From positions 1-61,109 of the forward strand of contig JBBTCW010000003.1 in the NCBI GenBank assembly GCA_038043025.1: 61,109 nt of DNA, in the 5' to 3' direction. The notes under the pieces were generated by a model. The model was not told the DNA's origin and did no database searches. It saw only the letters and a program-made list of their open reading frames with translations. Numbering within the stretch: the stretch's first letter is position 1; every line of letters begins with the position of its first letter. The DNA is from Pseudomonadota bacterium. Lineage in GTDB: Bacteria; Pseudomonadota; Gammaproteobacteria; UBA12402. Positions 1 through 61,109 of this stretch are shown one piece after another. A program made the position numbers and the translations under genes.

Positions 1-101
1 CCAGGATTGAAATCATGATAAACTTATGTATAAACCCATGCTGCTTGCAGCGGGGGATTTTTATTCAAGATCTTTTTTAAAGCGTAAAAGAGGGGGTTGT
101 T

Positions 102-2336
<2,235 letters not shown>

Positions 2337-2432
2337 TTCATTTGACCTACGAGGGCAACCAGCATGATTCGAAGATTTTTACTTCTATAAATAAAAGTGC
2401 ACTACTTGTGAGACTTATTTCGTGCATGTTCC

Positions 2433-2933
2433 TTAATAGCGGCGCTTCTTTGGAAGCAAGCAGTATGTCACCCATGCAAGTGAGTAGATATTTTTCTTGT
2501 CTGCGAGATGTTCAATGCGCTCGACTTCTTGCCATTGTCTCTTATCAAAATCGGGAAAAGTCACATCCCCCTCAATGTCGGCATCAATGTATGTAAGGTA
2601 CATTTTGGCGGTTATGGGTAATGCCTGCGCATAAAGACTCTTGCCGCCAATAACCATGATATCCTCGCTGTCAGCAGAATCTATCGCGGCCTGTAGGGAA
2701 TGGAGTATTTTACATCCGGGCGCTTGGTAATTTTGGTTCGATGTGACTATAATGTTGTCACGCTGCGGCAGTGGATGGCCGATGGATTCATAGGTTTTTC
2801 GACCCATGATGATCGATTTATGCAGCGTTAATCGCTTAAAATGCGCCAGGTCAGCGGGTAAATACCAGGGCAGTCTGTTTTTGCAACCGATGACGTTGTT
2901 TTTGGCGATGGCGGCAACAATAATAATATTCAT
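2433..2933 (-). CDS. folA: Dihydrofolate reductase
   Basis: IG..N.LPW.LPADLAHFK, IMGRKTYESI, LPQR.NII, VIGG and GD..FP motifs; start moved to ATG 2933 (MNIIIVAA). Confidence 0.95.
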   Translation of the reverse strand: MNIIIVAAIAKNNVIGCKNRLPWYLPADLAHFKRLTLHKSIIMGRKTYESIGHPLPQRDNIIVTSNQNYQAPGCKILHSLQAAIDSADSEDIMVIGGKSLYAQALPITAKMYLTYIDADIEGDVTFPDFDKRQWQEVERIEHLADKKNIYSLAWVTYCLLPKKRRY

Positions 2934-2963
2934 GTTATTAATGTTAAAATATCGGATCACTTT

Positions 2964-3527
2964 ATGAAAGAACAATTATTGTCTTATTCATCTGTTTTAG
3001 AGCTGTTGGGCAATGAAACGCGCTCAACGTTGCCGGCAGAATTGCACGGATTTATTTGCGGCGTGCTCGCGGGCAACGGTAACTTGAACGAAGCACAAAA
3101 ATTTAAGTTGATGACGGATTTGTTGGCCGAAGAAATTGAATATGAAACATTGCCAAAAGAAATTGTCGATTTAATTTTAACAAGCAAAATGCAATTGCAA
3201 GATGCCGATTTTGAATTTCAACTATTGTTACCCAGTGATGACGATGATTTAGCCGTTCGATTAACCGCGTTGGCACTTTGGTGTCAAAGTTTTGTGGAAG
3301 GCTTAGGAATGTCTGGTTTGCAACAAAGCGCTATTGAGCGTGCAAACTTATCCGAAGCTATTCAAGATTTAACTGAAATCGCGAATGTGAATACGCAAAA
3401 TCTTGATGATGACGAAACAGTCGAATTTGATTTTATAGCAGTTGTGGAACATGTTCGTGCGTCGGCATTATTAATTCACATGGAAAACGCAACCAAGATA
3501 GAAGAAATAACAGAAGCGGTTCATTAA
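2964..3527 (+). CDS. ygfB: UPF0149 family protein (YgfB-like)
   Basis: AELHG.ICG.LAG, FQLLLP, L..WCQSF..GLG and EHVR motifs; sits directly upstream of pepP as in other gammaproteobacteria. Confidence 0.85.
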   Translation: MKEQLLSYSSVLELLGNETRSTLPAELHGFICGVLAGNGNLNEAQKFKLMTDLLAEEIEYETLPKEIVDLILTSKMQLQDADFEFQLLLPSDDDDLAVRLTALALWCQSFVEGLGMSGLQQSAIERANLSEAIQDLTEIANVNTQNLDDDETVEFDFIAVVEHVRASALLIHMENATKIEEITEAVH

Positions 3528-3537
3528 AGGTTTTTAT

Positions 3538-4851
3538 ATGTTACCCCAAGAAGTTTTCAAAAAACGCCGACAGAAATTATTTGATGCGATGATTGATCGT
3601 AGTGTATCTATCGTTGTTAGCGCGCCTGAACATGTGCGCACAAACGATGTTGAATCGGCTTATCGCCAAGACAGTAATTTTTATTATTTAACCGGTGTTA
3701 AAGAGTCGCATTGCGTTGCTGTTTTTTTTAAGACAAAAGATCAATGCGTTTATTATTTGTTTAGCCGTGTGAGCGATCCGTTGCAGCGTCAATGGTTTGG
3801 CGATTTGATGGGACAAGAGGGCGCGATATCACACTATGGGGCGGACAGTGCATTTCCACTGGATTTGCTCGATGAAAAAATGCTGACATTATTAGGCAAT
3901 TGTCAGCGCGTCTATTATAGTTTTGGTCGTCGACCCGAATTTGATGCGAGATTTAATACCTGGATTGTTGCATTGCGCAAAAAAGTACGCGCCGCCATTA
4001 ACGCGCCGCATGAAATTGTCAATTTAGATAAAATTGTATACGAGATGCGTTTAATTAAAGACGCCGATGAATTAGCATTGATACAAAAAGCCGTCGACAT
4101 CTGCGGTCAAGCGCAAATACGCGCGCTCAAAGCATGCAAGCCTGGTATGTATGAATATGAATTGGAAGCTGACATTCGCCATGAATTTGTTAAGCATGGC
4201 GCGATGCATGTGTCGTTTGAGCCGATTATTGCCGGTGGTGCAAACGCCTGTACGCTGCATTACGGTGCGAATAATCAAAAATTGAATGACGGTGATTTAG
4301 TGCTCGTCGATATTGGTTGTGAATACGATTATTATGCGTCGGACTTAACGCGCATGTTTCCCGTGAGCGGAAAATTTTCGCCCGAACAAAAAGCAATTTA
4401 TGAATTAGTGCTCGAGGCGCAATGCGCGGCGATTGAAAAAATCGGGCCAAAATACGCTGTCGGAGATGCGCATAACGCTTCTGTTGAAGTGATTACGCGA
4501 GGCTTATGTCAGCTGGGAATTTTGCAAGGTGATGAGGAGACATTAATAAAAGCAGAAGCCTACAAGCCGTTTTATATGCATCACGTGGGTCATTGGATGG
4601 GATTGGATGCGCATGACGTCGGCGAATATTATATCGATGGCAAAGGTCGTCCGTTGCAGCCAGGCATGATTCAAACTGCCGAACCCGGTATTTATATTAG
4701 CCCGCATACGTCAGGTGTTGATAAAAAATGGTGGGGCATCGGCGTGCGCATCGAAGATGATGTGCTGGTGACGCAAGATGGGCATAAAGTTTTAAGTAGC
4801 GCTGTGCCAAAGACAGTGAATGAGATTGAGAATATGAAGGTTACAAAATGA
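3538..4851 (+). CDS. pepP: Xaa-Pro aminopeptidase P
   Basis: YRQDSNFYYLTG N-domain; M24B motifs LHY, DIGCE..YASD.TR, HHVGHWMGLDAHD, EPGIY, GVRIEDD. Confidence 0.95.
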   Translation: MLPQEVFKKRRQKLFDAMIDRSVSIVVSAPEHVRTNDVESAYRQDSNFYYLTGVKESHCVAVFFKTKDQCVYYLFSRVSDPLQRQWFGDLMGQEGAISHYGADSAFPLDLLDEKMLTLLGNCQRVYYSFGRRPEFDARFNTWIVALRKKVRAAINAPHEIVNLDKIVYEMRLIKDADELALIQKAVDICGQAQIRALKACKPGMYEYELEADIRHEFVKHGAMHVSFEPIIAGGANACTLHYGANNQKLNDGDLVLVDIGCEYDYYASDLTRMFPVSGKFSPEQKAIYELVLEAQCAAIEKIGPKYAVGDAHNASVEVITRGLCQLGILQGDEETLIKAEAYKPFYMHHVGHWMGLDAHDVGEYYIDGKGRPLQPGMIQTAEPGIYISPHTSGVDKKWWGIGVRIEDDVLVTQDGHKVLSSAVPKTVNEIENMKVTK

Positions 4852-6077
4852 CCCTGATCACAGATGAAAATATGACTAAAATGCAGTCTTCTTCTGTTCC
4901 ACCGCGTTTTGTCATGATCATGATTTTTATCGTGCCGTTTTTAATGGGCATAGGAATCGATCTTTATGTTCCATCATTTCCTCATATCGCGAGTTATTTT
5001 CAAGTAAGCAGCGGTCTAGTACAGCTTACGGTAGCCTTTTATGTGATAGCTAATGGAATGGGACAATTAATTTTAGGAGTTATATCAGACAGCTTGGGCA
5101 GAAAAAAAATTCTATTAATGAGTTCATTATTTTATACTATCGTTAGTTTTTTAGCTGTTTTCTCACCCAACATCTATTTTCTAATTTTCTGTCGATTTTT
5201 ACAAGGCTTGGGTATATCAGGTCTTGCCGCGGTATCTCGTGCGGTTGCTGCTGATTGTTTTTCGGGTAAAGATTTAGCGAAAGCCATGATCTATATGTCC
5301 ATTGGATGGGCACTCGGCCCGCTGATAGGACCTGTTATTGGCAGTTATCTGCAACATTATTTTGATTGGCAAGCCAATTTTTATTTCTTTAGTTTTTATG
5401 GATTAATTATTTTTATTTATATGTACGCATTGCTACCGGAAACGCATTTTAAACGATCCTCGATTCAGCTGAAAGAAATGTGCTGTGGTATAAAAAAAGT
5501 TATTTTTCATCCCATTTTCTTTTTTGGAATCTTATTGTTGGCTCTCATTTATTCTGTTCTTATTTTATTTAATCTCATAGGTCCATTTTTAATACAAAAT
5601 GTTTTACATTTCTCTGTGGTTGCTTACGGCAAAGTAGCTTTATTCTTAGGAGGAGGCTATCTTTTAGGCAACCTATTTAATAGACTTTTGATCCATCATT
5701 TTGAGCCGACAGATATAGCAGTTTTTGGCCTTATCGGCGGTACTTTGATAAGCGCTTTAATGGTTATTTTAAGTATTACAAATTCGATGAATTTATACAT
5801 CATCATCATTCCCGTATTTTTATTGCTTTTCATGAGCGCACTGATCTTTCCCCACATTCAAGCAAAATGTTTTAGCTTATTTTCTTTTCAGCTGGCGGGA
5901 ACTGCTAGCGCAGTATATGGTTTTTTACTCGCGAGCGGTGGTTTTTTATTAACGCTTTTTGTTACCACATTGCCACTGAATTCGCAAAAACCTATGGCAT
6001 TAGTTTATTTAGGTCTTTTTTCATTATCCATATTAATGTACTTAATGATGCATCATTTTGATAGTGAGGTAGGTTGA
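4848..6077 (+). CDS. Bcr/CflA-family MFS multidrug efflux transporter
   Basis: IDLYVPSFP, G.ISD.LGRK motif A, RFLQG, GPLIG, W...F and LPET motifs; about 12 hydrophobic segments; ATGA overlap with the pepP stop. Confidence 0.85.
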   Translation: MTLITDENMTKMQSSSVPPRFVMIMIFIVPFLMGIGIDLYVPSFPHIASYFQVSSGLVQLTVAFYVIANGMGQLILGVISDSLGRKKILLMSSLFYTIVSFLAVFSPNIYFLIFCRFLQGLGISGLAAVSRAVAADCFSGKDLAKAMIYMSIGWALGPLIGPVIGSYLQHYFDWQANFYFFSFYGLIIFIYMYALLPETHFKRSSIQLKEMCCGIKKVIFHPIFFFGILLLALIYSVLILFNLIGPFLIQNVLHFSVVAYGKVALFLGGGYLLGNLFNRLLIHHFEPTDIAVFGLIGGTLISALMVILSITNSMNLYIIIIPVFLLLFMSALIFPHIQAKCFSLFSFQLAGTASAVYGFLLASGGFLLTLFVTTLPLNSQKPMALVYLGLFSLSILMYLMMHHFDSEVG

Positions 6078-6133
6078 TGCTGAGCGCGGTAGGTTGGGCT
6101 GAGCAAAGCCCAGCATGGGCGACTAATACCTAC
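6069..6133. repeat. GTAG-type REP-like palindrome(s)
   Basis: GTAGGTTGATGCTGAGC followed by GTAGGTTGGGCTGAGCAAAGCCCAGC (hairpin TGGGCT/AGCCCA) and a closing CCTAC. Confidence 0.5.
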
Positions 6134-6216
6134 AAGAGGCAAAATAGTCCTTGCCTTTTTATCGATTTTGGGTTGAAATATGTCGAATATGATCTATCCT
6201 GAATGGGAGTCCCCTT

Positions 6217-6540
6217 ATGAGTAGCCTTCAATCCGTCACCGACGCTGATTTTAAGTCCGAAGTCTTGCAATCCGGTATCCCCGTTTTAGTAGACTTTTGG
6301 GCAACGTGGTGCGGGCCTTGTAAGACATTCGGCTTGGTGTTGGATGAGGTGGCGCCGAGTTATGCGGGGCGGGTTAAGTTTGTCAAAGTGGATGTTGATC
6401 ATGCTGGTCAAACAGCCGCTAAATATGGTATTCGTAGTGTTCCGACGGTGATGATTTTTCAAGATGGAAAGATAAAATCAACGCAGGTGGGTGGACTTTC
6501 AAAATCACAGTTGACAGGCTTCTTGAATAGTAATATATAG
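6217..6540 (+). CDS. trxA: Thioredoxin
   Basis: VDFWATWCGPCK and YGIRSVPT; upstream of rho. Confidence 0.97.
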   Translation: MSSLQSVTDADFKSEVLQSGIPVLVDFWATWCGPCKTFGLVLDEVAPSYAGRVKFVKVDVDHAGQTAAKYGIRSVPTVMIFQDGKIKSTQVGGLSKSQLTGFLNSNI

Positions 6541-6700
6541 TAAACCAGACAGGGAAGTACAACATAAACGTCAGGGATCGGGCGTGCATACAATCTAATA
6601 ATATAAACACGCATATCTTATATATTTAATTTTTTTTATTTCAGAATCCGATTTTTCAAGATCATTTAGCTTTTTTAATCAACCAAATAAGAGTGAATTT

Positions 6701-7960
6701 ATGAATTTAGCAGAACTAAAGACAAAACCGCTATCAGAACTTGTTCAAATGGCAGATGACATGAAGATCGAGCAGATTGGTCGCATGCGCAAACAAGAAG
6801 TTATTTTTAAAATTCTCAAAGAACATGCGGCGAGTGGAGCCGATATTTTTGGAGATGGCGTATTAGAAATTTTGCCAGATGGATTTGGTTTTTTGCGTTC
6901 CGCCGATGGATCTTATTTAGCGGGGCCGGATGATATTTATGTGTCGCCCAGCCAGATTCGACGATTCAATTTACATACGGGTGATACGATTGAAGGGAAG
7001 ATTCGGCCGCCGAAAGAGAGTGAACGTTATTTTGCGATGTTACAGGTGGACAGTATTAATTTTGATAAGCCTGAAAATGCGAAAAACAAATTCTTATTCG
7101 AAAATTTAACGCCACTCTTTGCCAACGAGCGTTTTGTGATGCAGCGTGGCAATGGCAGTACTGAAGATTTATCTGCGCGCATCATCGATTTGGTTGCGCC
7201 GTTCGGCAAGGGACAGCGTGGATTGATTGTTTCACCGCCGAAGGCTGGTAAAACTATGATACTGCAAAATATTGCGCATTCGATTTCACATAATTATCCC
7301 GATGCGCATTTGATTGTTTTGTTGATTGATGAGCGTCCAGAAGAAGTCACCGAAATGCGTCGTTCCGTGCGCGGAGAGGTGGTGGCGAGTACATTTGATG
7401 AGCCCGCGAATCGTCACGTGCAAGTGGCTGAAATGGTCATTGAAAAAGCGAAACGTTTAGTTGAGCATAAAGCAGACGTGGTGATTTTATTAGATTCGAT
7501 TACTCGTTTGGCTCGCGCGTATAACACCGTTATTCCAGCATCAGGGAAAGTGTTAACCGGTGGTGTGGATGCCAATGCCTTGCAACGACCGAAACGTTTT
7601 TTTGGTGCAGCACGTAACATCGAGGAAGGCGGCAGTTTGACGATTTTAGCAACAGCCTTGATTGAAACGGGTTCCAAGATGGACGATGTTATTTACGAAG
7701 AATTCAAAGGTACCGGTAACATGGAACTACATTTGGATCGTCGTATCTCCGAAAAACGCGTTTACCCAGCGATTAATATTAATCGTTCAGGTACGCGCCG
7801 TGAAGAGTTGTTGGTAGGCGCCGCTGAACTACAAAAGGTGTGGATATTGCGCAAGTTATTGCATCCGATGGATGAACTTGCTGCCATCGAATTCTTAATC
7901 GATCGATTGCTCACGTCAAAAACAAACGAAGAGTTCTTTGAAGCGATGAAGCGCGGGTAA
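6701..7960 (+). CDS. rho: Transcription termination factor Rho
   Basis: [27 protein letters not shown] and [11 protein letters not shown]; 419 aa. Confidence 0.99.
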
Positions 7961-8007
7961 GGGTGCTTGTTCGCATGAGTTTTGAGAAACGAAGCATCCA
8001 GAACGTT

Positions 8008-8166
8008 GTCATCCCGCGACTTGATCGCGGGATCCAGAAAAATTTATATTAAAGATTATAATAACGGAATACCGTTATTATAATCACTGGATACCGGCTT
8101 TCGCCGGTCTGACGAAAGTCTTGATGCCGCGGTTAAAACGCTTATGCGGTTAAACCGCGGCATGAC
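8008..8166. repeat. Cluster of CGTC-type REP / RPE-like palindromes plus a perfect 14-bp-stem hairpin between convergent rho and rpoH
   Basis: GTCATCCCGCGACTTGATCGCGGGATCCAG (8008-8037); GATTATAATAACGG-AATA-CCGTTATTATAATC (8054-8085); CTGGATACCGGCTTTCGCCGGTCTGAC (8087-8113); GATGCCGCGG...CCGCGGCATGAC (8123-8166). Confidence 0.8.
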
Positions 8167-8174
8167 AGCCTTGC

Positions 8175-9032
8175 TTAGGCTGCAACACGCATCAATGATT
8201 TCAACTTCTTAATCGCAGCTAGTTCGAGTTGGCGAACGCGTTCAATAGAAACGTTAAACTGTGTGGCAAGATCTTGTAGGGTTACTTTTGATTCGGTAAG
8301 CCAACGTGCCTGAATAATAGTTTGACTGCGATTATCTAATTTTTGAATCGCGATCATTAATTGTTTTTGATTGTCTTGTTCGGCATCAGTGATTTCTACT
8401 AATTGCGCAGGATTTTGTGATTGATTCGTTAAATAGTGAACTGGCGCAGAAAAATCATTCTCATCTTCTGCATCAAACGCGGCATCATGCGCGTTGAGAC
8501 GTTGCTCCATTTCACGCACCGTTTCGGGTTTTACATTTAATGTTCGCGCGACGTCATCGATTTCTTGTTTTGTAAACCAGCCTAAGCGTTTTTTTGATTT
8601 GCGCAAATTAAAAAATAATTTGCGTTGGGCTTTGGTCGTGGCGATCTTTACAATGCGCCAATTTTTTAGAATAAATTCATGTATTTCGGCTTTAATCCAA
8701 TGCACGGCAAATGACACCAAGCGGACACCCATTGATGGATCAAACCGTTTCACGGCTTTCATCAAGCCTACATTACCTTCTTGAATTAAATCAGCCAATG
8801 CTAAACCATAACCCATATAATTTTTTGCTACTTTGGCGACAAAACGCAAATGCGTTAAAACGAGCTTTCTGGCGGCTTCGATATCATTACTTTCACGCAA
8901 GCGTATTGCCAGCGCACACTCTTCCTCGGTGGATAGCATGGGCAAGCCATAGATGCGCTGCAGATAGCCATCCAGACTGCCCAGGCTGCCAATGGGCAGC
9001 GTCATATCGATTGTTTGTAATTGTGTACTCAT
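8175..9032 (-). CDS. rpoH: RNA polymerase sigma-32 factor
   Basis: [19 protein letters not shown]; RpoH box QRKLFFNLR; follows ftsYEX; start placed at ATG 9032. Confidence 0.97.
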
Positions 9033-9040
9033 GACCAACC

Positions 9041-9049
9041 ATTATAGCA
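9041..9049 (-). promoter_or_regulatory. Extended -10 promoter of rpoH (TGcTATAAT)
   Basis: Minus strand reads TGCTATAAT, 8 nt before the ATG, with no Shine-Dalgarno. Confidence 0.55.
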
Positions 9050-9081
9050 ATTTGACCGAATTTGTGAACATAATTTGCATC

Positions 9082-9256
9082 CGAGCTCTGAGCTGCTAAT
9101 GTGCAAAAAATATACTTGCCAGCTCTGAGCTGCTGAGAGCTAGTCATGGCAAGGGTTTTACTCCCCCCTCGCAGCTCTGAGCGGCTGAGAAACGCGCGCG
9201 CAGCTCTGAGCTGCCGAAATCCAGTCGTAGCAAGGAGTATAGCAGCTCAGAGCTGC
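9082..9256. repeat. Five copies of the 15-bp palindrome GCAGCTCWGAGCTGC
   Basis: Copies start at 9082, 9119, 9171, 9200 and 9242 in the ftsX-rpoH spacer. Confidence 0.9.
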
Positions 9257-9274
9257 TGAGAAATAATTAGCGAA

Positions 9275-10222
9275 TTAGCGGGGGGTGTCGACGTTTCGAA
9301 TATAGCGAGATACAGACAGTCTCGAGCCAAAATAGCCAAGCAGCATGCCGCCGCCGAGTAGCAAGACGGTTAAGCGTAGATTAAGCCCAGTGATGTTGAA
9401 GGTGGCACCGTATAAATTGGCGAGCTCCGTCATGGGGTTTTGCAATGTCCAAATTACCCCGCTAATTAATAACCAGGCGATGATGCCACCGAATAAACCA
9501 TAAAACATGCCATTATATAAAAAAGGGCGAGCAATAAATCGGTTGGTTCCACCCAGCAATTTAATCACGCGAATTTCATCTTGATAATTTTGCGTGTTGA
9601 GACGAATAGTATAAGAAATAATAAGCAAAACAGCAAAGAAAAATATTGTCATGATCACGTAAGCGAGATGATGGCCAAAAAGCACCATCGCATTTAATTT
9701 ATTTAACCAATTCATATCGAGCTGAGCTGAGTCTACGTTGTGGATGTTTTCGAGTTGCGTTAATAAATTTTGTGCTTGCGCGGTCGTGTTGATGGAAGGT
9801 TTCGGATAAACAATAAAAACACCGGGCAATGGGTTATCTTTTAATTCTGCTAACACATCACCGAAGCCGGCTTGTTGTTGAAATTCTTTTAAGCCGTTTT
9901 CTGGCGAGATATATTGAAAGTTTTGAATATCAGAATTTGCACGCAGTGTTTGTTCCAACTGTGTGATTTGATCGGTTGAGACGTTCATATTTGTGTATAG
10001 TGTAATTTGCGCGCTGTTATGTAGATTATGGCTGATAACCTGTATATTTTTTAAGAATACGAACAAACCCATGGGCAGTGTGAGTACAACACCGATCACA
10101 ATGCAAGTTAACAATGCGGTAACCGGTGTTATGGTAAAATGTTTTAAGCTTGTTTTTAAGGCTTTTTTATGTTGTGAAATATAATGTACAATCGGCGAAT
10201 GATGTAAGGATTTGTTAAACAT
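9275..10222 (-). CDS. ftsX: Cell division permease FtsX
   Basis: IGVVLTLP TM1, NPLP, and EI.VIKLLGGT..FI.RPFLY.G; start uncertain (10222 or 10240). Confidence 0.93.
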   Translation of the reverse strand: MFNKSLHHSPIVHYISQHKKALKTSLKHFTITPVTALLTCIVIGVVLTLPMGLFVFLKNIQVISHNLHNSAQITLYTNMNVSTDQITQLEQTLRANSDIQNFQYISPENGLKEFQQQAGFGDVLAELKDNPLPGVFIVYPKPSINTTAQAQNLLTQLENIHNVDSAQLDMNWLNKLNAMVLFGHHLAYVIMTIFFFAVLLIISYTIRLNTQNYQDEIRVIKLLGGTNRFIARPFLYNGMFYGLFGGIIAWLLISGVIWTLQNPMTELANLYGATFNITGLNLRLTVLLLGGGMLLGYFGSRLSVSRYIRNVDTPR

Positions 10223-10898
10223 AAATGGTTTCCTTCGCATCTTCGACGAGTTGACCCGTTTGTAATTTTAAGGTGCGATAAGATAAATGCTCGATGACAT
10301 GCGTGTTATGTGATGCAATTAATAACGTTGTGCCCAGTTGATTAAATTGTTCGAGTAAATCAATAATTTCTTTTGATAATTCGGGATCTAAGTTACCCGT
10401 GGGTTCGTCGGCCAGAATAATCGATGGTCGATGAACAATGGCGCGCGCAATGCCAACGCGCTGTTGCTCGCCACACGATAAGTCCTCGGGTTTTTCTTTT
10501 TCATATTCCAATAAGTTCACTTTATCTAATGCCGCGCGCACACGACGGTTAATTTCATGTTGACGAAATCCAGTAATAACGAGCGGTAATGCGACATTAT
10601 CAAATACACTACGTTTCAATAAGAGCTGCGGGTTTTGAAAAATCAATCCAATTTGTCGTCGAAACTTGGGGATTTCTCGCTTTTTCATGCGGTTGATGTT
10701 GCGACCATTGATAATGATATCGCCTTTCGACGGATGTTCAAGTGAACCTAATAGGCGGAGCAGGGTGCTTTTTCCCGCGCCCGAATGGCCGGTTAGAAAT
10801 ACCATTTCGCCCGGTTCTATTTTAAATGTTACGCTCGACAAGGCATTAGCCGTATGGCTGTAATGCTTTGTCAGTTGGCTACAATATATCATTGCCAT
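10215..10898 (-). CDS. ftsE: Cell division ATP-binding protein FtsE
   Basis: GHSGAGKST, LSCGEQQRVGIARA and ILADEPTGNLD; between ftsY and ftsX. Confidence 0.95.
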   Translation of the reverse strand: MAMIYCSQLTKHYSHTANALSSVTFKIEPGEMVFLTGHSGAGKSTLLRLLGSLEHPSKGDIIINGRNINRMKKREIPKFRRQIGLIFQNPQLLLKRSVFDNVALPLVITGFRQHEINRRVRAALDKVNLLEYEKEKPEDLSCGEQQRVGIARAIVHRPSIILADEPTGNLDPELSKEIIDLLEQFNQLGTTLLIASHNTHVIEHLSYRTLKLQTGQLVEDAKETIYV

Positions 10899-11053
10899 TT
10901 TGTTGTATCTCAAATATAACTATTCAGCACAATCCAAAAACGTCCATATTTTGGCGCTTTTTGGTGAAAAATCTCTTCAAAATGCTCATGTACTATCGTG
11001 TACACTCCGCTTTTTCATCGATTTTTCACCAAAAATCATCCAAAATCTGAACG

Positions 11054-12025
11054 TTACCCGTGTTCTTGTTTTTGCGGTGAATAGCTACTCTCAAATAATG
11101 CGTCCACAAAGTCCTTTGCGCAAAAAGGACGCAAATCATCCATTTTTTCACCCACTCCAATAAAACGGATTGGAAGCTTTAATTGTTCGCTTATATTAAA
11201 AATCATACCACCTTTTGCGGTGCCGTCTAACTTTGTCATGATTAAACTATCTAATTTGATGGTTTCATGAAATTGTTTGGCTTGCCGAATCGCATTTTGA
11301 CCAATTCCGGCGTCTAAGACAAGAACAGTTTCATGCGGCGCTGTTGAGTCTAATTTGCCCATAACGCGTTTAATCTTTTTGAGTTCTTCCATCAAATTGT
11401 CTTGTGTATGCAAACGCCCTGCCGTGTCGGCAATGAGCACATCAATATTGCGTGCACGAGTCGCTTGTAAGGCATCAAAAATAACAGCGGCGCTATCGGC
11501 GCCTTTTTTTTGCGCAATCACGGGAATTTTGTTGCGCTCTCCCCAGACCTGTAGTTGTTCGACAGCTGCCGCTCGGAATGTGTCACCTGCTGCCAGCATG
11601 ACGGTGTGTCCGTTCTGTTGAAAATAATGCGCAAGCTTACCGATCGTGGTGGTTTTGCCAGAGCCATTAACACCGACCATTAAAATGACTTGCGGGTGAT
11701 GCGAGAGAATAAGTGGTTGTTCCACGGGTTTTAAAATATCGAGTAACACGGATTTGAGCGTGGCAAAGACATTATTGGCATCATGAATTTCTTTTCGTGA
11801 AATACGTTCCGTTAATTGCTGAATAATTCGATCGGTGACAATAGCGCCCATATCCGCCATTAATAATTGCGTTTCTAACTCTCCTAAAACCGCAGTATCT
11901 AGCGTTTTTTTACCCATGAGAGTATTTGCTATCCCGCCGACTAAACTCTGACGAGTCTTTGTTAACCCGGTTTTAAGTCGCGAAAAAAATGAAGGAGTTT
12001 CTTTTGTTCTTTTCCAGAGTGACAT
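11054..12025 (-). CDS. ftsY: SRP receptor FtsY (NG domain only, no acidic N-terminal extension)
   Basis: GVNGSGKTTTIGK, DTFRAAA, DTAGRLH and TKLDGTAKGG. Confidence 0.97.
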   Translation of the reverse strand: MSLWKRTKETPSFFSRLKTGLTKTRQSLVGGIANTLMGKKTLDTAVLGELETQLLMADMGAIVTDRIIQQLTERISRKEIHDANNVFATLKSVLLDILKPVEQPLILSHHPQVILMVGVNGSGKTTTIGKLAHYFQQNGHTVMLAAGDTFRAAAVEQLQVWGERNKIPVIAQKKGADSAAVIFDALQATRARNIDVLIADTAGRLHTQDNLMEELKKIKRVMGKLDSTAPHETVLVLDAGIGQNAIRQAKQFHETIKLDSLIMTKLDGTAKGGMIFNISEQLKLPIRFIGVGEKMDDLRPFCAKDFVDALFESSYSPQKQEHG

Positions 12026-12115
12026 GAGTGCGTTTAACCTTAGGGTCTGTTAATCATGGCTATTGGTTATCATTATAACATACGGATAGAATTGTAAAAG
12101 CGATATGCGGGCTAG

Positions 12116-14449
12116 TTATTTTGGCATGCCCGGCCATTCTTTGATATGTAAATCGCGTTGCGGAAATGCAATTGAAATGCCGTACTGTTTGAAGATTTTG
12201 TTAATGGCGATATTTAATTCGCTTCGCACGATGAATTTTAGATTAATGTTTCGAATGACGCAGTACACATCAAATTTCAGACTGTTGTCGCCAAATGCAG
12301 TAAAGAATGCGGAGCATTGTTTCGACGGATCATCTTTAATAACCTCCGGGTGATCGTTAACGACGCTGAGCAATAATTTTTGAACGAGATCGGTATCAGA
12401 GCCATACGCGACACCCACCGATGTATGCACTCGTCCGCTGACATCTTGAAACATTAAGTTTGTAATTTGTTTTGAAATCATTTCCGAGTTGGGCACAATG
12501 AGATCCGAATATTTTAATGTGCGAATTTGTGTATATCGAATGCGGATACGTTTTACAAAGCCTTCGACGCCATTAATGGATACACGATCACCGGGTTTAA
12601 CGGGTCTTTCTAATAATAAAATAATGCCGGACAAAAAATTATTTACAATGTTTTGTAAACCAAAACCAATACCGACGGAGAGCGCGCCTGCAATAATAGC
12701 GAGTCCGGCAAAGTCAACACCCGCTATTAATAAACTAATCAGCACCACAACACAAATACTGGTGTAAGCAACAATGGCGGCCAGTGCTTGTTGTGCGCCG
12801 ATATCCCGCACTTCTTTGTTAGGGTGTTCAAGTATATTGCGAATCCAGCGGATCAGTAAAAATGAAACAACAAAAAAAACAAATGCAGAAAATATTCTGG
12901 CGGGTATGAGATACATGCCGGTGATTTTAAATCCATTGGTCAGTGTTTCTATCAGTGCTTGAAAATGTGTTTCTGATAATTTCCAGACTCTCAGCAAGAC
13001 CAGTGCAAACCCACCCCAAATAACAATATATAATACGACGTGAAGCCATAATAATTCAGGAATTCTTTCATAACGTTTGACCCCCAGTTGGTGTCGTATG
13101 ATTTCTGGAAAAACAGAAGTATCTTGCACGACGCTGCGCAGCGTACCAATGGATGTTCTATGTAATAGCCATGTGATGAAGCCAAAGAGTAACGTAAGTG
13201 TAATGCCTTGTAACATATAGGATACGAGTTGTTGATAGCCAAACCATTCGGCTGCGACAAGCGTGATCAATGCCACGGTTAACAAGGAACTAATGATAAT
13301 ACGCACGCTGGGGTGGTGGTTTAATATTTTTGGTATACGATTAATCAACCAGAGAATACTGATTAAATTAATAATGAGCAGCGTGATAAAAGTCGTATGA
13401 GCGAGGTTCATGAATGAGTCTGGGAATGGCTGATCATGAAATAGTACGTAAAAAATAAAACCGAACAAGCATAATGCGAGCAAAAAACGCAGTCGCGTTA
13501 GTAAAGGATGCGCAACACTTTCGGATAATCCACTGACGGGGGGTAATCCGTGAAAAGGAAGAAAAAAGAAATAAATAAGCGCTGATAAAACTGCATAAAC
13601 AAATGTGCCAGATACAATGGTCAGTAAATAGGATTCGAGATGCGAAGGGTCTCCTAATACAGTAATATCTGCGGTTAATATCGCTAATAGGATGATGGGT
13701 GTAACATATCGTTTACAGGTGCTGAGCAGGGCTAAATTTATTTTTTCGGGAAATGTTTCGACAATTTTTAATTGGCTTAAGTAATTGTCGAGTGAAAAAT
13801 TTAATTGTATGCCGACAATCAGTCCTGCCAAGAGAAAAATCCCTAATAATCCAAGCGCAAGCGGCGTATGGATGGTTTTCCATCCGCCATATTCTGAGAA
13901 AAGTTGTGCATTAAATTTTTTTGGAATTTGTTTAATTTCAGTAATGCCCGTGATGAGGTTGGACCAAAAATCTGGCTTGACCGTCAGCAAACGTTTTGCG
14001 CTTAATTTTTTTACCGTTGTTTGAAATGCGGTGAGTGCTTCTCCCGAGCGCAAGACGAATAATTTACATTCGGACTTTTGTGTTTGTAGTTCCAGTTTTT
14101 TGGACTGAACATATTGTATAAATGGCGTATTCGTTTGTGCGCCTGGTTTTGTTTCTTCTATTTGATCGTCCAGTTTTGCGATGTCGTTTTGTGATTGATT
14201 CACGCATTCTTGCGCATTTTTTTGTAATCGGCTTAATATGCTCGAGGCCTTTTCTAAATTCTGAGGATTAACATTGACGATCGATAATTGAATGGTGAGC
14301 TTGTCTAATGTTCGATTGGCGTTTTGTACATCAAATGTTGATGCGCCAGGGAAGCCGTTTGATTCCACCAGATTTGATTGAGCAAATGCGATGCTGCAAA
14401 ATAGGGTGAGCGAAAACAGCGCGACCCATCGTGTCCATTTTTTTGGCAT
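12116..14449 (-). CDS. MscS/MscK-like mechanosensitive channel with periplasmic N-terminal domain
   Basis: Signal peptide, helical periplasmic region, multiple TMs, GALSVGIGFGLQNIVNNFLSGIILL.ERP, VGVAYGSD and IAFPQRDLH. Confidence 0.92.
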   Translation of the reverse strand: MPKKWTRWVALFSLTLFCSIAFAQSNLVESNGFPGASTFDVQNANRTLDKLTIQLSIVNVNPQNLEKASSILSRLQKNAQECVNQSQNDIAKLDDQIEETKPGAQTNTPFIQYVQSKKLELQTQKSECKLFVLRSGEALTAFQTTVKKLSAKRLLTVKPDFWSNLITGITEIKQIPKKFNAQLFSEYGGWKTIHTPLALGLLGIFLLAGLIVGIQLNFSLDNYLSQLKIVETFPEKINLALLSTCKRYVTPIILLAILTADITVLGDPSHLESYLLTIVSGTFVYAVLSALIYFFFLPFHGLPPVSGLSESVAHPLLTRLRFLLALCLFGFIFYVLFHDQPFPDSFMNLAHTTFITLLIINLISILWLINRIPKILNHHPSVRIIISSLLTVALITLVAAEWFGYQQLVSYMLQGITLTLLFGFITWLLHRTSIGTLRSVVQDTSVFPEIIRHQLGVKRYERIPELLWLHVVLYIVIWGGFALVLLRVWKLSETHFQALIETLTNGFKITGMYLIPARIFSAFVFFVVSFLLIRWIRNILEHPNKEVRDIGAQQALAAIVAYTSICVVVLISLLIAGVDFAGLAIIAGALSVGIGFGLQNIVNNFLSGIILLLERPVKPGDRVSINGVEGFVKRIRIRYTQIRTLKYSDLIVPNSEMISKQITNLMFQDVSGRVHTSVGVAYGSDTDLVQKLLLSVVNDHPEVIKDDPSKQCSAFFTAFGDNSLKFDVYCVIRNINLKFIVRSELNIAINKIFKQYGISIAFPQRDLHIKEWPGMPK

Positions 14450-14593
14450 TATCGTAAATCCATTATTTATTCCATTCTATTTATCATACAGGGAGAAAAC
14501 GTGAAAACGCAAGCGATAGACAAAACATCAGAATATGGCATAATCCAAGTCGGATTAGGGTCTGTTTAATACCTCACTATCAAGGAGAACCCC

Positions 14594-16198
14594 ATGGCCG
14601 CACGAATCGAAGACCAAGCGTATTATGAAAATATTATTGCGAAGATGCCGGGCAATGTTTACTGGAAAGATCTGGAGGGACGTGTTTTAGGGTGCAATAA
14701 TAATATGGTAAAATTCTTAGGATTTAACTCCTCCTCTGATTTAAAAGGCAAAACGGTTTATGATCTTTATTCAAAAGAAATTGCTGATAAACTTAGAGAA
14801 ACCGATTTACGGATCATGCAGACGGGTATCCCAGAAACAATAGAAGAAATAGCTCTATTAGATAATAAAAAATCAATATTTTTATCAAAAAAAGAGCCTC
14901 TCTATAATAATCAGGGAGAAATCATAGGATTACTCGGTATCTCCTTCAACATCACTCAACAAAAAGAACTGGAAAAGCAAGTCATGGAAGCCGCCGTTAA
15001 AGAGAAAGAACAAGAAGAACGTGCCCGCCAACAAGACTATTATGAAAATATTCTTGCCAATGTTCCTGGCCATGTTTATTGGAAGGATAAACAGGGGCGA
15101 TACTTGGGCTGTAATGACCAGATGGCTAAAACCATTGGATTAAGCTCTCGACACAAAGTCATTGGGATGACCGATATTGATATTGGTAAAACACTAAACT
15201 GGCCAATTGAGATAGCTCAGGGTTTTCGAAATGAAGATATCGAAGTACTTAAAAATGGTCAGCCGAAATATAACATAGAAAGTTCTCCGGTACGTAATGC
15301 TGAAGGACAAAAACTATTTTTATTGCGGAACAAAGTCCCGTTAAAAAATTCACAAGGTGAGATTATTGGTGTCATGGGTATTTCAGTTGATGTTACTGAA
15401 CTGAGAAAAACTCAAGCACAATTGCGCGAAGCTGCTGTCAAAGATAAAGAAAAAGAAGAGCAGATTCGCACCATGAGGATATTTGCCGGCGGCATCGCAC
15501 ATGAATTACGAACACCGCTTGCTGCTATCGTGGGGGCAGGAACAGGCATCGTAAAATTTATGCCGCGACTCGTCGAAGGATATAACCTCGCCAAAAATGC
15601 TAACTTAGATGTGCCCCTCATTCGCAAGGAGCATCTCGAGATTTTAAAAGATACCGCTGCACATATCGTACATGAAGGCGAATATTCATTGTCCATTATT
15701 ACCATGATGCTGGTGACCGCACAAAACGCCAACATTGATAATAAAAATTTTACAAACTTATCCATGGTTAATATCGTTTTGGAAGCGCTCAAGACTTTTT
15801 CATTCCAAGATCCTAACGATCAAGTGCTCGTGCATTTTATACAGGAAAATGATTTTCAATTTTGGGGAGATCCAACGCTAACGATACATATTATGTTTAA
15901 TCTCATCAAAAATGCTCTGTTTTTTATTCATAAAGCGCGAAAAGGGGAGATCACCATTTGGATGGAACATCAAAAAGATAAAAATATCTTGTATGTCAAA
16001 GACACGGGCGCCGGGATTCCCAAAGAAAATATGTCCCGTATTTTTGAGGGTTATTTTACAACACGTGACAATGGCACCGGCGTCGGATTACCACTTTGCA
16101 TGCGCATCATGAAAGCATTTAACGGCGAGATTATTTGCGAATCTGTTGAGGGGGAATATACAACGTTTATAATGACGTTTCCGCTTTTGAAAGATTGA
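14594..16198 (+). CDS. Cytoplasmic PAS-PAS sensor histidine kinase (LqsS/CqsS-like kinase core)
   Basis: Two similar PAS domains (YYENI...PG.VYWKD..GR.LGCN); H-box IAHELRTPL; N-box NLIKNA; G-boxes DTGAGI and GTGVGL; no TM segments and no adjacent response regulator. Confidence 0.9.
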   Translation: MAARIEDQAYYENIIAKMPGNVYWKDLEGRVLGCNNNMVKFLGFNSSSDLKGKTVYDLYSKEIADKLRETDLRIMQTGIPETIEEIALLDNKKSIFLSKKEPLYNNQGEIIGLLGISFNITQQKELEKQVMEAAVKEKEQEERARQQDYYENILANVPGHVYWKDKQGRYLGCNDQMAKTIGLSSRHKVIGMTDIDIGKTLNWPIEIAQGFRNEDIEVLKNGQPKYNIESSPVRNAEGQKLFLLRNKVPLKNSQGEIIGVMGISVDVTELRKTQAQLREAAVKDKEKEEQIRTMRIFAGGIAHELRTPLAAIVGAGTGIVKFMPRLVEGYNLAKNANLDVPLIRKEHLEILKDTAAHIVHEGEYSLSIITMMLVTAQNANIDNKNFTNLSMVNIVLEALKTFSFQDPNDQVLVHFIQENDFQFWGDPTLTIHIMFNLIKNALFFIHKARKGEITIWMEHQKDKNILYVKDTGAGIPKENMSRIFEGYFTTRDNGTGVGLPLCMRIMKAFNGEIICESVEGEYTTFIMTFPLLKD

Positions 16199-19100
16199 AA
16201 ATAGCGATTCTTTTTTGAATAATTTGCGTAGCCAAATCCGCCAATGTGAATGCATCGCGCATATCTCGCAAATTTAACTCAACCGCCCATTTTGTTTTGA
16301 TCTGTGATATGAGCTGCAATGCGGACAAAGAATGTCCGCCTAAATAAAAAAAATTGCTTGTTCGACCGATATGACCTGAAGGGACGCCCAGAATAGTTGC
16401 CCATAAGGCGGCCAAATTTTTTTCTGTATCCGTGCGCGGTAATTCGCACGCGTCTTCTGTGCATACCACTTCTGGATCGGGTAATGCTTTTTTATCTATT
16501 TTGCCGTTAGCGAATAAAGGGAAACGATCTACTATCACAAAATAACTCGGTATCATGTAACTGGGCAACCGATGTTGAATTCCTTGACGTAATTCTGCGA
16601 TATCGATTGTTTTGCCTTTTTTGGCGATCAGGTAGGCAATTAAACATAAGCCATTTTGTGCGACCGTGCGCGCAATGACAACAGCAGAATGCACATTGGC
16701 TTGTTGCAATAAATGGGCTTCGATTTCACCGCACTCTACGCGAAACCCGCGAATTTTAACTTGATCATCGATGCGACCGATAAATTCTAAATTGCCGTCG
16801 GGTAACCAGCGCACCAAATCGCCTGTTTTATATAATCGACCTTCGCCAAACGGGTTGGGAATAAATTTTTCTGCCGTTAAATCCGGACGATTTAAATAGC
16901 CGCGTGCCAACCCCGCTCCCCCAATATACAATTCACCCACTACACCCATAGGCAATAAGCAGCCTTGTCCATCTAAAACATAGAGATACACGTTATTTCC
17001 CGGTAATCCTATGGGCACACGATCACCATATAGATTCATATTAGATTGATTTAGTACAATACTGGTTACGGCAACCGTTGTCTCAGTCGGCCCATAATCG
17101 TTAACCACATAATGATCCGGATTAACATTTAACCACCGAGTAATATCATCATTCATTAAAGGTTCACCGGCAAAAACGATATATCGCAAATGCGATAATC
17201 GAAGTACTTCTTTTTGAACTGATAATAGTGTACGAAAATAGCTGGGTGCTAATTTAATATGAGAAATTTTGGTTACTCTTAAATGATTCAGATAATCTAT
17301 AGGATTGTTCTTTTTAATTTGGTCACAAAGTATCATGCGCGCACCGACGACTAATGGCAACAATACCGAAGATACTGAAAAATCAAATGCAAAAGATGAG
17401 GAACAATCAACGATGGCATGTGCGTCAAAAGCAAATGCATTTGAAAACCAAGAAATATAATTTACAACACTTTTATGTTCCAGCATCACCCCTTTTGGTT
17501 GTCCTGTTGAACCCGAGGTATAAATCACATAAATTAAGTTATCAGGATGAGTGATATGACAGGGATTGTTACAACATTCCTTGCTGAATAACTCCCCATC
17601 ATCCAAAAAAACCACCTTTCTATCAAAATCATACAATCCTTTTGCGGTCAGCAATATTGAGCATTGACTATCTTGCAATATGTCATGCATTCGTTGTTTC
17701 GGTAATAGGGGATCGATCGGCACGTATGCGCCACCCGCCTTCAAAATCCCTAAAATCCCAATGAGCATTTCAAACGAACGATGCAAACAAATTCCCACTA
17801 ACTTATCCGACGTCACTCCTTGTCTTCGCAAATAATGTGCCAGCTGATTCGCTTTTTCATTGAGTTCTCGATAGGTGAGCTGTTTATCCTCAAATATCAC
17901 CGCAATATTATTCGGCGTCTTTTCAACTTGCTCCTCAAATAATTGATGAATCGTCTTATCTTTCGGATAGGGCGCTGCTGTATCATTAAATTCAACCAAG
18001 AGTTGATGTTTTTCTTTTTCTGTTAAAAGATTTAGCCGATCAATCGATTCGGTTGGATTTTTTAAAATAGAATCTATCAATTGTCGATAATGTCCGATCA
18101 TCCGCCGAATAAAATCATCCTCAAATAAATCTGTTCGATATCCAACGTGACCTATAACGGCGCCCATCCGCTCATCTAATACAAACGTCAAATCATATTT
18201 CGTCGTATCCGTATGCAGCTCTAATTGATTGATATCCCAATGGTTTAACCCGACATCCGGACCCAAAACAAAAGATACTGAAAACGGTAATGGAGCCGAG
18301 CGTTTGATCGATTTTAATATTTCTTGAAAAGGGACGGCTTGATGACAAAAAGCCTCTTGTAAGTTCGCCCATATACGCTGCAATAACACCGAAAACGTTG
18401 GATTGTTGGATAAATCCGAACGCACAATCATCGTGTTTAAGAAATTACCCGCCAAGTGTTTGAGCTCGGGGCGATCGCGCCGTGATGCCACCGTGCCAAC
18501 CGCCAAATCAGTTTGCGACATGTACCGATATAATAAAACATTAAAAACAGTGAACAATACTGTAAATAAAGTGACGCCCTCTTGTTTGCTGTAGACGATT
18601 AATCGATCGGTCAGCGTCTTGGATAATTTTAAACGCTGTCGCTTGCCGACAAATAAATTTGCTTGATGGGATATTTTGGAGGATAAATTTAATGGCGGTA
18701 AAGCCGCTAATTTTTTCCGCCAAAATTGAATGTCGTTTGACCATTGCTTTGGTGATTTTTCCCAACAAGCATAATCCACATAACGGATGGGTAGTGAAGA
18801 AAGCATGTTTATCTTTTTTTTTTGTCGATAAAAATAATATAATTCATTTAAAAAAATATTCATCGTGATGCCATCGATAATCAAATGATGGAATGTGATA
18901 AACAAACGATAGTCCGTTTTATTTATCTTGATCAACAAAAATCGATATAATGGATCGTTTTCTAAATCAAATGGTTTTTTTGCATCTTCTGTTGCAAGAT
19001 GAATGGCACGCGTTAATCGGTTATCTACCGTGGTTAAATCAACAAACGGTAAACTGACAGAGGGCAAATCAATCAGTGTTTGTTGGCCATTCAAAATACG

Positions 19101-21047
19101 CACCTGAAAGACGGATTGTCGTTTTATCACCGCGTTTAAAGCGGATTTTAAATCAGCTGGATTGATCGCCTCTTTAAACGTGATATTCAGCGTCTCATTG
19201 TATAAAGGAGTGGTTCCCGCTAATTGTTGATGCAACCAAATTTGTTCTTGATGCGAGGAAAGCGGAAAAAATTGTCTTTCCGGATAACACGGAATCATGG
19301 ATGATTTTTCTGTTTCGGGCTTTAATGTTTGAATATGCTGTGCTAGTTGTTGAATACTCTCATGCGTAAAAATATCACGCGGCGTTAACATGACGCGAAA
19401 ATCAAATTCAATACGTTCTAATAAAAGCGGTATTAATAGCGAATGTCCACCTAATTCAAAAAATGAAGCATCACGCTCGATTTGACGAATCGATAATTTT
19501 AATACTTCTGCCCATATAGCGGCTAACTGATTTTCAAGATCGTTCTTGGGCAAATGTTTGGCGGTCTTTTTGGGTAATGGTCGCATTTGTAAGACTTGTC
19601 GATCAATTTTATGATTGGGTGTGAGCGGCAGGTTTTTTAATTCAATGATTTGAGAGGGCACCATGTGAGGTGGCAACTGTTGTTTGAGTTTTTTCCAAAT
19701 GCTTTGACTATGACTATCGCCGACCACATAGGCAATTAGACGCTCATCGACCATAACGACCGCGGCCTCTTTAATCGATTCGATCTGTTTTAATGCCTGT
19801 TCGATTTCTTCAAGCTCGACGCGAAATCCACGTACTTTGACCTGGTTATCGATGCGACCGATATAATCCAATTCGCCGTTTTCTAATTGACGCACTAAAT
19901 CGCCGGTTTTATACACACGGCCTGTGCCAAATGGATTGGGAATAAATTTTTCTGCAGTTAATTCGGGACGATTCAAATAACCGCGCGCGACACCGGCACC
20001 GCCAATATACAATTCACCTATTTGACCTTCTTCAACTAATTTTCCGAATTCGCTTACCACATAAGTTTGCACATTTGAAAGAGCAGTGCCGATGGTTGGC
20101 TTGCCGGTATGCGGCTCGCAAATTTTAAATGTGGCATAAATGGCGGTTTCAGTGGGACCATAACCATTCATAAAAAGATGATCGATTGCCCACTGATTGA
20201 CTAATGTTTCAGGACATGCGGCTCCAACACAGATAATCGTGTTTATATTGGGTAGCGATGTAACCGGCAACATACTTAAAAATGAAGGTGGAACCGTTAT
20301 GAATGTAATCGAATAATGTTGTAGCATTTTTAGAAATAACGCGCTAGGTAATAACTGATCGTATCGAACTAAAATTAATGTAGCACCTGAGCATAACGTG
20401 GGAAAAACTTCAGAAATAAATCCATCAAAACTAAACGATAAAAAAGATAAGGCTCTACATTTTGAAGATATATTAAACAAAACAATGACGGCTTGAATCG
20501 TATTTATCAGCGAACGATGTTCAATCATCACCCCCTTTGGCTGTCCCGTCGATCCCGATGTATAAATCACATAGGCTAAATGATGCGACTCGGCAAAAGG
20601 TGCTGGGTTTGTTTGAGGTTCCTTTGCAACCTCCTCCCAATTTTCTAAAAAAATAGTGTCGCCGCTAAAGTCACATAATCCTTTTGTCGTTAATAGAATT
20701 GAACATCCGCTATCTGCCAACATAAAATCAATTTGTTTTTTGGGATAGGCAGGATCGATTGGCACATACGCACCCCCCGCTTTTAAAATCCCCAAAACGC
20801 CGATGATCATTTCGAGCGAGCGATCAATGCAGATTCCCAGTAGCTGATCGGGCTTAATTCCTTGACGCCTTAAATAATGCGCTAACTGATTTGCTTTTTG
20901 ATTGAGTTCGTTATAGGTTAAAGACTGATGCTCAAAAATGACCGCGATATGATCGGGTGTACGTTCGACTTGTTGTTCAAACAACGCATGTATCGTCAAT
21001 GCAACAGATTGACGAACAGCGTTATGGTCAAATGGTTCCATGCTCAT
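16167..21047 (-). CDS. Non-ribosomal peptide synthetase, A-T-C-A-T architecture, no release domain
   Basis: Two A domains (YVIYTSGSTGQPKGV, YGPTE, YKTGD, QVK.RGFR); two T domains (FF.LGGHSL); C domain HHLIIDG; ends shortly after T2. Confidence 0.95.
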   Translation of the reverse strand: MSMEPFDHNAVRQSVALTIHALFEQQVERTPDHIAVIFEHQSLTYNELNQKANQLAHYLRRQGIKPDQLLGICIDRSLEMIIGVLGILKAGGAYVPIDPAYPKKQIDFMLADSGCSILLTTKGLCDFSGDTIFLENWEEVAKEPQTNPAPFAESHHLAYVIYTSGSTGQPKGVMIEHRSLINTIQAVIVLFNISSKCRALSFLSFSFDGFISEVFPTLCSGATLILVRYDQLLPSALFLKMLQHYSITFITVPPSFLSMLPVTSLPNINTIICVGAACPETLVNQWAIDHLFMNGYGPTETAIYATFKICEPHTGKPTIGTALSNVQTYVVSEFGKLVEEGQIGELYIGGAGVARGYLNRPELTAEKFIPNPFGTGRVYKTGDLVRQLENGELDYIGRIDNQVKVRGFRVELEEIEQALKQIESIKEAAVVMVDERLIAYVVGDSHSQSIWKKLKQQLPPHMVPSQIIELKNLPLTPNHKIDRQVLQMRPLPKKTAKHLPKNDLENQLAAIWAEVLKLSIRQIERDASFFELGGHSLLIPLLLERIEFDFRVMLTPRDIFTHESIQQLAQHIQTLKPETEKSSMIPCYPERQFFPLSSHQEQIWLHQQLAGTTPLYNETLNITFKEAINPADLKSALNAVIKRQSVFQVRILNGQQTLIDLPSVSLPFVDLTTVDNRLTRAIHLATEDAKKPFDLENDPLYRFLLIKINKTDYRLFITFHHLIIDGITMNIFLNELYYFYRQKKKINMLSSLPIRYVDYACWEKSPKQWSNDIQFWRKKLAALPPLNLSSKISHQANLFVGKRQRLKLSKTLTDRLIVYSKQEGVTLFTVLFTVFNVLLYRYMSQTDLAVGTVASRRDRPELKHLAGNFLNTMIVRSDLSNNPTFSVLLQRIWANLQEAFCHQAVPFQEILKSIKRSAPLPFSVSFVLGPDVGLNHWDINQLELHTDTTKYDLTFVLDERMGAVIGHVGYRTDLFEDDFIRRMIGHYRQLIDSILKNPTESIDRLNLLTEKEKHQLLVEFNDTAAPYPKDKTIHQLFEEQVEKTPNNIAVIFEDKQLTYRELNEKANQLAHYLRRQGVTSDKLVGICLHRSFEMLIGILGILKAGGAYVPIDPLLPKQRMHDILQDSQCSILLTAKGLYDFDRKVVFLDDGELFSKECCNNPCHITHPDNLIYVIYTSGSTGQPKGVMLEHKSVVNYISWFSNAFAFDAHAIVDCSSSFAFDFSVSSVLLPLVVGARMILCDQIKKNNPIDYLNHLRVTKISHIKLAPSYFRTLLSVQKEVLRLSHLRYIVFAGEPLMNDDITRWLNVNPDHYVVNDYGPTETTVAVTSIVLNQSNMNLYGDRVPIGLPGNNVYLYVLDGQGCLLPMGVVGELYIGGAGLARGYLNRPDLTAEKFIPNPFGEGRLYKTGDLVRWLPDGNLEFIGRIDDQVKIRGFRVECGEIEAHLLQQANVHSAVVIARTVAQNGLCLIAYLIAKKGKTIDIAELRQGIQHRLPSYMIPSYFVIVDRFPLFANGKIDKKALPDPEVVCTEDACELPRTDTEKNLAALWATILGVPSGHIGRTSNFFYLGGHSLSALQLISQIKTKWAVELNLRDMRDAFTLADLATQIIQKRIAIFNLSKAETSL

Positions 21048-21146
21048 TTCCCATAAAAAATTTTATTGCTTAGTTTAATACATCTGTATTAAAAATGGTA
21101 ATTTTCCTTTATACTTTTAGCGTTTTTATATGACAGGAGTGTCGTT

Positions 21147-22145
21147 ATGTCGAATGAGGAGCTAAGACCAGCATTTACGACGGATGCAAAGGTTTCAAAA
21201 TTACCCAAAAAACGGCTGTCGTGGTCAGCTTGGTTCAGCATCATTGTAGTGCTGTTAGTATTGGTCTGGCTTGGGTTTGTGGCTTATCAAATAGGGTGGT
21301 TTAAAAATCAAGCAACGACGGGTTGGGCGCAGGCTAAAGCGGACATTTGGCAATTAAGTCAGAGGCAGGCCGAGCAAGCGGAAAACATCACCGCGAACCA
21401 AATGGCTATCCAGCAAATGCTGCAGTTCAAAGGACAGCAAGCATGGCGGATACAGCAGGCGAGTTATTTAATTCAATTGGCGAGTGCACATTTGTTTTTA
21501 CAGCAAGATTTGTCAGCGTCATTAATTTTATTAAGGGCAGCAGAACGGGATTTACACGGCGTTCAAAGTGCACCGTGGCAGAGTGTTTCGCAAGCATTAA
21601 CAACAACGATCGTATCATTGCAATCACAAACCGATGTCAACGTATTAAATATTTATCAACGGCTGCAGTCGGCCAGTCTGGAAGTGGATGCCTTATCACT
21701 GTCACTGCCGTCAAAACTACCAGTCGATGCGACCGATTCAACGAAAAAGACAACGGCTCAACAGTCAGTATGGAAAACTGCGTTGAACATCAGTTGGCAG
21801 ATGATACAACAAGTGCTCGTGATTCGTCATCACGATGATACGGTGCCGCCCGTTTTATCCGACGATCAAAAACAGGTTGTTCGAATGCATTTAACCATGT
21901 TGCTCATGCAGGCAGAGTGGGCTGCGTTGCAGCATCAGTCAACGGTGTATCAGACGGCGCTCGCGACGGCACAAGCATGGGTTAAGCGTTATTTTTTGAG
22001 CAATGATCAGCCGACGAAAACCCTATTGCAAACGCTTTCTGATTTATCCAAGCAGAAAGTAACGTATCAATTATCGGCGGTAAAAACACTGTCACAAACC
22101 TTGTTGCAAGCGATGCAGCAAACGCAATCTAAGGAAAAACAATGA
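21147..22145 (+). CDS. hemX: HemX-family membrane-anchored coiled-coil protein
   Basis: N-terminal TM; W....A.YL..LA...L; V.IR......P; L..A..A......Y...L..A..W...YF pattern; precedes the hemY-like ORF. Confidence 0.8.
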   Translation: MSNEELRPAFTTDAKVSKLPKKRLSWSAWFSIIVVLLVLVWLGFVAYQIGWFKNQATTGWAQAKADIWQLSQRQAEQAENITANQMAIQQMLQFKGQQAWRIQQASYLIQLASAHLFLQQDLSASLILLRAAERDLHGVQSAPWQSVSQALTTTIVSLQSQTDVNVLNIYQRLQSASLEVDALSLSLPSKLPVDATDSTKKTTAQQSVWKTALNISWQMIQQVLVIRHHDDTVPPVLSDDQKQVVRMHLTMLLMQAEWAALQHQSTVYQTALATAQAWVKRYFLSNDQPTKTLLQTLSDLSKQKVTYQLSAVKTLSQTLLQAMQQTQSKEKQ

Positions 22146-22396
22146 TAGGGAAAATCATTTATTCTTTCATCGTCTTTGTTATTGCCGTTTGCATAGGGTT
22201 ATGGTTAAAGGCTGAGCCAGGTTATGTGTTGATTGCATATGGTCATTGGACAGTCGAATCGACGTTGTGGTTTGTCGTTGTTGCGTTAGCTATTTTTTTT
22301 GTTATTCTGCATTATCTGATGAAGATTATTGGTGGGATATGGGCAGTGCCCAGTCAATTGCGTCGCTGGCAAAAACAGCGTATGAATAAGGTATAA
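22142..22396 (+). CDS. hemY: HemY N-terminal membrane domain only (truncated; possible pseudogene)
   Basis: PGYVLIAYG.W.VESTLW between two TMs; only 84 aa, with no TPR region; def starts 3 nt after the stop. Confidence 0.7.
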   Translation: MIGKIIYSFIVFVIAVCIGLWLKAEPGYVLIAYGHWTVESTLWFVVVALAIFFVILHYLMKIIGGIWAVPSQLRRWQKQRMNKV

Positions 22397-22399
22397 ACA

Positions 22400-22906
22400 A
22401 TGACCATGAGAGAGATATTAATTTATCCGGATATACGGTTAAGAGCTGTTGCAGAGCCGGTGCATGAAATTAATGATGATATTCGCGCATTGGTTGATCA
22501 AATGTTTGATCTCATGTACGCGCAACAAGGCATTGGGTTGGCGGCAACGCAAGTGGATATGCCATTGTCTTTGATTGTGATCGATCTGCAGGATAAGTCT
22601 CATCCCCCATTGGTTTTAATGAATCCCGAGATTATAAAAAAATCAGATGCCATGGTAAATAGCGAGGAAGGTTGTTTGTCGTTCCCCAATATTTATGTCA
22701 AAGTCGCTCGTGCCGAAAAAATAAAATTTAAGGCACAAAATTTTGAAGGGAAATGGTTTGAGCGAGAGGCAGATGGTTTGTTATCTGTTTGTGTTCAGCA
22801 TGAAATCGATCATTTAGAAGGAAAGTTGATAGCAGATTATCTTTCTTCACTGAAAAAACATATGCTGCACAAGAAAATGAAAAAGTTGAAAAAAACGGTA
22901 TTGTGA
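22400..22906 (+). CDS. def: Peptide deformylase
   Basis: GIGLAATQ, EGCLS and QHEIDHL.G. Confidence 0.98.
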   Translation: MTMREILIYPDIRLRAVAEPVHEINDDIRALVDQMFDLMYAQQGIGLAATQVDMPLSLIVIDLQDKSHPPLVLMNPEIIKKSDAMVNSEEGCLSFPNIYVKVARAEKIKFKAQNFEGKWFEREADGLLSVCVQHEIDHLEGKLIADYLSSLKKHMLHKKMKKLKKTVL

Positions 22907-23853
22907 TGAGTCAGTTGTCAAATTTAAAAATCATCTTTGCAGGCACGCCACTCTTTGCTGCCACGCATTTTCAAGCGTTGCTCGATCGTCACTGCTTGAT
23001 TCAAGCTGTCTTAACGCAACCCGATCGCCCCGCGGGTCGCGGAAAACATTTGCAGCAGTCACCGGTAAAACAAATCGCATTAAAGCATGATTTGCCGATT
23101 TATAGTCCGACCACTTTGTGCGATGAAGTCCTACAGGACGCCCTGCAAGAATTTAATGCGGATGTCATGGTGGTTGTTGCTTATGGATTGATACTGCCCG
23201 AAGCGGTTCTATCCATGCCTCGACTGGGCTGTGTCAATGTGCATGCGTCATTGTTACCCAAGTATCGCGGCGCATCTCCTATTCAGCAAGCGATTTTATC
23301 AGGCGATGCCGAAACGGGTATTACGGTGATGAAAATTATCAAAGCGCTGGACGCAGGGCCGATGTTATTACAATCACGCTGTGCGATTGAGAAGACGGAC
23401 ACTGCCGAGACGTTATCAAAAAAATTGGCGCAGCTGGGCGCAGAGACTCTTTTAAAAACATTAGACAGGGGTTTAGTGAATGCAGAAGCGCAAGATGAGA
23501 CGCAAGCAACCTATACTAAAAAAATTGATAAATCAGATGCCAGAATTGATTGGAATAAATCGGCGATTGATCTTGATCGAGAAATTCGCGCATTTAATCC
23601 CTGGCCCATTTCATTCACTGAAATGAATGGCGAACGCATTCGCATCTGGCAAGCCACACCGCTCGCCGAGACACATCATAAGAAACCGGGGCAAATTATT
23701 TCGGCGAACCCGGTGGGTATTGGTGTCGCAACGGGCGAGGGTGTTTTACAAATTCAGCAGTTGCAATTATCGGGCGGAAAAAAATTACCTGTTTCTGCCG
23801 TGTTAAATGGCAAGCCGGCGTTATTTCAAATTGATCGTCGGTTTGATTTATGA
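22903..23853 (+). CDS. fmt: Methionyl-tRNA formyltransferase
   Basis: FAGTP, TQPDRPAGRG, VVAYG, NVHASLLPKYRGASPI and IRAFNPWP. Confidence 0.98.
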   Translation: MMSQLSNLKIIFAGTPLFAATHFQALLDRHCLIQAVLTQPDRPAGRGKHLQQSPVKQIALKHDLPIYSPTTLCDEVLQDALQEFNADVMVVVAYGLILPEAVLSMPRLGCVNVHASLLPKYRGASPIQQAILSGDAETGITVMKIIKALDAGPMLLQSRCAIEKTDTAETLSKKLAQLGAETLLKTLDRGLVNAEAQDETQATYTKKIDKSDARIDWNKSAIDLDREIRAFNPWPISFTEMNGERIRIWQATPLAETHHKKPGQIISANPVGIGVATGEGVLQIQQLQLSGGKKLPVSAVLNGKPALFQIDRRFDL

Positions 23854-25157
23854 CCCCACGTCTTTTTGCGCTTGAAATATTATTTGACCTGTTTATTCAT
23901 CGTCAGTCTTTTTCGAACTTGCAACAAAAACTTCAAACATATCCGAACCCCTCCGAGCGTGCGTATATTCAAGTATTATGTTATGGTGTTGCGCGATGGT
24001 ATTTGCAGTTAGACTTTATTGCGAAGCGGTTATTATCAAAACCATTAAAACAAAAAGATCAAAATATTTATATATTAATTTTAATCGGTTTGTATGAATT
24101 ACTTTATACTCAAACGCCAGATTATGCGGTGGTCACTGAAGTGGTGAATACAGCGCGAGCGTTAAAAAAACCTTGGGCGCAGGGTTTAATCAACGCCGTA
24201 TTGCGAAATTTTTTACGACGCAAAAAAAAGGAACTGTTGAAAACAGTCAGTGACAATGAAGTGGCCAGTTATTCGCATCCCGAATGGCTATTGACGCGAT
24301 TAAAAAAAGAATATCCTCATGCGTGGAAAGAAATTGTAACAGCAAACAATCAACATCCGCCGATGAGTTTGCGCGTTAATCGAAACAAAATCTCGCGTGA
24401 CGAGTATGGCGAAAAATTGCGACACGTTGGGCTGCGCGGAAATATTTTGCAAGATTATAGCGATGCGATTTTATTAGAAAAGCCATGCGCAGTAGGACAA
24501 TTGCCAGGGTTTTCTGAAGGTGACGTGTCTGTGCAAGACTGTGGTGCGCAATTAGCGGTAACGTTATTAGATTTAAAACCCGATCAGCGCGTGTTAGATG
24601 CGTGTGCTGCGCCGGGCGGCAAGACCTGTCATATTTTGGAGTACGAGCCAAATATTTCGACATTAGTGGCGATCGATCATGATGCAAAGCGCCTTGCGCT
24701 CGTACGAGAAAATCTCGCTCGCAGCTCTGAGCAGGGGAAATCCAGTGCTGGCGCGGCTTCCGGCTGCTCAGAGCTCATTGCCGGTGATGCAGCGGAGCCC
24801 GATGCTTGGTGGGATGGAAAAGTTTTTGATCGCATTTTGCTGGATGCGCCTTGTTCTGCGACAGGCGTGATTCGCCGACATCCCGATATCAAATTTTTAC
24901 GTCGCGAAGAAGACATTGCAACGTTAGCAAAGACTCAGTTACGCCTCTTACAAGCATTGTGGTTGTTATTGAAGCCGGGAGGAAAGCTGCTGTATGTGAC
25001 TTGTTCGGTTTTAGCGGAAGAAAATCAACAGGTGATTCAAAAATTTTTGCATCAAAACCAACTCGATCTGAGTGTTCTAGTGCATGAACAACAGCTTTTG
25101 CCGACCGTTGGCGGTTCTGATGGATTTTATTACGCGTGTTTAACTAAGATCTTGTAA
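23850..25157 (+). CDS. rsmB: 16S rRNA m5C967 methyltransferase with an in-frame repeat insertion
   Basis: NusB-like N-domain; VQD, DACAAPGGKT, DAPCSATG.IRRHPD and YVTCS. Confidence 0.96.
   Translation: MTPRLFALEILFDLFIHRQSFSNLQQKLQTYPNPSERAYIQVLCYGVARWYLQLDFIAKRLLSKPLKQKDQNIYILILIGLYELLYTQTPDYAVVTEVVNTARALKKPWAQGLINAVLRNFLRRKKKELLKTVSDNEVASYSHPEWLLTRLKKEYPHAWKEIVTANNQHPPMSLRVNRNKISRDEYGEKLRHVGLRGNILQDYSDAILLEKPCAVGQLPGFSEGDVSVQDCGAQLAVTLLDLKPDQRVLDACAAPGGKTCHILEYEPNISTLVAIDHDAKRLALVRENLARSSEQGKSSAGAASGCSELIAGDAAEPDAWWDGKVFDRILLDAPCSATGVIRRHPDIKFLRREEDIATLAKTQLRLLQALWLLLKPGGKLLYVTCSVLAEENQQVIQKFLHQNQLDLSVLVHEQQLLPTVGGSDGFYYACLTKIL
24721..24777. repeat. Degenerate 57-bp palindrome pair inside the rsmB coding sequence
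   Basis: GCAGCTCTGAGCAGG-27nt-GCTGCTCAGAGCTCA; 42-bp spacing and inner AAATCCAGT as in intergenic copies. Confidence 0.85.
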
Positions 25158-25194
25158 AACCATTTGAATGGCTTATAATTAATGTGGGGGTATT

Positions 25195-25596
25195 ATGAAA
25201 TTAGATTTGTCATCATTGCAAAAAGCATTATCGAGTTTACAGAAAGCCATTCATCGTGCAGAAAAAAATCGGCAAGATGAAGAAATACGCGATAGTGTTA
25301 TACAACGTTTTGAATATACGTATGAACTCAGTTGGAAAATGTTAAAAAGGCAGTTGGAGCAAGAATCAGCTACGCCGGATCTTATTGATCAGCTGTCATT
25401 TAGAGACTTGTTGCGTGATGCGGCGGAAAAAGGGATTTTGAACGATATAGAACCTTGGTTTGTTTATCGTGAACAACGCAATATTACCTCGCATGCTTAT
25501 GATGCAAATAAGGCGAAAAGTGTTTATATGACCGTGTTAGACTTTGTTAAAGATGCTGAACTTTTATTACAGAGCTTAGAAAAACGTAATGCTTAG
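25195..25596 (+). CDS. HEPN-type nucleotidyltransferase substrate-binding protein (HI0074 family), putative toxin
   Basis: RD..IQRFEYTYELSWK and RNITSHAY (Rx4H) motifs. Confidence 0.88.
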   Translation: MKLDLSSLQKALSSLQKAIHRAEKNRQDEEIRDSVIQRFEYTYELSWKMLKRQLEQESATPDLIDQLSFRDLLRDAAEKGILNDIEPWFVYREQRNITSHAYDANKAKSVYMTVLDFVKDAELLLQSLEKRNA

Positions 25597-25882
25597 TTTA
25601 ACCGAGCGTGAATTACAAATCGTCAAAGATATTTTATCGCGATATATACCTAGTTATCCCGTTTGGGTGTTTGGGTCACGCGTGACAGGAGACAACAAGC
25701 AATTTTCTGATCTTGATCTTGCGATTATTAGCGATGAAGCGGTACCGGTTGAAACGTTTGCGAAACTACGCGAGGCATTTTCAGAATCGGATTTAACTTT
25801 TAAAGTCGATCTTATCGATTGGGCAACAATTGACGAATCATTTCGGAAAATTATTCGAACCCATCACAAGATTCTTCAATAA
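25589..25882 (+). CDS. Minimal nucleotidyltransferase (HI0073/MntA-like), putative antitoxin
   Basis: FGSR.TG....SDLDLAI and FKVDLID; overlaps the HEPN gene. Confidence 0.88.
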   Translation: MLSLTERELQIVKDILSRYIPSYPVWVFGSRVTGDNKQFSDLDLAIISDEAVPVETFAKLREAFSESDLTFKVDLIDWATIDESFRKIIRTHHKILQ

Positions 25883-25904
25883 AATATGAACGAGAGAGGT
25901 ATTT

Positions 25905-26177
25905 ATGCAGTTGCTGAGAGAGATTATTGATATTATTTTTGCTGCCGGTTTATTTATTAATGCCGCGCTTTTTGTGCCGCAAGCCATTCGTATTTTTAAA
26001 AATAAAACGTCTGAAAATTTATCGCTGACGATGTTTATTGGTTTTTTATTGATTCAGGTGGCGGCTGTATTATACGGTTTTTTCAATAATGATTATTTGT
26101 TAGCGTTTGGTTATATGCTCAGCATTATCACCTGTGGTGCCGTGACGGTATTGATTTTCATGTATAGGGAAAAATAA
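25905..26177 (+). CDS. PQ-loop / SemiSWEET-like small membrane protein
   Basis: FVPQAIRIFK.K.S..LSL motif; three TMs in 90 aa. Confidence 0.8.
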   Translation: MQLLREIIDIIFAAGLFINAALFVPQAIRIFKNKTSENLSLTMFIGFLLIQVAAVLYGFFNNDYLLAFGYMLSIITCGAVTVLIFMYREK

Positions 26178-26195
26178 TATTTTTTTCAATTGTCA

Positions 26196-26261
26196 ACTGC
26201 TCTGAGCTGGCGATGGGCGCGGAATGCAGTCGCAGCCTGCCTGATAGCAGCTCAGAGCTGG
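26196..26261. repeat. Palindrome pair (GCAGCTCWGAGCTGC family)
   Basis: Arms at 26196 and 26247; inner CAGTCGCAGCCTGCCT. Confidence 0.85.
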
Positions 26262-26300
26262 CGGCAGTTACAATCGACTCTTAATTGATGAGGATCTGCT

Positions 26301-27338
26301 ATGCGTATTGATGAAGACATCAAATTAGATTTTAAGGATGTGTTAATTCGGCCCAAGCGCAGCACGTTAAATTCCCGTTCTGAAGTGAGTCTCATTCGAG
26401 AATACAAGTTTTTTCATTGCGGTTTAATTTGGAAAGGTGTGCCGATTATTGCGGCGAATATGGATCACACGGGCACATTTGCGGTTGCGATAGCGCTCGC
26501 AAAACATAAATTGTTGACAGCTATTTATAAATTTGCCGATATAAAAGATTGGCAAGCGCTTGATCAGGAAACATTAAAATATTGTTTTGTGACATCGGGT
26601 ACGCGCAAAGAGGACTTTGAACGCTTAACCACAATACTCAAAATGACCAACGCATCATTCATTTGTTTGGATATTGCGAATGGTTATTCCCAACATTTTG
26701 TCGATTTTTTAAAGCGAACGCGCGAAGCATTTCCCCATAAAATTATTATGGCCGGCAATGTGGTGACGGGCGAAATGACAGAAGAATTAGTCATTGCCGG
26801 TGCCGACATTGTGAAAGTGGGTATTGGTTCCGGATCGGTGTGTGTTACGCGTACAAAAACGGGTGTTGGTTATCCGCAGCTTTCTGCGATTATTGAGTGC
26901 GCTGATGCGGCACATGGGCTAAAAGGACATGTGTGTGCGGATGGCGGTTGTGTCGTGCCGGGCGATATTGCAAAAGCATTTGCAGCGGGCGCTGATTTTG
27001 TGATGCTAGGGGGGATATTGGCGGGTCATGATGAATGTGCCGGTGATATCGAAGAAGAAAATGACCGTAAATTTAAGCGTTTTTATGGTATGAGTTCCGC
27101 GGAAGCGATGCAAAAATATTATGGTGAGATTTTAGATTATCGCGCAAGCGAAGGCCGATCGGTTTATGTGCCTTATCGCGGCGCGATTGAAAATACAGTG
27201 CTCGATATTTTAGGCGGATTGCGATCTACTTGCTCATATGTTGGCGCGTGTAGTTTAAAAGAGTTATCTAAGCGCACAACGTTTATTCGCGTGACGCAGC
27301 AGCTCAACGAAGTATATTCGCATCATGAAGTCAAATAA
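26301..27338 (+). CDS. guaC: GMP reductase
   Basis: [41 protein letters not shown] and [10 protein letters not shown]. Confidence 0.97.
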
Positions 27339-27994
27339 ATTTCTCGCAGCCACCGGCTAATATCATTCACTTCTTCTGTGCAGACGCTATGTTCCATCGG
27401 GTAGTCATGCCAATCAGTTTTGTAGTTTAATTGTTTTAATACATGATAAGACAATCGTGCAAATTGAATAGGAATAATATTATCCGTGATGCCATGCGCC
27501 ATAAAAATCGGTATATTAATATTTTCTTTTGAGCGTTCTGTTTTTAATCTTTCGCCGAAGGGTAAATACGCCGACAGTGACAAAATCCCCGCCAATTTTT
27601 TTGGATAACGCAAGCCGGTATGTAATGCAATGACGCCACCCTGTGAAAAGCCGGCTAGGGTAATTTTATCAGATGAAATGCCGCGAGATATTTCATGTTC
27701 AATGAGTTGGCCGATCATTTTTTCAGATTCGCCAATGCCTTTTTCATCATGTTTGTTGGGATCCAGCTGTGCGAGGTCATACCATGCCGGCATGATCATG
27801 CCTTGATTAATGGTGACGGCGCGCGGAGGCGCGGTGGGAAAAATAAAGCGTATCGGCAGATTTTTGGACAACTTTAAGTCGGCAACAATGGGTTCAAAGT
27901 CATGACCGTCTGCGCCTAATCCATGCAGCCAGATAACACTCGCCATAGGAGTGATGTTTGGATTAACTTCGATGTACGGTAATAGTTTAATCAT
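27323..27994 (-). CDS. Carboxylesterase / phospholipase (alpha/beta hydrolase)
   Basis: [23 protein letters not shown] and M.HSV motifs. Confidence 0.92.
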
Positions 27995-28221
27995 GATGAT
28001 TTGTATTGTGTTGGCAGAGGAGATTATAATGCACGGTTAGAAAATTTATTGCAACCATGGCGGGGTACCTTATGCGTTTTATTATTTTACTTCTATCACT
28101 TTTTTTGGTCGGTTGTGGGCAGAGCGGCCCGCTTTATCTCCCGTCGCCACCCAAAGTTGTTAAAAAAGCACCGAGCAAAACAACACGGATCAAGACACCA
28201 CAGGTCGCTAAAGAATAGTAT

Positions 28222-28626
28222 TTATTTCTTTTTCGGAAAAATCCAAACCGTTTTCGTTTTCATATTATATTGTGCGTATAAAGGATAATGTTCTAATAAA
28301 CGATTTATCGTAATCGGAAAAGTCGATCCCGAAACGGGCGATCGATTTAAAACGGGAAACTGTCGTGTGGTTCGCCAGATAACATTCCATTGATGTGCTG
28401 CGGCGAATTTTTCGATATTAGTTTTCAAAGATGCTTTGCTGAGACGAACATTAAATGTGGGGCGCAAGGTGTAATTAGAGGGGTAATCGCTCTTGCCTAA
28501 TGCGGGATTGACGACGAGGTTAGGTGCTGAATCGCTGCGTGCTGGATTGGCGACCTGCCATACTGCTTGTGCAGTAAAAGGTAAAATAATTACTAAGCCG
28601 AGCAAAACTAATACAAATTTGCGCAT
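28222..28626 (-). CDS. Secreted protein with a probable TcpQ-like domain
   Basis: Signal peptide ending AQA; SLK...E.FA....WNVIW...F......L..Y pattern; start placed after GGAG. Confidence 0.5.
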   Translation of the reverse strand: MRKFVLVLLGLVIILPFTAQAVWQVANPARSDSAPNLVVNPALGKSDYPSNYTLRPTFNVRLSKASLKTNIEKFAAAHQWNVIWRTTRQFPVLNRSPVSGSTFPITINRLLEHYPLYAQYNMKTKTVWIFPKKK

Positions 28627-28706
28627 AGTCAAATTCTCCACTATATTATGTTAGAATCAGTATACGATATTGTCATAAATTAGCCAATCGCTTGAGGAAA
28701 TAAAAT

Positions 28707-29366
28707 ATGGGTCTTATGCAACTGAATATCATGCAAAGCATCGCCGTATGGGCGTTGCCTGTGCTATTTGCGGTCACCATACATGAGGTGGCACATGGGT
28801 GGGTGGCTTCGAAGGTGGGCGATAAAACGGCCCAGCTTTTAGGTCGCGTGACGATTAATCCGTTTAAGCATATTGATCTCCTTGGCACCATCATTGTGCC
28901 ACTGGTATTGTTATATTTGGGTGGATTTATGTTTGGTTGGGCAAAACCCGTGCCGATCAATCCGCGCAATTTTCATCATCCGCGTCGTGATATTATTTGG
29001 GTTTCGTTGGCGGGTCCTGTGTCAAATTTTTTGATGGCATTTATTTGGGGCGGTATTGGTTTTGTGGGTAAATTATTCGTTGCACAGGGTATGTCAAATT
29101 TATATCCCATTATTTTAATGGGGCAAGCTGGCATCATTATTAATTGTATTTTAGGCGTCTTGAATCTAATTCCATTGCCGCCGCTCGATGGTGCAAAAAT
29201 TGTATCGAGTTTGTTGCCAGGAAAAATGGCTTATCAATATGATCGCATCGAGCCGTATGGATTTTATATTCTGGTGTTATTAATTGTGACGGGTGTGCTG
29301 GGTATGTTGTTAAGTCCAGCGGTGCAGTTGATGAATGTTTTGTTTCGTTTGTTTGGGTTGCATTAA
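28707..29366 (+). CDS. Site-2 protease (peptidase M50)
   Basis: HEVAH, GR.T.NP..HID..GT, GWAKPVP, AGP.SN and NLIPLPPLDG. Confidence 0.95.
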   Translation: MGLMQLNIMQSIAVWALPVLFAVTIHEVAHGWVASKVGDKTAQLLGRVTINPFKHIDLLGTIIVPLVLLYLGGFMFGWAKPVPINPRNFHHPRRDIIWVSLAGPVSNFLMAFIWGGIGFVGKLFVAQGMSNLYPIILMGQAGIIINCILGVLNLIPLPPLDGAKIVSSLLPGKMAYQYDRIEPYGFYILVLLIVTGVLGMLLSPAVQLMNVLFRLFGLH

Positions 29367-29906
29367 CCCTTGTGAGTGAATGATAAATGCAGCCGCTTCC
29401 GCCAAATCATTTTTTACGGCGACTGTTTTTATAACATCCGGATTTTTGTCTAATGTTTCTTTCCCGTGACCGGTTAAGACAAGAATCTTTTTGCACGCTT
29501 TCGCGGCGTCTAAATCTCGCTTTGAATCGCCAATCGCATAGACGTTTTTTAAATTGATCGCATAATCTTTTTTAATTTGATCGAACAAACCGCTTTTCGG
29601 TTTTCGGCATTTGCAATGATCATCAGGTGTGTGCGGACAAAAATAAATTTTATCAATACGGCCGCCGTATTTTTTTAATGTGCGCTCCATTTTTTGATGA
29701 ATTTTATTGAGGGTTTCTAACGAGAAAAGCCCTCGACCTACGCCGGATTGATTCGACGCAATCACCACTGTAAATCCCGCTTGATTTAATTGCGCAATGG
29801 CTTCTAAGCTGCCAGGAATCGGGATCCATTCATCGGGCGATTTGATATACGCAGCGGATTCCTTATTAATGACGCCATCACGATCGAGAATAATTAATTT
29901 TTTCAT
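29310..29906 (-). CDS. gmhB: D,D-heptose 1,7-bisphosphate phosphatase
   Basis: LDRDGVIN, SNQSG.GRG, CPH.P...C.CRKP and IGDS..D; follows glyS. Confidence 0.93.
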   Translation of the reverse strand: MKKLIILDRDGVINKESAAYIKSPDEWIPIPGSLEAIAQLNQAGFTVVIASNQSGVGRGLFSLETLNKIHQKMERTLKKYGGRIDKIYFCPHTPDDHCKCRKPKSGLFDQIKKDYAINLKNVYAIGDSKRDLDAAKACKKILVLTGHGKETLDKNPDVIKTVAVKNDLAEAAAFIIHSQGLMQPKQTKQNIHQLHRWT

Positions 29907-32005
29907 GATGCGCCAATCTGCAATAAAGAAATGTCGGCGACTTTTAAGAAGAGTTCGCGCAGTTTTACCAAAAGCGCTAATCGATTTTGTTGTAGCTTTG
30001 GATCCTCGTCCATCACCATGACCGTTTCGAAAAATCGATCGACGGGGTCGCGCAATTGTGCAAGATCAATTAATAATCCAGTGTAATCACAATTTTTTTC
30101 AAATGCGGCAACCGTTTCAATTCTTTTGCTGATGTCGCGCGCGAGTTGAATTTCGGCCGATTCTTTCAAGAGATCCATTTTAAATACATGCTTTAATATA
30201 CCCGCTTCATTTTTAATAAGTATGTTTTTAACGCGCTTGTTAGCGGCAGCTAAACTTTCTGCTTCGGGTAACGTCGCAAAATGTTGAACGGCTTTTAGAC
30301 GCGCATGAAATAAAACTAAATCTTCATGCCAAATTGGCCCGCCGAGCGTTGCATGATATTGGTCGAGCGTAAAGCCGTTTTGCCCAACCCACGTTGCTAA
30401 GCGATCTAAAATAAATGTGCCCAGCGTGACGCCGAGATGTTCTTTGGGTAGCGGATGATCGGAATGTTTGTAAATGTTATAGGTTTCTTTGATTAACTCA
30501 TTTAAATTTAAATGCAATTCATGTTCAATCATGATACGAATCAACCCGAATGCAGCGCGACGCAATGCAAACGGATCTTTGGTGCCCGTTGGAATTTGAT
30601 TGATGCCAAACATACCGACGAGCGTGTCAATGCGATCCGCAATGGCGAGCGCTTGGCCGGTCGCTGTTTGGGGTAAGTCATCTGTCGCAAAACGCGGCAT
30701 ATATTGCTCTTTTAATGCGATCGCGACGGTTTCAGGCTCGTTGTCATGCCGTGCATAGTATTCACCCATGATGCCTTGTAGTTCGGGAAATTCTCCGACC
30801 ATGCTCGTCATCAGATCTGTTTTAGACAGCAAAGCAGCGCGTTCAATATCAGTGATTTTAAAGTGTAATTGTTTTGCAATATAACCCGACAATTTTTGTA
30901 GACGTTGCGTTTTATTTAATAATGTCCCGAGTTGTTTTTGAAAAACCACATGACCTAATTGATCGATATAAATGTTGAGCGGATGTTTTAAGTCTGTTTC
31001 ATAAAAGAATTTTGCATCCGAAAGTCGTGCGCGCATCACGCGCTCATTGCCGCTGATAATATATTTTGTGCGATACGGTTTGATGTTGGCGATCGCAATA
31101 AAATTTGGTAATAACTGATTGGATTGATCAACAACTGGGAAACAGCGCTGATGTTTTTCCATCGAGGCGATTAATACTTCTTTGGGTAAGCTTAAAAAAT
31201 CGTTTGAAAATTTAGCTAACAGCGCCATCGGCCATTCAGTGGATGCGGTCACTTCATCTAATAACGCGTCGTTGATTACCGGGGAGCCAATGCGCTGGGC
31301 TGCATGAATGGTTTGTGTTCGAATGATGTTTTTGCGTTCGTTGAAATCCACGTACACATGCGCATATTTTTTAAGTGTTTTAATATAGGCTTTTGCGGAT
31401 GAAATGGTAATCGGCGAGGTGTTATAAAAACGATGGCCTTGTGTTTTGTTGCTCGTCGTTTTTTCTAAAATGATGCCTGGCACAATTTTTCGGCCATACA
31501 TCAAAATAATGCCATGCACCGGCCGTTCAAAAGTAATGTCATGATCGCCCCAGCGCATTTGTTTTTTAATGGGTAATTTTTTTATTGCTTCGGTGACAAT
31601 GTCTGGCAAACAATCAAAAATTGATTTACCGGGTTCGGTTTTTTTGAAATATAAACATTCACCTTTTGGCGTATCGAGTCGCTCGAGTTGTTCGACAGAT
31701 ACGTCACAGGATTTTGCAAACCCTGTTGCTTGTGGTTTGGGCGCACCGTCGGGAAAAAAAGAGATGGACGACAACGGCCCTTTGCGTTCAATGACTTGAT
31801 CGGGTTGTTTGGCCGTAACGTTATTTAAAATAACGACTAATCGGCGTGGCGTGGCGAGCAATGCGTCGTCGAGTTCATACTCGAAGCCCGATGTTTTTAA
31901 ACCTTCAGCAATAGATTCTTTAAGGCTCATGGCGAGCCGCGTCAAATTTTTTGGCGGTAGTTCTTCGGTTAAAATTTCGAGCAACAAGTCGGCTTTTTTT
32001 GTCAT
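29903..32005 (-). CDS. glyS: Glycine-tRNA ligase beta subunit
   Basis: [43 protein letters not shown] and KDPFALRR. Confidence 0.98.
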
Positions 32006-32907
32006 GCGGTATCTTTTTTAAGTAATGGAAATCCAAGTGTTTCGCGTGATGTATAATATTGCTCTGCCACCGCTTTGGCGAGCGCGCGAATGCGCAGCAT
32101 ATATTGCTGACGTTCTGTCACCGAAATTGCATGACGCGCATCCAATAAATTAAATGCGTGCGATGCGTTTAATATCATTTCATAAGCGGGTAAGGGCAAT
32201 TTGTTTTCAAGCAAGGTTTTGCATTGTAGCTCATCAGTATCAAATTGTTTTAATAAGGCGTTGACATCGGCATATTCAAAATTATAAGCAGACATTTCAA
32301 TTTCATTTTGTTTAAAAATATCGCCGTAGGTAACGCGTGGGGTATGTGACCACAAAATATCAAACATGCTGTCGACGTTTTGTAAATACATAGCGATGCG
32401 TTCGAGTCCGTAGGTGAGTTCGCCGGTGACCGGCTTGCAGTCTAAGCCACCCACTTGTTGAAAATAAGTAAATTGTGAAATTTCCATGCCATCCAAGCAA
32501 ACTTCCCATCCGAGTCCCCAGGCGCCGAGCGTGGGCGATTCCCAATTGTCTTCCATAAATCGGATGTCACATTGTTTGGGATCGATGCCAAGTGCGCTGA
32601 TGGAGTGTAAATAAAGGGCTTGAATATCGTCGGGCGAGGGTTTTAGAATGACTTGAAATTGATAGTAATGTTGTGCGCGATTGGGGTTATCGCCATAGCG
32701 GCCATCGGTCGGTCGGCGGCAAGGTTGTACAAATGCTGTGCGCCAAGGTTCAGGTCCGATTGCGCGCAAGAACGTCGATGGATGAAAAGTCCCTGCGCCG
32801 ACGGGCATATCGAGCGGTTGTGTGATCATGCAGCCTTGCTTAGCCCAATAGGTTTGGAGAGCCAAGATCATATCCTGAAAGGTCTGAGGTTTTTTTGATG
32901 TAAACAC
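32002..32907 (-). CDS. glyQ: Glycine-tRNA ligase alpha subunit
   Basis: [39 protein letters not shown] and TYGLER; GTG start after AGGA preferred. Confidence 0.97.
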
Positions 32908-32971
32908 CGATGAATTTCCTATTATCAATACGATGGTTGCATTATAACGGATTCGGTTTTAAGTACAATGC

Positions 32972-33028
32972 GCAGCTCTGAGCTGACGCAAGGCAGACTG
33001 TGACTGGGTTATATCAGCTCAGAGCTGT
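32972..33028. repeat. 57-bp palindrome pair R1
   Basis: GCAGCTCTGAGCTGA-cgcaaggcagactgtgactgggttata-TCAGCTCAGAGCTGT. Confidence 0.9.
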
Positions 33029-33036
33029 GTGGACGA

Positions 33037-34704
33037 TTAGTGAGGGCTGGGTGATCTTGCTAAAAGCGATATGTGTGGGTCATCACTTGCCTGGGCGGGT
33101 TGACGGCGTCCTTGAAATGCTGCTCCGGCCGCCCCAGCACCAGCAGCGAGTTCATCTTCCTCGTCGGACAGCGCCGCAGTACCACCTTCATCACCTAAGT
33201 GGTGTCGTACAAAAGCAGAGCTCTCTTCTGGAATTCTAGGTTGTTCTTGTTTGAGCAAAGATGTAATGATTGGCATTTTGTTTTGAATAAATACATCCTC
33301 GTTTGCATGCATAAGATCAATGGCTCTTTGTAAACCAGACGTTGGAGGTAGCTCGCGCAAATCTGCTACGCCCTCATGTTGTACGAGTATGAGTCGATAA
33401 CGATCGATGGTTAAGGCATAGGCGAGCAACTGTTGATTTTGTAAAATATTATCGGTCATGTATATGAAAAATTTATCGTGGGTTGTTTCAGCAGTTGTTT
33501 CAGCTAACCATGTTTCGCATATGTGATGTGCGATAACAGATCGATCTTGAGGTTTAAGGTCTGTTTGGAACATTTTCCATAACAACTCTAATTTATTTTT
33601 AGGCGAATCGAATTCGATTTTAAATAGAGGGCTCTTTGCACATAACTTAGAGATGCGCTCTGATTTCCAGCCTACCAGATTACAAAAATGATCCCACCAG
33701 GATGGTTTGACTTGTTTCCAAAATGATTTAACGCGCAATATGACAGTGGCACGTACCGCAGAAATCCCGTGAAGCTCAGTTTCATTAGGATGGTCTAATA
33801 TATGTTTAATTATGTTTTTAATATTTTGTCGAAGTAGAAAACTTTTGTGTGATATTTTTTGTATTTTGTGGTACCCATAAAGATAGAGATGCTGGTGCCG
33901 GTTTGGCAAAAGACTACCAAACGCATAGGCTTCTTGCCCTAATTTTTCTTCAGCTGCGACGATATTGAGCTCCATTGTTGGATCGAGTGGTCGCGCCAAT
34001 AAGCCATCAAAAAAGGCCTTGTGTTCGTCCTGTTCCAATGTCGCAAAAATTTGTTCGGCATTCGTCAAGCTGCGTCTGCCCCAGATTGCTTTATGCTTCT
34101 CGAATAACTGTTTATTTGCGCGCTTAAATTTTTTGTACACGAGTGTCGCTAGTATTGGGTCGCCATCGAGTAAATTTTTAATGGCACGTTGTGCTTGTTG
34201 TTGCATTGGGTCTTCATATTGCTTGTCTTCGGATAATATTGCCGCGTGCAAATTGGGATTGTATTCTAGTGTTGCGATAAATTTCTCGCGGAATTTTTCT
34301 TTTTCCTCTTTTTTTTCTAGCGTGTGGATTCGAACTAATAAAGTTTTAGCAAAACCGATCGAAAAATAATTTCCAGAGGGGCCTTTGTTGAGTGATAGGG
34401 CTGTCCAGTTATTGAGAAGAATCTGTAGGTCTAAGTCGGGTTCTATTAATATACGTTCTCTCATTCGACTGGCGATCTCACCCGTGAGTGTATTGCGATC
34501 CCAATGGGATAGAGCATGAATATCAGCGAGGAGTAAGTTTAAATTGTCCGACGAGACATTGCCATCTTTTAGCGCGCCAATGCGTCGAGCGAGCGCTTGC
34601 ATGTCCTTCGAGCGATCGATTATTTTGAATTTTTTTCGGACAGACCCTTTTCGTGCGTCATAGTCTGCAATAAAGGCGAGTAACTCAGCTTTTTGAATGG
34701 GCAT
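33037..34704 (-). CDS. Hypothetical helical protein, paralog A (candidate effector)
   Basis: 555-aa ORF with AGGA RBS; clear paralog of 34830-36548; acidic patch and GAGAAGAA tract near the C-terminus. Confidence 0.75.
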   Translation of the reverse strand: MPIQKAELLAFIADYDARKGSVRKKFKIIDRSKDMQALARRIGALKDGNVSSDNLNLLLADIHALSHWDRNTLTGEIASRMRERILIEPDLDLQILLNNWTALSLNKGPSGNYFSIGFAKTLLVRIHTLEKKEEKEKFREKFIATLEYNPNLHAAILSEDKQYEDPMQQQAQRAIKNLLDGDPILATLVYKKFKRANKQLFEKHKAIWGRRSLTNAEQIFATLEQDEHKAFFDGLLARPLDPTMELNIVAAEEKLGQEAYAFGSLLPNRHQHLYLYGYHKIQKISHKSFLLRQNIKNIIKHILDHPNETELHGISAVRATVILRVKSFWKQVKPSWWDHFCNLVGWKSERISKLCAKSPLFKIEFDSPKNKLELLWKMFQTDLKPQDRSVIAHHICETWLAETTAETTHDKFFIYMTDNILQNQQLLAYALTIDRYRLILVQHEGVADLRELPPTSGLQRAIDLMHANEDVFIQNKMPIITSLLKQEQPRIPEESSAFVRHHLGDEGGTAALSDEEDELAAGAGAAGAAFQGRRQPAQASDDPHISLLARSPSPH

Positions 34705-34764
34705 TTTTATTTTCCTATTTTCTTCGAGGAATGATAAAGAATATTAATTTAAAAAGCAAGCAGC

Positions 34765-34821
34765 GCAGCTCTGAGCTGCTGCAAGGCAGGCTGTGACTGG
34801 GTTATAGCAGCTCAGAGCTGT
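34765..34821. repeat. 57-bp palindrome pair R2 (duplication junction)
   Basis: GCAGCTCTGAGCTGC-tgcaaggcaggctgtgactgggttata-GCAGCTCAGAGCTGT. Confidence 0.9.
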
Positions 34822-34829
34822 GTGGACGA

Positions 34830-36548
34830 TTAGCAGCGAGGGCGGGGGGCGCCGTCGTCGGCTAAAAGCCACCTACGTTCATCCGGGGGCGCGGCAGATT
34901 GATGATGTTCTTGAAATGCTGCCCCGGCCGCCCCAGCTCCAGCACCAGCTCCAGCCCAAACACCAACATTACCCCAATTACCCCAATCAGCGGCGGGTTT
35001 ATCATATTCCTCGTCGGACAGCGCAGCAGTACCACCTTCATCACCTAAGTGGTGTCGTACAAAAGCAGAGCTCTGTCCTGGACTTCTAAGTCTTGCTTGT
35101 TCGCCGAACAAAGACTCAATGATTTCCCTTTTTTCTTGAATAAATGGATCCTGGGTGCCCCACATACTATCAATGGCAGTTTTTAACTTAGATGTTGGAG
35201 ATAGATCCTGCAAATCTGCTACGCCCTCATGTTGTACGAGTATGAGTCGATAGCGATCGATGGTTAAGGCATAGGCGAGCAACCGTTGACTTTGTAAAGT
35301 ATTCTTGGTCATGTGTGAGAAAAAATTATCCTGAGTTGTTTCAGCTAACAATGTTTCGCATAAGTGATGTGCGATAATGGATCGATCTTGAGGTTTAAGC
35401 TTTGTGTGGAACGTTTTCCATAACGGCTCTAATTTATCTTTAGGCGAATCGAGTTCGATTCCAAATAGAGGGCTATTTTTACGTAACTTATCAGAGGTGC
35501 TAGCTAAGCGTTCCAACCGACTAAGAAACTTATCCCACCAGGATGGCTTGGCTTGTTTCCAAAATGATTTAACGTGCAATATGATAGTGGCGAGTGCCGC
35601 AGGAATCTGGGGAATCTCCTCTATCGTTTGAGAAAGGCCTAATTTAGTTTTAATATCTATTGGTAAGTCTTGATCATCGAACATTGTTAAGCGCGCCTGA
35701 AAATAGGGATGCAGATCCGTATTCCGACATGAGCCAGTAGAAAAATAACGATGGATTGCTTTCCATAATTTTCCTTCAGTTGCTGCGACGATATCGAGCT
35801 CTCTTGTTGGATCGAGTGGTCGCATCAATAAGTTATCAAAAAAGGCATTGTGTTCTCTCGGTTTCAATGTCGCCAAAATTTGTTCGGCATTCGTCAAGCT
35901 ACGTCTGCCCCAGATTGCTTTATGCTTCTCGAATAACGGTTTATTTGCGCGCTTAAATTTTTTGTACATGAGTGTCGCCAGTATTGGGTCGCCATCGAGT
36001 AAATTTTTAATGGCACGTTGTGCTTGTTGTTGCATTGGGTCTTCATATTGCTTGTCTTCGGATAATATTGCCTCACGCAACTTGGGATTGTATTCTAGTA
36101 TTGCGATAAATTCTTTTCGGAATTTTTCTTTTTCACTTTTGCTTCTTAGATTGCTGATTCGAGCTAATAAAGTTTTAGCAAAACCGATCGAAAAACAATC
36201 TTCAGGGGCGCCTTTGCCGAGCGATAGAGCCGTCCAGTTCTCGAGAAAAATATGTTTGTAGTTGTAGCTTTCGATGTCGAGTTCTTTTAATATACATTCT
36301 CTCATGTCATTGGCGATCTTACCCGTGAGTGTATTGCGATCCCAACGGGATAGCGTAAGAATATGACGGAAGAGGGGTATTAAATTGTTCGGCGTGACAT
36401 TGTCATCAGGAAGCATTCCTAGATCGTCAATGCGTTGAGCGAGTGCTTGCATGCCCCGCGATCGATTGTTTAATTTTTTTCGGATAGCCCCTTTTTGTTT
36501 GTCATAGTCTGCAATAAAGGCGAGTAACTCAGCTTTTCGAATGGGCAT
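34830..36548 (-). CDS. Hypothetical helical protein, paralog B (candidate effector)
   Basis: 572-aa ORF sharing near-identical blocks with 33037-34704. Confidence 0.75.
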   Translation of the reverse strand: MPIRKAELLAFIADYDKQKGAIRKKLNNRSRGMQALAQRIDDLGMLPDDNVTPNNLIPLFRHILTLSRWDRNTLTGKIANDMRECILKELDIESYNYKHIFLENWTALSLGKGAPEDCFSIGFAKTLLARISNLRSKSEKEKFRKEFIAILEYNPKLREAILSEDKQYEDPMQQQAQRAIKNLLDGDPILATLMYKKFKRANKPLFEKHKAIWGRRSLTNAEQILATLKPREHNAFFDNLLMRPLDPTRELDIVAATEGKLWKAIHRYFSTGSCRNTDLHPYFQARLTMFDDQDLPIDIKTKLGLSQTIEEIPQIPAALATIILHVKSFWKQAKPSWWDKFLSRLERLASTSDKLRKNSPLFGIELDSPKDKLEPLWKTFHTKLKPQDRSIIAHHLCETLLAETTQDNFFSHMTKNTLQSQRLLAYALTIDRYRLILVQHEGVADLQDLSPTSKLKTAIDSMWGTQDPFIQEKREIIESLFGEQARLRSPGQSSAFVRHHLGDEGGTAALSDEEYDKPAADWGNWGNVGVWAGAGAGAGAAGAAFQEHHQSAAPPDERRWLLADDGAPRPRC

Positions 36549-36614
36549 TTTTATTATCCTATTTTTTTTTCAAGTACAGGAATTATACAGCATATTATTT
36601 AAATAGCAAGCAGA

Positions 36615-36671
36615 ACAGCTCTGAGCTGCTATAATCCAGTCACAGCCTGCCTTGTAGCAGCTCAGAGCTGC
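36615..36671. repeat. 57-bp palindrome pair R3 (inner segment inverted relative to R1/R2)
   Basis: ACAGCTCTGAGCTGC-tataatccagtcacagcctgccttgta-GCAGCTCAGAGCTGC. Confidence 0.9.
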
Positions 36672-36676
36672 GCAGG

Positions 36677-36704
36677 TTGATATTTGAACAGGATTTGATA
36701 TGAT
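36677..36704 (+). promoter_or_regulatory. Sigma70-type promoter of the HAD gene (TTGATA-16-TATGAT with TG extension)
   Basis: -35 at 36677-36682, TG at 36696-36697, -10 at 36699-36704, ATG 6 nt later. Confidence 0.55.
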
Positions 36705-36710
36705 GGATTT

Positions 36711-37349
36711 ATGCGATTAGTTTTATTTGATTTGGATGGCACCATTCTTGAAAATAAAAGCGCCGGCACGGCGTTTTCTTGGTATTTGTTCAAAAAAGGT
36801 AAATTCGGCATTAAACAAACTTTTTATTCATTGTGGTTTCTATGTCGATGGATTTTTAAATTTAAAACAGAAATTTTTATCAAAGATAAAGCATATTTTG
36901 CGGGCTTGTCTGAAGATGAAATCTTTGTTTTAGGGGCACAGTTTGTTAAAGAGCATCTGTTACCACGCGTGCGACCTTTTATGAAAGATCGTATCGCCGC
37001 GCATCGTCAGGCCGGCGATATTATCGTATTGTTAACGGGCGCGCCCAATTTTATCGCGAATGAAATTGCATCGCGTTTAGGTATTCATAAAGTGGCCGCA
37101 TCTGAATACAATACGAAAAATGGAATTTTTACTGCATTGCCGCCCAATCAACATTTATTTAAGCGAGAAAAATTAACAGCGGCGAAAAAATTATGTGATC
37201 AATATCGCTTGCAGTTATCTGATTGTGTTGCTTATGGCAATTCATTTAATGACCGATTTTTATTAGAGGCGGTTCATGTTGCGATTGCCGTAACGCCGGA
37301 TCGACGGCTTCGTCGATTGGCGAAAAGACAGCATTGGGATATCTTATAA
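36711..37349 (+). CDS. HAD-IB (SerB-like) hydrolase
   Basis: FDLDGT motif I, LLTGA motif II, K motif III and YGNSFND motif IV. Confidence 0.85.
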   Translation: MRLVLFDLDGTILENKSAGTAFSWYLFKKGKFGIKQTFYSLWFLCRWIFKFKTEIFIKDKAYFAGLSEDEIFVLGAQFVKEHLLPRVRPFMKDRIAAHRQAGDIIVLLTGAPNFIANEIASRLGIHKVAASEYNTKNGIFTALPPNQHLFKREKLTAAKKLCDQYRLQLSDCVAYGNSFNDRFLLEAVHVAIAVTPDRRLRRLAKRQHWDIL

Positions 37350-37353
37350 CGCG

Positions 37354-37384
37354 AAAATTTCCCCGCTAAAAAGCGGGGATTTTT
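37354..37384. terminator. Bidirectional intrinsic terminator
   Basis: AAAATT-TCCCCGC-TAAAAA-GCGGGGA-TTTTT between convergent genes. Confidence 0.7.
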
Positions 37385-38216
37385 ATTTCACCGCATCAAT
37401 CATTTTCTGCAAGTTCGCTTGCGATGTCTCACCGGGGAAAAATTGTATCGGTGATTGAGCATTACCCTTTGTCGGCATGATAATAATAGCCGGGGTGCCC
37501 ATTAAGCCAAGCTGTGTTGCCGTGCTCTGATTATGCTTGATTTCTTGTGCTATCGCATTGTCTTTGAGGTCTTTTTTGAATTGCGTCCTATTCAATTTTA
37601 ATTGATTGGCTATTTGCAAGACCAATTTGTTATTAATTTGAGTTTTGGCATTATACAACGCTTGATGATAGGCATAATATTTGCCCTGCTTATTGGCGGC
37701 TAATGCGGCGCTTGAAGCCAGTTCAGAAACTGCACCATAAATTGGAAATTCCTTAAAGACAACGCGCAAGTCTGGATTTGCTTTCATTGTTGCGTCAAGC
37801 GTGGTAGCCAAATTGCGGCAATGCGGACATTGATAATCAAAATATTCCACCAGCGTGGTTGTGCCATTTTTATTGCCAGCAACGGGTGAATTCGGATTGT
37901 TTAACAAATCAGATAAGTCCATTTGACGAATTGCATTCGCCGTTTTCGTTTTTTGTTGTTCTAGCATTTTTTGTTGCAATGCCTGAGATGCTTGCATCAG
38001 CACTTCTGGGTTGCTGATGAGATAATCATGCATGATTTTTTGTATATCCGCTTGTTGTTCCGTACTAAAACTGTTCGCGCTGGTTTTAGCGGGCGTTAAT
38101 TCTTTCATTAATGACGGAGTACTTGGAACGGCATGAATAGATGCGGTAAAAAATAAACTTGCACCCACGATGGCGGCAATGCCAACGATCGTAGAGATGA
38201 TAATGTTTCGTTTCAT
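37383..38216 (-). CDS. DsbA-family oxidoreductase (Com1/DsbA2-like)
   Basis: N-terminal TM; I..YL..NPEVL..A...LQ dimerisation helix; EYFDYQCPHC, KEFPI and GTPA. Confidence 0.9.
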   Translation of the reverse strand: MKRNIIISTIVGIAAIVGASLFFTASIHAVPSTPSLMKELTPAKTSANSFSTEQQADIQKIMHDYLISNPEVLMQASQALQQKMLEQQKTKTANAIRQMDLSDLLNNPNSPVAGNKNGTTTLVEYFDYQCPHCRNLATTLDATMKANPDLRVVFKEFPIYGAVSELASSAALAANKQGKYYAYHQALYNAKTQINNKLVLQIANQLKLNRTQFKKDLKDNAIAQEIKHNQSTATQLGLMGTPAIIIMPTKGNAQSPIQFFPGETSQANLQKMIDAVK

Positions 38217-38327
38217 GAGAATGTCCTATGGTGAGTTAAAACTGTAAACACCTTAGAGGAGAGGGGCGAGAAAGTCAAGAAAGTGACAGCAATTCCCGCC
38301 GTATCCAGAACTCGCGTTTATAGCAAC

Positions 38328-38843
38328 TCAACAGTTAATACCACCAAAACAAAACGCATCAATAAATACAGCCACTGTATTTAAACGCATTGATATAACT
38401 TTTTTGTTTGAAATATCTTCGGCTTGATAACTAAGAGTACGTTTTTTGGCATTATATGTGGGATATGCCAAACGTAAAACCATCACCTCTTGATCCGATT
38501 TTCCTGACAAAGTATAAACAAAACTGGCATTAGGATTAATATCAGCAAAGTCATTAACTTTGTTATTCCAGTGCGAGACAAATTTGCTCGTTTTCAGCAC
38601 ACCTGCTTTGCGCGCTGGGCGATCAGTAAACCAGGTGGTATGCGAACCCACGTCAAATAGTGTTAATAGATAAAGGTTGGGCTTTTTATCTATTGGCATA
38701 ATATGGGCTGATTTTGCCGTTTGAGTAAAAAGATAACTCACTGGCTTGCCTTGAACGGTTTCCGCCTTCATGGGCATCGATGCCCATGCGGCCGCGCTCA
38801 ACAACAATATTAATAATATACAATATTGACAAACTCGCTTCAT
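38328..38843 (-). CDS. Conserved-looking secreted hypothetical protein
   Basis: Signal peptide after AGGAGA RBS; YLF.Q.A, LTL, WFTDRP.R.AG, NPNAS and FID pattern. Confidence 0.65.
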   Translation of the reverse strand: MKRVCQYCILLILLLSAAAWASMPMKAETVQGKPVSYLFTQTAKSAHIMPIDKKPNLYLLTLFDVGSHTTWFTDRPARKAGVLKTSKFVSHWNNKVNDFADINPNASFVYTLSGKSDQEVMVLRLAYPTYNAKKRTLSYQAEDISNKKVISMRLNTVAVFIDAFCFGGINC

Positions 38844-38921
38844 AACGTTTCTCCTATAAAATTTCATTTGTACATTCTACCACAACTTAAGATGTTTTAC
38901 TTCTACTCTACCCTCTGAGCA

Positions 38922-41453
38922 TTAAAAAGTTGGATTGACTTCGGTTATACCCGTTACCATTTCCCCTGGTTGAGTCGCTAACCCTTGGCGATATTCCTCT
39001 AATATTTTTTGATGATGATGTCTCCTGAAAAGTCGAGCGGCACAGCTCACTAAAGTGCCAGCCCCTAATCCAAAAAAACCAAGCGAAAAAGCACTACCAA
39101 CATCAGAGTTACCTGCATTCTGCTCTGCATCTGCAAAAGGATCCCATTCACCTTCTTTGTTAAATAGATTGAGTCCAAAGACCACGGCAAAACTTGCCGT
39201 CGATCCACCAAGCCACCTAAGCTCAATACTGTATCTCTTAAACCATGCTGCCGGATTAAGATAAGCAACTCGAGCGGGCTGGATAATTTCGGTCTGAATA
39301 GCATCAGATGCGGCTGTTTTGATCTCCAGGGGGCATTGAGAAGGCGACAGTCTACTAATAATTTCTTGTGCTCGTTTGCCAACCGTATCAATGAGAGCAA
39401 GAGCAACAATTTTTTCTAGCTCCGCTCTTTCTCTTCTGCCGTAGTGGATATGATCGATCAACATTCGCAGCGCGCTACCATTTGTCCTTGTCTCCCGCTG
39501 AATATCACTCACCAGCTTAACTTGCTGGCGTTCAATTAAATTCTTATTTGCTGTCTTTTCATGAATCATAACAGCAACAATCTCATGAGCGAGCATCGCC
39601 ACTAACGCACAATCCAATTCAGCAATCTTTTCTATTATATTTTTATCAGTAAGACGACGTGCGCCAAACGGAAAAAGATCTAGCATGGAATGTATTTCAA
39701 ACAGTTGACTAAAATGATAGATGGGATCTTGTTCACCGTTATGTCGTTTAAAATATCGTACTCGTTCATTCGCCAGCCATTGATGCGCCTCGTGATAACG
39801 GCTTGTTTGACCTTGACGAAGTTTTTGTGCTTCAGCCAGCTGTTCATACGCATTTTGAAGTTGCGCCAAAGTGTCCCGCGCTTTATTGACGTCAATCTCA
39901 CCCGCTTGGATAAGTTGCGTTTCTTCAAATAAGGATCTTATCGTCGCATCCTTCATCTCTCGCCTTTGTCGTGCAAACTGATATCTCTCCAAAGAGATTT
40001 TAACAAATTCCTCTTCGCGCGATCTTGTTCTATCTAACGTCCACTTGAGCAGAGCTCTAATCATTTGTAACCGCTGCTTCACTATTGGCAATACGGCTTT
40101 GTCGAAACGCGCTCCCTCCGGCCACTCTTTTGGTGTTAAAATAGCGGCAAAAATTGCTAATCCCTTTTTTCTTATCGCTTCACCCGGGTCTTTTTCTGGG
40201 CGTTCAAGAAATTCTAGCACCGTTTCTGCAACACTGAGAGATTCTTCTGTTTTTGTTAATGGATAGTCTGACAGTCTATCCGCTTCGGATAAATTCATTA
40301 CTCGAACAAGCCCCTGATAATCAACACGCTCTGGTAATTCTTCTGCTTTTTTTTCTAATTGCGTACCTATTTGTTTTTGAGCGACGCTGCGACATTTTGA
40401 TAAAGCCTGATGCAAGGTTTCTATTGCTTCCTTGAGATATGTGGTTGCATCTAGCGCATTTCCTTGAGCACCATCAAGTGTTATTTGTACGAGCGTATCG
40501 TCAAGTTTCTTTTCTATTGTTTCTGCTAAAAGAACACCTTTGGTTTCTCTTGAGAGCGGCAAACAATTCAGCACCAGCTCTGTGAATCTTTTGGGCGCTG
40601 CTAAAAATATTTTTGCTTCTTCTCGCCAGCCTGGTTCTTCTTGAAGATTTAACAATTTTGCTAATCGAAGTAGTAACGGATGATTGATGGTTTCTGCAAG
40701 CATGACTAGATACTCAAAAATAGCTATTTTTTCGGGCATCCACTCTTGTGCATCTTTATTTTGATAATAACGATATGCTGCATCGCTAGCTCTTAAAATA
40801 TCCTGTTCTCCCAATCGTGTCCATTCGCTGGCGAGATTTTCCTGTAAAACTGTTAATGCTTCATAACTATCTTGCGCTCTTTGCAGTGGCGTTGCTGCTC
40901 CTGCTCCTTCAATGATGATTTCCTCTTTGTTGGCGATATGGACTATATTTTTTATCCACGCTTTATAAATTGTAACGCCTAAGCGTTGCCAATGCAGATC
41001 AGGACGTTCACACAAACAGGTAATAATATCAGCAACCGTTGGCGCCTCCCATGACGTAATAGCTTGGACGCAGCGAGTTTCTTCTGCAGGGCCACGCGCA
41101 TTGACTATTCGTCGCAAAATCGTTTCAGGAGTGTCATCTGCTGAAAAATCGGATGCATGATTCAAGGTCATAGAAATAGGAAGTTCCGTCGCCTCAGCAA
41201 TCTTAACTTCAATAGAAATAGAAAGTTCCGTCGCCTCAGCAATCTTAACTTTAATAGACGACAACTCTTGGTCTGCCTCATCCAAGAAACCACGGAGTTG
41301 GCTAATCACTGAAGATTGTTCTCTAACGTCGATAACTGCATCATCAGGAGCAAGAGCCCCGGCGCCTGCCGCATTACCACCGCCTTCACGATCAGCTAAC
41401 GAGAGTAAGGGTTGTTGTAGATCATCAGGAGCATCAGCAGAAAATTTACCCAT
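38922..41453 (-). CDS. Large coiled-coil hypothetical protein with two C-terminal hydrophobic segments (candidate effector)
   Basis: 843-aa ORF with AAGG RBS; E/L/A-rich helical composition; TM-like segments WLGGSTASFAVVFGLNLF and AFSLGFFGLGAGTLVSCAA. Confidence 0.7.
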   Translation of the reverse strand: MGKFSADAPDDLQQPLLSLADREGGGNAAGAGALAPDDAVIDVREQSSVISQLRGFLDEADQELSSIKVKIAEATELSISIEVKIAEATELPISMTLNHASDFSADDTPETILRRIVNARGPAEETRCVQAITSWEAPTVADIITCLCERPDLHWQRLGVTIYKAWIKNIVHIANKEEIIIEGAGAATPLQRAQDSYEALTVLQENLASEWTRLGEQDILRASDAAYRYYQNKDAQEWMPEKIAIFEYLVMLAETINHPLLLRLAKLLNLQEEPGWREEAKIFLAAPKRFTELVLNCLPLSRETKGVLLAETIEKKLDDTLVQITLDGAQGNALDATTYLKEAIETLHQALSKCRSVAQKQIGTQLEKKAEELPERVDYQGLVRVMNLSEADRLSDYPLTKTEESLSVAETVLEFLERPEKDPGEAIRKKGLAIFAAILTPKEWPEGARFDKAVLPIVKQRLQMIRALLKWTLDRTRSREEEFVKISLERYQFARQRREMKDATIRSLFEETQLIQAGEIDVNKARDTLAQLQNAYEQLAEAQKLRQGQTSRYHEAHQWLANERVRYFKRHNGEQDPIYHFSQLFEIHSMLDLFPFGARRLTDKNIIEKIAELDCALVAMLAHEIVAVMIHEKTANKNLIERQQVKLVSDIQRETRTNGSALRMLIDHIHYGRRERAELEKIVALALIDTVGKRAQEIISRLSPSQCPLEIKTAASDAIQTEIIQPARVAYLNPAAWFKRYSIELRWLGGSTASFAVVFGLNLFNKEGEWDPFADAEQNAGNSDVGSAFSLGFFGLGAGTLVSCAARLFRRHHHQKILEEYRQGLATQPGEMVTGITEVNPTF
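41170..41258. repeat. 42-bp tandem duplication within the CDS
   Basis: ATAGAAATAG(G/A)AAGTTCCGTCGCCTCAGCAATCTTAACTT twice, encoding VKIAEATEL(S/P)IS twice. Confidence 0.9.
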
Positions 41454-41492
41454 TTTTTATTTTACCTTTTTATGTGGGTTAATCGAGCGCGT

Positions 41493-41525
41493 AAAAAATC
41501 CGGCACATGGATTGTGCCGGATTTT
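41493..41525 (-). terminator. Intrinsic terminator of groESL
   Basis: AAAATCCGGCACA-TGGAT-TGTGCCGGATTTT with a U-tract on the minus strand. Confidence 0.85.
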
Positions 41526-41534
41526 AATAGATGA

Positions 41535-43199
41535 TTACATCATCCCGCCCATACCACCCATACCGCCCATACCTCCCATGCCGCCAGGCATTCCACCTGC
41601 ATCGCCATGTTCGCATTCTTTCTTAGGTAAATCGGCGACAAGACATTCGGTAATTAAAATCATACCCGCCACAGAAGCAGCATTTTGTAATGCAGTTCGA
41701 GTGACTTTGGTTGGATCGATAATACCGAGCTCAATCATGTTACCGTATTTACTGGTTGCTGCATCAAAACCAAAATTGTCTTTACCTGCGACTACTTTTG
41801 AGAGAATGACAGAGTCTTCTTCGCCAGCATTTTTAGTAATTTGACGTAGCGGTGATTCCATGGCGCGACGCACAATTGCAATACCCATGTTTTGATCGCT
41901 ATTTGCGCCGGTTAAATCTTTTAACGCTTGCAATGCGCGAATGAGCGCAACGCCGCCTCCTGGAACAATGCCTTCTTCAACAGCAGCACGCGTTGCATGT
42001 AATGCATCCTCGACGCGCGCTTTCTTTTCTTTCATTTCCACTTCGGTGGCTGCGCCGACTTTGATAACCGCAACACCGCCCGCTAATTTTGCCAAGCGTT
42101 CTTGCAATTTTTCTTTATCATAGCTGGAAGAAGTGTCATCGATCTGAGCTCGGATTTGATTGATACGCGCCTTGATTTTATCGGCACCGCCTGCACCATC
42201 AATGAGGGTGGTGTTGTCTTTTGTAATGACCACACGTTTGGCGTGACCGAGTTCATTCAGCGTTGTTTTTTCTAGGGTCAATCCGACTTCTTCAGAAATG
42301 ACTTGACCATTGGTTAAGAGGGCAATGTCTTCTAACATCGCTTTACGTCGATCACCAAAGCCTGGCGCTTTGACCGCGCAAACTTTAACGATGCCGCGCA
42401 TGTTGTTGATGACTAACGTGGCTAAGGCTTCGCCTTCCACATCTTCCGCGATAATCAATAATGTCTTGCCTGCTTTTGCAACAGACTCTAAAACAGGTAA
42501 CATATCGCGAATGTTTGCGATCTTTTTGTCAACTAACAAAATATAAGGTGCTTCAAGCTCGACGCTCATGTTTTGTTGATTGTTGATGAAGTAGGGTGAC
42601 AAATAGCCGCGATCGAATTGCATACCTTCGACTACATCTAATATATTTTCTAAGCCTGAACCCTCTTCAACGGTAATAACGCCTTCTTTCCCAACTTTAT
42701 CCATTGCTTCTGCAATGATGTTACCGATGTCGGTGTCGGAATTGGCTGAAATCGTACCCACTTGTGCAATTGATTTTTGATCCGTACAAGGTTTTGAAAG
42801 TTTTTGTAATTGCTCGATAGCCGCAGTGACCGCTTTGTCGATGCCGCGTTTTAAATCCATGGGATTCATGCCGGCTACAACTGCCTTCATTCCTTCAGTG
42901 ACGATTGCGCGTGCCAAAATGGTTGCCGTGGTTGTGCCATCGCCTGCATCATCCGATGTTTGTGAGGCGACTTCACGTAAGGTTTGTGCACCCATGTCTT
43001 GAAGCGGGTGTTTTAATTTAATATCTTTTGCAACAGAGACGCCATCTTTTGTGACGCGTGGTGCGCCAAAAGATTGACCTAACATGACCACGCGACCTTT
43101 TGGTCCCATCGTCACGCCGACGGCGTCGGCTAAAATATTGATGCCGGCGACTAAATGATCGCGGGCTTCATGTCCAAAAACAATTTGTTTACCGTCCAT
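41535..43199 (-). CDS. groL: Chaperonin GroEL
   Basis: [37 protein letters not shown] and GGM tail; start at ATG 43199 after GAGG. Confidence 0.99.
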
Positions 43200-43224
43200 A
43201 ATCATATCCTCTTGTTTTGTTAAA

Positions 43225-43512
43225 TTATTCAATAATGCCTAAAATATCTTCTTCGCGTAACACGACGAGCTCGTTGTCGTTGAGCTTGACCTCGGTACCG
43301 GAATATTTTCCGTACAATACTGTGTTTCCTTTTTTGACATCCATCGGCGAACGATGGCCGTTGTCATCAAGCTTGCCTGGACCTACCGCTTCAACGGTGC
43401 CTCGGCTGGGTTTTTCTTTGGCATTGTCTGGAATGACGATACCGCCTTTGCTCACATCTTCTTTGACTGGTTTGACCAGTACTCGGTCATGTAATGGACG
43501 AAATGACGACAT
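43225..43512 (-). CDS. groS: Co-chaperonin GroES
   Basis: [34 protein letters not shown] and EEDILGI. Confidence 0.99.
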
Positions 43513-43562
43513 AGCTATTTCTCCTTAAGTTATTTGAGTTAAAAATGATCAAAATATTTTGA

Positions 43563-43589
43563 TTAGCACTCTCTGCTTGAGAGTGCTAA
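43563..43589. promoter_or_regulatory. CIRCE element (HrcA operator)
   Basis: Perfect TTAGCACTC-N9(tctgcttga)-GAGTGCTAA upstream of groES. Confidence 0.95.
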
Positions 43590-43590
43590 T

Positions 43591-43618
43591 AATAGGGTCG
43601 AAATGCTAAGAGTTCAAG
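43591..43618 (-). promoter_or_regulatory. Sigma-32 promoter of groESL
   Basis: Minus strand CTTGAA ... CCCTATT matches the RpoH consensus CTTGAA/CCCCAT and abuts CIRCE. Confidence 0.7.
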
Positions 43619-43716
43619 AGGCTATTTGAAAAAATTAAACAATCATAAGTAAAATGCTGACATTCGTTTCAGCCAATTCAGATTGGATATTGTTCGTATT
43701 GTAGATAATTTTAGCC

Positions 43717-44757
43717 ATGGACAATAAATGCCGAAATTATTTAGCGCTCAATCATATTCTCGGGTTAAAATCGAGCGATATCCAACAGATTCTAAAATAT
43801 GGCGACGATGATTTTTCGCAATTAAAAGAATTTTCCAATGTAAATTGGTCATTAATCGATGCAGAATTAAAATGGGCAGAAGAAACAAATCATCACATCG
43901 TGACCTGTGATGACGATCATTATCCTCGCTTGCTAAAAGAAATTCAGGATCCACCACTCATTTTATATATATGGGGAAATCTCGATTGTTTGGCGAAATC
44001 GCAATTAGCCATCGTCGGTAGTCGCACGCCGACCTCGACAGGCTATGAAACGGCTTATCAGTTTGCGCAATATTTTTCTCAATGTGGACTCGTTATAACC
44101 AGTGGATTGGCTCGGGGTATTGATGCAGCAAGTCACGAGGGTGCATTGACATCGGGAGAAACCGTTGCGGTCTTGGGTGCTGGATTGAATCACATTTATC
44201 CCCAAGAGCATATAAGTCTGAGTGCTCGCATTGCCGAACGTGGTGCGGTGATTTCTGAATTTCCGCTCAAGATGCGGCCTCAAAAATTCAATTTTCCCCG
44301 ACGCAATCGTGTGATCAGCGGATTGAGTCTGGGCGTTTTAGTCGTGGAGGCCGCTGCGCGAAGCGGATCACTCATTACTGCGCGCTTGGCAGGTGAACAG
44401 GGTCGTGAAGTCTTTGCTGTGCCTGGATCCATTCATAATCCCTTATCAAAAGGCTGTCATTGTCTGATTCGTGAGGGGGCTAAATTGGCTGAAACCGCTC
44501 AAGATGTGATCGATGAATTGAGCGGATTTGATCTAAATTTATCCAAAATATCGCCAGATAAGCCGAAAAAGCCACGTCACCCCCTAGACGATCAACACAA
44601 GAAGCTGCTATCCTGCGTCGGATTTGAGCTTACCACGCTCGATACTCTGATCGCTCGCAGCGGTTGTTTGATCGAAATAATATCATCACGGTTGCTATCG
44701 TTAGAGCTTGGTGGTTATATAAAAGAGGTGTCGGGCGGTTATTGTCGGATTAAATAA
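43717..44757 (+). CDS. dprA: DNA-processing protein DprA (Smf)
   Basis: YP.LL.EI.DPP, AIVGSR, SGLARGIDAA.H, FPRRNR.ISG, EA..RSGSLITA and GREVFAVPG. Confidence 0.97.
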   Translation: MDNKCRNYLALNHILGLKSSDIQQILKYGDDDFSQLKEFSNVNWSLIDAELKWAEETNHHIVTCDDDHYPRLLKEIQDPPLILYIWGNLDCLAKSQLAIVGSRTPTSTGYETAYQFAQYFSQCGLVITSGLARGIDAASHEGALTSGETVAVLGAGLNHIYPQEHISLSARIAERGAVISEFPLKMRPQKFNFPRRNRVISGLSLGVLVVEAAARSGSLITARLAGEQGREVFAVPGSIHNPLSKGCHCLIREGAKLAETAQDVIDELSGFDLNLSKISPDKPKKPRHPLDDQHKKLLSCVGFELTTLDTLIARSGCLIEIISSRLLSLELGGYIKEVSGGYCRIK

Positions 44758-44766
44758 GAGAGGGTC

Positions 44767-45246
44767 ATGAAAGAAAACTTATTAGACGCGCTCATGTATT
44801 TGTTTGAAAACTATGTCAGCGAAGAGATTCCGCTGCAAGCGAACAAACAAATCATTAAAACAGAAATGGTTACGGCGGGATTCCAACGTGATCGGGTGTA
44901 TGAAGCATTCGAATGGTTCGATGTGTTGAAAAAATCGGCGGTTGAATTTGGTAAAAATAAAACGGTGAGTACACAGAATATTCGAATTTATTCGCCGCAA
45001 GAACTTGCAAAAATCACACCCGAAGCGCGTGGCTGTATTTTGTATCTTGAACAAACCGGTATTTTAGACGCGCGTACGCGAGAATTAATTATTGACCGCG
45101 TCATGGCGTTAGCGGAACCCGTGATTGAAGTGCCGGAAATTAAGTGGGTGAGTTTATTGGTACTGTATAATTTACCAGAACTCAGTGAGCAGATAGGATG
45201 GCTTGAAGATTTTGTGTTTAATGGGCCATGCGAAATACAACATTGA
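44767..45246 (+). CDS. smg: Smg (DUF494) protein
   Basis: L.YLFENY, AGF, RIYS..E and RELIIDRVMAL; between dprA and topA. Confidence 0.92.
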   Translation: MKENLLDALMYLFENYVSEEIPLQANKQIIKTEMVTAGFQRDRVYEAFEWFDVLKKSAVEFGKNKTVSTQNIRIYSPQELAKITPEARGCILYLEQTGILDARTRELIIDRVMALAEPVIEVPEIKWVSLLVLYNLPELSEQIGWLEDFVFNGPCEIQH

Positions 45247-45255
45247 TAAAATACT

Positions 45256-47628
45256 ATGACTAAAAATCTTGTTATTGTCGAGTCACCGGCGAAGTCAAAA
45301 ACGCTTCAAAAATATTTGGGGGAAGAATTTTCTATTTTAGCCTCCTATGGACATATTCGAGATTTATTGCCGAAGAGTGGTTCGGTGGATACCGAAAATG
45401 GTTTTGCCATGCGTTATCAGGTTATTGAAAAAAATGCCAAACGTTTGGATGATATCAGTAAAGCCTTAAAAAAAGCACATACATTATATCTTGCACTCGA
45501 TCCGGATCGCGAGGGAGAGGCGATCGCATGGCATCTTTATGATATGTTGCAAGAGAAAGGCGCATTAAAAAATAAGATGGTGCATCGCGTTGTTTTTCAT
45601 GAAATTACAAAAACAGCCGTGCAACATGCGATTGAAAATCCACGTCAAATCGATATGAATCTTGTCAATGCACAGCAGGCACGTCGCGCATTAGATTATT
45701 TAGTTGGATTTACGCTGTCACCCTTGCTATGGAAAAAAGTGAGAACAGGGCTGTCGGCAGGCCGTGTACAAAGTCCCGCATTACGATTGATCGTTGAACG
45801 TGAAGAAGAAATCGAAGCATTTAAACCGCGAGAATATTGGACGGTTGTTGCGAATTGTCATGCGAAGAAACAAGGATTTAACGCGCGCCTCACGAAATAT
45901 GAAAATGAAAAAGTTGAGCAATTCACGGTGACGGGAGAAAAACAAGCCACAGAGATTAAAACAAAATTAACGCGCATTGCAAAAGGAAAATTGGTCGTTG
46001 ACCAAGTTGAGAAAAAAACGCGAAAGCGTCATCCCGCTCCGCCATTTATTACGTCCACGTTACAACAAGAAGCGGTGCATAAATTAGGTTTTTCTGCCAA
46101 ACAAACCATGATGATTGCGCAGCAATTATATGAAGGCATTGAAATTGGCATGGGCACTACGGGTTTGATTACGTATATGCGTACAGATTCGGTTAGTTTG
46201 GCCAATGAAGCATTGGAAGAGATTCGCGCGTTTATTGCCAAACATTACGGCAAAGATGATTTGCCGGGTGTGCCAAGAGTGTTTAAAACAAAGAGTAAAA
46301 ATGCGCAAGAAGCACATGAAGCGATTCGTCCGACATCCGCTATGCGTACGCCCGAATCCATTAAGACATACTTAAGCGCGCAACAATATAAATTATATGA
46401 TTTAATTTGGAAGCGTACGATTGCTTGTCAGATGATTCACGCAGATATTTTTACGGTTTCCATTGATTTGTTATGCGGATCCGACAATATGTTTCGTGCG
46501 ACGGGATCGACCATCGCCAATCCGGGTTTTATTAAAGTGTATCAAGAAGGAACGGATTTAGAAGAAATCAAAGAAGAAAATTTATTGCCTGAACTTGACA
46601 AAGGTGATGCAGTTGATTTGTTAGATATTTTGTGCGATCAGCATTTTACAGAGCCACCGCCACGTTATTCAGAAGCCAGTTTAGTTAAAGTGTTGGAAGA
46701 ACATGATATTGGCCGCCCTTCGACATACGCGGCAATTATTTCAACCATACAGTATCGAAAGTATGCGATTCTGGAGCAAAAGCGATTTCACCCAACGGAT
46801 GTCGGTCGAATTGTCACTAAGTTTTTAACCACTTATTTCACGCAATATGTGGATTATGATTTTACAGCACATTTAGAAGGACAGTTGGATGCGGTTTCAC
46901 GCGGCGAAACGGTTTGGGTGCCATTATTGGAAAAATTCTGGGTGCCGTTCAAAAAACAAATCGATAAAATCGAAAAAGAAGTTAAACGCAGCGATGTGAC
47001 GCAAGAAAAAACTGACGAAAAATGTCCGAAATGCAGCGCGCCGCTCGTCATTCGTCTTGGACGTAATGGCAAATTTATTGGTTGTTCAACTTATCCCGAG
47101 TGTGATTATACGCGCAGTTTAAATCCAGAGGAGAACGAGCCGGATACGCCTGAAATTGTGGAAGGACGCAAGTGTCCAGAATGCAATTCAGACTTACAAA
47201 TTCGTCGTGGACGATACGGTAAATTTATTGGTTGTACTAATTATCCTAAATGTAAACATATCGAACCTCTCGAAAAACCAGCGGATACCGGCGTACGCTG
47301 TCCAGAATGTCATAAAGGAACCATACTGAAACGCAAGTCACGCTATGGAAAGATTTTTTATTCCTGTTCGCGTTATCCGGATTGTAAATATGCGGTTTGG
47401 TATGAGCCGATTGATGAAGGTTGTCCAAAATGTAAATGGCCCATGCTCATGCTGAAGATAACAAAGCGCCGCGGCACAGAACATGCCTGTCCGCAGAAAA
47501 ATTGTGGTTATGTGAAAGTCGTACAAGCGCCAGAAAGAGCAGATAAAGCCGCGCCAGAGAAAATTGCCAAAAAGAAAACAGTAAAAACGGCGAAGAAAAA
47601 GATGGCGAAGAAGGAGCCTAAAAAGTAA
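45256..47628 (+). CDS. topA: DNA topoisomerase I with C-terminal zinc ribbons and Lys-rich tail
   Basis: IVESPAK, DPDREGEAI, SAGRVQS, ITYMRTD, AHEAIRPT and GRPSTY; repeated CPxC...C.YP.C. Confidence 0.98.
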   Translation: MTKNLVIVESPAKSKTLQKYLGEEFSILASYGHIRDLLPKSGSVDTENGFAMRYQVIEKNAKRLDDISKALKKAHTLYLALDPDREGEAIAWHLYDMLQEKGALKNKMVHRVVFHEITKTAVQHAIENPRQIDMNLVNAQQARRALDYLVGFTLSPLLWKKVRTGLSAGRVQSPALRLIVEREEEIEAFKPREYWTVVANCHAKKQGFNARLTKYENEKVEQFTVTGEKQATEIKTKLTRIAKGKLVVDQVEKKTRKRHPAPPFITSTLQQEAVHKLGFSAKQTMMIAQQLYEGIEIGMGTTGLITYMRTDSVSLANEALEEIRAFIAKHYGKDDLPGVPRVFKTKSKNAQEAHEAIRPTSAMRTPESIKTYLSAQQYKLYDLIWKRTIACQMIHADIFTVSIDLLCGSDNMFRATGSTIANPGFIKVYQEGTDLEEIKEENLLPELDKGDAVDLLDILCDQHFTEPPPRYSEASLVKVLEEHDIGRPSTYAAIISTIQYRKYAILEQKRFHPTDVGRIVTKFLTTYFTQYVDYDFTAHLEGQLDAVSRGETVWVPLLEKFWVPFKKQIDKIEKEVKRSDVTQEKTDEKCPKCSAPLVIRLGRNGKFIGCSTYPECDYTRSLNPEENEPDTPEIVEGRKCPECNSDLQIRRGRYGKFIGCTNYPKCKHIEPLEKPADTGVRCPECHKGTILKRKSRYGKIFYSCSRYPDCKYAVWYEPIDEGCPKCKWPMLMLKITKRRGTEHACPQKNCGYVKVVQAPERADKAAPEKIAKKKTVKTAKKKMAKKEPKK

Positions 47629-47633
47629 TTCCC

Positions 47634-47705
47634 CTGGATGCCGCGATCAAGTCGCGGCATGACAGAAAGTGTTGAGTCATCCCGCGGCTTGACCGCGGGA
47701 TCCAG
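47634..47705. repeat. Inverted pair of CGTC-type REP / RPE-like palindromes
   Basis: CTGGATGCCGCGATCAAGTCGCGGCATGAC (47634-47663) and GTCATCCCGCGGCTTGACCGCGGGATCCAG (47676-47705); same family as 8008-8037. Confidence 0.85.
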
Positions 47706-47731
47706 ATATTATATTTCTACGGAGCAAAAAT

Positions 47732-49342
47732 ATGGATTTTAATATTTTAGGCATCCACAATGTCCAACAAATCCATCACAATCCCTCCTACGAAACCTTA
47801 TTTAAACATGAAACCGATGCATCGCTTTCGGGTTATGAAAAAGGGCTACTAACACAGCTCGATGCGGTTTCCGTTGAAACAGGGTGTTTTACCGGACGTT
47901 CAGCAAAAGATAAATATATCGTTAAAGATCCGCAAACCGAAAAACATGTTTGGTGGAAAGCCGCCGGTTCAGATAATCAATCGATTGATCAAGCGACCTG
48001 GGATCATTTAAAAAAAATATCGACACAACAATTATCCGAAAAAACATTGTATATCATCGATGGATTTTGTGGCGCGAATCCTGATACTCGTCTTTGTGTG
48101 CGTTTGGTGACAGAAGTTGCATGGCAGGCGCATTTTTTTAAAAATATGTTTATTCGCCCGAGCGCAGAAGAACTCGAGAACTTTAAACCCGACTGGACAA
48201 TTTTAAACGCCTGCAAAACAACTTGTCTCGATTATAAAAAATTTGGTTTGCGTTCAGAAAATTTTGTGGCCTTTCATATGACGGAACGCATGACATTAAT
48301 CGGCGGTACGTGGTATGGCGGTGAGATGAAGAAAGGCATTTTTTCGATGATGAATTATTTTTTGCCGCTAAAAGGAATCGGTTCATTTCATTGTTCTGCG
48401 AATCAAGGCGAAGCAGGCGATACAGCATTATTTTTTGGGTTATCTGGTACGGGTAAAACAACCTTGTCGACGGATCCAAAACGAAAATTAATTGGCGATG
48501 ATGAACATGGCTGGGATGATGACGGCGTGTTTAATTTTGAAGGGGGTTGTTATGCAAAAACCATTCGGCTTTCAAAAGAAAAAGAACCCGATGTGTATCA
48601 TGCCATTAAGCGCGATGCCTTATTAGAAAATGTCGTTGTCGATGACCGTGGCGTTGTCGACTTTAATAGTGATAAAAAGACTGAAAATACAAGGGTTTCG
48701 TATCCCCTTTATCATATTGATAATATCGTCAAACCGGTGTCGCGTGGCACGCATCCTCAGCGCATTATTTTCCTGACCTGTGATGCGTATGGGGTTTTGC
48801 CACCGGTGTCTTTGTTGGATAACCGCCAAGCGATGTATCAATTTTTGTCGGGTTATACGGCAAAAGTAGCGGGAACAGAATTAGGCGTGGTCGAACCCGT
48901 TGCAACGTTTTCTGCCTGCTTTGGTGCGCCGTTTTTATTGTTGGATCCGGTTTGTTATACTAAATTATTGAGCGAGAAAATGGCTAAGCATCAAGCTCGC
49001 GCATTTTTATTGAACACCGGCTGGATCGGTGGTGGATACGGCGTGGGCGAACGTATTTCGATTCAAGCGACGCGTGTGATTATTGATGCGATTTTAGATG
49101 GTTCGATTGATAAGGCCGAAACTGAAAATTTCCCCGTCTTTAATTTAAAAATACCCAAAAAATTAAATGGCGTGGATGCGCATATTTTGAATCCCAAGCG
49201 CGCATGGGCGGACAAACAGGCATATGACGTTGCCTTAGAAAATTTGGCCAAGCAGTTTGCTAAAAATTTCGAGCGTTTTTCCAGCACACCCGCCGGACGA
49301 GCGCTGCAAACCGCCGGGCCGGTGTTGGAATTAATGGTATGA
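47732..49342 (+). CDS. pckA: Phosphoenolpyruvate carboxykinase (ATP)
   Basis: [37 protein letters not shown] and NFEGGCYAK. Confidence 0.98.
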
Positions 49343-49415
49343 TTTTCTTCATTTTTAGTCGTCCATATCGATGACTTCTGTTGCCATCGCTGCCATCTGA
49401 TCGATTTCTGCTTGC

Positions 49416-49952
49416 TTAGCGCGCTGGGGTTGCTATCGCTGCAGCCGCTATTTCTGCCTCTATCTCTCCTCTGTCAGAAAGCATATCATAATCTTCATCT
49501 TCTTCTTCTGATGTTGCCACTGACACAGCATCCTCTTCTATTGTGGTATCTGCCGCTTTCTGAGCGCCATGTGCGATTAACAGAGCTATTATCCTTTCGT
49601 GGCCATGCGTTGTCGCTCTATCTAATGCGGTGAGTCCGCTGGGATTTCCAGGTGCGTTAACATCAATAGGTAGCTCTCCTTTATAGGTCAGTAAAATCTC
49701 GACAAGTTTTTCAAGTCCATTTCCAGCGGCAGCGCGTAGAACTAAATTAAAGTCACCATCGATAAGCGAGTAAGTGGCCGGATGAAAGGTGTTTTGTGTT
49801 TTGGGTGATTTTATGGTGGTGTGCACATAATCAATAAGCCAATATAGTACCGGATCATCGCTCTTATTGATTAACTGTAGCGTCTCGTTCCATTGATTGC
49901 GTGAAATTAATGATTTGAGCTGAGTGTGTTGCGGGTGTTGATCGGTGCGCAT
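49416..49952 (-). CDS. Small ankyrin-repeat protein with acidic C-terminus (candidate effector)
   Basis: LRAAAGNG...LVEILL and DVNA...GLTALDRA...GH..I..LLI.HGA; SEEEDEDYD block; GGAG RBS. Confidence 0.75.
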   Translation of the reverse strand: MRTDQHPQHTQLKSLISRNQWNETLQLINKSDDPVLYWLIDYVHTTIKSPKTQNTFHPATYSLIDGDFNLVLRAAAGNGLEKLVEILLTYKGELPIDVNAPGNPSGLTALDRATTHGHERIIALLIAHGAQKAADTTIEEDAVSVATSEEEDEDYDMLSDRGEIEAEIAAAAIATPAR

Positions 49953-50002
49953 GAATTTTGTTCTCCTTGTTAGTGATTTGAATTGTGATAATATACAATC
50001 TT

Positions 50003-50344
50003 ATGCACGAGCTTTCAATCATACAAGATATTTTAAAAACTATTGAGCAAACGGCGATCAAGAACGATCTAAAAAAAATCAATAAAGCGACATTGGAAAT
50101 TGGTCAAATGCGGCAATGCATTCCCGAATTTTTGCAGTTTGCGTTTGAAACGTTAACGAAAGATACGATTGCCTCAGGGGCTCAATTAATTATTCGAGAA
50201 ATTCCAGTCAAAGCGCTTTGTTTACAGTGTAAAAAAGAATTTCAAGTGATCGATGATAGTTATGGCTGCCCGCACTGTGATAGTATCGAGTTGGATATTT
50301 TAAGCGGAAAAGAAATTGTTTTAAGCAGTATTGACGGAGACTAA
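50003..50344 (+). CDS. hypA: Hydrogenase nickel metallochaperone HypA
   Basis: MHELS N-terminus, CLQC and CPHC pairs, and SGKE; start at ATG 50003. Confidence 0.96.
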   Translation: MHELSIIQDILKTIEQTAIKNDLKKINKATLEIGQMRQCIPEFLQFAFETLTKDTIASGAQLIIREIPVKALCLQCKKEFQVIDDSYGCPHCDSIELDILSGKEIVLSSIDGD

Positions 50345-50347
50345 CGC

Positions 50348-51013
50348 ATGGAAATTTTAATCAAACAAGATTTGTTAATCGCCAATGAAGAAAAAGCAAA
50401 GGATATACGCGCGCGATTAAAACAACATAATATTTGCATGTTAAATTTAATTGGCTCGCCCGGCGCAGGCAAGACGTCGCTTTTGGAAAAAACGTTTTCA
50501 ACATTGGGTCAACGTTGTCGCATGGCGGTGATTGAAGGCGATGTTGAAACAGATGAGGATGCTAAGCGATTAGCACAATATCCCGTGTTGATTGCGATGG
50601 TGAATACGCACGGCGCCTGTCATTTAGAATCCGTGAGCGTTGAAAAGGCGTTGAATGCATTTGATTTGAAAAAGTTAGATTTAATTTTTGTGGAGAACAT
50701 TGGCAATTTGGTTTGTCCGGCGGAATTTGATGTGGGCGAAAATCTCAAAATTGCCGTGTTAAGCGTGTGCGAAGGAGATGATAAAGTGATAAAGTATCCC
50801 TTGTTGTTTCGCGAAGCCAGCATTGTTGTGCTGCACAAAATTGATCTCTTGCCGTATCTTAATTTTAATCGCGCGCGTTTTTATGCGGATCTTAAAAAGG
50901 TGAATCCAAAAGCGAAAGTATTAGAAGTATCATGTACGACGGAAGAAGGGGTTGATGCGTGGTGCAAGATGATATTGTCATTCACCAAAATAAATGTTAT
51001 ATCTATCTCATAG
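50348..51013 (+). CDS. hypB: Hydrogenase nickel-incorporation GTPase HypB
   Basis: SPGAGKT, VIEGD, GACHL, ENIGNLVCPAEFD.GE, EGDDK..KYP and KIDL. Confidence 0.96.
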   Translation: MEILIKQDLLIANEEKAKDIRARLKQHNICMLNLIGSPGAGKTSLLEKTFSTLGQRCRMAVIEGDVETDEDAKRLAQYPVLIAMVNTHGACHLESVSVEKALNAFDLKKLDLIFVENIGNLVCPAEFDVGENLKIAVLSVCEGDDKVIKYPLLFREASIVVLHKIDLLPYLNFNRARFYADLKKVNPKAKVLEVSCTTEEGVDAWCKMILSFTKINVISIS

Positions 51014-51035
51014 AGATAAAACACAATGGATTGCC

Positions 51036-52067
51036 ATGTTACTCAAAACCACAAAAGCGGCTCTTTTAAAAGGGATTGATCAAGTTTTATTAACTTATCA
51101 AGTGGCGGCGCTAACAAAACAAGTCGATCGAGTTTTATACGACTATGTGAAGACGAGTCAAGACATCTTTTGGGGTTGTCGACCGACTGTTTTGCCGCCC
51201 AAGAAATTTTTCTTTCCACCGCATGAAACGCTTCTCGATTATACTGCCGATGGACAAGTGAGCGCGCCGATTGAATCTAAACCGCTCGTTTTATTGGGTA
51301 TTCATCCCTGTGATTTGCGTGGCATTCAAATACTCGATGAAGCGTTTGCCGATTTGCATGGCGACCCCAATTATTTAGAGCGACGCGAGAAAGCGATCAT
51401 CATTGGCTTGGATTGTCATCAAAACTGTGATCAAGATTCATTTTGTTATAAGGTTGGCGCAAATTATGCAAAAACGGGTTATGACATCATGTTATATCCA
51501 CTGAAAGACGATCAGTATTTGGTTGAGATTGCAACGGATCGCGGCAGCGTGTTTGCCGAACAATTCTTACGGGCGATTAAAGGAGAAGAAACAGAATTAG
51601 AGGAATATCAACAAACGAAAGCAAAAGCGTTTGAATCATTAAAGCCATTTAAAGATTTAGAAAAATTTCCCGAACTTTTTCAAGAAAATACGCATCATCC
51701 GATTTGGGCACATGAAGGTGCGCGCTGCTTGAGTTGCGGTTCTTGTGTTATGGTTTGCCCCACCTGTTATTGTTTTAATGTTACCGATGATTGGGCGCTG
51801 AATATGCAGACCGGGAAGCGCGAGCGACATTGGGATGGATGTATGCTGCATGATTTTACGACGGTGGCCACGGGGGAAAACTTTCGTCCGACGGCGACCG
51901 CGCGATTACATCATCGCATCAATCGAAAATTTAATTATTTGATGAAGAAGCATGGGCAAGCGGTTTGTGTGGGTTGTGGGCGCTGTGTGCGCGCGTGTTT
52001 GGCAGAGATTAGTCCCAAAACAATTGCAGAAGCGATCAATGGTGAGGATGAAAAAGAATGGAATTAG
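51036..52067 (+). CDS. Group 3b [NiFe]-hydrogenase (sulfhydrogenase-type) beta subunit, 4Fe-4S dicluster
   Basis: PPKKFFFPP.E, IHPCD, CLSCGSC.MVCPTCYCF, R.WD.C and CVGCGRC.RAC; start uncertain. Confidence 0.88.
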   Translation: MLLKTTKAALLKGIDQVLLTYQVAALTKQVDRVLYDYVKTSQDIFWGCRPTVLPPKKFFFPPHETLLDYTADGQVSAPIESKPLVLLGIHPCDLRGIQILDEAFADLHGDPNYLERREKAIIIGLDCHQNCDQDSFCYKVGANYAKTGYDIMLYPLKDDQYLVEIATDRGSVFAEQFLRAIKGEETELEEYQQTKAKAFESLKPFKDLEKFPELFQENTHHPIWAHEGARCLSCGSCVMVCPTCYCFNVTDDWALNMQTGKRERHWDGCMLHDFTTVATGENFRPTATARLHHRINRKFNYLMKKHGQAVCVGCGRCVRACLAEISPKTIAEAINGEDEKEWN

Positions 52068-52918
52068 CATTAGCTCAATCCAATACGAAACTGTATTTGC
52101 CGGAGCCTGCAAGAATCGTTAAGGTGAAAAGTTTTACCGAGCACGAAAAATTTTTTCAGATTGAATTGTTGCGCAAAGGAAGTTTGGGGCATGATCCAGG
52201 ACAATTTGTTGAAGTATCTATTTTGGGAATAGGCGAGGCGCCCATTTCGATTGCATCGCCGCCCGATTCTGGTAATCGTTTTGATTTATGCGCACGTGCC
52301 GTGGGCGATGTCACTAAAAAGTTATTTACGTTAAAGAAAAATGATTTGATTTATATTCGCGGGCCTTTTGGCCATGGCTTTGATGATAAAATTTTTCAGC
52401 GCATGCAAGGAAAACATTTATTATTTATTGCCGGCGGTATTGGGTATTTTCCGTTGCGGTCGCTCATCAATCAAACCATTCCAATGGCAAAAAACTATAA
52501 AAAAATCTCGATTTTATACGGTTGCAAAACCTCGCAAGATCGTATGTTTCCGGATGAGCTTAAAAAAATTCATGACTTGTCAGTGGGAAGCAATGTTGAA
52601 TTGCTCGAAACGTTAGATCATCCCGAACCAGGTTGGACGGGCAATGTCGGTGTGATTACGACGTTAATTCCTAAAGTTGATTTTGTTCCTGCCGAAACCA
52701 TTGCTATTATTGTTGGGCCACCGATCATGTATAAATTTGTTTTGACATCATTGATGGATAAACATATGCCGAAAGAAAATATTTATATGTCGTTAGAGCG
52801 TCGCATGAAATGCGGCGTGGGTAAATGTGGCCATTGTCAGATGGCAGGCGTTTATGTGTGTCAGAAAGGGCCGGTGTTTAATTATGCAGATGTCAAAGAT
52901 AATGAGGAGTTATTTTGA
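52058..52918 (+). CDS. Group 3b hydrogenase gamma subunit (FAD/NAD(P)-binding, 2Fe-2S)
   Basis: PGQF, GEAPISI.S, RGPFG.GF, AGGIG..PLRS, GPPIM and SLERRMKCGVGKCGHC...C..GPVF. Confidence 0.9.
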   Translation: MELALAQSNTKLYLPEPARIVKVKSFTEHEKFFQIELLRKGSLGHDPGQFVEVSILGIGEAPISIASPPDSGNRFDLCARAVGDVTKKLFTLKKNDLIYIRGPFGHGFDDKIFQRMQGKHLLFIAGGIGYFPLRSLINQTIPMAKNYKKISILYGCKTSQDRMFPDELKKIHDLSVGSNVELLETLDHPEPGWTGNVGVITTLIPKVDFVPAETIAIIVGPPIMYKFVLTSLMDKHMPKENIYMSLERRMKCGVGKCGHCQMAGVYVCQKGPVFNYADVKDNEELF

Positions 52919-53679
52919 TGTCTAAAAAACCTAAAGTTGCATTTTTTGATTTTACCTGTTGCGAAGGTTGTCAGCTATGTGCCGTTGATTTAACGCCGGA
53001 ACAATTGTTTGATTTGTTGGCATTAGTTGACATCGTTGAATTTCGTGAAGTGATGACCGATAAAGCAGAAAGTTATGATATTGCTTTTATTGAAGGCTCG
53101 ATCTCGCGAAAACCCGATGAAGAAAGGATTAAAGATATTCGAGCGCGATCAAAATTATTGGTGACATTGGGCGCTTGTTCGACCATTGCCGGCGTGAATG
53201 CGCTACGAAATTTTTATCCCGATGATGAGTTGTTGCGTTTGGTTTATCCGGGACATCCAGAAATTAATCATACTACGATTGCGAGAGGAGTGAGTGAAGT
53301 TGTAAAAGTCGATGCGATGATTCCCGGTTGCCCGATTGATACAGATGAATTTTTGCGCGTAGTGAGAGATCTATTGTTGGGCAAAAAGCCTGAAATACCG
53401 ACCTATCCAGTATGTGTCGAATGTAAGATGAATGAAAACACTTGTGTATATGAAAAAGGGATATATTGTTTAGGTCCCGTTATTCGCGCAGGCTGTCATG
53501 CAATTTGCCCGAGCAATGGCGGGTATTGCTTTGGTTGCCGCGGTGTTATTCCTAAAGCCAATATTGAATCAATGAAAGAAGTTTTGCAGAAACATAATTT
53601 AAGTGCGGCAGCGGCGTTGGATAAATTTAAATTATTTCTCGAGCGGGACAAGGAGATTTTTCCAGATGACAAAAATTGA
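52918..53679 (+). CDS. Group 3b hydrogenase small (delta) subunit
   Basis: TCCEGCQL, EGSI, LGAC...G, IPGCP, VC.EC, CLGPV.RAGC.A.CP and C.GCRG. Confidence 0.92.
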   Translation: MSKKPKVAFFDFTCCEGCQLCAVDLTPEQLFDLLALVDIVEFREVMTDKAESYDIAFIEGSISRKPDEERIKDIRARSKLLVTLGACSTIAGVNALRNFYPDDELLRLVYPGHPEINHTTIARGVSEVVKVDAMIPGCPIDTDEFLRVVRDLLLGKKPEIPTYPVCVECKMNENTCVYEKGIYCLGPVIRAGCHAICPSNGGYCFGCRGVIPKANIESMKEVLQKHNLSAAAALDKFKLFLERDKEIFPDDKN

Positions 53680-54946
53680 TGTGCATCACGTTACACGTGT
53701 TGAGGGACACGGTAATATTAGCGTCGATCTTGAGAAAGGAAAGATTTTAAAGTGCCAACTCGCCATTGTCGAGGCGCCACGTTTTTTTGAAGCGATGTTG
53801 CGTGGTCGGCATTATGATGAAACGATTATTGTGTCGAGTCGCATTTGCGGTATTTGTTCGGTCGGGCATCAGTTGGCCGCATTGCGTGCGATTGAAGATG
53901 CGTTTAATGTTAAGATTTCTGAACAAGAAAAATGTTTGCGTCGCTTATTAAATTGTGGTGAGTTTTTTGAAAGTCATGTATTACATATTTATTTTTTAGC
54001 GATGCCGGATTTTAAAGGTGTTAAATCAATTTTTCCGCTCGCGAAAACGAATAAAGATGTGGTGGTGCATGCGTTAAACTTAAAACGATTTGGACATTAC
54101 ATTGGTGGTGTTATTGGCGGTCGCTTAATTCATTCAACGGCGACGGATGTTAAGGCGATGTCTAAATTGCCGACAAAAAAAGAATTAGAAGAAGTACTAA
54201 AACGCTTGCACGAAGCAAAAGAAGAGTTAAAACAAGGCGTTTCTATTTTAAAAGGCTTAAAGTTTCCAGCATTTGAGCGAGAAACAGAATATATTTCTCT
54301 GCAGAAAAAAGGAGTTTATGCCTCATTAGAAGGTAACATTTATTCCAGTGATGTCGGTGAAATTCCGTATAAAAATTATCGTGATGTCGTGAATGAATAT
54401 ATAGTGGATTATGCGACCGCCAAGCGCGCAAAACATAATCGCGCGTCATACATGGTGGGCGCCTTAGCGCGGTTTAATAACAATGGACAATGGTTATCGG
54501 ATGACGCCAAACAAATTGCACAAGATTTAGGATTGAAGTCGCCGTGTTATAATGCTTATTTAAATACCGTTGCGCAGTTTGTTGAGCTTGTGCATGTGGC
54601 GGATGATTCTATTGCAGCGGCAAAGAGTTTGTTAAACATGGATTTGAAATTAGAAGAACGTTCCCTCACCGTTACTCCAGGCTCGGGTGTGGGTGCTGTT
54701 GAAGTGCCGCGCGGGACGTTATATCACGAATATGTTTTTAATGAGAAAGGGATTGTTACAGATGCAAATTGTGTTATCCCAACGGGTCAGAACGTCAATA
54801 ATATTGAAGAAGATTTTAAAGCATTATTGCCAAGCATTTCTAAAAAATCCCAGAAAGAGATTACGCTTTTATTAGAAATGCTCGTGCGTGCTTACGATCC
54901 TTGTATTTCTTGTTCGGCGCATATGTTGGATGTTGAGTTTGTGTAA
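53666..54946 (+). CDS. Group 3b [NiFe]-hydrogenase large (alpha) subunit
   Basis: TRVEGHG, EAPRFFE, L1 SRICGICS.GH, EVPRG.L.H, L2 RAYDPCISCSAH plus a 7-aa cleavable tail; start after AAGGAG. Confidence 0.95.
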   Translation: MTKIDVHHVTRVEGHGNISVDLEKGKILKCQLAIVEAPRFFEAMLRGRHYDETIIVSSRICGICSVGHQLAALRAIEDAFNVKISEQEKCLRRLLNCGEFFESHVLHIYFLAMPDFKGVKSIFPLAKTNKDVVVHALNLKRFGHYIGGVIGGRLIHSTATDVKAMSKLPTKKELEEVLKRLHEAKEELKQGVSILKGLKFPAFERETEYISLQKKGVYASLEGNIYSSDVGEIPYKNYRDVVNEYIVDYATAKRAKHNRASYMVGALARFNNNGQWLSDDAKQIAQDLGLKSPCYNAYLNTVAQFVELVHVADDSIAAAKSLLNMDLKLEERSLTVTPGSGVGAVEVPRGTLYHEYVFNEKGIVTDANCVIPTGQNVNNIEEDFKALLPSISKKSQKEITLLLEMLVRAYDPCISCSAHMLDVEFV

Positions 54947-54948
54947 AT

Positions 54949-55398
54949 ATGTCCCACACATTAATTCTTTCCATCGGAAATTTATTACGCCATGACGATG
55001 GTGTTGGTCCGACCGTATTAAAATTATTATCTGAATATCCAAAGCCGAACGTTGATTATGTGAATGGCGGCACGGACGGATTGGCGCTGATTGATTTAAT
55101 TTCGTCATATAAAAAAGTGACCATTATTGACGCGGTGAACATGCAAATGCCGCCGGGAACGATAAAGCGATTCAAGCCAAAAGACGCCAAGATTCATGTA
55201 AAATCGGATGTGCTTTCGACACATGGTTTTGGTTTAGTCGAAGTGTTAGACTTGTTGGTGCAATTAGGAGTTGAGACAGAAATAGATATTATTGGCATTC
55301 AGCCAAAAGATATTTCGTTAGGCGAAGGGTTAAGCGATTGCATACGAGATTGTCTCAACGACGTCATCACCCTCATCGCAGCTCCAGCTCAGAGCTGA
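54949..55398 (+). CDS. Hydrogenase maturation endopeptidase
   Basis: IGNLLR.DDGVG, GGT.G, IIDAV, STHG.GL, GIQP and GLS; the last codons and stop come from the palindromic repeat. Confidence 0.92.
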   Translation: MSHTLILSIGNLLRHDDGVGPTVLKLLSEYPKPNVDYVNGGTDGLALIDLISSYKKVTIIDAVNMQMPPGTIKRFKPKDAKIHVKSDVLSTHGFGLVEVLDLLVQLGVETEIDIIGIQPKDISLGEGLSDCIRDCLNDVITLIAAPAQS

Positions 55399-55504
55399 CG
55401 AAATCGGGTGGCGGGAGAGGCTTGCTATGACTCTCTTGCAGCAGCTCAGAGCTGCGTGGATTAAAATTTTGTATGATATTGCTTACATCGCAGCTCAGAG
55501 CTGC
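55378..55504. repeat. Three-copy palindrome array (spacings 57 and 49 bp)
   Basis: Copies at 55384, 55441 and 55490, plus an extra half-site at 55378; homologous to 58425-58545. Confidence 0.9.
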
Positions 55505-55520
55505 CGTACCGGGTGAAAAT

Positions 55521-56828
55521 ATGTGCTATGCGATTCCAGGACAATTAATCGAAATTCGCAAAAATGGCGGCGGGGTGGTCGATTACTTTGGTGAAAAACG
55601 TAATATCTTATTAGACCTCAGCGATGCCGCAGTGGGTGATTATGTTTATGCGCAGGGCGGTATTTTAGTTCGCAAAATTCCCACGGCAGAAGCCTTAGAA
55701 ATTTTGTCTCTCTGGAAAGATAAATTTTTTGAATTAAAAAAAATGGATGCGCGGTTGTCCCATTTTTCAGAAAGCGACTTGCCGGCCAATACATTACAAA
55801 TTTTACAAAAAGTAAATTTAAAAAAACCGTTATCGCGACAAGACATGCAAGCACTTTTAAAATTGGAAGACCCTCGCGAGTTAAACATATTATATGAATT
55901 AGCGAATCACATCCGGCATCGAGAACATGATAATGCAAGCTGCATTCACGGCATTATCGAGTTTTCAAATTATTGTTGTGAAAATTGTTATTATTGCGGT
56001 ATTCGTTCTGATCGTGTGATCACGCGTTATCGCATGAGCGTCGATGAAATTATTGCTGTTGCGCAACATGCCGTTGATGAATATGGCTTTAAAGCATTAG
56101 TTTTACAGTCAGGTGAAGATCTATGGTATGACAAAAATAGATTAGTAAAAATCGTTCGTGCATTGCGTCAAATGGGCATTTTGGTTTTTTTAAGCATCGG
56201 CATGCGCGACAAACAATTGTATCAAACTTTATATCAAGCCGGTGCGCGTGCCGCGTTATTGCGGTTTGAAACTTCTAATGAAAATATTTTTAAGCGATTG
56301 CGCCCAGCTACTTCCTTGAATGAACGCATAGAATTAATTCAACAGCTAAAATCGATGGGTTATATTATTGCGACGGGGTTTATTGCGGGTTTGCCTGATG
56401 AAACGCCAGAAGATATTGTGAATAACATATTGTTGACGAAATCATTAGATCCCGACATGTATTCATTGGGACCATTCATTCCGACACTGGATACACCGTT
56501 GGCTGCGCACAGTAAATTATCGATGGATGCGGTTTTAAAGATTATTGCATTGACGCGTTTTGTCGATCCAAATTCAAATATTTTGGTGACGACGGCATTA
56601 GAAACATTGGATGCGAGCGCTAAAAAAGCGGCATTATTAGCCGGCGCTAATTCGATGATGATCAATGTGACGCCGATGCAATATCGTGCGCTTTATCAAA
56701 TTTATGATAATCGCGCGGATCGCAATCAAATGGTGAAAGTGGGTATACAAAGTGCGTTAAATTTATTATATTCATTGGGACGTGCGCCGACGGATATAGG
56801 AACATTAAAAGGAGAAATTTATGCCTAA
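55521..56828 (+). CDS. Fusion of a HypC/HupF domain and a HydE-type radical SAM enzyme
   Basis: N-terminal MCYAIPG...VDYFG..R...VGDYV...G......EA.E.L (HypC). Then IIEFSNYC.ENCYYCGIR, RYRM, VLQSGED, LLRFET, GPFIP..DTPL, TTALETL, AGAN and TP..YR..YQIY (HydE-like). One continuous frame. Confidence 0.85.
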   Translation: MCYAIPGQLIEIRKNGGGVVDYFGEKRNILLDLSDAAVGDYVYAQGGILVRKIPTAEALEILSLWKDKFFELKKMDARLSHFSESDLPANTLQILQKVNLKKPLSRQDMQALLKLEDPRELNILYELANHIRHREHDNASCIHGIIEFSNYCCENCYYCGIRSDRVITRYRMSVDEIIAVAQHAVDEYGFKALVLQSGEDLWYDKNRLVKIVRALRQMGILVFLSIGMRDKQLYQTLYQAGARAALLRFETSNENIFKRLRPATSLNERIELIQQLKSMGYIIATGFIAGLPDETPEDIVNNILLTKSLDPDMYSLGPFIPTLDTPLAAHSKLSMDAVLKIIALTRFVDPNSNILVTTALETLDASAKKAALLAGANSMMINVTPMQYRALYQIYDNRADRNQMVKVGIQSALNLLYSLGRAPTDIGTLKGEIYA

Positions 56829-57285
56829 AATATTTTCGATCAAAGAAATTTTACAATTCGCGGTTGAAAAGGAACATGAAAGCCAAGAATTATATCAAGC
56901 GCTTGCGGCGCAAGTCGGCAACCCAGATGCCAAATCCTTGTTCAAAGAATTTGTGATACAAGAGAAAAAACACGAAGATCTATACAAAAACATGTTAGCA
57001 AATATTGACGAATATCAGCATATTAATGATCTCGACGAGTATATGTCTTATATGCATGAGTTAATTAACACAAGCCATCCAGAAAGTGGAACGTCATCCG
57101 TGGCGCATATGAAATGTTTATCCGATATATTAGATTATGCAGTTTTACGCGAAAAAGAATCGGTATTGTTTTATGTCGGGTTGCGTGATTATGTCTCCGC
57201 GCCGTATCAAGCGCAGGTTGACGCCATCATTAAAGAAGAAGTGCAACATATCGTGCAGTTGTCGGGGCTCAAGAAAGCGATTTAA
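56821..57285 (+). CDS. Ferritin-like / rubrerythrin-family diiron protein
   Basis: A...E......Y...EKKH and A..RE..S..FY...EE..H repeated helix pairs; overlaps the fusion gene stop. Confidence 0.85.
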   Translation: MPKIFSIKEILQFAVEKEHESQELYQALAAQVGNPDAKSLFKEFVIQEKKHEDLYKNMLANIDEYQHINDLDEYMSYMHELINTSHPESGTSSVAHMKCLSDILDYAVLREKESVLFYVGLRDYVSAPYQAQVDAIIKEEVQHIVQLSGLKKAI

Positions 57286-57331
57286 AGTGAAAAATCCCCG
57301 CCGCTTGCTCCGGAGCTATCGAGTATTTTCT

Positions 57332-57871
57332 TTATGTGGTTGGTTTAAGACTGAGAACTGTGACATCAGCGGGATCAGACGGGGGCCGACCGGAAGCTCT
57401 TGCCAGGTACTGCTCTACGGCCGCTGCTAGTACTTCAATTTCTGCTTTTTGTTTTTCCAATTCTGCTGCTTGTTTGTCCAGTTTTTTTTCCAATTCAGCT
57501 GTTCGCTTTTTCTCTTCTGCTGTTTGTTTTTCCCGTTCTGCTGCTTGTTTTTTCCATTCTGCTGATTGTTTTTCCCATTCTGCTGCTCGCTTTTCCCGTT
57601 CTGCTGCTTGTTTTTCCCGTTCTTTTTCCCATTCTGCTGTTTTTTTTTCCCATTCTGCTGCTCGTTTTTCCCGTTCTGCTGCTCGCTTTTCCCGTTCTGC
57701 TGCTTGTTTTTCCATAGCATCAATTTCTGCTATCTCTGGACGGGGAGCCAGGTTTGCTTCTATTTTTGCCAGAAGCTCTTCGCTGGTATGGGCTTTAGCA
57801 TCGATCATATCGCGGGACATATCACGCATTTCTCTATCGGGATCGGGTCGTTTCTGCTTTCCTTTGAACAT
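57332..57871 (-). CDS. Hypothetical coiled-coil protein with 7-aa tandem repeats
   Basis: EK(Q/R/K)(A/T/S)AE(R/W/L) heptads; this frame has unique flanks and gives a plausible protein. Confidence 0.6.
   Translation of the reverse strand: MFKGKQKRPDPDREMRDMSRDMIDAKAHTSEELLAKIEANLAPRPEIAEIDAMEKQAAEREKRAAEREKRAAEWEKKTAEWEKEREKQAAEREKRAAEWEKQSAEWKKQAAEREKQTAEEKKRTAELEKKLDKQAAELEKQKAEIEVLAAAVEQYLARASGRPPSDPADVTVLSLKPTT
57460..57712. repeat. Degenerate 21-bp tandem repeat
   Basis: Units such as TTTTTCCCGTTCTGCTGCTCG / TTTTTCCCATTCTGCTGCTTG, about 10-11 copies. Confidence 0.85.
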
Positions 57872-57941
57872 AATTTTTTCAACAATACTTAATTAATAAT
57901 CTGATGATATCATAACAAATATTTTTGAATAATCATTCAAA

Positions 57942-58331
57942 TTATTTCGAAGCGCCCGCGCCTGGAGGAGTCCAGCCGGGAGGCACATCACATTCTTCTA
58001 TGCGTACATTGCGTACATTGCGTACATTCAGATTTGCAAGATCAGAATATAACGTGTCTTGGAAGAAGGTTTGGGGTGCCGCCAACAGACCGACTGTGGG
58101 TAAATCCGCGATAGCATCCGCGATAGCATGTGCTTGCTTACGAAAATCGGCCGTTTCTTTGTTTATTTTGTTTCTACCGCGCTGCATTGCTGCTTGAAAA
58201 ATTCTGTAATTGAGACGGAAAAAAACGTCGTCGAGAGGGATAAGAGCCAAATCGAGAGGGACATCGCGTGAGGGGGGAATTGGACTCATTTTGAATTCTA
58301 TTTCTATTTCCTTTGTTGTACCGCCTGGCAT
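57942..58331 (-). CDS. Hypothetical protein
   Basis: AGGAGA RBS before the ATG; in-frame micro-duplications (9 bp x3 at 58001-58027, 12 bp x2 at 58104-58127); no recognisable family. Confidence 0.45.
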   Translation of the reverse strand: MPGGTTKEIEIEFKMSPIPPSRDVPLDLALIPLDDVFFRLNYRIFQAAMQRGRNKINKETADFRKQAHAIADAIADLPTVGLLAAPQTFFQDTLYSDLANLNVRNVRNVRIEECDVPPGWTPPGAGASK

Positions 58332-58424
58332 AATTTTCTCCTAGTTGATTAATCTGACAGCATTATAACATCGAATTCTTAAGGAAATATTAAGGGCGTA
58401 AAAAAATCGGCAAGCTTAGCTATA

Positions 58425-58587
58425 GCAGCTCAGAGCTGCGAAAAGTAGGTGTCGGGAAGGGCTTGCTATGACTGCTTTCCAGAAGCTCAGAGCTGCGTGG
58501 ATTAAAATTTTGTATGATATTGCTTACATCGCAGCTCTGAGCTGCTAAAAACCAGTCACAGCCTGGCTCTCATTGGCTCAGAGCTGC
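58425..58587. repeat. Four-copy palindrome array (spacings 57, 49 and 42 bp)
   Basis: Copies at 58425, 58482, 58531 and 58573. Confidence 0.9.
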
Positions 58588-58592
58588 AGCGG

Positions 58593-60257
58593 TTAATAAT
58601 TAGGTTCCCACATATTAGCCAAAATCGCTTTTTTTATATCGGTTCTATGTGCAAATGGTGCAAATGCAACGCCTTCTGCAATTGCTTGTTCGGCGACAGC
58701 GACGGCAATGTCAAAACAAATTTCTCGAATATGGGTTAAGTCTGGTAAAAGCGATCCATAGACATCCTGTTGTGCGGGCGAATGTTTGGTGAGCGTACGG
58801 CTCGCCGCAGCAAACATGTCATGTGTGATGCGTTTTGCTTTTACTGAAATCACGCCTAAACCAAGCCCTGGGAAAATAAATAAATTATTGCATTGCGCAA
58901 TCGGCGTTTTTTTGCCGCTAATTATTTCATCGGGAAAAGGACTGCCGGTCGCGATCAACGCTTTACCATTTGTCCAGTTTAATAAATCATGTGGTGTAGC
59001 TTCGGTTTTTGAATGGGGATTCGATAATGCTAAAATAATTGGGCGCGGGGTGTATTTGACCATTGTTTTTATGATCGTTTCGGTAAACGCGCCTTTTACA
59101 GTAGAACAACCTACCAAAATAGTCGGTTTAACGTGACGCACCACTTCAAATAGGTCAACATGCGAGACATTTTTTAATTTCCATTCTGCCATCGCATTTT
59201 TTGATTTGGCATACGGTTTTTGAAAATCCATTAAATTATCCATGTCTTGCATCAAAAGACCGCGGCGGCCTAACAACCAAATGCGAGCTTGCGCGGCTTC
59301 CAATGACAGCCCGCGCTTTACCATAATTTTTACGATAAAATCCGCAATGCCGGTGGCTGCAGTGCCTGCGCCAAAAAACACAATACATTGTTGTGTGATA
59401 TCCTGGTGTATCGTTTGTAATGCGGATTCGATAGCGCTAAAAGCAACCGCCGCGGTGCCTTGCATATCATCATTAAACGTACACATCGTATTTTGATAGC
59501 GATCGAGATGTTTGCGCGCCGTATCTCTGCCAAAATCTTCCCAATGTAATAAAACATCAGGAAATATTTTTTTAATTGTTATAACGCATTGATCAATGAA
59601 ATGATCGTACTTTTGTCCAGTGAGGCGCTCATGGCGCCAGCCAAGATATAATGGATCATTTAATAATGTTTTATTATTTGTACCGATGTCGATGCAAATG
59701 GGTAAGGTGCGTGATGGATGTATGCCTGCGCATAATGTATAAAGCGCAAGTTTTCCGATGCATAAGCTTATGCCTCCTACGCCATGATCGCCAATACCTA
59801 AGATGCGTTCACCATCGGTGATAATAATGATATCGATATTGGCGTGATCATATCTTCTTAAAACTTCTTCCATCGAATCGCGTTCCGGATAAGAAAGAAA
59901 TAATCCGCGCGGTCGCTGAAAGATGTGATTAAAATGCTCGACAGCCTCACTGACAACTGGCGTGTAAATAATGGGTAACATTTCTGTGACATGATCATAG
60001 GCTAATTTATAAAATAATATTTCGTTTTGATTAAGTATGTTAGTGAGATAAATGTTTTTATCGAGCAAAGTAGGTTGTCGTTTAAATTCTTGATAACAGC
60101 GCGCACATTGCTCTTCGATTGTTTCAACGCGCGTCGGCAATAATCCGGTTAAATTAAATAGCTCGCGTTCGGTCGAGGTAAACGCCGAGCCTTTATTGAA
60201 ACGACTATCGTTTAATAGCGCTTGACCCGAGATGTTGGTTTTTGGGATGGTTGTCAT
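58593..60257 (-). CDS. maeA: NAD-dependent malic enzyme
   Basis: NKGSAFT..ER, PIIYTP, TDGERILGIGD, EDF, FNDDMQGTA, GAG.A..GIA, LSNP and QCNN.FIFPG. Confidence 0.95.
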   Translation of the reverse strand: MTTIPKTNISGQALLNDSRFNKGSAFTSTERELFNLTGLLPTRVETIEEQCARCYQEFKRQPTLLDKNIYLTNILNQNEILFYKLAYDHVTEMLPIIYTPVVSEAVEHFNHIFQRPRGLFLSYPERDSMEEVLRRYDHANIDIIIITDGERILGIGDHGVGGISLCIGKLALYTLCAGIHPSRTLPICIDIGTNNKTLLNDPLYLGWRHERLTGQKYDHFIDQCVITIKKIFPDVLLHWEDFGRDTARKHLDRYQNTMCTFNDDMQGTAAVAFSAIESALQTIHQDITQQCIVFFGAGTAATGIADFIVKIMVKRGLSLEAAQARIWLLGRRGLLMQDMDNLMDFQKPYAKSKNAMAEWKLKNVSHVDLFEVVRHVKPTILVGCSTVKGAFTETIIKTMVKYTPRPIILALSNPHSKTEATPHDLLNWTNGKALIATGSPFPDEIISGKKTPIAQCNNLFIFPGLGLGVISVKAKRITHDMFAAASRTLTKHSPAQQDVYGSLLPDLTHIREICFDIAVAVAEQAIAEGVAFAPFAHRTDIKKAILANMWEPNY

Positions 60258-60278
60258 GCGTACCTCGTGTTACTGGCT

Positions 60279-60350
60279 GCAGCTCTGAGCTGCGAGGATT
60301 GACCCCTTTCTATTCCTTGCCCCGCCTGCTTTGTAGCAGCTCAGAGCTGC
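60279..60350. repeat. Palindrome pair (57-bp spacing)
   Basis: Perfect copies at 60279 and 60336, each followed by GAGGATT; the second continues GGATTAAAATTTTGTA as in the 55.4 and 58.5 kb arrays. Confidence 0.9.
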
Positions 60351-60444
60351 GAGGATTAAAATTTTGTAGGAAATCACCTCGCCTGGATCTAAATATATCA
60401 TATTTGGCGTGGCCTTGGCATATGGGTTCGGTTATAATTTCGCC

Positions 60445-60927
60445 ATGAAAACTAAAATTGCCATCTATCCCGGTACCTTCGATCCCATTACTTTTGGCCA
60501 TCTTGATCTGGTCAAGCGTGCGCTCAATTTATTTGATCATATTGTTGTTGCGGTTGCTGCGAAAGAAGAAAAATCGCCTTTGTTTTCGCTCGACGAGCGC
60601 GTTAATTTGGCGCGGACAGTTTTAAAAGATTTTGATCATGTTGAAGTCGTTGGATTTAAAAATTTATTAGTCGACTTTGCAAAAGAGCAGCATGCAAAAA
60701 TTATTTTGCGTGGCATTCGCATGATTTCTGATTTTGATTATGAATTTCAATTGGCTGGAGTGAATCGTTTGTTGTCGCCTGATATTGAAACGGTTTTTTT
60801 ACGACCGGATGATAAATATAGTTATGTTTCTTCAAGCATTGTACGTGACATTGCTTCCTCGCATGGTGATGTTTCACATTTTGTGCCGGCAGTTGTTGCA
60901 GATGCGTTGAAGGAAATGTTCGCGTAA
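60445..60927 (+). CDS. coaD: Pantetheine-phosphate adenylyltransferase
   Basis: IYPGTFDPITFGH, RG.R..SDF.YE and VSSS.VR; start at ATG 60445. Confidence 0.97.
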   Translation: MKTKIAIYPGTFDPITFGHLDLVKRALNLFDHIVVAVAAKEEKSPLFSLDERVNLARTVLKDFDHVEVVGFKNLLVDFAKEQHAKIILRGIRMISDFDYEFQLAGVNRLLSPDIETVFLRPDDKYSYVSSSIVRDIASSHGDVSHFVPAVVADALKEMFA

Positions 60928-60932
60928 TTCTC

Positions 60933-61109
60933 TTGGATTCTGGATATTGTCGCGTAATGGCGCAACAATTTCGGAATGACGTGACTTTGTTTTCCGTCAT
61001 CCCGGAAAATCTGCGTAGCAGATTTGTCCGGGATCCAGGGAACGCTTTAGTTACGCACGTCGATTCTCCTGGATTCCGGACATTGTTGCGCAACGGCGCA
61101 ACAATTCCG
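60933..61109. repeat. Three CGTC-type REP-like palindromes, the last cut by the window end
   Basis: 60933-60980 (...GGAATGAC); 60995-61038 (CGTCATCCCGGA...TCCGGGATCCAG); 61069-61109, a near direct repeat of the first. Confidence 0.8.

What the first reader, a model, noticed from the sequence alone, without database searches (positions are those of the whole stretch)
9082..60350. Dispersed modular repeat family built on the 15-bp palindrome GCAGCTC(A/T)GAGCTGC with fixed spacings
Seen: about 24 copies at 9 loci (9082-9256 x5, 24721 x2, 26196 x2, 32972 x2, 34765 x2, 36615 x2, 55384 x3, 58425 x4, 60279 x2), never alone. Start-to-start spacing is 42 bp six times, 57 bp three times and 49 bp twice. 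In every 42-bp pair the left arm has a central T and the right arm a central A, so each arm is self-palindromic and the pair also forms a long hairpin. Linkers share an asymmetric motif (A)ATCCAGTCRYAGC found in either orientation. The arms have no GTAG or CGTC tag, unlike the two ordinary REP classes also in this window. Inference: this is a mosaic element analogous to BIMEs or neisserial dRS3/RS arrays, probably recognised by a dimeric protein or recombinase; 42 bp is four helical turns. It often borders accessory genes. No cognate enzyme is in the window.
Basis: partly seen in the sequence, partly recalled or inferred. Interest (0 to 1): 0.8.

Follow-up and report, generated by a model that had tools for sequence, protein, structure and literature searches.

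The report
Palindromic repeat family with cognate transposase
A 15-base palindrome that sits in fixed-spacing clusters between the genes of this small groundwater bacterium is a REP/REPIN-type selfish repeat family, and the enzyme that probably moves it, a single-copy tyrosine transposase flanked by the same repeats, lies on another contig, so this is a new example of a known kind of element.

Summary
The window has 10 exact and 24 near (up to 3 mismatches) copies of GCAGCTCWGAGCTGC at 9 loci, with spacings of 42 (x6), 57 (x3) and 49 (x2). Shuffles give 0.05 copies. The genome (1.62 Mb) has 184 copies, and the same modes dominate: 42 x31 and 57 x33. The sister species repeats the pattern. None of the 12 other genomes of the order has a copy.

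The 42-bp pairs are 57-nt hairpins, that is inverted doublets or REPINs. The 57-bp pairs are direct tandem units that end in a conserved tail, GGATTAAAATTTTGTAAG. Copies are almost all extragenic.

The genome has one Y1/HUH transposase gene (contig C51, between miaA and mutL). It passes NCBI's RAYT model, keeps the HUH and Tyr residues, and its predicted fold is closest to E. coli TnpA-REP. A 42-type hairpin lies upstream of it and a 57-type array with tail lies downstream, in both species.

My verdict is a BIME-like REP/REPIN family without GTAG or CGTC tags, served by a divergent RAYT whose relatives are of the "TIRYT" kind. Mobility itself is not shown: 32 of 36 mappable loci are occupied in both species.

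Also seen: one copy lies in frame inside rsmB, and a second family that expanded recently shares the core CAGCTCAGAG.

The parts
9082..9256 (.). Array of 5 palindromes (spacings 37, 52, 29, 42). The last two form a 57-nt hairpin. It lies between a sigma-70-family gene (8175-9038, -) and ftsX (9275-10240, -).
   Evidence: The orthologous locus in the sister genome also has 5 copies.
24721..24777 (.). Degenerate 42-type hairpin (2 and 3 mismatches) lying in frame inside rsmB (23850-25157, +). It encodes ...SSEQGKSSAGAASGCSE...
   Evidence: The protein is 8-11 residues longer here than in 9 homologues from other genera. The same insert is present in the sister species.
26196..26261 (.). 51-spaced T-then-A pair (36-nt linker) between a PQ-loop gene and a GMP-reductase/IMPDH-family gene.
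   Evidence: A 51-spaced pair sits at the orthologous site of the sister genome.
32972..33028 (.). 57-nt hairpin (42-type, REPIN-like) between glyQ (32002-32928, -) and an unknown 555-aa gene.
34765..34821 (.). 57-nt hairpin between two paralogous unknown genes (33037-34704 and 34830-36548, 62% identical).
   Evidence: (dG -19.5 kcal/mol, z -4.1).
36615..36671 (.). 57-nt hairpin between the 572-aa unknown gene and a HAD hydrolase gene.
   Evidence: dG -20.7 kcal/mol, z -5.8; 0 of 200 shuffles fold as well.
55384..55504 (+). Composite of A-palindrome, 42-nt linker, A-palindrome, 34-nt tail (GGATTAAAATTTTGTATG...CTTAC) and A-palindrome. The first palindrome holds the stop codon of a HycI-type protease gene.
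58425..58587 (+). Composite of a 57 unit, the 49 tail unit and a 42 hairpin (palindromes at 58425, 58482, 58531, 58573). It lies upstream of the malic enzyme gene's 3' end (58593-60257, -).
   Evidence: The sister genome has one more 42 unit at this site.
60279..60370 (+). 57-spaced pair (here T then A) followed by the tail GGATTAAAATTTTGTAGG (60353-60370). It lies between the malic enzyme gene and coaD (60409-60927, +).

Best explanation
The repeats are a REP/REPIN-type family of non-autonomous, hairpin-forming extragenic elements with a BIME-like modular build.

The unit is the 15-nt palindrome together with about 25 conserved bases on one side (...CCTTGCTRTGACTGnnTTnCA-GCAGCTCAGAGCTGC). There are three main arrangements:
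- Two units head to head give the 57-nt hairpin (spacing 42).
- Units in tandem give the 57-nt period.
- Tandem arrays end in a 34-nt A/T-rich tail (spacing 49).

The family is tied to one single-copy Y1/HUH tyrosine transposase of the RAYT kind. Its gene lies outside the window (genome contig C51:1439-2053, between miaA and mutL) and is itself bracketed by a 42-type hairpin and a 57-type array with tail.

Inferred mechanism: the enzyme binds the folded single-stranded hairpin and cuts and rejoins it with its catalytic tyrosine, so copies spread slowly. They spread mostly to nearby intergenic regions. Arrays then grow and shrink by recombination between palindromes.

Shown: the repeat grammar, its hairpin potential, its extragenic position, its restriction to one genus, the enzyme's family, its intact catalytic residues, purifying selection on it, and its flanking by the repeats in two species. 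Inferred: that this enzyme binds, cuts or moves these repeats.
For: Repeat statistics and fixed spacings are seen in two genomes.

Extragenic position. 112 of 146 copies lie strictly between crude ORF calls in a genome that is 90% coding. Of the other 34, 2 overlap an ORF end and 31 lie at ORF ends or in ORFs of <=111 aa made of the repeats. Only one lies deep in a real gene.

Hairpin. The fold energy is -20.7 kcal/mol with z -5.8. Core pairs 4-12 are paired in 50 of 50 distinct elements. The linker stem is paired in 0.706 of cells, against 0.665 +/- 0.013 in shuffles and 0.20-0.47 when slid. T-A/G-C and A-T/T-A alternatives occur at pairs 16-42 and 18-40. One compensatory change is seen between orthologous copies.

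Enzyme:
- It is the only PF01797 match in the genome.
- NCBIfam 'REP-associated tyrosine transposase' scores 87 bits against a cut-off of 80.
- H60, H62 and Y119 are invariant in an alignment with 9 relatives.
- The predicted fold is closest to 4ER8, E. coli TnpA-REP on a REP hairpin (E 5e-7, TM 0.59), followed by the IS608, ISDra2 and IS200 transposases.
- dN/dS is 0.25 against the sister-species orthologue.

Association:
- The gene is one of 12 of 1112 internal ORFs with repeats on both flanks.
- Its contig has the highest copy density, 12 copies in 12.3 kb.
- The same gene order and the same two flank types occur in the sister genome.
- Repeats and this enzyme occur together only in this genus. 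2 of 14 genomes of the order have the palindrome. The other family members' matches score below cut-off or belong to other RAYT types.
- No rival enzyme was found: DDE_Tnp_1 0, TnpB-type 0, one weak rve match and two tyrosine recombinases, all on contigs without copies.

Local copying. 6 of 9 neighbouring hairpins (<=3 kb apart) share >=24 of 27 linker bases, against 6 of 628 distant pairs.

Literature. RAYT genes flanked by non-GTAG repeats, including self-complementary ones found in dimers and clusters, are described (PMC3733652, section 16, read).
Against: No transposition event was seen. 32 of 36 mappable loci of this genome are occupied in the sister genome, and at least 29 of 35 the other way. 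The few occupied-versus-empty sites have diverged flanks and no exact boundaries.

The enzyme only just passes the RAYT model, at 87.7 bits against about 125-200 bits for classical RAYTs of the class. It lacks the C-terminal helix-turn-helix part that its 45-50% identical relatives have. Sequence-only searches against solved structures are blank or weak (4ER8 at E 0.054). The structural model is of middling confidence (mean pLDDT 66.7).

The repeats lack the GTAG tag of classical RAYT substrates.

The asymmetric modules show no bias relative to GC skew: 13 v 13, 15 v 10, 14 v 12 and 15 v 16. A single-strand, replication-linked mechanism might be expected to show one.

Being flanked on both sides is not unique to the enzyme gene; 11 other genes share it.

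The genome holds several other repeat families and only this one transposase, so a repeat family here need not have its own enzyme.
Confidence: 0.7

Rival explanations
1. The family is a relic. It spread in the ancestor of the genus and no longer moves. The transposase gene is kept for another, host-level role, and present variation comes only from recombination, slippage and gene conversion between palindromes.
For: 32 of 36 and at least 29 of 35 mappable loci are shared between two species with about 85-92% DNA identity in the aligned stretches. About half of the shared loci differ only in module number; 17 of 36 and 18 of 35 have the same number. No clean new insertion was found. Near-identical strains in three other public runs carry the composites unchanged where a contig spans them. 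Passages of PMC5581495 describe RAYTs as single-copy, vertically inherited, domesticated genes.
Against: The gene is under purifying selection with intact catalytic residues. Neighbouring copies that are 27 of 27 identical in the linker argue for recent copying. A few loci are present in only one species. A second family with the same 10-nt core has multiplied since the species split.
Confidence: 0.25
2. The palindromes are mainly host-function sites, independent of any transposase. They would be binding sites for a dimeric DNA-binding or nucleoid protein, or RNA hairpins that end or stabilise transcripts.
For: Copies are almost all extragenic. Their positions are conserved between species. 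The core is a perfect dyad and invariant at positions 4-12. Tail-bearing composites point the same way as both neighbouring genes in 13 cases and against both in 5. The abstract of PMC3733652 reports REPs as mostly downstream of genes and plausibly acting as RNA elements.
Against: No terminator-like or promoter-like call falls on the three composites of 54000-61109, apart from one 9-of-12 promoter-like match that starts in the last palindrome. No run of T follows the hairpins. Copies also lie between divergent genes and inside rsmB. The family is confined to one genus, which is unusual for a host factor's regulon. A site for a duplex-binding dimer would not need the conserved asymmetric linkers. 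This reading can be true in addition to the main one.
Confidence: 0.15
3. The elements are MITEs of a DDE transposon, or recombination sites of a tyrosine recombinase system, for example integron-like cassette sites that bracket single genes.
For: Similar 57-nt hairpins bracket single genes in the same orientation at several loci. 57 nt is within the size range of integron attC sites (recalled, not tested).
Against: There is no DDE_Tnp_1 match. The single weak rve match and the two Phage_integrase matches lie on contigs with no copy. The bracketed genes include core genes such as coaBC, thyA and an ABC-F ATPase. No target-site duplication is visible at the sites that differ between species. 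I saw no attC-type core sites at the ends of the elements, which are the palindrome itself (reading).
Confidence: 0.03

Closest known systems
REPIN-RAYT systems (Pseudomonas fluorescens and E. coli REP doublets with single-copy RAYT; PMC3116915 and PMC3337134 seen as search listing and abstract starts only; PMC5581495 passages)
   Same: A short palindromic repeat that is highly over-represented and extragenic. Inverted doublets fold into one long hairpin. There is a single-copy Y1/HUH transposase gene flanked by the repeats. Gene and repeat loci are inherited vertically and shared between sister species.
   Different: There is no GTAG tag. The core is a perfect 15-nt self-complementary sequence, so direct and inverted pairs can both pair. 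The enzyme scores only just above the RAYT model's cut-off, and by the relatives found it is closest to a different branch.
E. coli BIMEs (mosaics of REP units and fixed linker motifs; composition recalled, not read here) with TnpA-REP (structure 4ER8)
   Same: A small set of palindromic units is combined with a few conserved linkers of fixed length into dimers and tandem arrays. The best structural match of the enzyme model is 4ER8.
   Different: The sequences differ. Here one palindrome serves in all positions rather than alternating Y and Z types, and a conserved A/T-rich tail closes the tandem arrays. Binding of host proteins is untested.
TIRtrons / TIRYTs of Di Nocera, De Gregorio and Rocco 2013 (PMC3733652, section 16 read), including the self-complementary repeat family tied to Stenotrophomonas maltophilia ORF 1152
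   Same: A tyrosine transposase gene is flanked by non-GTAG repeats. The repeats form a moderately abundant family, are self-complementary and lie close together in dimers and clusters. The 45-50% identical relatives of this enzyme carry flanking inverted motifs of the GGGGTCAGGTCTTG type, which fit the paper's GGGGWSAS consensus.
   Different: The flanks of this gene do not carry GGGGWSAS. The protein is about 80 residues shorter than those relatives, with no C-terminal helix-turn-helix part. I could not see the paper's figures or additional files, so I could not compare sequences with the S. maltophilia family.
Intragenic REPs and Rickettsia palindromic elements (PMC3733652 passages)
   Same: A repeat dimer is inserted in frame in a conserved gene and adds a short peptide. 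The paper gives 20 to 30 amino acids for dimers and grouped repeats. Here the copy is 19 codons, for a net gain of 8-11 residues in RsmB.
   Different: This is a single case in this genome, against many in Rickettsia. The element family is unrelated in sequence.
Neisserial dRS3/RS mosaic arrays
   Same: Intergenic mosaics of a short inverted repeat with variable units between.
   Different: Those are linked, as recalled, to phage integration and recombination rather than to a flanked Y1 transposase gene. Nothing here supports that link.

Membership tests
REP/REPIN-RAYT system | Short palindromic repeat, strongly over-represented and extragenic | tested here: met
   60 exact and 184 near copies in 1.62 Mb, against none in shuffles of the window. 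112 of 146 are strictly intergenic at 90% coding.
REP/REPIN-RAYT system | Inverted doublets that fold into one hairpin (REPIN) | tested here: met
   31 pairs at 42 bp, 29 of them T-then-A. 51 such elements occur in the two genomes. Folds reach -19.5 to -20.7 kcal/mol, with 0 of 200 shuffles as good.
REP/REPIN-RAYT system | Single-copy RAYT gene flanked by the family's repeats (REPtron) | tested here: met
   There is one PF01797 match in the genome. A hairpin lies 51 nt upstream of the start, and an array overlaps the 3' end. The layout is the same in the sister genome. 12 of 1112 ORFs share double flanking.
REP/REPIN-RAYT system | Enzyme has the HUH motif, the catalytic Tyr and the RAYT signature | tested here: met
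   NF047646 scores 87 bits against a cut-off of 80. H60, H62 and Y119 are invariant. The fold is nearest to 4ER8. The score is marginal next to classical RAYTs.
REP/REPIN-RAYT system | Enzyme binds and cuts the repeat; repeats move | not testable with these tools
   This needs biochemistry or dated closed genomes. The comparison of two species gave no clean insertion.
GTAG-tagged REP superfamily (PMC3733652) | Unpaired GTAG at one end of the stem-loop | tested here: not met
   5 of 146 and 9 of 146 copies.
CGTC-tagged REP superfamily (PMC3733652) | Unpaired CGTC at one end | tested here: not met
   0 of 146 in each genome. GACG at the other end occurs in 0 and 2 copies.
TIRtron / TIRYT (PMC3733652) | Tyrosine transposase gene flanked by inverted repeats unrelated to GTAG REPs, which may form a repeated family | tested here: met
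   Both flanks carry the untagged palindrome family.
TIRtron / TIRYT (PMC3733652) | GGGGWSAS motif in the flanking repeats (one main TIR type) | tested here: not met
   It is absent from the flanks read. It is present next to 5 or more of the 8 distant relatives (L008, L010, L011, L014, L015).
BIME (E. coli) | Mosaic of palindromic units with a small set of fixed linkers, as dimers and tandem arrays | tested here: met
   Linkers of 27, 42, 34 and 36 nt account for 77 of 91 intervals. Arrays hold up to 5 palindromes. This is a likeness of build, not of sequence.
Rfam RNA families | Match to a curated model | tested here: not met
   0 matches at gathering score in the window.

The most novel reading that the evidence does not exclude
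One divergent, shortened RAYT-like enzyme serves at least two outwardly different repeat families that share only the 10-nt core CAGCTCAGAG.

The first is the old, site-stable palindrome family of this finding. The second is a 104-bp hairpin element that has multiplied about 6- to 13-fold in this species since it split from its sister, and that now breaks the assembly at many contig ends.

The centre of the palindrome would be where the enzyme cuts. At one orthologous site the sister genome has the two ends of the 104-bp element abutted as a perfect 17-nt palindrome.

If so, this 1.6-Mb genome holds a currently active REPIN-type system next to its own fossil record.
Probability: 0.2. Interest if true: 0.6.

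Novelty: new member of a known kind. Interest (0 to 1): 0.38.

Why it matters
It extends the REPIN-RAYT picture to an uncultivated gammaproteobacterial lineage from groundwater with a small, 90%-coding genome. Room for selfish DNA is scarce there, yet several repeat families thrive.

It gives a clean case of an untagged, perfectly self-complementary REP with a readable modular grammar. It also links such a family to a RAYT of the little-studied branch whose relatives carry GGGGWSAS-type inverted repeats.

Practically, the family explains fixed-spacing palindromes that could be mistaken for regulatory sites. It marks places where assemblies and annotations go wrong, through over-long ORF starts, spurious small ORFs and contig breaks. 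It also supplies defined substrates (a 57-nt hairpin, a 72-nt direct unit and a tail) for testing how a RAYT without a GTAG guide recognises its DNA.

Tried and rejected
- Rfam at gathering score on the whole window: no match.
- Consensus promoter and terminator scan of 54000-61109: no terminator-like site on any composite, and only one 9-of-12 promoter-like match that starts in the palindrome at 58573.
- Strand bias of the asymmetric modules against local GC skew: none in either genome.
- Filled-versus-empty sites. I mapped the flanks of 69 clusters (this genome) and 65 clusters (sister genome) onto the other genome. 36 and 35 were mappable. The rest had no flank match, mapped to different contigs, lay at contig ends or mapped too far apart. 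The handful of one-sided loci have diverged intergenic DNA, so no exact element boundary or target could be read. One 'empty' call (sister C81) was a mapping artefact.
- phmmer of the enzyme against solved structures: nothing at E <= 0.01. The profile search gave 4ER8 only at E 0.054.
- Sequencing runs: no RNA holder listed.
- Laying contigs of four DNA runs on 54000-61000. The 'joints' link one repeat copy to another and carry linker sequence of other genomic copies, so they are cross-mapping and not deletions. Where a contig of a near-identical strain spans a composite, it is unchanged.
- Literature search for the palindrome string and its 13-nt core: two human-gene papers only.
- Integron-like cassette idea: rejected, because the bracketed genes are a mix of core and unknown genes and no integrase lies near.
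- DNA-uptake-sequence idea: rejected on copy number, extragenic restriction and conserved linkers (inference).
- A wider look for the family outside the 41 relatives and the order was not possible.

Full report
**1. The observation**

GCAGCTCWGAGCTGC occurs 10 times exactly in the window, against none in 100 dinucleotide-preserving shuffles. It occurs 21 times with up to two mismatches, against a shuffle mean of 0.05.

All six 42-bp pairs read central T then central A. The linker motif CCAGTCAYAGC is present in either orientation.

**2. The whole genome and its relatives**

The window is contig C3 of a 1.62-Mb assembly of 79 contigs, 96.5% complete.

- The genome holds 60 exact copies, 146 with up to two mismatches and 184 with up to three.
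- Of the 91 intervals of 150 bp or less, 31 are 42 bp, 33 are 57 bp, 8 are 49 bp and 5 are 51 bp.
- The 42-bp pairs are T-then-A in 29 of 31 cases. The 57-bp pairs are direct (AA or TT) in 32 of 33.
- 28 of 93 clusters are singletons, 17 of them with three mismatches.

I fetched 1.47 Mb of the one other species of the genus held (G001). The last 5.5 kb of one contig was not fetched. It shows the same picture: 180 copies, with 42 bp x24, 57 bp x37, 49 bp x8 and 51 bp x9.

No exact copy is found in the 12 other genomes of the family and order. Among 27 genomes of other families of the class, one has a single copy.

**3. Anatomy**

I orient every copy so that its centre is A. About 25 bases upstream are then conserved (...CCTTGCTRTGACTGnnTTnCA), while the downstream side is not. 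So the unit is asymmetric although its core is a perfect palindrome. Three arrangements account for most clusters.

- (a) The hairpin. T-palindrome, a 27-nt linker (consensus close to tataatCCAGTCACAGCCTGccttata) and A-palindrome make a 57-nt hairpin with a 7-nt loop.
- (b) The tandem unit. A-palindrome plus a 42-nt linker, repeated one to three times and closed by another A-palindrome. The first 27 bases of this linker, read on the other strand, are homologous to the hairpin linker. The 57-nt period therefore equals the hairpin length, with the second arm replaced.
- (c) The tail. A-palindrome, two bases, then GGATTAAAWTTTTGTAAG and a short CTTAC inverted repeat. This is often followed by a further palindrome at 49-50 bp. 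27 such tails follow a palindrome in this genome (25 by the looser scan).

As single-stranded DNA the hairpins fold at -19.5 to -20.7 kcal/mol, and 0 of 200 shuffles fold as well.

I examined 51 hairpins of the two genomes, 50 of them distinct. Pairs 4-12 of the core never vary. The ten linker pairs are paired in 0.706 of cells, against 0.665 +/- 0.013 for shuffled partners (largest 0.716) and 0.20-0.47 for slid partners. T-A/G-C and A-T/T-A alternatives occur at two pairs. One orthologous pair of copies differs by a compensatory T:A to C:G change. The covariation is modest. Related copies inflate such counts.

**4. Position relative to genes**

I used a crude longest-ORF gene call: 1481 ORFs covering 90% of the genome. 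By that call, 112 of 146 copies are strictly intergenic, 2 overlap an ORF end and 32 lie inside an ORF.

Of those 32, 31 fall in one of three places:
- within 121 nt of the over-long 5' end of a call;
- within 18 nt of the 3' end, where three copies supply the stop codon;
- in ORFs of 111 aa or fewer made of the repeats themselves.

The exception is window 24721-24777, inside rsmB. The 57-nt hairpin copy is read in frame as SSEQGKSSAGAASGCSE. This makes the protein 8-11 residues longer at that point than 9 homologues from other genera, and the sister species has the same insert. Of the 14 loci, 12 were taken. L149 and L151, a duplicate fragment, were left out. L144 was dropped because my frame-picking motif did not find it. 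In-frame REP dimers of this kind are already described (PMC3733652 passages).

In the window the neighbours of the repeats are mostly core genes: a sigma factor, ftsX, glyQ, malic enzyme, coaD and hydrogenase maturation genes. Only three hairpins bracket two unknown paralogues.

**5. The enzyme**

The genome has a single match to Pfam Y1_Tnp (PF01797), on contig C51:1439-2053 between miaA and mutL.

- The 204-aa protein passes NCBI's 'REP-associated tyrosine transposase' model at 87 bits against a cut-off of 80.
- The HUH histidines (H60, H62) and the tyrosine of RYIALNPVRAG (Y119) are invariant in an alignment with nine relatives.
- A model of middling confidence (mean pLDDT 66.7, with the core at 80-90) is closest to 4ER8, E. 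coli TnpA-REP bound to a REP hairpin (E 5.4e-7, TM 0.59). The IS608, ISDra2 and IS200 transposases follow.
- Sequence-only comparison with solved structures is blank or weak (4ER8 at E 0.054, aligned at the HUH and Tyr motifs).

A 42-type hairpin ends 51 nt before the start codon. A 57-57 array with the tail overlaps the 3' end. The sister genome has the same gene (87% identical) in the same place with the same two flank types. dN/dS between the two is 0.25 over 204 codons.

C51 has the highest copy density of all contigs, 12 copies in 12.3 kb. Double flanking is rare but not unique: 12 of 1112 internal ORFs have it.

Other candidate enzymes are scarce:
- DDE_Tnp_1: no match.
- TnpB-type (PF07282): no match.
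- rve: one weak match.
- Tyrosine recombinases: two matches.

The rve and recombinase matches all lie on contigs without a copy.

**6. What kind of RAYT**

Classical RAYTs in the same class score about 125-200 bits on the NCBI model. This one scores 87.7.

The relatives found through shared peptides are 45-50% identical and come from several phyla. They are about 280 aa long with a C-terminal helix-turn-helix part that this protein lacks. Several are flanked by inverted GGGGTCAGGTCTTG-type motifs.

That matches the 'TIRYT/TIRtron' class of Di Nocera and co-workers. Their flanking repeats share GGGGWSAS. According to the section I read, some of those repeats are self-complementary and form moderately abundant families arranged in dimers and clusters, as in S. 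maltophilia ORF 1152 (PMC3733652: outline and abstract, sections 14 and 16). I could not see that paper's figures or additional files.

The repeats here carry neither tag of the two big REP superfamilies. GTAG abuts 5 of 146 and 9 of 146 copies, and CGTC abuts none.

**7. Stability and change**

G001 contig C64 is collinear with window 24806-60986 at 84-93% identity in the long aligned blocks; the paralogue region aligns at about 70%. All six comparable repeat loci are occupied in both genomes, with module differences at three.

Genome-wide, 36 of 69 clusters could be mapped through both flanks. 32 of those are occupied in G001, 17 with the same number of palindromes. In the other direction at least 29 of 35 are occupied, 18 with the same number. 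The one-sided loci have diverged flanks, so no exact boundary, target or duplication could be read. The family therefore predates the species split and turns over slowly, as reported for REPINs (PMC5581495 passages).

Copying does seem to happen locally. 6 of 9 hairpin pairs lying within 3 kb share at least 24 of 27 linker bases, three of them all 27. Only 6 of 628 distant pairs do so. Such pairs bracket single genes of mixed kinds.

**8. Tests that gave nothing**

- Rfam gave no match.
- No terminator-like site falls on the composites.
- The asymmetric modules show no bias relative to GC skew.
- Tail-bearing composites have only a weak preference for the direction of the neighbouring genes. 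13 point the same way as both neighbours, 5 point against both, and 7 are mixed.
- The palindrome string appears in no bacterial paper of the library.

**9. Verdict**

It is a REP/REPIN-type, BIME-like family without GTAG or CGTC tags. The likely cognate enzyme exists but lies outside the window.

The dsDNA and helical-phasing reading is not needed, and the link to accessory genes is weak.

The kind is known, while this family and its enzyme branch are new members. That the enzyme acts on these repeats is an inference from association and from the biology of the family. It has not been shown.

**10. A second family**

The genome also holds a 103-104-bp hairpin element bounded by CTCAGCTCAGAGG...CCTCTGAGCTGAG, with 48-bp and 133-139-bp variants.

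- Its 14-nt end occurs 79 times here, 6 times in G001, and nowhere in the 39 other relatives.
- Many copies lie at contig ends, so the assembly breaks in them.
- It shares the 10-mer CAGCTCAGAG with the focus palindrome. The two families hold 285 of the 322 occurrences of that 10-mer.
- At one orthologous site G001 has the two ends abutted as a 17-nt perfect palindrome where this genome has the full element.

This is one site only. It is the basis of the bolder reading in the novel case.

Noticed in passing
genome contigs other than the window, e.g. G000 C76:2316-2570, C1:115-218, C71:23388-23491: A second, MITE-like hairpin family of 103-104 bp (variants of 48 and 133-139 bp) is bounded by CTCAGCTCAGAGG...CCTCTGAGCTGAG. 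Its 14-nt end occurs 79 times here, 6 times in the sister genome and 0 times in 39 other relatives. Many copies lie at contig ends. It shares the 10-mer CAGCTCAGAG with the focus palindrome. There is none in the window and none on the transposase contig.
   Followed up: partly
G000 C71:23388-23491 versus G001 C31:11726-11742: Where this genome has a full 104-bp element of the second family, the sister genome has its two ends abutted as a perfect 17-nt palindrome, CTCAGCTC-T-GAGCTGAG. This is either an insertion into a palindrome centre or a precise loss of the interior. It is one site only, and each genome has just one such uninterrupted 17-mer.
   Followed up: partly
window 24721-24777 (inside rsmB, 23850-25157): A copy of the 57-nt hairpin is translated in frame within the 16S rRNA methyltransferase RsmB. 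It adds a Ser/Gly/Ala-rich loop that is kept in both species of the genus and is absent from 9 homologues of other genera.
   Followed up: yes
window 33037-34704 and 34830-36548: Two tandem paralogues (62% identical, 555 and 572 aa, no Pfam family) are each bracketed by near-identical hairpins. The sister genome has a single, about 70% identical gene between two hairpins.
   Followed up: partly
window 38279-41483: A stretch with an 843-aa and a 179-aa ORF without any Pfam family is missing from the otherwise collinear contig of the sister genome.
   Followed up: no
window 60927-61109 (contig end): The window ends in a different repeat family (GGAATGACG / CCGGGATCCAG-type hairpins) that has dozens of copies in the sister genome. 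Related abundant words such as CGTCATACCGGCGAAAGCCGGTATCCAG and GATCCCGCGGTCAAGCCGCGGGATGACA occur genome-wide.
   Followed up: no
genome: hairpin pairs at C2:5870/7347, C50:7904/9281, C76:4259/6030, window 32972/34765/36615: Neighbouring hairpins one gene apart have identical or near-identical linkers: 6 of 9 near pairs share >=24 of 27 bases, against 6 of 628 distant pairs. They bracket single genes (coaBC, an ABC-F ATPase, unknown proteins). This points to local copying or gene conversion.
   Followed up: partly
genome contigs C6 (95.9 kb, GC 0.388), C21, C73, C78 and 42 others: 46 of 79 contigs (742 kb) have no copy of the palindrome, including the longest contig, and on average they have a lower GC content. 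This could reflect recently acquired DNA, an uneven spread or binning error.
   Followed up: no
G001 C6:9509-9915, C69:38337-38477, C33:49425-49568, C32:1941-2006: The sister genome has several short, sub-threshold fragments matching the RAYT model besides its intact gene. They may be decayed extra copies.
   Followed up: no
window 55473-56828: The longest ORF here starts inside the repeat composite. It joins a HypC-like part (residues 17-81) to a radical-SAM/BATS part, so the true start and a possible fusion deserve a look.
   Followed up: no

What the first reader, a model, noticed from the sequence alone, without database searches (positions are those of the whole stretch)
32972..36671. Tandem gene duplication whose breakpoint maps to the 15-bp palindrome
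Seen: the layout is R1-geneA-R2-geneB-R3. R2's left flank (ATTTAAAAAGCAAGCAG) matches R3's left flank (ATTTAAATAGCAAGCAG). R2's inner 27 nt and right flank (GAGCTGTGTGGACGATTAG) match R1. R3's inner segment is the reverse complement of R2's (25/27 identical). R2 is therefore an R3/R1 hybrid with the crossover at the left arm, and the only direct homology there is about 15 bp. Inference: the palindrome acts as a recombination site that duplicates gene-plus-promoter cassettes. The homology is short for efficient RecA exchange, which hints at a dedicated enzyme. An alternative is crossover between co-oriented elements followed by inversion of R3's core, which would also imply activity at the arms.
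Basis: partly seen in the sequence, partly recalled or inferred. Interest (0 to 1): 0.72.

Follow-up and report, generated by a model that had tools for sequence, protein, structure and literature searches.

The report
Gene duplicated between flanking REPIN hairpins
Two neighbouring copies of a gene of unknown function arose when two small palindromic repeats that flank the single gene in a sister species recombined unequally, a known way for bacteria to duplicate genes and one that needs no special enzyme.

Summary
R1 (32973-33027), R2 (34766-34820) and R3 (36616-36670) are 55-nt hairpin repeats. They bracket two paralogous genes, A and B, which share 62% amino-acid identity. R2 carries R3's left flank and R1's core and right flank.

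The repeats are not a local oddity. They belong to a genus-restricted family with about 82 loci in this genome. Each is a doublet of the 13-nt palindrome CAGCTCWGAGCTG, which is the architecture of a REPIN. The genome also has one REP-associated tyrosine transposase (RAYT) gene that is itself flanked by these repeats.

A congener, G001, keeps the state before duplication, with the same neighbours on both sides: repeat, single gene, repeat. The duplication came after the two species split. Contigs from two other studies span all three repeats without a difference.

The best reading is unequal exchange between the two flanking repeats, as already described for REP sequences. I cannot tell whether the crossover used only the roughly 16-nt arm, or a full-length co-oriented repeat followed by core flips. 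Core flips do occur: 4 of 16 orthologous repeats are inverted between the two species.

No evidence calls for a dedicated enzyme.

This is a new member of a known kind, of moderate interest.

The parts
32973..33027 (.). R1: a 55-nt REPIN-like hairpin repeat, 9 nt downstream of gene A's stop codon. Its core points the same way as R2's.
   Evidence: As single-stranded DNA the 61-nt stretch 32970-33030 folds at -18.8 kcal/mol (z -4.5) on the + strand and -16.1 (z -3.8) on the - strand.
33037..34704 (-). Gene A, 555 aa. It matches no Pfam or NCBIfam family and is a paralog of gene B.
   Evidence: The Atlas model is of low confidence (pLDDT 0.50) and gave no usable hit.
34705..34765 (-). Upstream region of gene A, homologous to that of gene B. 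The hexamers TTGCTT and TATCAT were read by eye and fall below the scan tool's threshold.
   Evidence: Alignment. The scan lists no site here.
34766..34820 (.). R2: the join-point repeat. It has R3's left flank and R1's core and right flank.
   Evidence: Contigs from X1 and X2 span it with 0 differences.
34830..36548 (-). Gene B, 572 aa, 62% identical to gene A.
36582..36609 (-). Promoter-like site of gene B, TTGCTA-16-TATAAT (10 of 12). It starts 7 nt from R3.
   Evidence: The scan as a whole is not above chance: 7 sites found against 7.6 expected.
36616..36670 (.). R3: the same repeat with its core inverted relative to R1 and R2. It points the same way as the upstream repeat of the congener.
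   Evidence: (25 direct against 15 reverse-complement of 29, compared with G001).
32970..34762 (.). Duplicated unit 1: R1, gene A and its upstream region.
   Evidence: (77.0% identity over 1962 columns).
34763..36612 (.). Duplicated unit 2: R2, gene B and its upstream region.
32002..32928 (-). glyQ, the conserved neighbour on the R1 side. It is not part of the duplication.
   Evidence: PF02091, 482 bits. The flank aligns to G001 at 89%.
36711..37349 (+). HAD-family hydrolase gene, the conserved neighbour on the R3 side. It is not part of the duplication.
   Evidence: PF12710, 87 bits. The flank aligns to G001 at 91%.

Best explanation
R1, R2 and R3 are copies of a genus-specific family of REP doublets that form hairpins, which is the architecture of a REPIN. 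The family comes with one cognate RAYT gene elsewhere in the genome.

The ancestor had one gene with such a repeat on each side: one 9 nt after its stop codon and one just before its promoter. After the split from the congener G001, an unequal exchange between the downstream repeat of one chromosome copy and the upstream repeat of the other produced the present layout, repeat, gene A, hybrid repeat, gene B, repeat. The exchange could have been sister-strand recombination or a replication template switch. The two copies then diverged quickly and in different segments.

Shown:
- the hybrid structure of R2;
- the progenitor layout in G001;
- the timing of the duplication;
- that the repeats belong to a dispersed family of REP doublets with an associated RAYT.

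Inferred:
- the mechanism of the exchange;
- whether the crossover used only the roughly 13-16 nt arm shared by oppositely oriented copies. I give that about even odds. The other possibility is the full 55 nt of then co-oriented copies, followed by core inversions.

Ordinary recombination or replication slippage at a hairpin-forming repeat is enough. No dedicated enzyme is needed.

The confidence given here is for unequal exchange between the two flanking repeats, whichever part of the repeat the crossover used.
For: 1. Join point. Homology between the units starts at GCG plus the left arm of R1 and R2 and ends at the left arm of R2 and R3. The outer flanks are unrelated.

2. Progenitor.
- Gene A's protein matched in 2 of 41 genomes searched, G000 and G001. 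G001 has one copy.
- In G001 that copy (L004 7477-9096) lies between repeats at 7176-7230 and 9106-9160, with ORFs of the neighbours' sizes around them.
- The outer flanks align to window 36671-36920 at 91% and to 32726-32970 at 89%.

3. Timing. Sites where A = B but O differs number 99, against 54 for A = O and 50 for B = O, where O is the G001 ortholog.

4. Family.
- The arm motif has 161 hits in 82 loci.
- There are 31 elements of 55 nt in G000 and 24 in G001.
- 26 of the 31 in G000 lie outside long ORFs.
- The hairpins fold with z from -3.7 to -5.7.
- The exact pattern occurs in 2 of 14 genomes of the family. Among named species genomes it occurs in one MAG only.
- There is a single Y1_Tnp gene. 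It passes NCBIfam NF047646 'REP-associated tyrosine transposase' with 87 bits against a cut-off of 80. It is flanked by the repeats and is conserved at the same place in G001.

5. Exchange at these repeats elsewhere. At G000 C76 a gene sits between two repeats with identical cores, while G001 has one repeat and no gene at the same site. This is the deletion or insertion counterpart of a duplication.

6. Precedent. REP sequences at join points of tandem duplications (Shyamala et al. 1990) and recombination between REP sequences forming F'128 (Kofoid et al. 2003). I saw both only as references and in-text citations, in PMC7661048 and PMC1428787.
Against: - The crossover point cannot be placed more finely than the arm. 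R2's core is closer to the reverse complement of R3 (27 of 29) than to R1 (25 of 29), so it does not mark R1 as the donor of the core.
- The orientation call for R1 against G001's downstream repeat is weak: 18 reverse-complement against 13 direct of 29.
- With only two genomes in the genus and no outgroup that carries the gene, the ancestral orientation is not fixed.
- The repeat is not a general duplication site. Only 2 of 27 adjacent paralog pairs have it at a unit boundary, and the second one (C5) has no repeat at its far boundary.
- In E. coli stress-induced amplification, REP sequences were at only 4 junctions and were judged not to be preferred (PMC1428787, passages read).
- The contigs laid cannot show rare variants.
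Confidence: 0.8

Rival explanations
1. The crossover took place between full-length, co-oriented repeats of 55 nt by ordinary RecA-type unequal exchange. The cores of R1 and R2 were inverted afterwards, or one was inverted and the other converted from it. It differs from my best explanation only in where the crossover lay and in the order of events, so it is a variant within that explanation and its confidence is counted inside the 0.8 given there.
For: - In G001 the two flanking repeats are co-oriented, and 26 of 29 core bases are identical by my count of the sequences printed.
- All three other pairs of the 55-nt type in G000 with identical cores are co-oriented.
- Core inversion at orthologous sites does occur: 4 of 16 anchored comparisons, including an exact 29 of 29 reverse-complement match at C76.
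- 55 nt is a far better substrate for homologous exchange than 13-16 nt (my own knowledge of minimal homology lengths, not tested here).
Against: - Judged against G001, R3 keeps the ancestral orientation (25 against 15) and R1 is the inverted one.
- This route therefore needs two inversions, or one inversion plus a conversion, after the duplication. The arm-crossover route needs one inversion.
- No intermediate state has been seen.
Confidence: 0.35
2. A dedicated enzyme, either the RAYT or an unassembled transposase whose end resembles the arm, cuts and rejoins DNA at the arms. It thereby duplicates, deletes, inserts or flips what lies between the repeats.
For: - One RAYT gene is present, flanked by the repeats and conserved in both species.
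- The 7-nt loop GCTGTGA is conserved across copies, with G at its first position in 48 of 54 and C at its second in 52 of 54. That would fit recognition of a specific sequence.
- Three genes lie between 55-nt repeats with identical cores, and two more lie between near-identical composite 57-spaced elements. None of the five was found in G001.
- An IS-like repeat end abuts or mimics the arm at about 10 contig ends.
Against: - No step of the duplication requires it.
- RAYTs are HUH enzymes that act on single-stranded hairpins (PMC3333891 and PMC3479197, abstracts seen in the listing). They are not known to exchange duplex DNA between two sites.
- Only 2 of 27 adjacent paralog pairs involve the repeat.
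- No IS110-type transposase was found. The genome is a draft whose repeats are poorly assembled, so this is weak evidence.
- Spacer inversion between inverted repeats is explained by polymerase template switching (PMC8604942, abstract).
Confidence: 0.08
3. The coincidence is accidental. An unrelated illegitimate event duplicated the gene, and one of the outer repeats (R1 or R3) was inserted later next to a unit boundary.
For: REPINs are thought to be mobile (PMC3116915, abstract read). The C5 duplication has the repeat at one boundary only.
Against: - Both outer repeats are already present at the same two sites around the single gene in G001, with homologous flanks.
- There is about one repeat locus per 20 kb (82 loci in 1.62 Mb). 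Two boundaries landing exactly on arms by chance is therefore very unlikely.
Confidence: 0.02
4. The tandem copy or the R2 junction is an assembly artefact.
For: The genome is a draft of 79 contigs. Repeats break its assembly.
Against: - The copies differ at 23% of DNA positions.
- Contigs of X1 and X2 cross R2 from 34664 to 35055 with 0 differences, and likewise cross R1 and R3.
Confidence: 0.01

Closest known systems
REP-mediated tandem duplications and rearrangements in enterobacteria. References: Shyamala, Schneider and Ames 1990, EMBO J 9:939; Kofoid et al. 2003, J Bacteriol 185:660. Both were seen only as references and in-text citations. The 1990 paper itself is not held.
   Same: - A short extragenic palindromic repeat lies on both sides of the unit.
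- The join point is a hybrid copy of the repeat.
- The homology used is shorter than, or equal to, the repeat.
   Different: - This is a fixed, old duplication of one gene in a wild uncultured lineage. It was not selected in the laboratory.
- The progenitor layout survives in a sister species.
- The repeats are doublets of 55 nt, and the two parental copies now point in opposite directions.
REPINs and RAYTs of Pseudomonas fluorescens SBW25 (Bertels and Rainey 2011: PMC3116915, abstract and section 11 read; PMC3337134, passages read).
   Same: - Two imperfect REP palindromes lie in inverted orientation around a spacer and form a hairpin.
- A central asymmetric base marks the orientation of each REP: T or A here, TT or AA in SBW25.
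- There are tens of extragenic copies.
- There is one RAYT gene flanked by the repeats.
- Inheritance within the lineage is vertical.
   Different: - The REP sequence is different and the doublet is shorter (55 nt).
- A second, direct arrangement with arms 57 nt apart (start to start) and a TTACAAAATTTTAATCC-like tail is about as common.
- I found no clean insertion polymorphism between the two species.
- The word 'inversion' has 0 occurrences in the REPIN-centred papers listed, and 'flip' has 0 occurrences in PMC3337134.
Spacer inversion between short inverted repeats by polymerase template switching (PMC8604942, abstract only), and small hairpin-loop inversions in chloroplast genomes (listing only).
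   Same: The loop, together with the unpaired stem positions between two perfect inverted arms, is replaced by its reverse complement while both flanks stay in place.
   Different: Here it is seen in a bacterial REP-doublet family, at 4 of 16 orthologous sites between two congeners.

Membership tests
REP / REPIN | A short imperfect palindrome repeated many times, mostly outside genes | tested here: met
   - 161 arm hits in 82 loci.
- 22 hits in the window against 0 in shuffles.
- 26 of 31 elements of 55 nt lie outside ORFs of 200 aa or more, by a crude ORF call.
REP / REPIN | Two REPs in inverted orientation with a spacer, predicted to form a hairpin | tested here: met
   - DNA folds of -16.1 to -21.0 kcal/mol, with z from -3.7 to -5.7.
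- The arm columns that never vary (3-6 and 8-11) pair in 54 of 54 distinct copies. Inner stem columns show both T-A (30) and G-C (9) at column pair 15/41.
REP / REPIN | A cognate single-copy RAYT gene next to copies of the repeat | tested here: met
   - One PF01797 hit in the genome.
- NF047646 scores 87 bits against a cut-off of 80.
- The 55-nt repeat ends 52 nt before the ATG, and 57-spaced repeats lie after the stop codon.
REP / REPIN | Signs of transposition, such as insertion polymorphism or excision products | tested here: inconclusive
   - None of the G001 repeats whose two flanks mapped together in G000 faced a clean empty site.
- Contigs cannot show rare excision products.
REP-mediated tandem duplication | The join point is a hybrid of the two repeats that bound the unit | tested here: met
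   Alignment of the two units with their flanks, family D5 and pair I1.
REP-mediated tandem duplication | A single-copy progenitor with a repeat on both sides | tested here: met
   Congener G001, locus L004.
REP-mediated tandem duplication | Dependence on, or independence from, RecA or gyrase | not testable with these tools
   This needs genetics in a surrogate host.
Site-specific recombination site with a dedicated recombinase (integron-like or IS110-like) | Recurrent junctions of paralog arrays at the same site | tested here: not met
   2 of 27 adjacent paralog pairs have the repeat at a unit boundary, and one of those two has it on one side only.
Site-specific recombination site with a dedicated recombinase (integron-like or IS110-like) | A recombinase gene of such a family in the genome | tested here: inconclusive
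   - PF02371 (IS110 type): no hit.
- Tyrosine and serine recombinases were not searched.
- IS bodies are missing from the draft.
Intrinsic terminator | A G+C-rich hairpin followed by a run of T | tested here: not met
   The scan lists no terminator-like site at R1, R2 or R3.

The most novel reading that the evidence does not exclude
In this genus, pairs of identical REP doublets mark gene cassettes. DNA is inserted at, deleted from, duplicated between and flipped within these hairpins by an activity that works at the arms. That activity would be the RAYT or processing of hairpins or cruciforms. The repeat family would then drive turnover of lineage-specific genes, including kinase-like, SET-domain and ankyrin-like ones.

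The evidence does not exclude this:
- Five genes in G000 lie between near-identical repeats, and none of the five was found in G001.
- At the three loci that can be compared, G001 has one repeat, or half of one, and no gene.
Probability: 0.1. Interest if true: 0.75.

Novelty: new member of a known kind. Interest (0 to 1): 0.38.

Why it matters
This is a clean natural example of how small palindromic repeats shape gene content. It offers the before state in one species, the after state in its sister, and a join point readable to within about 16 nt.

It also shows two things about the repeats themselves. Their cores flip in place between species. And near-identical copies of them bracket genes that the sister species lacks. 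Both points bear on whether REP doublets are passive recombination substrates or active sites, and both can be tested with a simple reporter.

It does not reveal a new recombination system.

Tried and rejected
- The search for related loci with gene A's protein found no relative in named genomes.
- Rfam gave no match in the window.
- Genes A and B matched nothing in Pfam or NCBIfam. The protein Atlas holds a low-confidence model (pLDDT 0.50) with no usable hit and TM-scores under 0.5. I therefore give no function, and I made no structure prediction of my own.
- IS110-type transposase (PF02371): none found.
- I looked for the body of the IS-like repeat that abuts the arm at contig ends. The metagenome scan gave one match, again at a contig end, so the question is left open.
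- Contigs laid on the locus show no single-copy, triplicated or flipped variant. Contigs drop rare variants, so this says nothing about their absence. The joint '36670 to 32700' and the loose ends at the arms come from other copies of the repeat family.
- The G001 loci for the C2 and C39 cassettes end at contig breaks, so there is no comparison there.
- I tried to polarise the coaBC cassette. CoaBC is 47-55% identical to relatives in the family, against 52-59% for GltX, which looks vertical. Its neighbours differ in the two genera I examined, and in five genera coaBC and gltX lie on different contigs. Insertion and deletion therefore cannot be told apart.
- The 1990 EMBO J paper is not held.
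This report is the same with that field filled in.


Full report
**What is at the locus**

On the minus strand lie two paralogous genes. Gene A is 33037-34704 (555 aa) and gene B is 34830-36548 (572 aa). They share 62% identity over 537 aligned residues. Neither matches a Pfam or NCBIfam family. They sit between glyQ-glyS (29903-32928) and a HAD-family hydrolase gene (36711-37349).

Three 55-nt repeats bracket them: R1 32973-33027, R2 34766-34820 and R3 36616-36670. Each has a left arm CAGCTCTGAGCTG, a 29-nt core and a right arm CAGCTCAGAGCTG. An alignment of the two units with their flanks shows the following.
- Homology starts at GCG plus the left arm (32970 and 34763).
- It runs through the gene and its roughly 60-nt upstream region at 41-97 identical columns per 100.
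- It ends at the left arm of the next repeat (34762 and 36612).
- Left of R1 and right of R3 the sequences are unrelated to R2's flanks.

R3's core is the reverse complement of R2's, 27 of 29 against 17 of 29 direct.

**It is real**

The two copies are 77% identical in DNA, so they are not a doubled assembly. Logan contigs of runs X1 and X2 come from groundwater metagenomes of two studies, one of which may be the source. They cross R1 (32700-33205), R2 (34664-35055) and R3 (36508-36900) with 0 differences. Contigs cannot show rare variants, so nothing can be said about revertants or flipped cores in the population.

**What the repeat is**

*Abundance and distribution.* The arm is not special to this locus.
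- It occurs 22 times in the window at one mismatch or fewer, against 0 in 100 shuffles.
- It occurs 161 times in 82 loci of the 1.62-Mb draft genome.
- There are 31 elements of the 55-nt type in G000 and 24 in the congener G001, counted at three arm mismatches or fewer. The reversed-pattern control gave 0.
- 26 of the 31 in G000 lie outside long ORFs.
- The exact pattern is in 2 of 14 genomes of the family. Among named species-representative genomes it is in 8 stretches of a single MAG, titled 'Gammaproteobacteria bacterium RIFCSPHIGHO2_02_FULL_42_13'.

*Structure.*
- Each arm is itself a palindrome with one asymmetric central base, T or A.
- The 55-nt element is two such arms in inverted orientation, with a further imperfect stem and a conserved 7-nt loop, GCTGTGA in one orientation.
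- As single-stranded DNA the three copies fold at -16.1 to -21.0 kcal/mol, with z from -3.7 to -5.7.

*The associated transposase.*
- The genome has one Y1_Tnp gene, at C51 1439-2053.
- It passes NCBIfam's equivalog model 'REP-associated tyrosine transposase' with 87 bits against a cut-off of 80.
- A 55-nt repeat lies 52 nt before its start codon, and 57-spaced repeats lie after its stop codon.
- It lies between miaA and mutL. G001 has the same locus at 87-92% identity.

This is the architecture described for REPINs and RAYTs: REP doublets in inverted orientation that form hairpins, each REP an imperfect palindrome whose central bases mark its orientation, and a RAYT gene next to a cluster of the repeats (PMC3116915, abstract and section 11; PMC3337134, passages).

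**The progenitor survives in the sister species**

Gene A's protein matched in 2 of 41 genomes searched, its own and G001. G001 has one copy at 57% identity. The large protein search found only the window's own two proteins and one named relative (P0003, 54% identity, a MAG hypothetical protein).

In G001 (locus L004) the single gene is at 7477-9096. It lies between a repeat at 7176-7230 and another at 9106-9160. Around them are ORFs of the sizes of the HAD gene, glyQ and glyS. The outer flanks align to the window at 91% (36671-36920) and 89% (32726-32970). The 9-nt gap between the stop codon and the repeat is the same in gene A, gene B and the G001 gene.

Of the aligned sites, 99 unite A and B against the G001 protein, 54 unite A with it and 50 unite B with it. 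The duplication therefore followed the split of the two species, unless conversion has since homogenised A and B. A and B have diverged in different central segments: A in alignment columns 240-300, B in 300-360.

**How it most likely happened**

A repeat on each side of one gene, and a hybrid repeat at the join, are what unequal exchange between the two repeats produces. REP sequences at the join points of tandem duplications, and REP-REP recombination forming F'128, are in print. I saw Shyamala et al. 1990 and Kofoid et al. 2003 only as citations, in PMC7661048 and PMC1428787; the 1990 paper is not held. PMC1428787 also reports that in stress-induced amplification REP sequences were at only four junctions and were not preferred.

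The open point is where the crossover lay.
- In G000 the outer repeats point in opposite directions, so only the arm is directly homologous. That is 13 nt, or up to about 16 with GCG.
- In G001 the two repeats are co-oriented, and 26 of 29 core bases agree by my count of the sequences printed.
- Compared with G001, R3 keeps its orientation (25 direct against 15 reverse-complement of 29). R1 is the inverted one, but weakly so (18 against 13).
- An arm crossover therefore needs one core inversion in either lineage plus the duplication. A full-length crossover needs the duplication plus two inversions, or one inversion and a conversion.
- Homologous exchange over 55 nt is much easier than over 13-16 nt (my own knowledge). 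I therefore hold the two routes at roughly even odds within the overall explanation.
- R2's core does not decide it. It differs from R1 at 4 positions and from the reverse complement of R3 at 2.

**Core inversion is real and recurrent**

I anchored 16 of the 24 G001 repeats to a G000 repeat through at least one adjacent flank. Eight were dropped: four had no mapped flank, three had flanks that mapped away from any G000 repeat or without an anchor, and one (L035) was a paralogous hit to an already used G000 repeat.

| Result | Count of 16 | Cases |
|---|---|---|
| Same orientation | 10 | not listed |
| Inverted, clear | 2 | C76: 29 of 29 in reverse complement against 22 direct, with both flanks conserved. 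C39 5391: loop 7 of 7 in reverse complement. |
| Inverted, weaker | 2 | R1: 18 against 13. C64 753: 18 against 10, one flank only. |
| Ambiguous | 2 | C3 9201: 16 against 14. C10 9228: 19 against 22. |

At C76 the odd first base of the left arm stays on the left in both species. The breakpoints therefore lie inside the stem. Inversion of the spacer between short inverted repeats by polymerase template switching is a described mutation type (PMC8604942, abstract), so no enzyme is needed for this either.

**Is the repeat a general duplication site?**

No. Of 27 adjacent paralog pairs found by an ORF-against-ORF search, 3 have an arm motif within 400 nt and 2 have it at a unit boundary: this locus and C5. 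The C5 pair is C5 15731-17077 and 17261-18589, both with a Pkinase match. There the composite 57-spaced element lies at the left end of each unit, but no repeat lies at the far boundary.

**A related pattern that I cannot fully explain**

Repeats that lie within 5 kb of each other are often near-identical.
- Cores agree at 29 of 29 at C2, C50 and C76.
- Among 456 non-neighbour pairs the median is 18 and only 3 reach 26 or more.
- Similarity stops at the edges of the repeat.
- Two further pairs of the 57-spaced type behave alike, at C75 and C39.

The five bracketed genes are listed below.

| Locus | Gene between the repeats |
|---|---|
| C2 | ORF with no family, between a pncC-like gene and a recA-like gene (both named by eye) |
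| C50 | coaBC |
| C76 | gene with two ABC_tran domains |
| C75 | ORF with no family, next to a SET-domain gene |
| C39 | weak ankyrin match, below the Pfam cut-off |

None of the five was found in G001, which is 94% complete. The three loci that can be compared show this:
- C76: G001 has one repeat and no gene.
- C50: G001 has half a repeat and no gene.
- C75: G001 has one element, with different DNA on its left.

Deletion between direct repeats in G001, with conversion keeping neighbours alike in G000, explains this. Insertion at a repeat with duplication of the repeat in G000 explains it too. CoaBC looks vertically inherited: 47-55% identity to relatives in the family, against 52-59% for GltX. 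However, in five other genera coaBC and gltX lie on different contigs, and its neighbours differ in the two genera I examined. The direction of change therefore stays open.

**Dedicated enzyme?**

A RAYT exists, and the conserved loop would suit a sequence-specific partner. But nothing ties the RAYT to the duplication, and RAYTs act on single-stranded hairpins (abstracts of PMC3333891 and PMC3479197 in the listing). An IS-like repeat whose end abuts or mimics the arm breaks the assembly at about 10 contig ends. Its body is not assembled and one metagenome scan did not recover it, so its transposase is unknown. No IS110-type gene was found.

**Verdict**

This is a well-documented natural case of duplication mediated by REP doublets, in a newly described genus-specific REP-doublet and RAYT family. 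It is a new member of a known kind. The flips at orthologous sites and the pairs of identical repeats around lineage-specific genes are the parts worth following up.

Noticed in passing
G000 contig C51 1333-2220 (locus L005): The genome's single RAYT gene (1439-2053) lies between miaA and mutL. A 55-nt repeat lies before it and 57-spaced repeats lie after it. G001 has the same arrangement at 87-92% identity.
   Followed up: yes
G000 C2 5871/7348, C50 7905/9282, C76 4260/6031, C75 1722/2831, C39 16843/17704 (loci L010-L014): Single genes lie between two near-identical, co-oriented copies of the repeat. None of the five genes was found in the congener. At the three comparable loci the congener has one repeat, or half of one, and no gene.
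   Followed up: partly
G000 C76 4260-4314 against G001 C33 35405-35459; also G000 C39 5391 and C64 753: The core of the repeat is inverted in place between the two species while the flanks stay conserved. At C76 the match is an exact 29 of 29 in reverse complement.
   Followed up: yes
G000 C5 15644-18659 (locus L015): A second tandem duplication, of a protein-kinase-like gene (59.6% amino-acid identity, 78% DNA identity). The composite repeat lies at the left end of each unit, and no repeat lies at the far boundary.
   Followed up: partly
Window 55385-55503, 58426-58586, 60280-60349 and 9083-9255; many other contigs: A second arrangement of the same arms: direct copies whose starts lie 57 nt apart, followed by a GGATTAAAATTTTGTAA-like tail, often chained with 55-nt elements. 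The pair at 55385 and 58426 is nearly identical over about 62 nt although the two lie 3 kb apart.
   Followed up: no
Contig ends of G000: C2, C19, C47, C51 and C57 (both ends), and C38, C63, C73, C45: An IS-like multi-copy repeat starts right after an arm or an arm-like CAGCTCAGAGGTG and breaks the assembly. Its body and its transposase are not in the draft.
   Followed up: partly
L005 176-331 (G000 C51), with dozens of matches in G001; also L004 about 7290-7470 (G001): Two other dispersed short repeat families. One has dozens of matches in G001. The other looks like a MITE with 12-nt terminal inverted repeats and is inserted between the promoter region and the start codon of the G001 ortholog of genes A and B.
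   Followed up: no
Window 33028-33039 and 34821-34832; L004 9094-9105: The repeat begins exactly 9 nt after the stop codon in gene A, gene B and the G001 ortholog. REP sequences that close to a stop codon have been reported to affect translation in E. coli. I recall this from memory and did not check it here.
   Followed up: no
Window 33780-33930 against 35610-35760, and protein alignment columns 240-360: Genes A and B have each diverged sharply from the G001 ortholog, but in different central segments, while the segments on either side stay 70-88% identical.
   Followed up: partly

What the first reader, a model, noticed from the sequence alone, without database searches (positions are those of the whole stretch)
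55521..56828. HypC-HydE fusion: an [FeFe]-type radical SAM maturase joined to the [NiFe] cofactor carrier
Seen: one uninterrupted ORF whose first ~65 aa are HypC-like (MCYAIPG, Cys2 kept; the usual VLVHVG reads VYAQGG, so the His equivalent to E. coli HypC His51 is Gln). The remainder carries a CxxxCxxC motif, VLQSGED, GPFIP..DTPL and the C-terminal TP..YR..YxxY of HydE. It lies directly behind a group 3b [NiFe]-hydrogenase operon. Known: HypC works with HypD to scaffold and deliver Fe(CN)2CO, while HydE processes the HydG-made Fe(CO)2(CN)-cysteinate synthon for [FeFe] H-clusters; the two pathways are considered independent. Inference: this may be a hybrid maturation route in which a radical SAM enzyme builds or edits an Fe-CO/CN unit and passes it through the fused HypC to the [NiFe] large subunit. 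I do not know a description of this fusion.
Basis: partly seen in the sequence, partly recalled or inferred. Interest (0 to 1): 0.9.

Follow-up and report, generated by a model that had tools for sequence, protein, structure and literature searches.

The report
HypC-HydE fusion maturase for [NiFe] hydrogenase
A gene that joins the iron-carrier HypC of [NiFe] hydrogenases to the radical-SAM enzyme HydE of [FeFe] hydrogenases is real and widespread, and with HydG it appears to replace the standard HypCDEF machinery that builds the iron-CO/CN centre.

Summary
Window 55521-56828 (+) is one open 435-aa frame. Residues 1-65 score as HypC. Residues about 92-427 score as HydE and model onto T. maritima HydE at 1.4 A.

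It is not an assembly artefact. The same architecture occurs in about 300 species-level genomes of Gammaproteobacteria, Omnitrophota, Patescibacteria, DPANN archaea and others. Contigs from independent runs cross the domain junction without indels.

The own genome (96.5% complete) has a group 3b [NiFe] hydrogenase operon with hypA, hypB and a protease, and a true HydG on another contig. HypD, HypE, HypF, HydA and HydF were not found.

In 50 fusion-bearing genomes, HypD and HypE each occur in 2, HydG in 45, HydA in 13 and HydF in 11. The 10 genomes with both HydA and HydF also carry a separate canonical HydE. HydG lies in the fetched locus in 46 of 80, and two genomes fuse all three parts.

The fusion clade keeps the SAM cluster motif and Met224/Met291. 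It replaces Arg54, Thr134 and Arg155 and gains an invariant Cys and His.

Best reading: a tyrosine-fed HydG to HydE to HypC route supplies Fe-CO/CN to [NiFe] hydrogenases. One preprint mentions the fusion in passing. No biochemistry exists.

The parts
49985..50344 (+). hypA, nickel metallochaperone
   Evidence: NCBIfam TIGR00100 scores 105.8 bits against a cut-off of 88.1.
50348..51013 (+). hypB-type GTPase (CobW/HypB/UreG domain)
   Evidence: Pfam PF02492 scores 75.3 bits. It sits between hypA and the hydrogenase genes.
50994..52067 (+). hydrogenase beta subunit (4Fe-4S dicluster), group 3b type
   Evidence: Pfam Fer4_22 scores 109.2 bits.
52058..52918 (+). hydrogenase gamma subunit (FAD/NAD(P)-binding, Fe-S)
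   Evidence: Pfam matches NAD_binding_1, DHODB_Fe-S_bind and FAD_binding_6.
52915..53679 (+). [NiFe] hydrogenase small (delta) subunit
   Evidence: Pfam Oxidored_q6 scores 75.6 bits.
53666..54946 (+). [NiFe] hydrogenase large (alpha) subunit precursor, with RICGIC and DPCISCSAH motifs and a C-terminal extension
   Evidence: The best NCBIfam hits are sulfhydrogenase alpha ShyA (254.6 bits) and HydA (243.2 bits), below their cut-offs. The motifs are read from the translation.
54949..55398 (+). hydrogenase maturation endopeptidase
   Evidence: NCBIfam TIGR00072 scores 121.8 bits against a cut-off of 47.45.
55441..55504 (.). two copies of a REP-like palindrome (GCAGCTCAGAGCTGC) in the spacer before the fusion gene
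   Evidence: There are 34 exact copies in the genome and 6 in the window. Depth spikes and contig ends occur here. It is not part of the maturase itself.
55521..55715 (+). HypC domain (residues 1-65): Cys2 kept, Gln45 in place of the conserved His
   Evidence: Pfam PF01455 scores 48.2 bits against 28.5. Cys2 is invariant and Gln45 is at 90% or more in 109 sequences.
55716..55793 (+). conserved linker helix (WKxxFFELKKxD)
   Evidence: The AF2 model has a helix at residues 55-79. W65, F69, L72 and D76 are conserved.
55794..56801 (+). HydE-type radical SAM domain (residues 92-427): C152/C156/C159 cluster motif, Met313/Met380, clade-specific Cys141/His143
   Evidence: NCBIfam TIGR03956 scores 259.1 bits. 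The PDB sequence match to TmHydE has E 3.5e-69. Foldseek gives TM 0.92 and rmsd 1.4 A.
55521..56828 (+). whole HypC-HydE fusion gene (435 aa plus stop)
   Evidence: The AF2 model has mean pLDDT 90.3 and pTM 0.90.
56821..57285 (+). rubrerythrin/ferritin-like gene that overlaps the fusion's stop codon; a possible accessory
   Evidence: Pfam Rubrerythrin scores 33.5 bits. A homologue lies downstream of the fusion in 10 of 80 loci.

Best explanation
The gene encodes a dedicated [NiFe]-hydrogenase maturase. With a stand-alone HydG (own genome, contig C40:6160-7545, outside the window) it takes over the job that HypC, HypD, HypE and HypF do elsewhere.

Proposed course:
1. HydG splits tyrosine and builds the cysteinate-Fe(CO)2(CN) synthon (complex-B), as in [FeFe] maturation.
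2. The HydE domain binds that synthon and uses the 5'-deoxyadenosyl radical to strip off the cysteine backbone. This leaves a mononuclear S-Fe(CO)2(CN) unit on Met313/Met380.
3. In canonical HydE the residues that hold the CN ligands of the dimerising product are Arg54, Thr134 and Arg155. Here they are replaced, and an invariant Cys141/His143 pair appears. The unit is therefore probably not dimerised for HydF. It is held as a single iron and passed to Cys2 of the rigidly attached HypC domain.
4. The HypC domain docks on the large-subunit precursor and inserts the iron.
5. HypA/HypB add nickel, and the protease trims the C-terminus.

Shown here: the architecture, its conservation, the gene linkage, the phyletic pattern and the residue changes. 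Inferred: every chemical step, including how one CO is exchanged for a second CN, if it is.
For: Domains and fold. The sequence match to TmHydE is and the match to solved HypC. The AF2 model has pLDDT 90.3 and pTM 0.90. The top Foldseek hit is TmHydE at TM 0.92 and rmsd 1.4 A.

Own genome (96.46% complete). The only HypC match is this gene. HypD and HypE were not found. HypF gave only partial acylphosphatase- or YrdC-type hits. HydA was not found and no HydF match reached the cut-off. HydG scores 523 bits against a cut-off of 312 and has both CX3CX2C and the C-terminal CX2CX22C.

Spread. All 120 listed protein clusters carry PF01455 plus PF04055. In species genomes, 300 of 315 candidate stretches encode a relative; 80 were kept, and nearly all cover residues 1-427.

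Linkage in the 80 loci. HydG lies in the locus in 46, a large subunit in 28 and a protease in 26. The full order beta-gamma-delta-alpha-protease-fusion-HydG occurs in L070, L079, L081, L086 and L087. HypC-HydE-HydG triple fusions of 909 and 943 aa follow hydrogenase operons in L109 and L110. The fusion also follows a group 4 (Ech-type) [NiFe] operon with hypA and hypB in L054.

Fifty fusion-bearing genomes (50 of the 80 loci). HypD 2/50. HypE 2/50 over cut-off, in the same two genomes. HypF 1/50 over cut-off plus one partial match, again in those two. HydG 45/50. HydA 13/50. HydF 11/50. PF00374 large subunit 49/50. A second, stand-alone HydE (292-370 bits) occurs in exactly the 10 genomes that have both HydA and HydF.

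Sixty-one relatives with quality figures. The fusion is in 7, with HypD in 0/7 and HydG in 5/7. Stand-alone HypC is in 19, with HypD in 19/19 and HydG in 0/19. Neither form of HypC is in 35, with HypD in 0/35 and HydG in 0/35.

Tree. All 46 fusion rows fall in one clade (SH-aLRT 100) inside HydE. The 10 co-resident stand-alone HydE lie outside it. HydG rows act as the outgroup.

Residues (203 fusion against 121 canonical domains). Kept: the cluster cysteines, E250, M313 (Tm M224), M380 (Tm M291), L246 and V194. Changed: R54 to H143 (100%), T134 to F223 (95%), R155 to A/G244 (99%), plus the new C141 (100%). PMC11826987 (passages read) names R54, T134, R155 and T269 as contacts of the CN ligands of the dimerising Fe(I) units, and M224 and M291 as their carriers.

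Co-fold of the HypC part (residues 1-90) with the large subunit. The verdict was weak support: score 0.52, best of 3 controls 0.01. The mark was reached by 58 of 80 solved complexes and 2 of 110 mismatched pairs. At 0.60 or under it was reached by only 7 of those 80 and by both mismatches. The runs agree in at least 77% of contacts and the partner's pLDDT is at least 67.
Against: No experiment exists, so all of this is comparative genomics and modelling.

HydG was not found in 5 of 50 fusion genomes (G001, G002, G004, G007; G048 has only a ThiH-like hit). It was not found in 2 of 7 fusion-bearing relatives (G051 at 94% and G054 at 93% complete). G051 is in the window's own genus.

The HydG product carries 2 CO and 1 CN, whereas the known [NiFe] site has 1 CO and 2 CN. 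No enzyme for the exchange is identified.

The conserved His of HypC is Gln here, and the NCBIfam HypC model scores 36.6, below its cut-off of 48. No HypD-like scaffold or other recurrent unknown gene was found near the fusion.

G058 has a 69%-identical large subunit together with stand-alone HypC and HypD and no fusion (87% complete). The hydrogenase type therefore does not require the fusion.

G107 is a closed genome with an intact 3b operon, yet no HypC, HypD, fusion or HydG was found in it. Missing Hyp genes alone do not prove replacement.

Thirteen of 50 genomes do have an [FeFe] hydrogenase, and in several the one HydG lies between both systems. Genomes reached through loci carry no completeness figures. 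The co-fold pass is weak.
Confidence: 0.72

Rival explanations
1. The system supplies only part of the ligand set, for example CO, whose anaerobic source in [NiFe] maturation is unsettled. Alternatively it delivers an Fe(CO)2(CN) unit unchanged. In that case either unknown proteins finish the job or these hydrogenases carry a non-standard ligand set.
For: The HydG product has 2 CO and 1 CN (PMC10114646, passages read). No CO-to-CN exchange enzyme is evident near the fusion. Gln replaces the HypC His that is conserved elsewhere.
Against: HypE and HypF, the known cyanide source, were found in only 2 of 50 fusion genomes and not in the own genome. Cyanide must therefore also come from HydG or from an unknown route. 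No recurrent unknown gene accompanies the fusion.
Confidence: 0.15
2. The protein is an ordinary [FeFe] HydE that happens to carry a HypC-like tail and serves an H-cluster, perhaps of an unrecognised [FeFe] hydrogenase. NCBI's annotation implies this reading.
For: It passes the HydE equivalog cut-off at 259.1 against 254.6. HydG is its partner in both readings. Thirteen of 50 genomes have HydA, sometimes within a few kb.
Against: No HydA or HydF was found in the own genome. HydA was not found in 37 of 50 fusion genomes and HydF in 39 of 50. All 10 genomes with HydA plus HydF keep a separate, higher-scoring canonical HydE outside the fusion clade. The product-handling residues R54, T134 and R155 are replaced. 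Twenty of 53 fusion-type copies fall below the HydE cut-off. The gene sits in [NiFe] operons.
Confidence: 0.04
3. The fusion and HydG make some other iron-carbonyl or sulfur-containing cofactor unrelated to the neighbouring hydrogenase. The hydrogenase is then matured by an unknown route or is inactive.
For: G107 shows that an intact 3b operon can exist with none of HypC, HypD, HydG or the fusion found. Five of 50 fusion genomes lack a detected HydG.
Against: The N-terminal domain is a HypC with the essential Cys2. The gene lies directly after the large subunit and protease, or after hypA and hypB, in many phyla. Some genomes have one fusion copy per hydrogenase operon (G002, G040, G047). PF00374 matches occur in 49 of 50 fusion genomes.
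Confidence: 0.06
4. The fusion is an assembly or gene-calling artefact: two genes joined by a lost stop codon or a frameshift.
For: None was found.
Against: The same in-frame architecture appears in 120 of 120 listed clusters and in about 300 genome stretches. Independent contigs span the junction without indels. The linker is conserved.
Confidence: 0.01

Closest known systems
HypC/HybG/HupF chaperones of the HypCDEF pathway
   Same: It has the N-terminal Met-Cys, an OB-type beta domain followed by a helix, a Pfam PF01455 match and a position inside [NiFe] hydrogenase operons. Some genomes have one copy per hydrogenase operon, much as E. coli has both HypC and HybG (the E. coli comparison is recalled).
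   Different: It is fused to a 340-residue radical SAM enzyme. The conserved His is Gln. It scores below the NCBIfam HypC cut-off. No HypD partner was found in the genome.
HydE of the HydEFG [FeFe] H-cluster pathway (T. maritima HydE, PDB 3CIX and 7O1O)
   Same: It has the same fold (TM 0.92), the CX3CX2C motif, Met224/Met291 and the hydrophobic cavity residues. HydG is its gene neighbour.
   Different: It forms a separate clade. Arg54, Thr134 and Arg155 are replaced, and Cys141/His143 are gained. No conserved auxiliary-cluster cysteines are present. It occurs without HydF or HydA in most genomes. It carries an N-terminal HypC.
HydG
   Same: The partner enzyme here is a standard HydG, with 523 bits and both cluster motifs. 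Fusion-linked and [FeFe]-linked copies are not separated in the tree.
   Different: It is used, by inference, to feed a [NiFe] site. In two genomes it is fused to HypC-HydE.
HmdB/Hcg proteins of [Fe]-hydrogenase and HypX (aerobic CO synthesis)
   Same: These are other cases where the CO-bearing iron centre of a hydrogenase is built by a non-HypCDEF enzyme. HmdB is a BioB/HydE-like radical SAM protein.
   Different: The HmdB model scores only 67.3 bits against a cut-off of 320.9. HypX is unrelated in sequence and works alongside HypCDEF rather than replacing it (recalled).
'HydE-HypC fusion' noted in Ca. Centrionella anaeramoebae (bioRxiv 10.64898/2026.04.11.717937)
   Same: The same operon type in a Legionellales symbiont: protease, HypA, HypB and a HydE-HypC fusion (passages read).
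   Different: That text lists it as part of a 'full maturation machinery'. It contains no occurrence of HydG or HypD, and the passages read propose no mechanism.

Membership tests
HypC/HupF (PF01455, TIGR00074) | The Pfam family model is matched above its gathering score | tested here: met
   48.2 bits against 28.5, covering residues 1-65 of the 65-position profile.
HypC/HupF (PF01455, TIGR00074) | The NCBIfam subfamily model is matched above its cut-off | tested here: not met
   36.6 bits against a cut-off of 48.
HypC/HupF (PF01455, TIGR00074) | An N-terminal cysteine directly follows the start Met (the iron ligand) | tested here: met
   The protein starts MCYAIPG. C2 is invariant in 109 sequences, and 198 of 203 distinct members start MC.
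HypC/HupF (PF01455, TIGR00074) | A conserved His sits in the GDxVLVHxG motif (E. coli His51; the number is recalled) | tested here: not met
   Gln45 aligns with the His of solved HypC. Gln was found in all 181 of 203 members that matched a strict motif pattern. Most of the other 22 vary at flanking positions of the motif; under a looser pattern 5 of them show Gln, 1 Tyr and 1 Thr, and 15 still do not match.
HypC/HupF (PF01455, TIGR00074) | It works with HypD | tested here: not met
   HypD was not found in the own genome. It occurs in 2 of 50 fusion genomes and in 0 of 7 fusion-bearing relatives.
HypC/HupF (PF01455, TIGR00074) | It binds the hydrogenase large-subunit precursor | tested here: inconclusive
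   The co-fold gave weak support: score 0.52, best control 0.01. The mark was reached by 58 of 80 solved complexes and 2 of 110 mismatched pairs; at 0.60 or under, by only 7 of those 80 and by both mismatches.
HydE (TIGR03956) | The equivalog model is matched above its cut-off | tested here: met
   259.1 bits against 254.6, which is marginal. Across the family, 33 of 53 fusion-type copies pass and 20 do not. All 10 stand-alone HydE score 292-370 bits.
HydE (TIGR03956) | It has the radical SAM CX3CX2C motif and the (beta-alpha)8 HydE fold | tested here: met
   C152, C156 and C159 are invariant. Foldseek to 3CIX gives TM 0.92 and rmsd 1.4 A.
HydE (TIGR03956) | Met224 and Met291, which carry the Fe(I)(CO)2(CN)S intermediate, are present | tested here: met
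   M313 is kept in 100% and M380 in 98% of fusion domains. Their roles are taken from PMC10114646 and PMC11826987.
HydE (TIGR03956) | Arg54, Thr134 and Arg155, which contact the CN ligands of the dimer product, are present | tested here: not met
   The fusion clade has His (100%), Phe (95%) and Ala/Gly (99%). Canonical HydE has Arg 90%, Thr 86% and Arg 84%.
HydE (TIGR03956) | It co-occurs with HydA, HydF and HydG | tested here: not met
   In the own genome only HydG was found. In 50 genomes HydA is in 13, HydF in 11 and HydG in 45.
HydE (TIGR03956) | It converts complex-B by radical chemistry | not testable with these tools
   This needs enzyme assays with EPR or FTIR.
PylB / BioB / HmdB | The family model is matched above its cut-off | tested here: not met
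   PylB scores 155.3 against 348.2, BioB 112.2 against 225 and HmdB 67.3 against 320.9.

The most novel reading that the evidence does not exclude
A second, tyrosine-fed radical-SAM pathway (HydG to HypC-HydE) builds the iron centre of [NiFe] hydrogenases without HypD, HypE, HypF or carbamoyl phosphate. Because its synthon carries two CO and one CN, these group 3b and group 4 enzymes of Patescibacteria, DPANN archaea, Omnitrophota and Legionellales-like symbionts may hold a ligand set unlike every characterised [NiFe] hydrogenase. Alternatively, the new Cys141/His143 site may be where CO is exchanged for CN.
Probability: 0.2. Interest if true: 0.95.

Novelty: new variant of a known kind. Interest (0 to 1): 0.88.

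Why it matters
HypCDEF is treated as the conserved route to the Fe(CN)2CO group of [NiFe] hydrogenases (PMC9431212, passages read). The [NiFe] and [FeFe] maturation systems are taught as separate.

This family suggests that nature has wired the [FeFe] ligand factory into [NiFe] maturation, in hundreds of mostly small-genome, uncultivated lineages. If true, four things follow:
- It would explain how these organisms make hydrogenases without hypCDEF.
- It would give a defined anaerobic source of the CO ligand, namely tyrosine.
- It would offer a compact two-gene module for heterologous [NiFe] hydrogenase production.
- It would correct a widespread annotation: these proteins are labelled '[FeFe] hydrogenase maturase HydE' or 'biotin synthase', which wrongly implies [FeFe] hydrogenase capacity.

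The pathway can be tested directly with standard tools, such as a hyp-deleted E. coli, FTIR and labelled tyrosine.

Tried and rejected
- **RNA evidence.** No RNA holder was listed for the stretch, so nothing can be said about expression.
- **Rohac et al. 2021 (PMC8300475).** The paper is not held. The complex-B contact residues other than M224 and M291 (R159, T268/T269) are therefore recalled, not checked. The identities of R54, T134 and R155 were confirmed from PMC11826987 instead.
- **Outgroup.** I looked for a BioB paralogue in the own genome. The only other hit (contig C73) is a 551-aa B12-type radical SAM protein, so it was not used. HydG rows that entered the tree by accident served as the outgroup.
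- **First classification.** My first pass labelled 7 loci 'stand-alone'. They are fusions with a deletion of about 36 residues at the start of the HydE part.
- **Extra scaffold gene.** Clustering of 933 ORFs around 80 fusions found no recurrent unknown gene. It found only a DsbD_2 membrane protein (13 loci), a Rex-like regulator (11 loci), a rubrerythrin-like gene and housekeeping genes.
- **Literature.** The eight searches that ran found only the one passing mention. Subscription journals and supplements are not covered.
- **Rejected readings.** PylB, BioB and HmdB identity is rejected on scores. An artefact is rejected.
Full report
**The object.** Window 55521-56828 (+) is a single open frame of 435 codons beginning MCYAIPG. 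Pfam places HupF_HypC on residues 1-65 (48.2 bits, cut-off 28.5), Radical_SAM on 146-301 and BATS on 320-399. NCBIfam's best model is the HydE equivalog TIGR03956 at 259.1 bits, just over its cut-off of 254.6. PylB (155.3), BioB (112.2) and HmdB (67.3) fall far below theirs, and the NCBIfam HypC model (36.6) is below its cut-off of 48.

Against solved structures, residues 92-424 align to T. maritima HydE almost without gaps (E 3.5e-69). Residues 1-67 align to T. kodakarensis HypC. An AlphaFold2 model built from 109 family members has mean pLDDT 90.3 and pTM 0.90. That pTM speaks for a fixed packing of the two domains, joined by a long helix at residues 55-79. The top Foldseek hit is TmHydE at TM 0.92 and rmsd 1.4 A over 337 columns; PylB and BioB come next.

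**Surroundings.** Directly upstream on the same strand lie hypA, hypB, the beta, gamma, delta and alpha subunits of a group 3b-type [NiFe] hydrogenase, and a maturation protease. The large subunit has the usual RICGIC and DPCISCSAH motifs and a C-terminal extension. A rubrerythrin-like gene overlaps the fusion's stop codon. The 120-base spacer before the fusion holds two copies of a REP-like palindrome.

**Artefact check.** All 120 best protein clusters (58-88% identity) carry PF01455 together with PF04055. A scan of species-representative genomes with a family alignment found 315 stretches. Of these, 300 encode a relative, and the best 80 nearly all cover residues 1-427. They come from Gammaproteobacteria and Coxiellaceae MAGs, Omnitrophota, Patescibacteria, Elusimicrobiota, Margulisiibacteriota, Planctomycetota, Nitrospirota, and DPANN and Altiarchaeota archaea.

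Contigs of the probable source run and of runs from two other studies cross the domain junction with no differences and no indels. Cys2, the linker (W65, F69, L72, D76), the SAM-cluster cysteines and many barrel residues are invariant or nearly so.

**The own genome.** G000 is 1.62 Mb in 79 contigs, 96.46% complete and 41.7% GC.
- The only HypC match is this gene.
- HypD and HypE gave no match.
- HypF gave only short acylphosphatase-, YrdC- or TsaD-type hits.
- The [FeFe] hydrogenase catalytic domain gave no match.
- The HydF model hit only general GTPases below its cut-off.
- A full HydG lies on contig C40 (6160-7545), with 523 bits against a cut-off of 312. It scores below the ThiH cut-off (308.8 against 380). 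It has both CX3CX2C and the C-terminal CX2CX22C that sets HydG apart from ThiH.
- Its neighbours are an AAA_14/DUF4143 ATPase gene and nadABC.

**Gene linkage elsewhere.** I searched the ORFs of the 80 loci with the window's proteins. HydG lies in the same locus in 46, mostly right after the fusion. A large subunit lies there in 28 and a protease in 26. Five loci show the whole order beta-gamma-delta-alpha-protease-fusion-HydG. Many loci are short contigs, so these counts are lower bounds.

In two Nitrospirota-labelled genomes, HypC, HydE and HydG are one ORF of 909 or 943 aa behind the hydrogenase and protease. In L054 the fusion follows hypA, hypB and a DsbD_2 membrane protein, behind a group 4 (Ech-type) hydrogenase. 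That large subunit ends at DPCISCTER and has no protease. The fusion is therefore not tied to group 3b. Some genomes have one fusion copy per hydrogenase operon (G002, G040, G047).

**Genome-level pattern, set 1.** I searched the genomes of 50 of the 80 loci. I chose long contigs and a spread of taxa and left 30 out. No completeness figures are given for these genomes.

| Family | Genomes with a match over cut-off |
|---|---|
| HypD | 2 of 50 (G019, G050) |
| HypE | 2 of 50 (the same two) |
| HypF | 1 of 50, plus a partial hit in G050 |
| HydG | 45 of 50 |
| HydA | 13 of 50 |
| HydF | 11 of 50 |
| PF00374 large subunit | 49 of 50 |

Some PF00374 matches cover only the N-terminal 69 positions, which group 4 large subunits and NuoD also give.

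With the HydE model, every genome shows the fusion-type copy (frames of 393-943 aa, 226-293 bits; 33 of 53 copies are over the cut-off). Exactly the 10 genomes that have both HydA and HydF show a second, stand-alone HydE (frames of 315-387 aa, 292-370 bits). G040 even has two HydG genes. One sits with HydF and the canonical HydE, and the other with the fusion and a large subunit.

**Genome-level pattern, set 2.** This set is 61 relatives including G000, with quality figures.

| Group | Genomes | HypD | HydG |
|---|---|---|---|
| Fusion | 7 (all in the window's family) | 0 of 7 | 5 of 7 |
| Stand-alone HypC | 19 | 19 of 19 | 0 of 19 |
| Neither form of HypC | 35 | 0 of 35 | 0 of 35 |

The two fusion genomes without HydG are G051 (same genus, 94% complete) and G054 (93%). 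Kin are not independent, so these are descriptive counts and not statistics.

Five of the seven fusion genomes have a large subunit 68-100% identical to the window's. The other two (G056, G062) have the group 4 type.

**Phylogeny.** The tree has 133 rows: 46 of 223 fusion domains, 35 sampled stand-alone proteins, 10 co-resident stand-alone HydE, and 42 HydG that entered by my own loose filter and serve as the outgroup. It was built with IQ-TREE in quick mode under LG+G4. The HydE family is one group (SH-aLRT 100). Within it all 46 fusion rows form one clade (100), together with three rows without a HypC part: P0131, which is a fragment, and P0149 and P0193, whose context is unknown. The 10 co-resident HydE lie outside the clade, among ordinary HydE. 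HydG copies linked to fusions and to [FeFe] systems are intermixed, so HydG itself does not look specialised.

**What changed in the enzyme.** I compared 203 distinct fusion domains with 121 canonical ones, leaving out P0131, P0149, P0193 and rows scoring under 150 bits.
- Both sets keep the cluster cysteines, E250, Q196, M313 and M380 (TmHydE M224 and M291), L246 and V194 (Tm L157 and V105) and T357/T358.
- The canonical set conserves Arg at Tm 54 (90%), Thr at 134 (86%) and Arg at 155 (84%).
- The fusion clade has His143 (100%), Phe223 (95%) and Ala/Gly244 (99%) there. It also has a new invariant Cys141 (Tm His52) and Arg243 (91%).

The numbering was mapped by hand from the alignment. [quoted passage not shown] PMC10114646 (passages read) places this site (S3) near the barrel exit towards HydF. 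The substrate end and the radical machinery thus look intact, while the product end is rebuilt with two potential metal ligands. No conserved auxiliary-cluster cysteines are present.

**Mechanism proposed.** The chemistry is inferred throughout.
1. HydG makes complex-B from tyrosine, cysteine and iron.
2. The HydE domain removes the cysteine backbone.
3. The mononuclear Fe(CO)2(CN)S unit is not dimerised. It is captured at Cys141/His143 and passed to Cys2 of the attached HypC domain.
4. The HypC domain inserts it into the large-subunit precursor.
5. HypA/HypB and the protease finish maturation.

A co-fold of the HypC part with the large subunit gave weak support only. The score was 0.52 and the best of 3 controls was 0.01. 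The mark was reached by 58 of 80 solved complexes and 2 of 110 mismatched pairs, but at 0.60 or under by only 7 of those 80 and by both mismatches. The runs agree in at least 77% of contacts, and the partner's pLDDT is at least 67. The open point is stoichiometry: the synthon has two CO and one CN, and the known [NiFe] site has one CO and two CN.

**Against, and limits.**
- Nothing here is experimental.
- HydG was not found in 5 of 50 and 2 of 7 fusion genomes.
- G058 pairs a 69%-identical large subunit with HypC and HypD and has no fusion (87% complete).
- G107, a closed genome, has an intact 3b operon and a weak protease match, but no HypC, HypD, fusion or HydG was found. Lack of hyp genes is therefore not by itself proof of replacement.
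- In Omnitrophota the single HydG lies between a [FeFe] set and the [NiFe]/fusion set.

**Literature.** The eight full-text searches that ran found one mention. [quoted passage not shown] It contains no occurrence of HydG or HypD, and the passages read give no mechanism. The Cell 2024 survey of archaeal [FeFe] hydrogenases and HydEFG does not mention HypC (passages read). Subscription journals and supplementary tables were not searchable, so an earlier description cannot be excluded.

**Verdict.** It remains unproven biochemically. It is best described as a new variant that joins two known maturation systems. It has wide taxonomic reach and can be tested directly.

Noticed in passing
window 55441-55504; also 9242, 36657, 58425, 60336: A REP-like palindrome (GCAGCTCAGAGCTGC) has 34 exact copies in the genome, often in pairs about 50-57 bases apart. 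Public contigs break there and depth rises about five-fold.
   Followed up: partly
window 56821-57285 (+): A rubrerythrin/ferritin-like gene overlaps the fusion's stop codon. A homologue follows the fusion in 10 of 80 loci, mostly gammaproteobacterial. It may give oxygen or iron protection for the maturase.
   Followed up: partly
window 57332-57871 (-): A 179-aa ORF is made largely of AAEREKRAAEWEK-type repeats, and mirror ORFs lie on the other strand. It was not examined.
   Followed up: no
L109:6691-9417 (+); L110:826-3654 (-): HypC-HydE-HydG triple fusions of 909 and 943 aa lie behind a 3b hydrogenase and protease in two Nitrospirota-labelled MAGs. P0125 (906 aa) and P0135 (881 aa) may be further examples.
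   Followed up: partly
L054:3388-4050 (+); L021:9281-9997 (+): A DsbD_2-family membrane protein lies directly upstream of the fusion in 13 of 80 loci. Its role is unknown, and metal transport is only a guess.
   Followed up: partly
L111 (G107:C1:2388000-2407000): A closed 3.4-Mb genome of the same class has an intact group 3b operon. Its large subunit carries all four Cys motifs and there is a weak protease match. No HypC, HypD, fusion or HydG was found. It is an orphan hydrogenase with no known iron-centre machinery.
   Followed up: partly
L086, L087, L100, L078/L108, L066, L089 (HydG genes): One HydG clade lacks the CX2CX22C spacing and reads CTAGYRCGRTGxC...C instead. It includes both HydG copies of G040, so the variant is not specific to the fusion.
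   Followed up: partly
L075, L080, L085, L090, L095, L103, L104: Short-form fusions in Omnitrophota and Planctomycetota lack about 36 residues (query 99-135) of the N-terminal helices of the HydE part but keep the HypC domain.
   Followed up: partly
G000:C40:4816-6147 (L015): In the own genome an AAA_14/DUF4143 ATPase gene lies 12 bases before hydG. A convergent nadA-nadB-nadC set follows it. The ATPase family is common near mobile DNA, so hydG may have been relocated.
   Followed up: no
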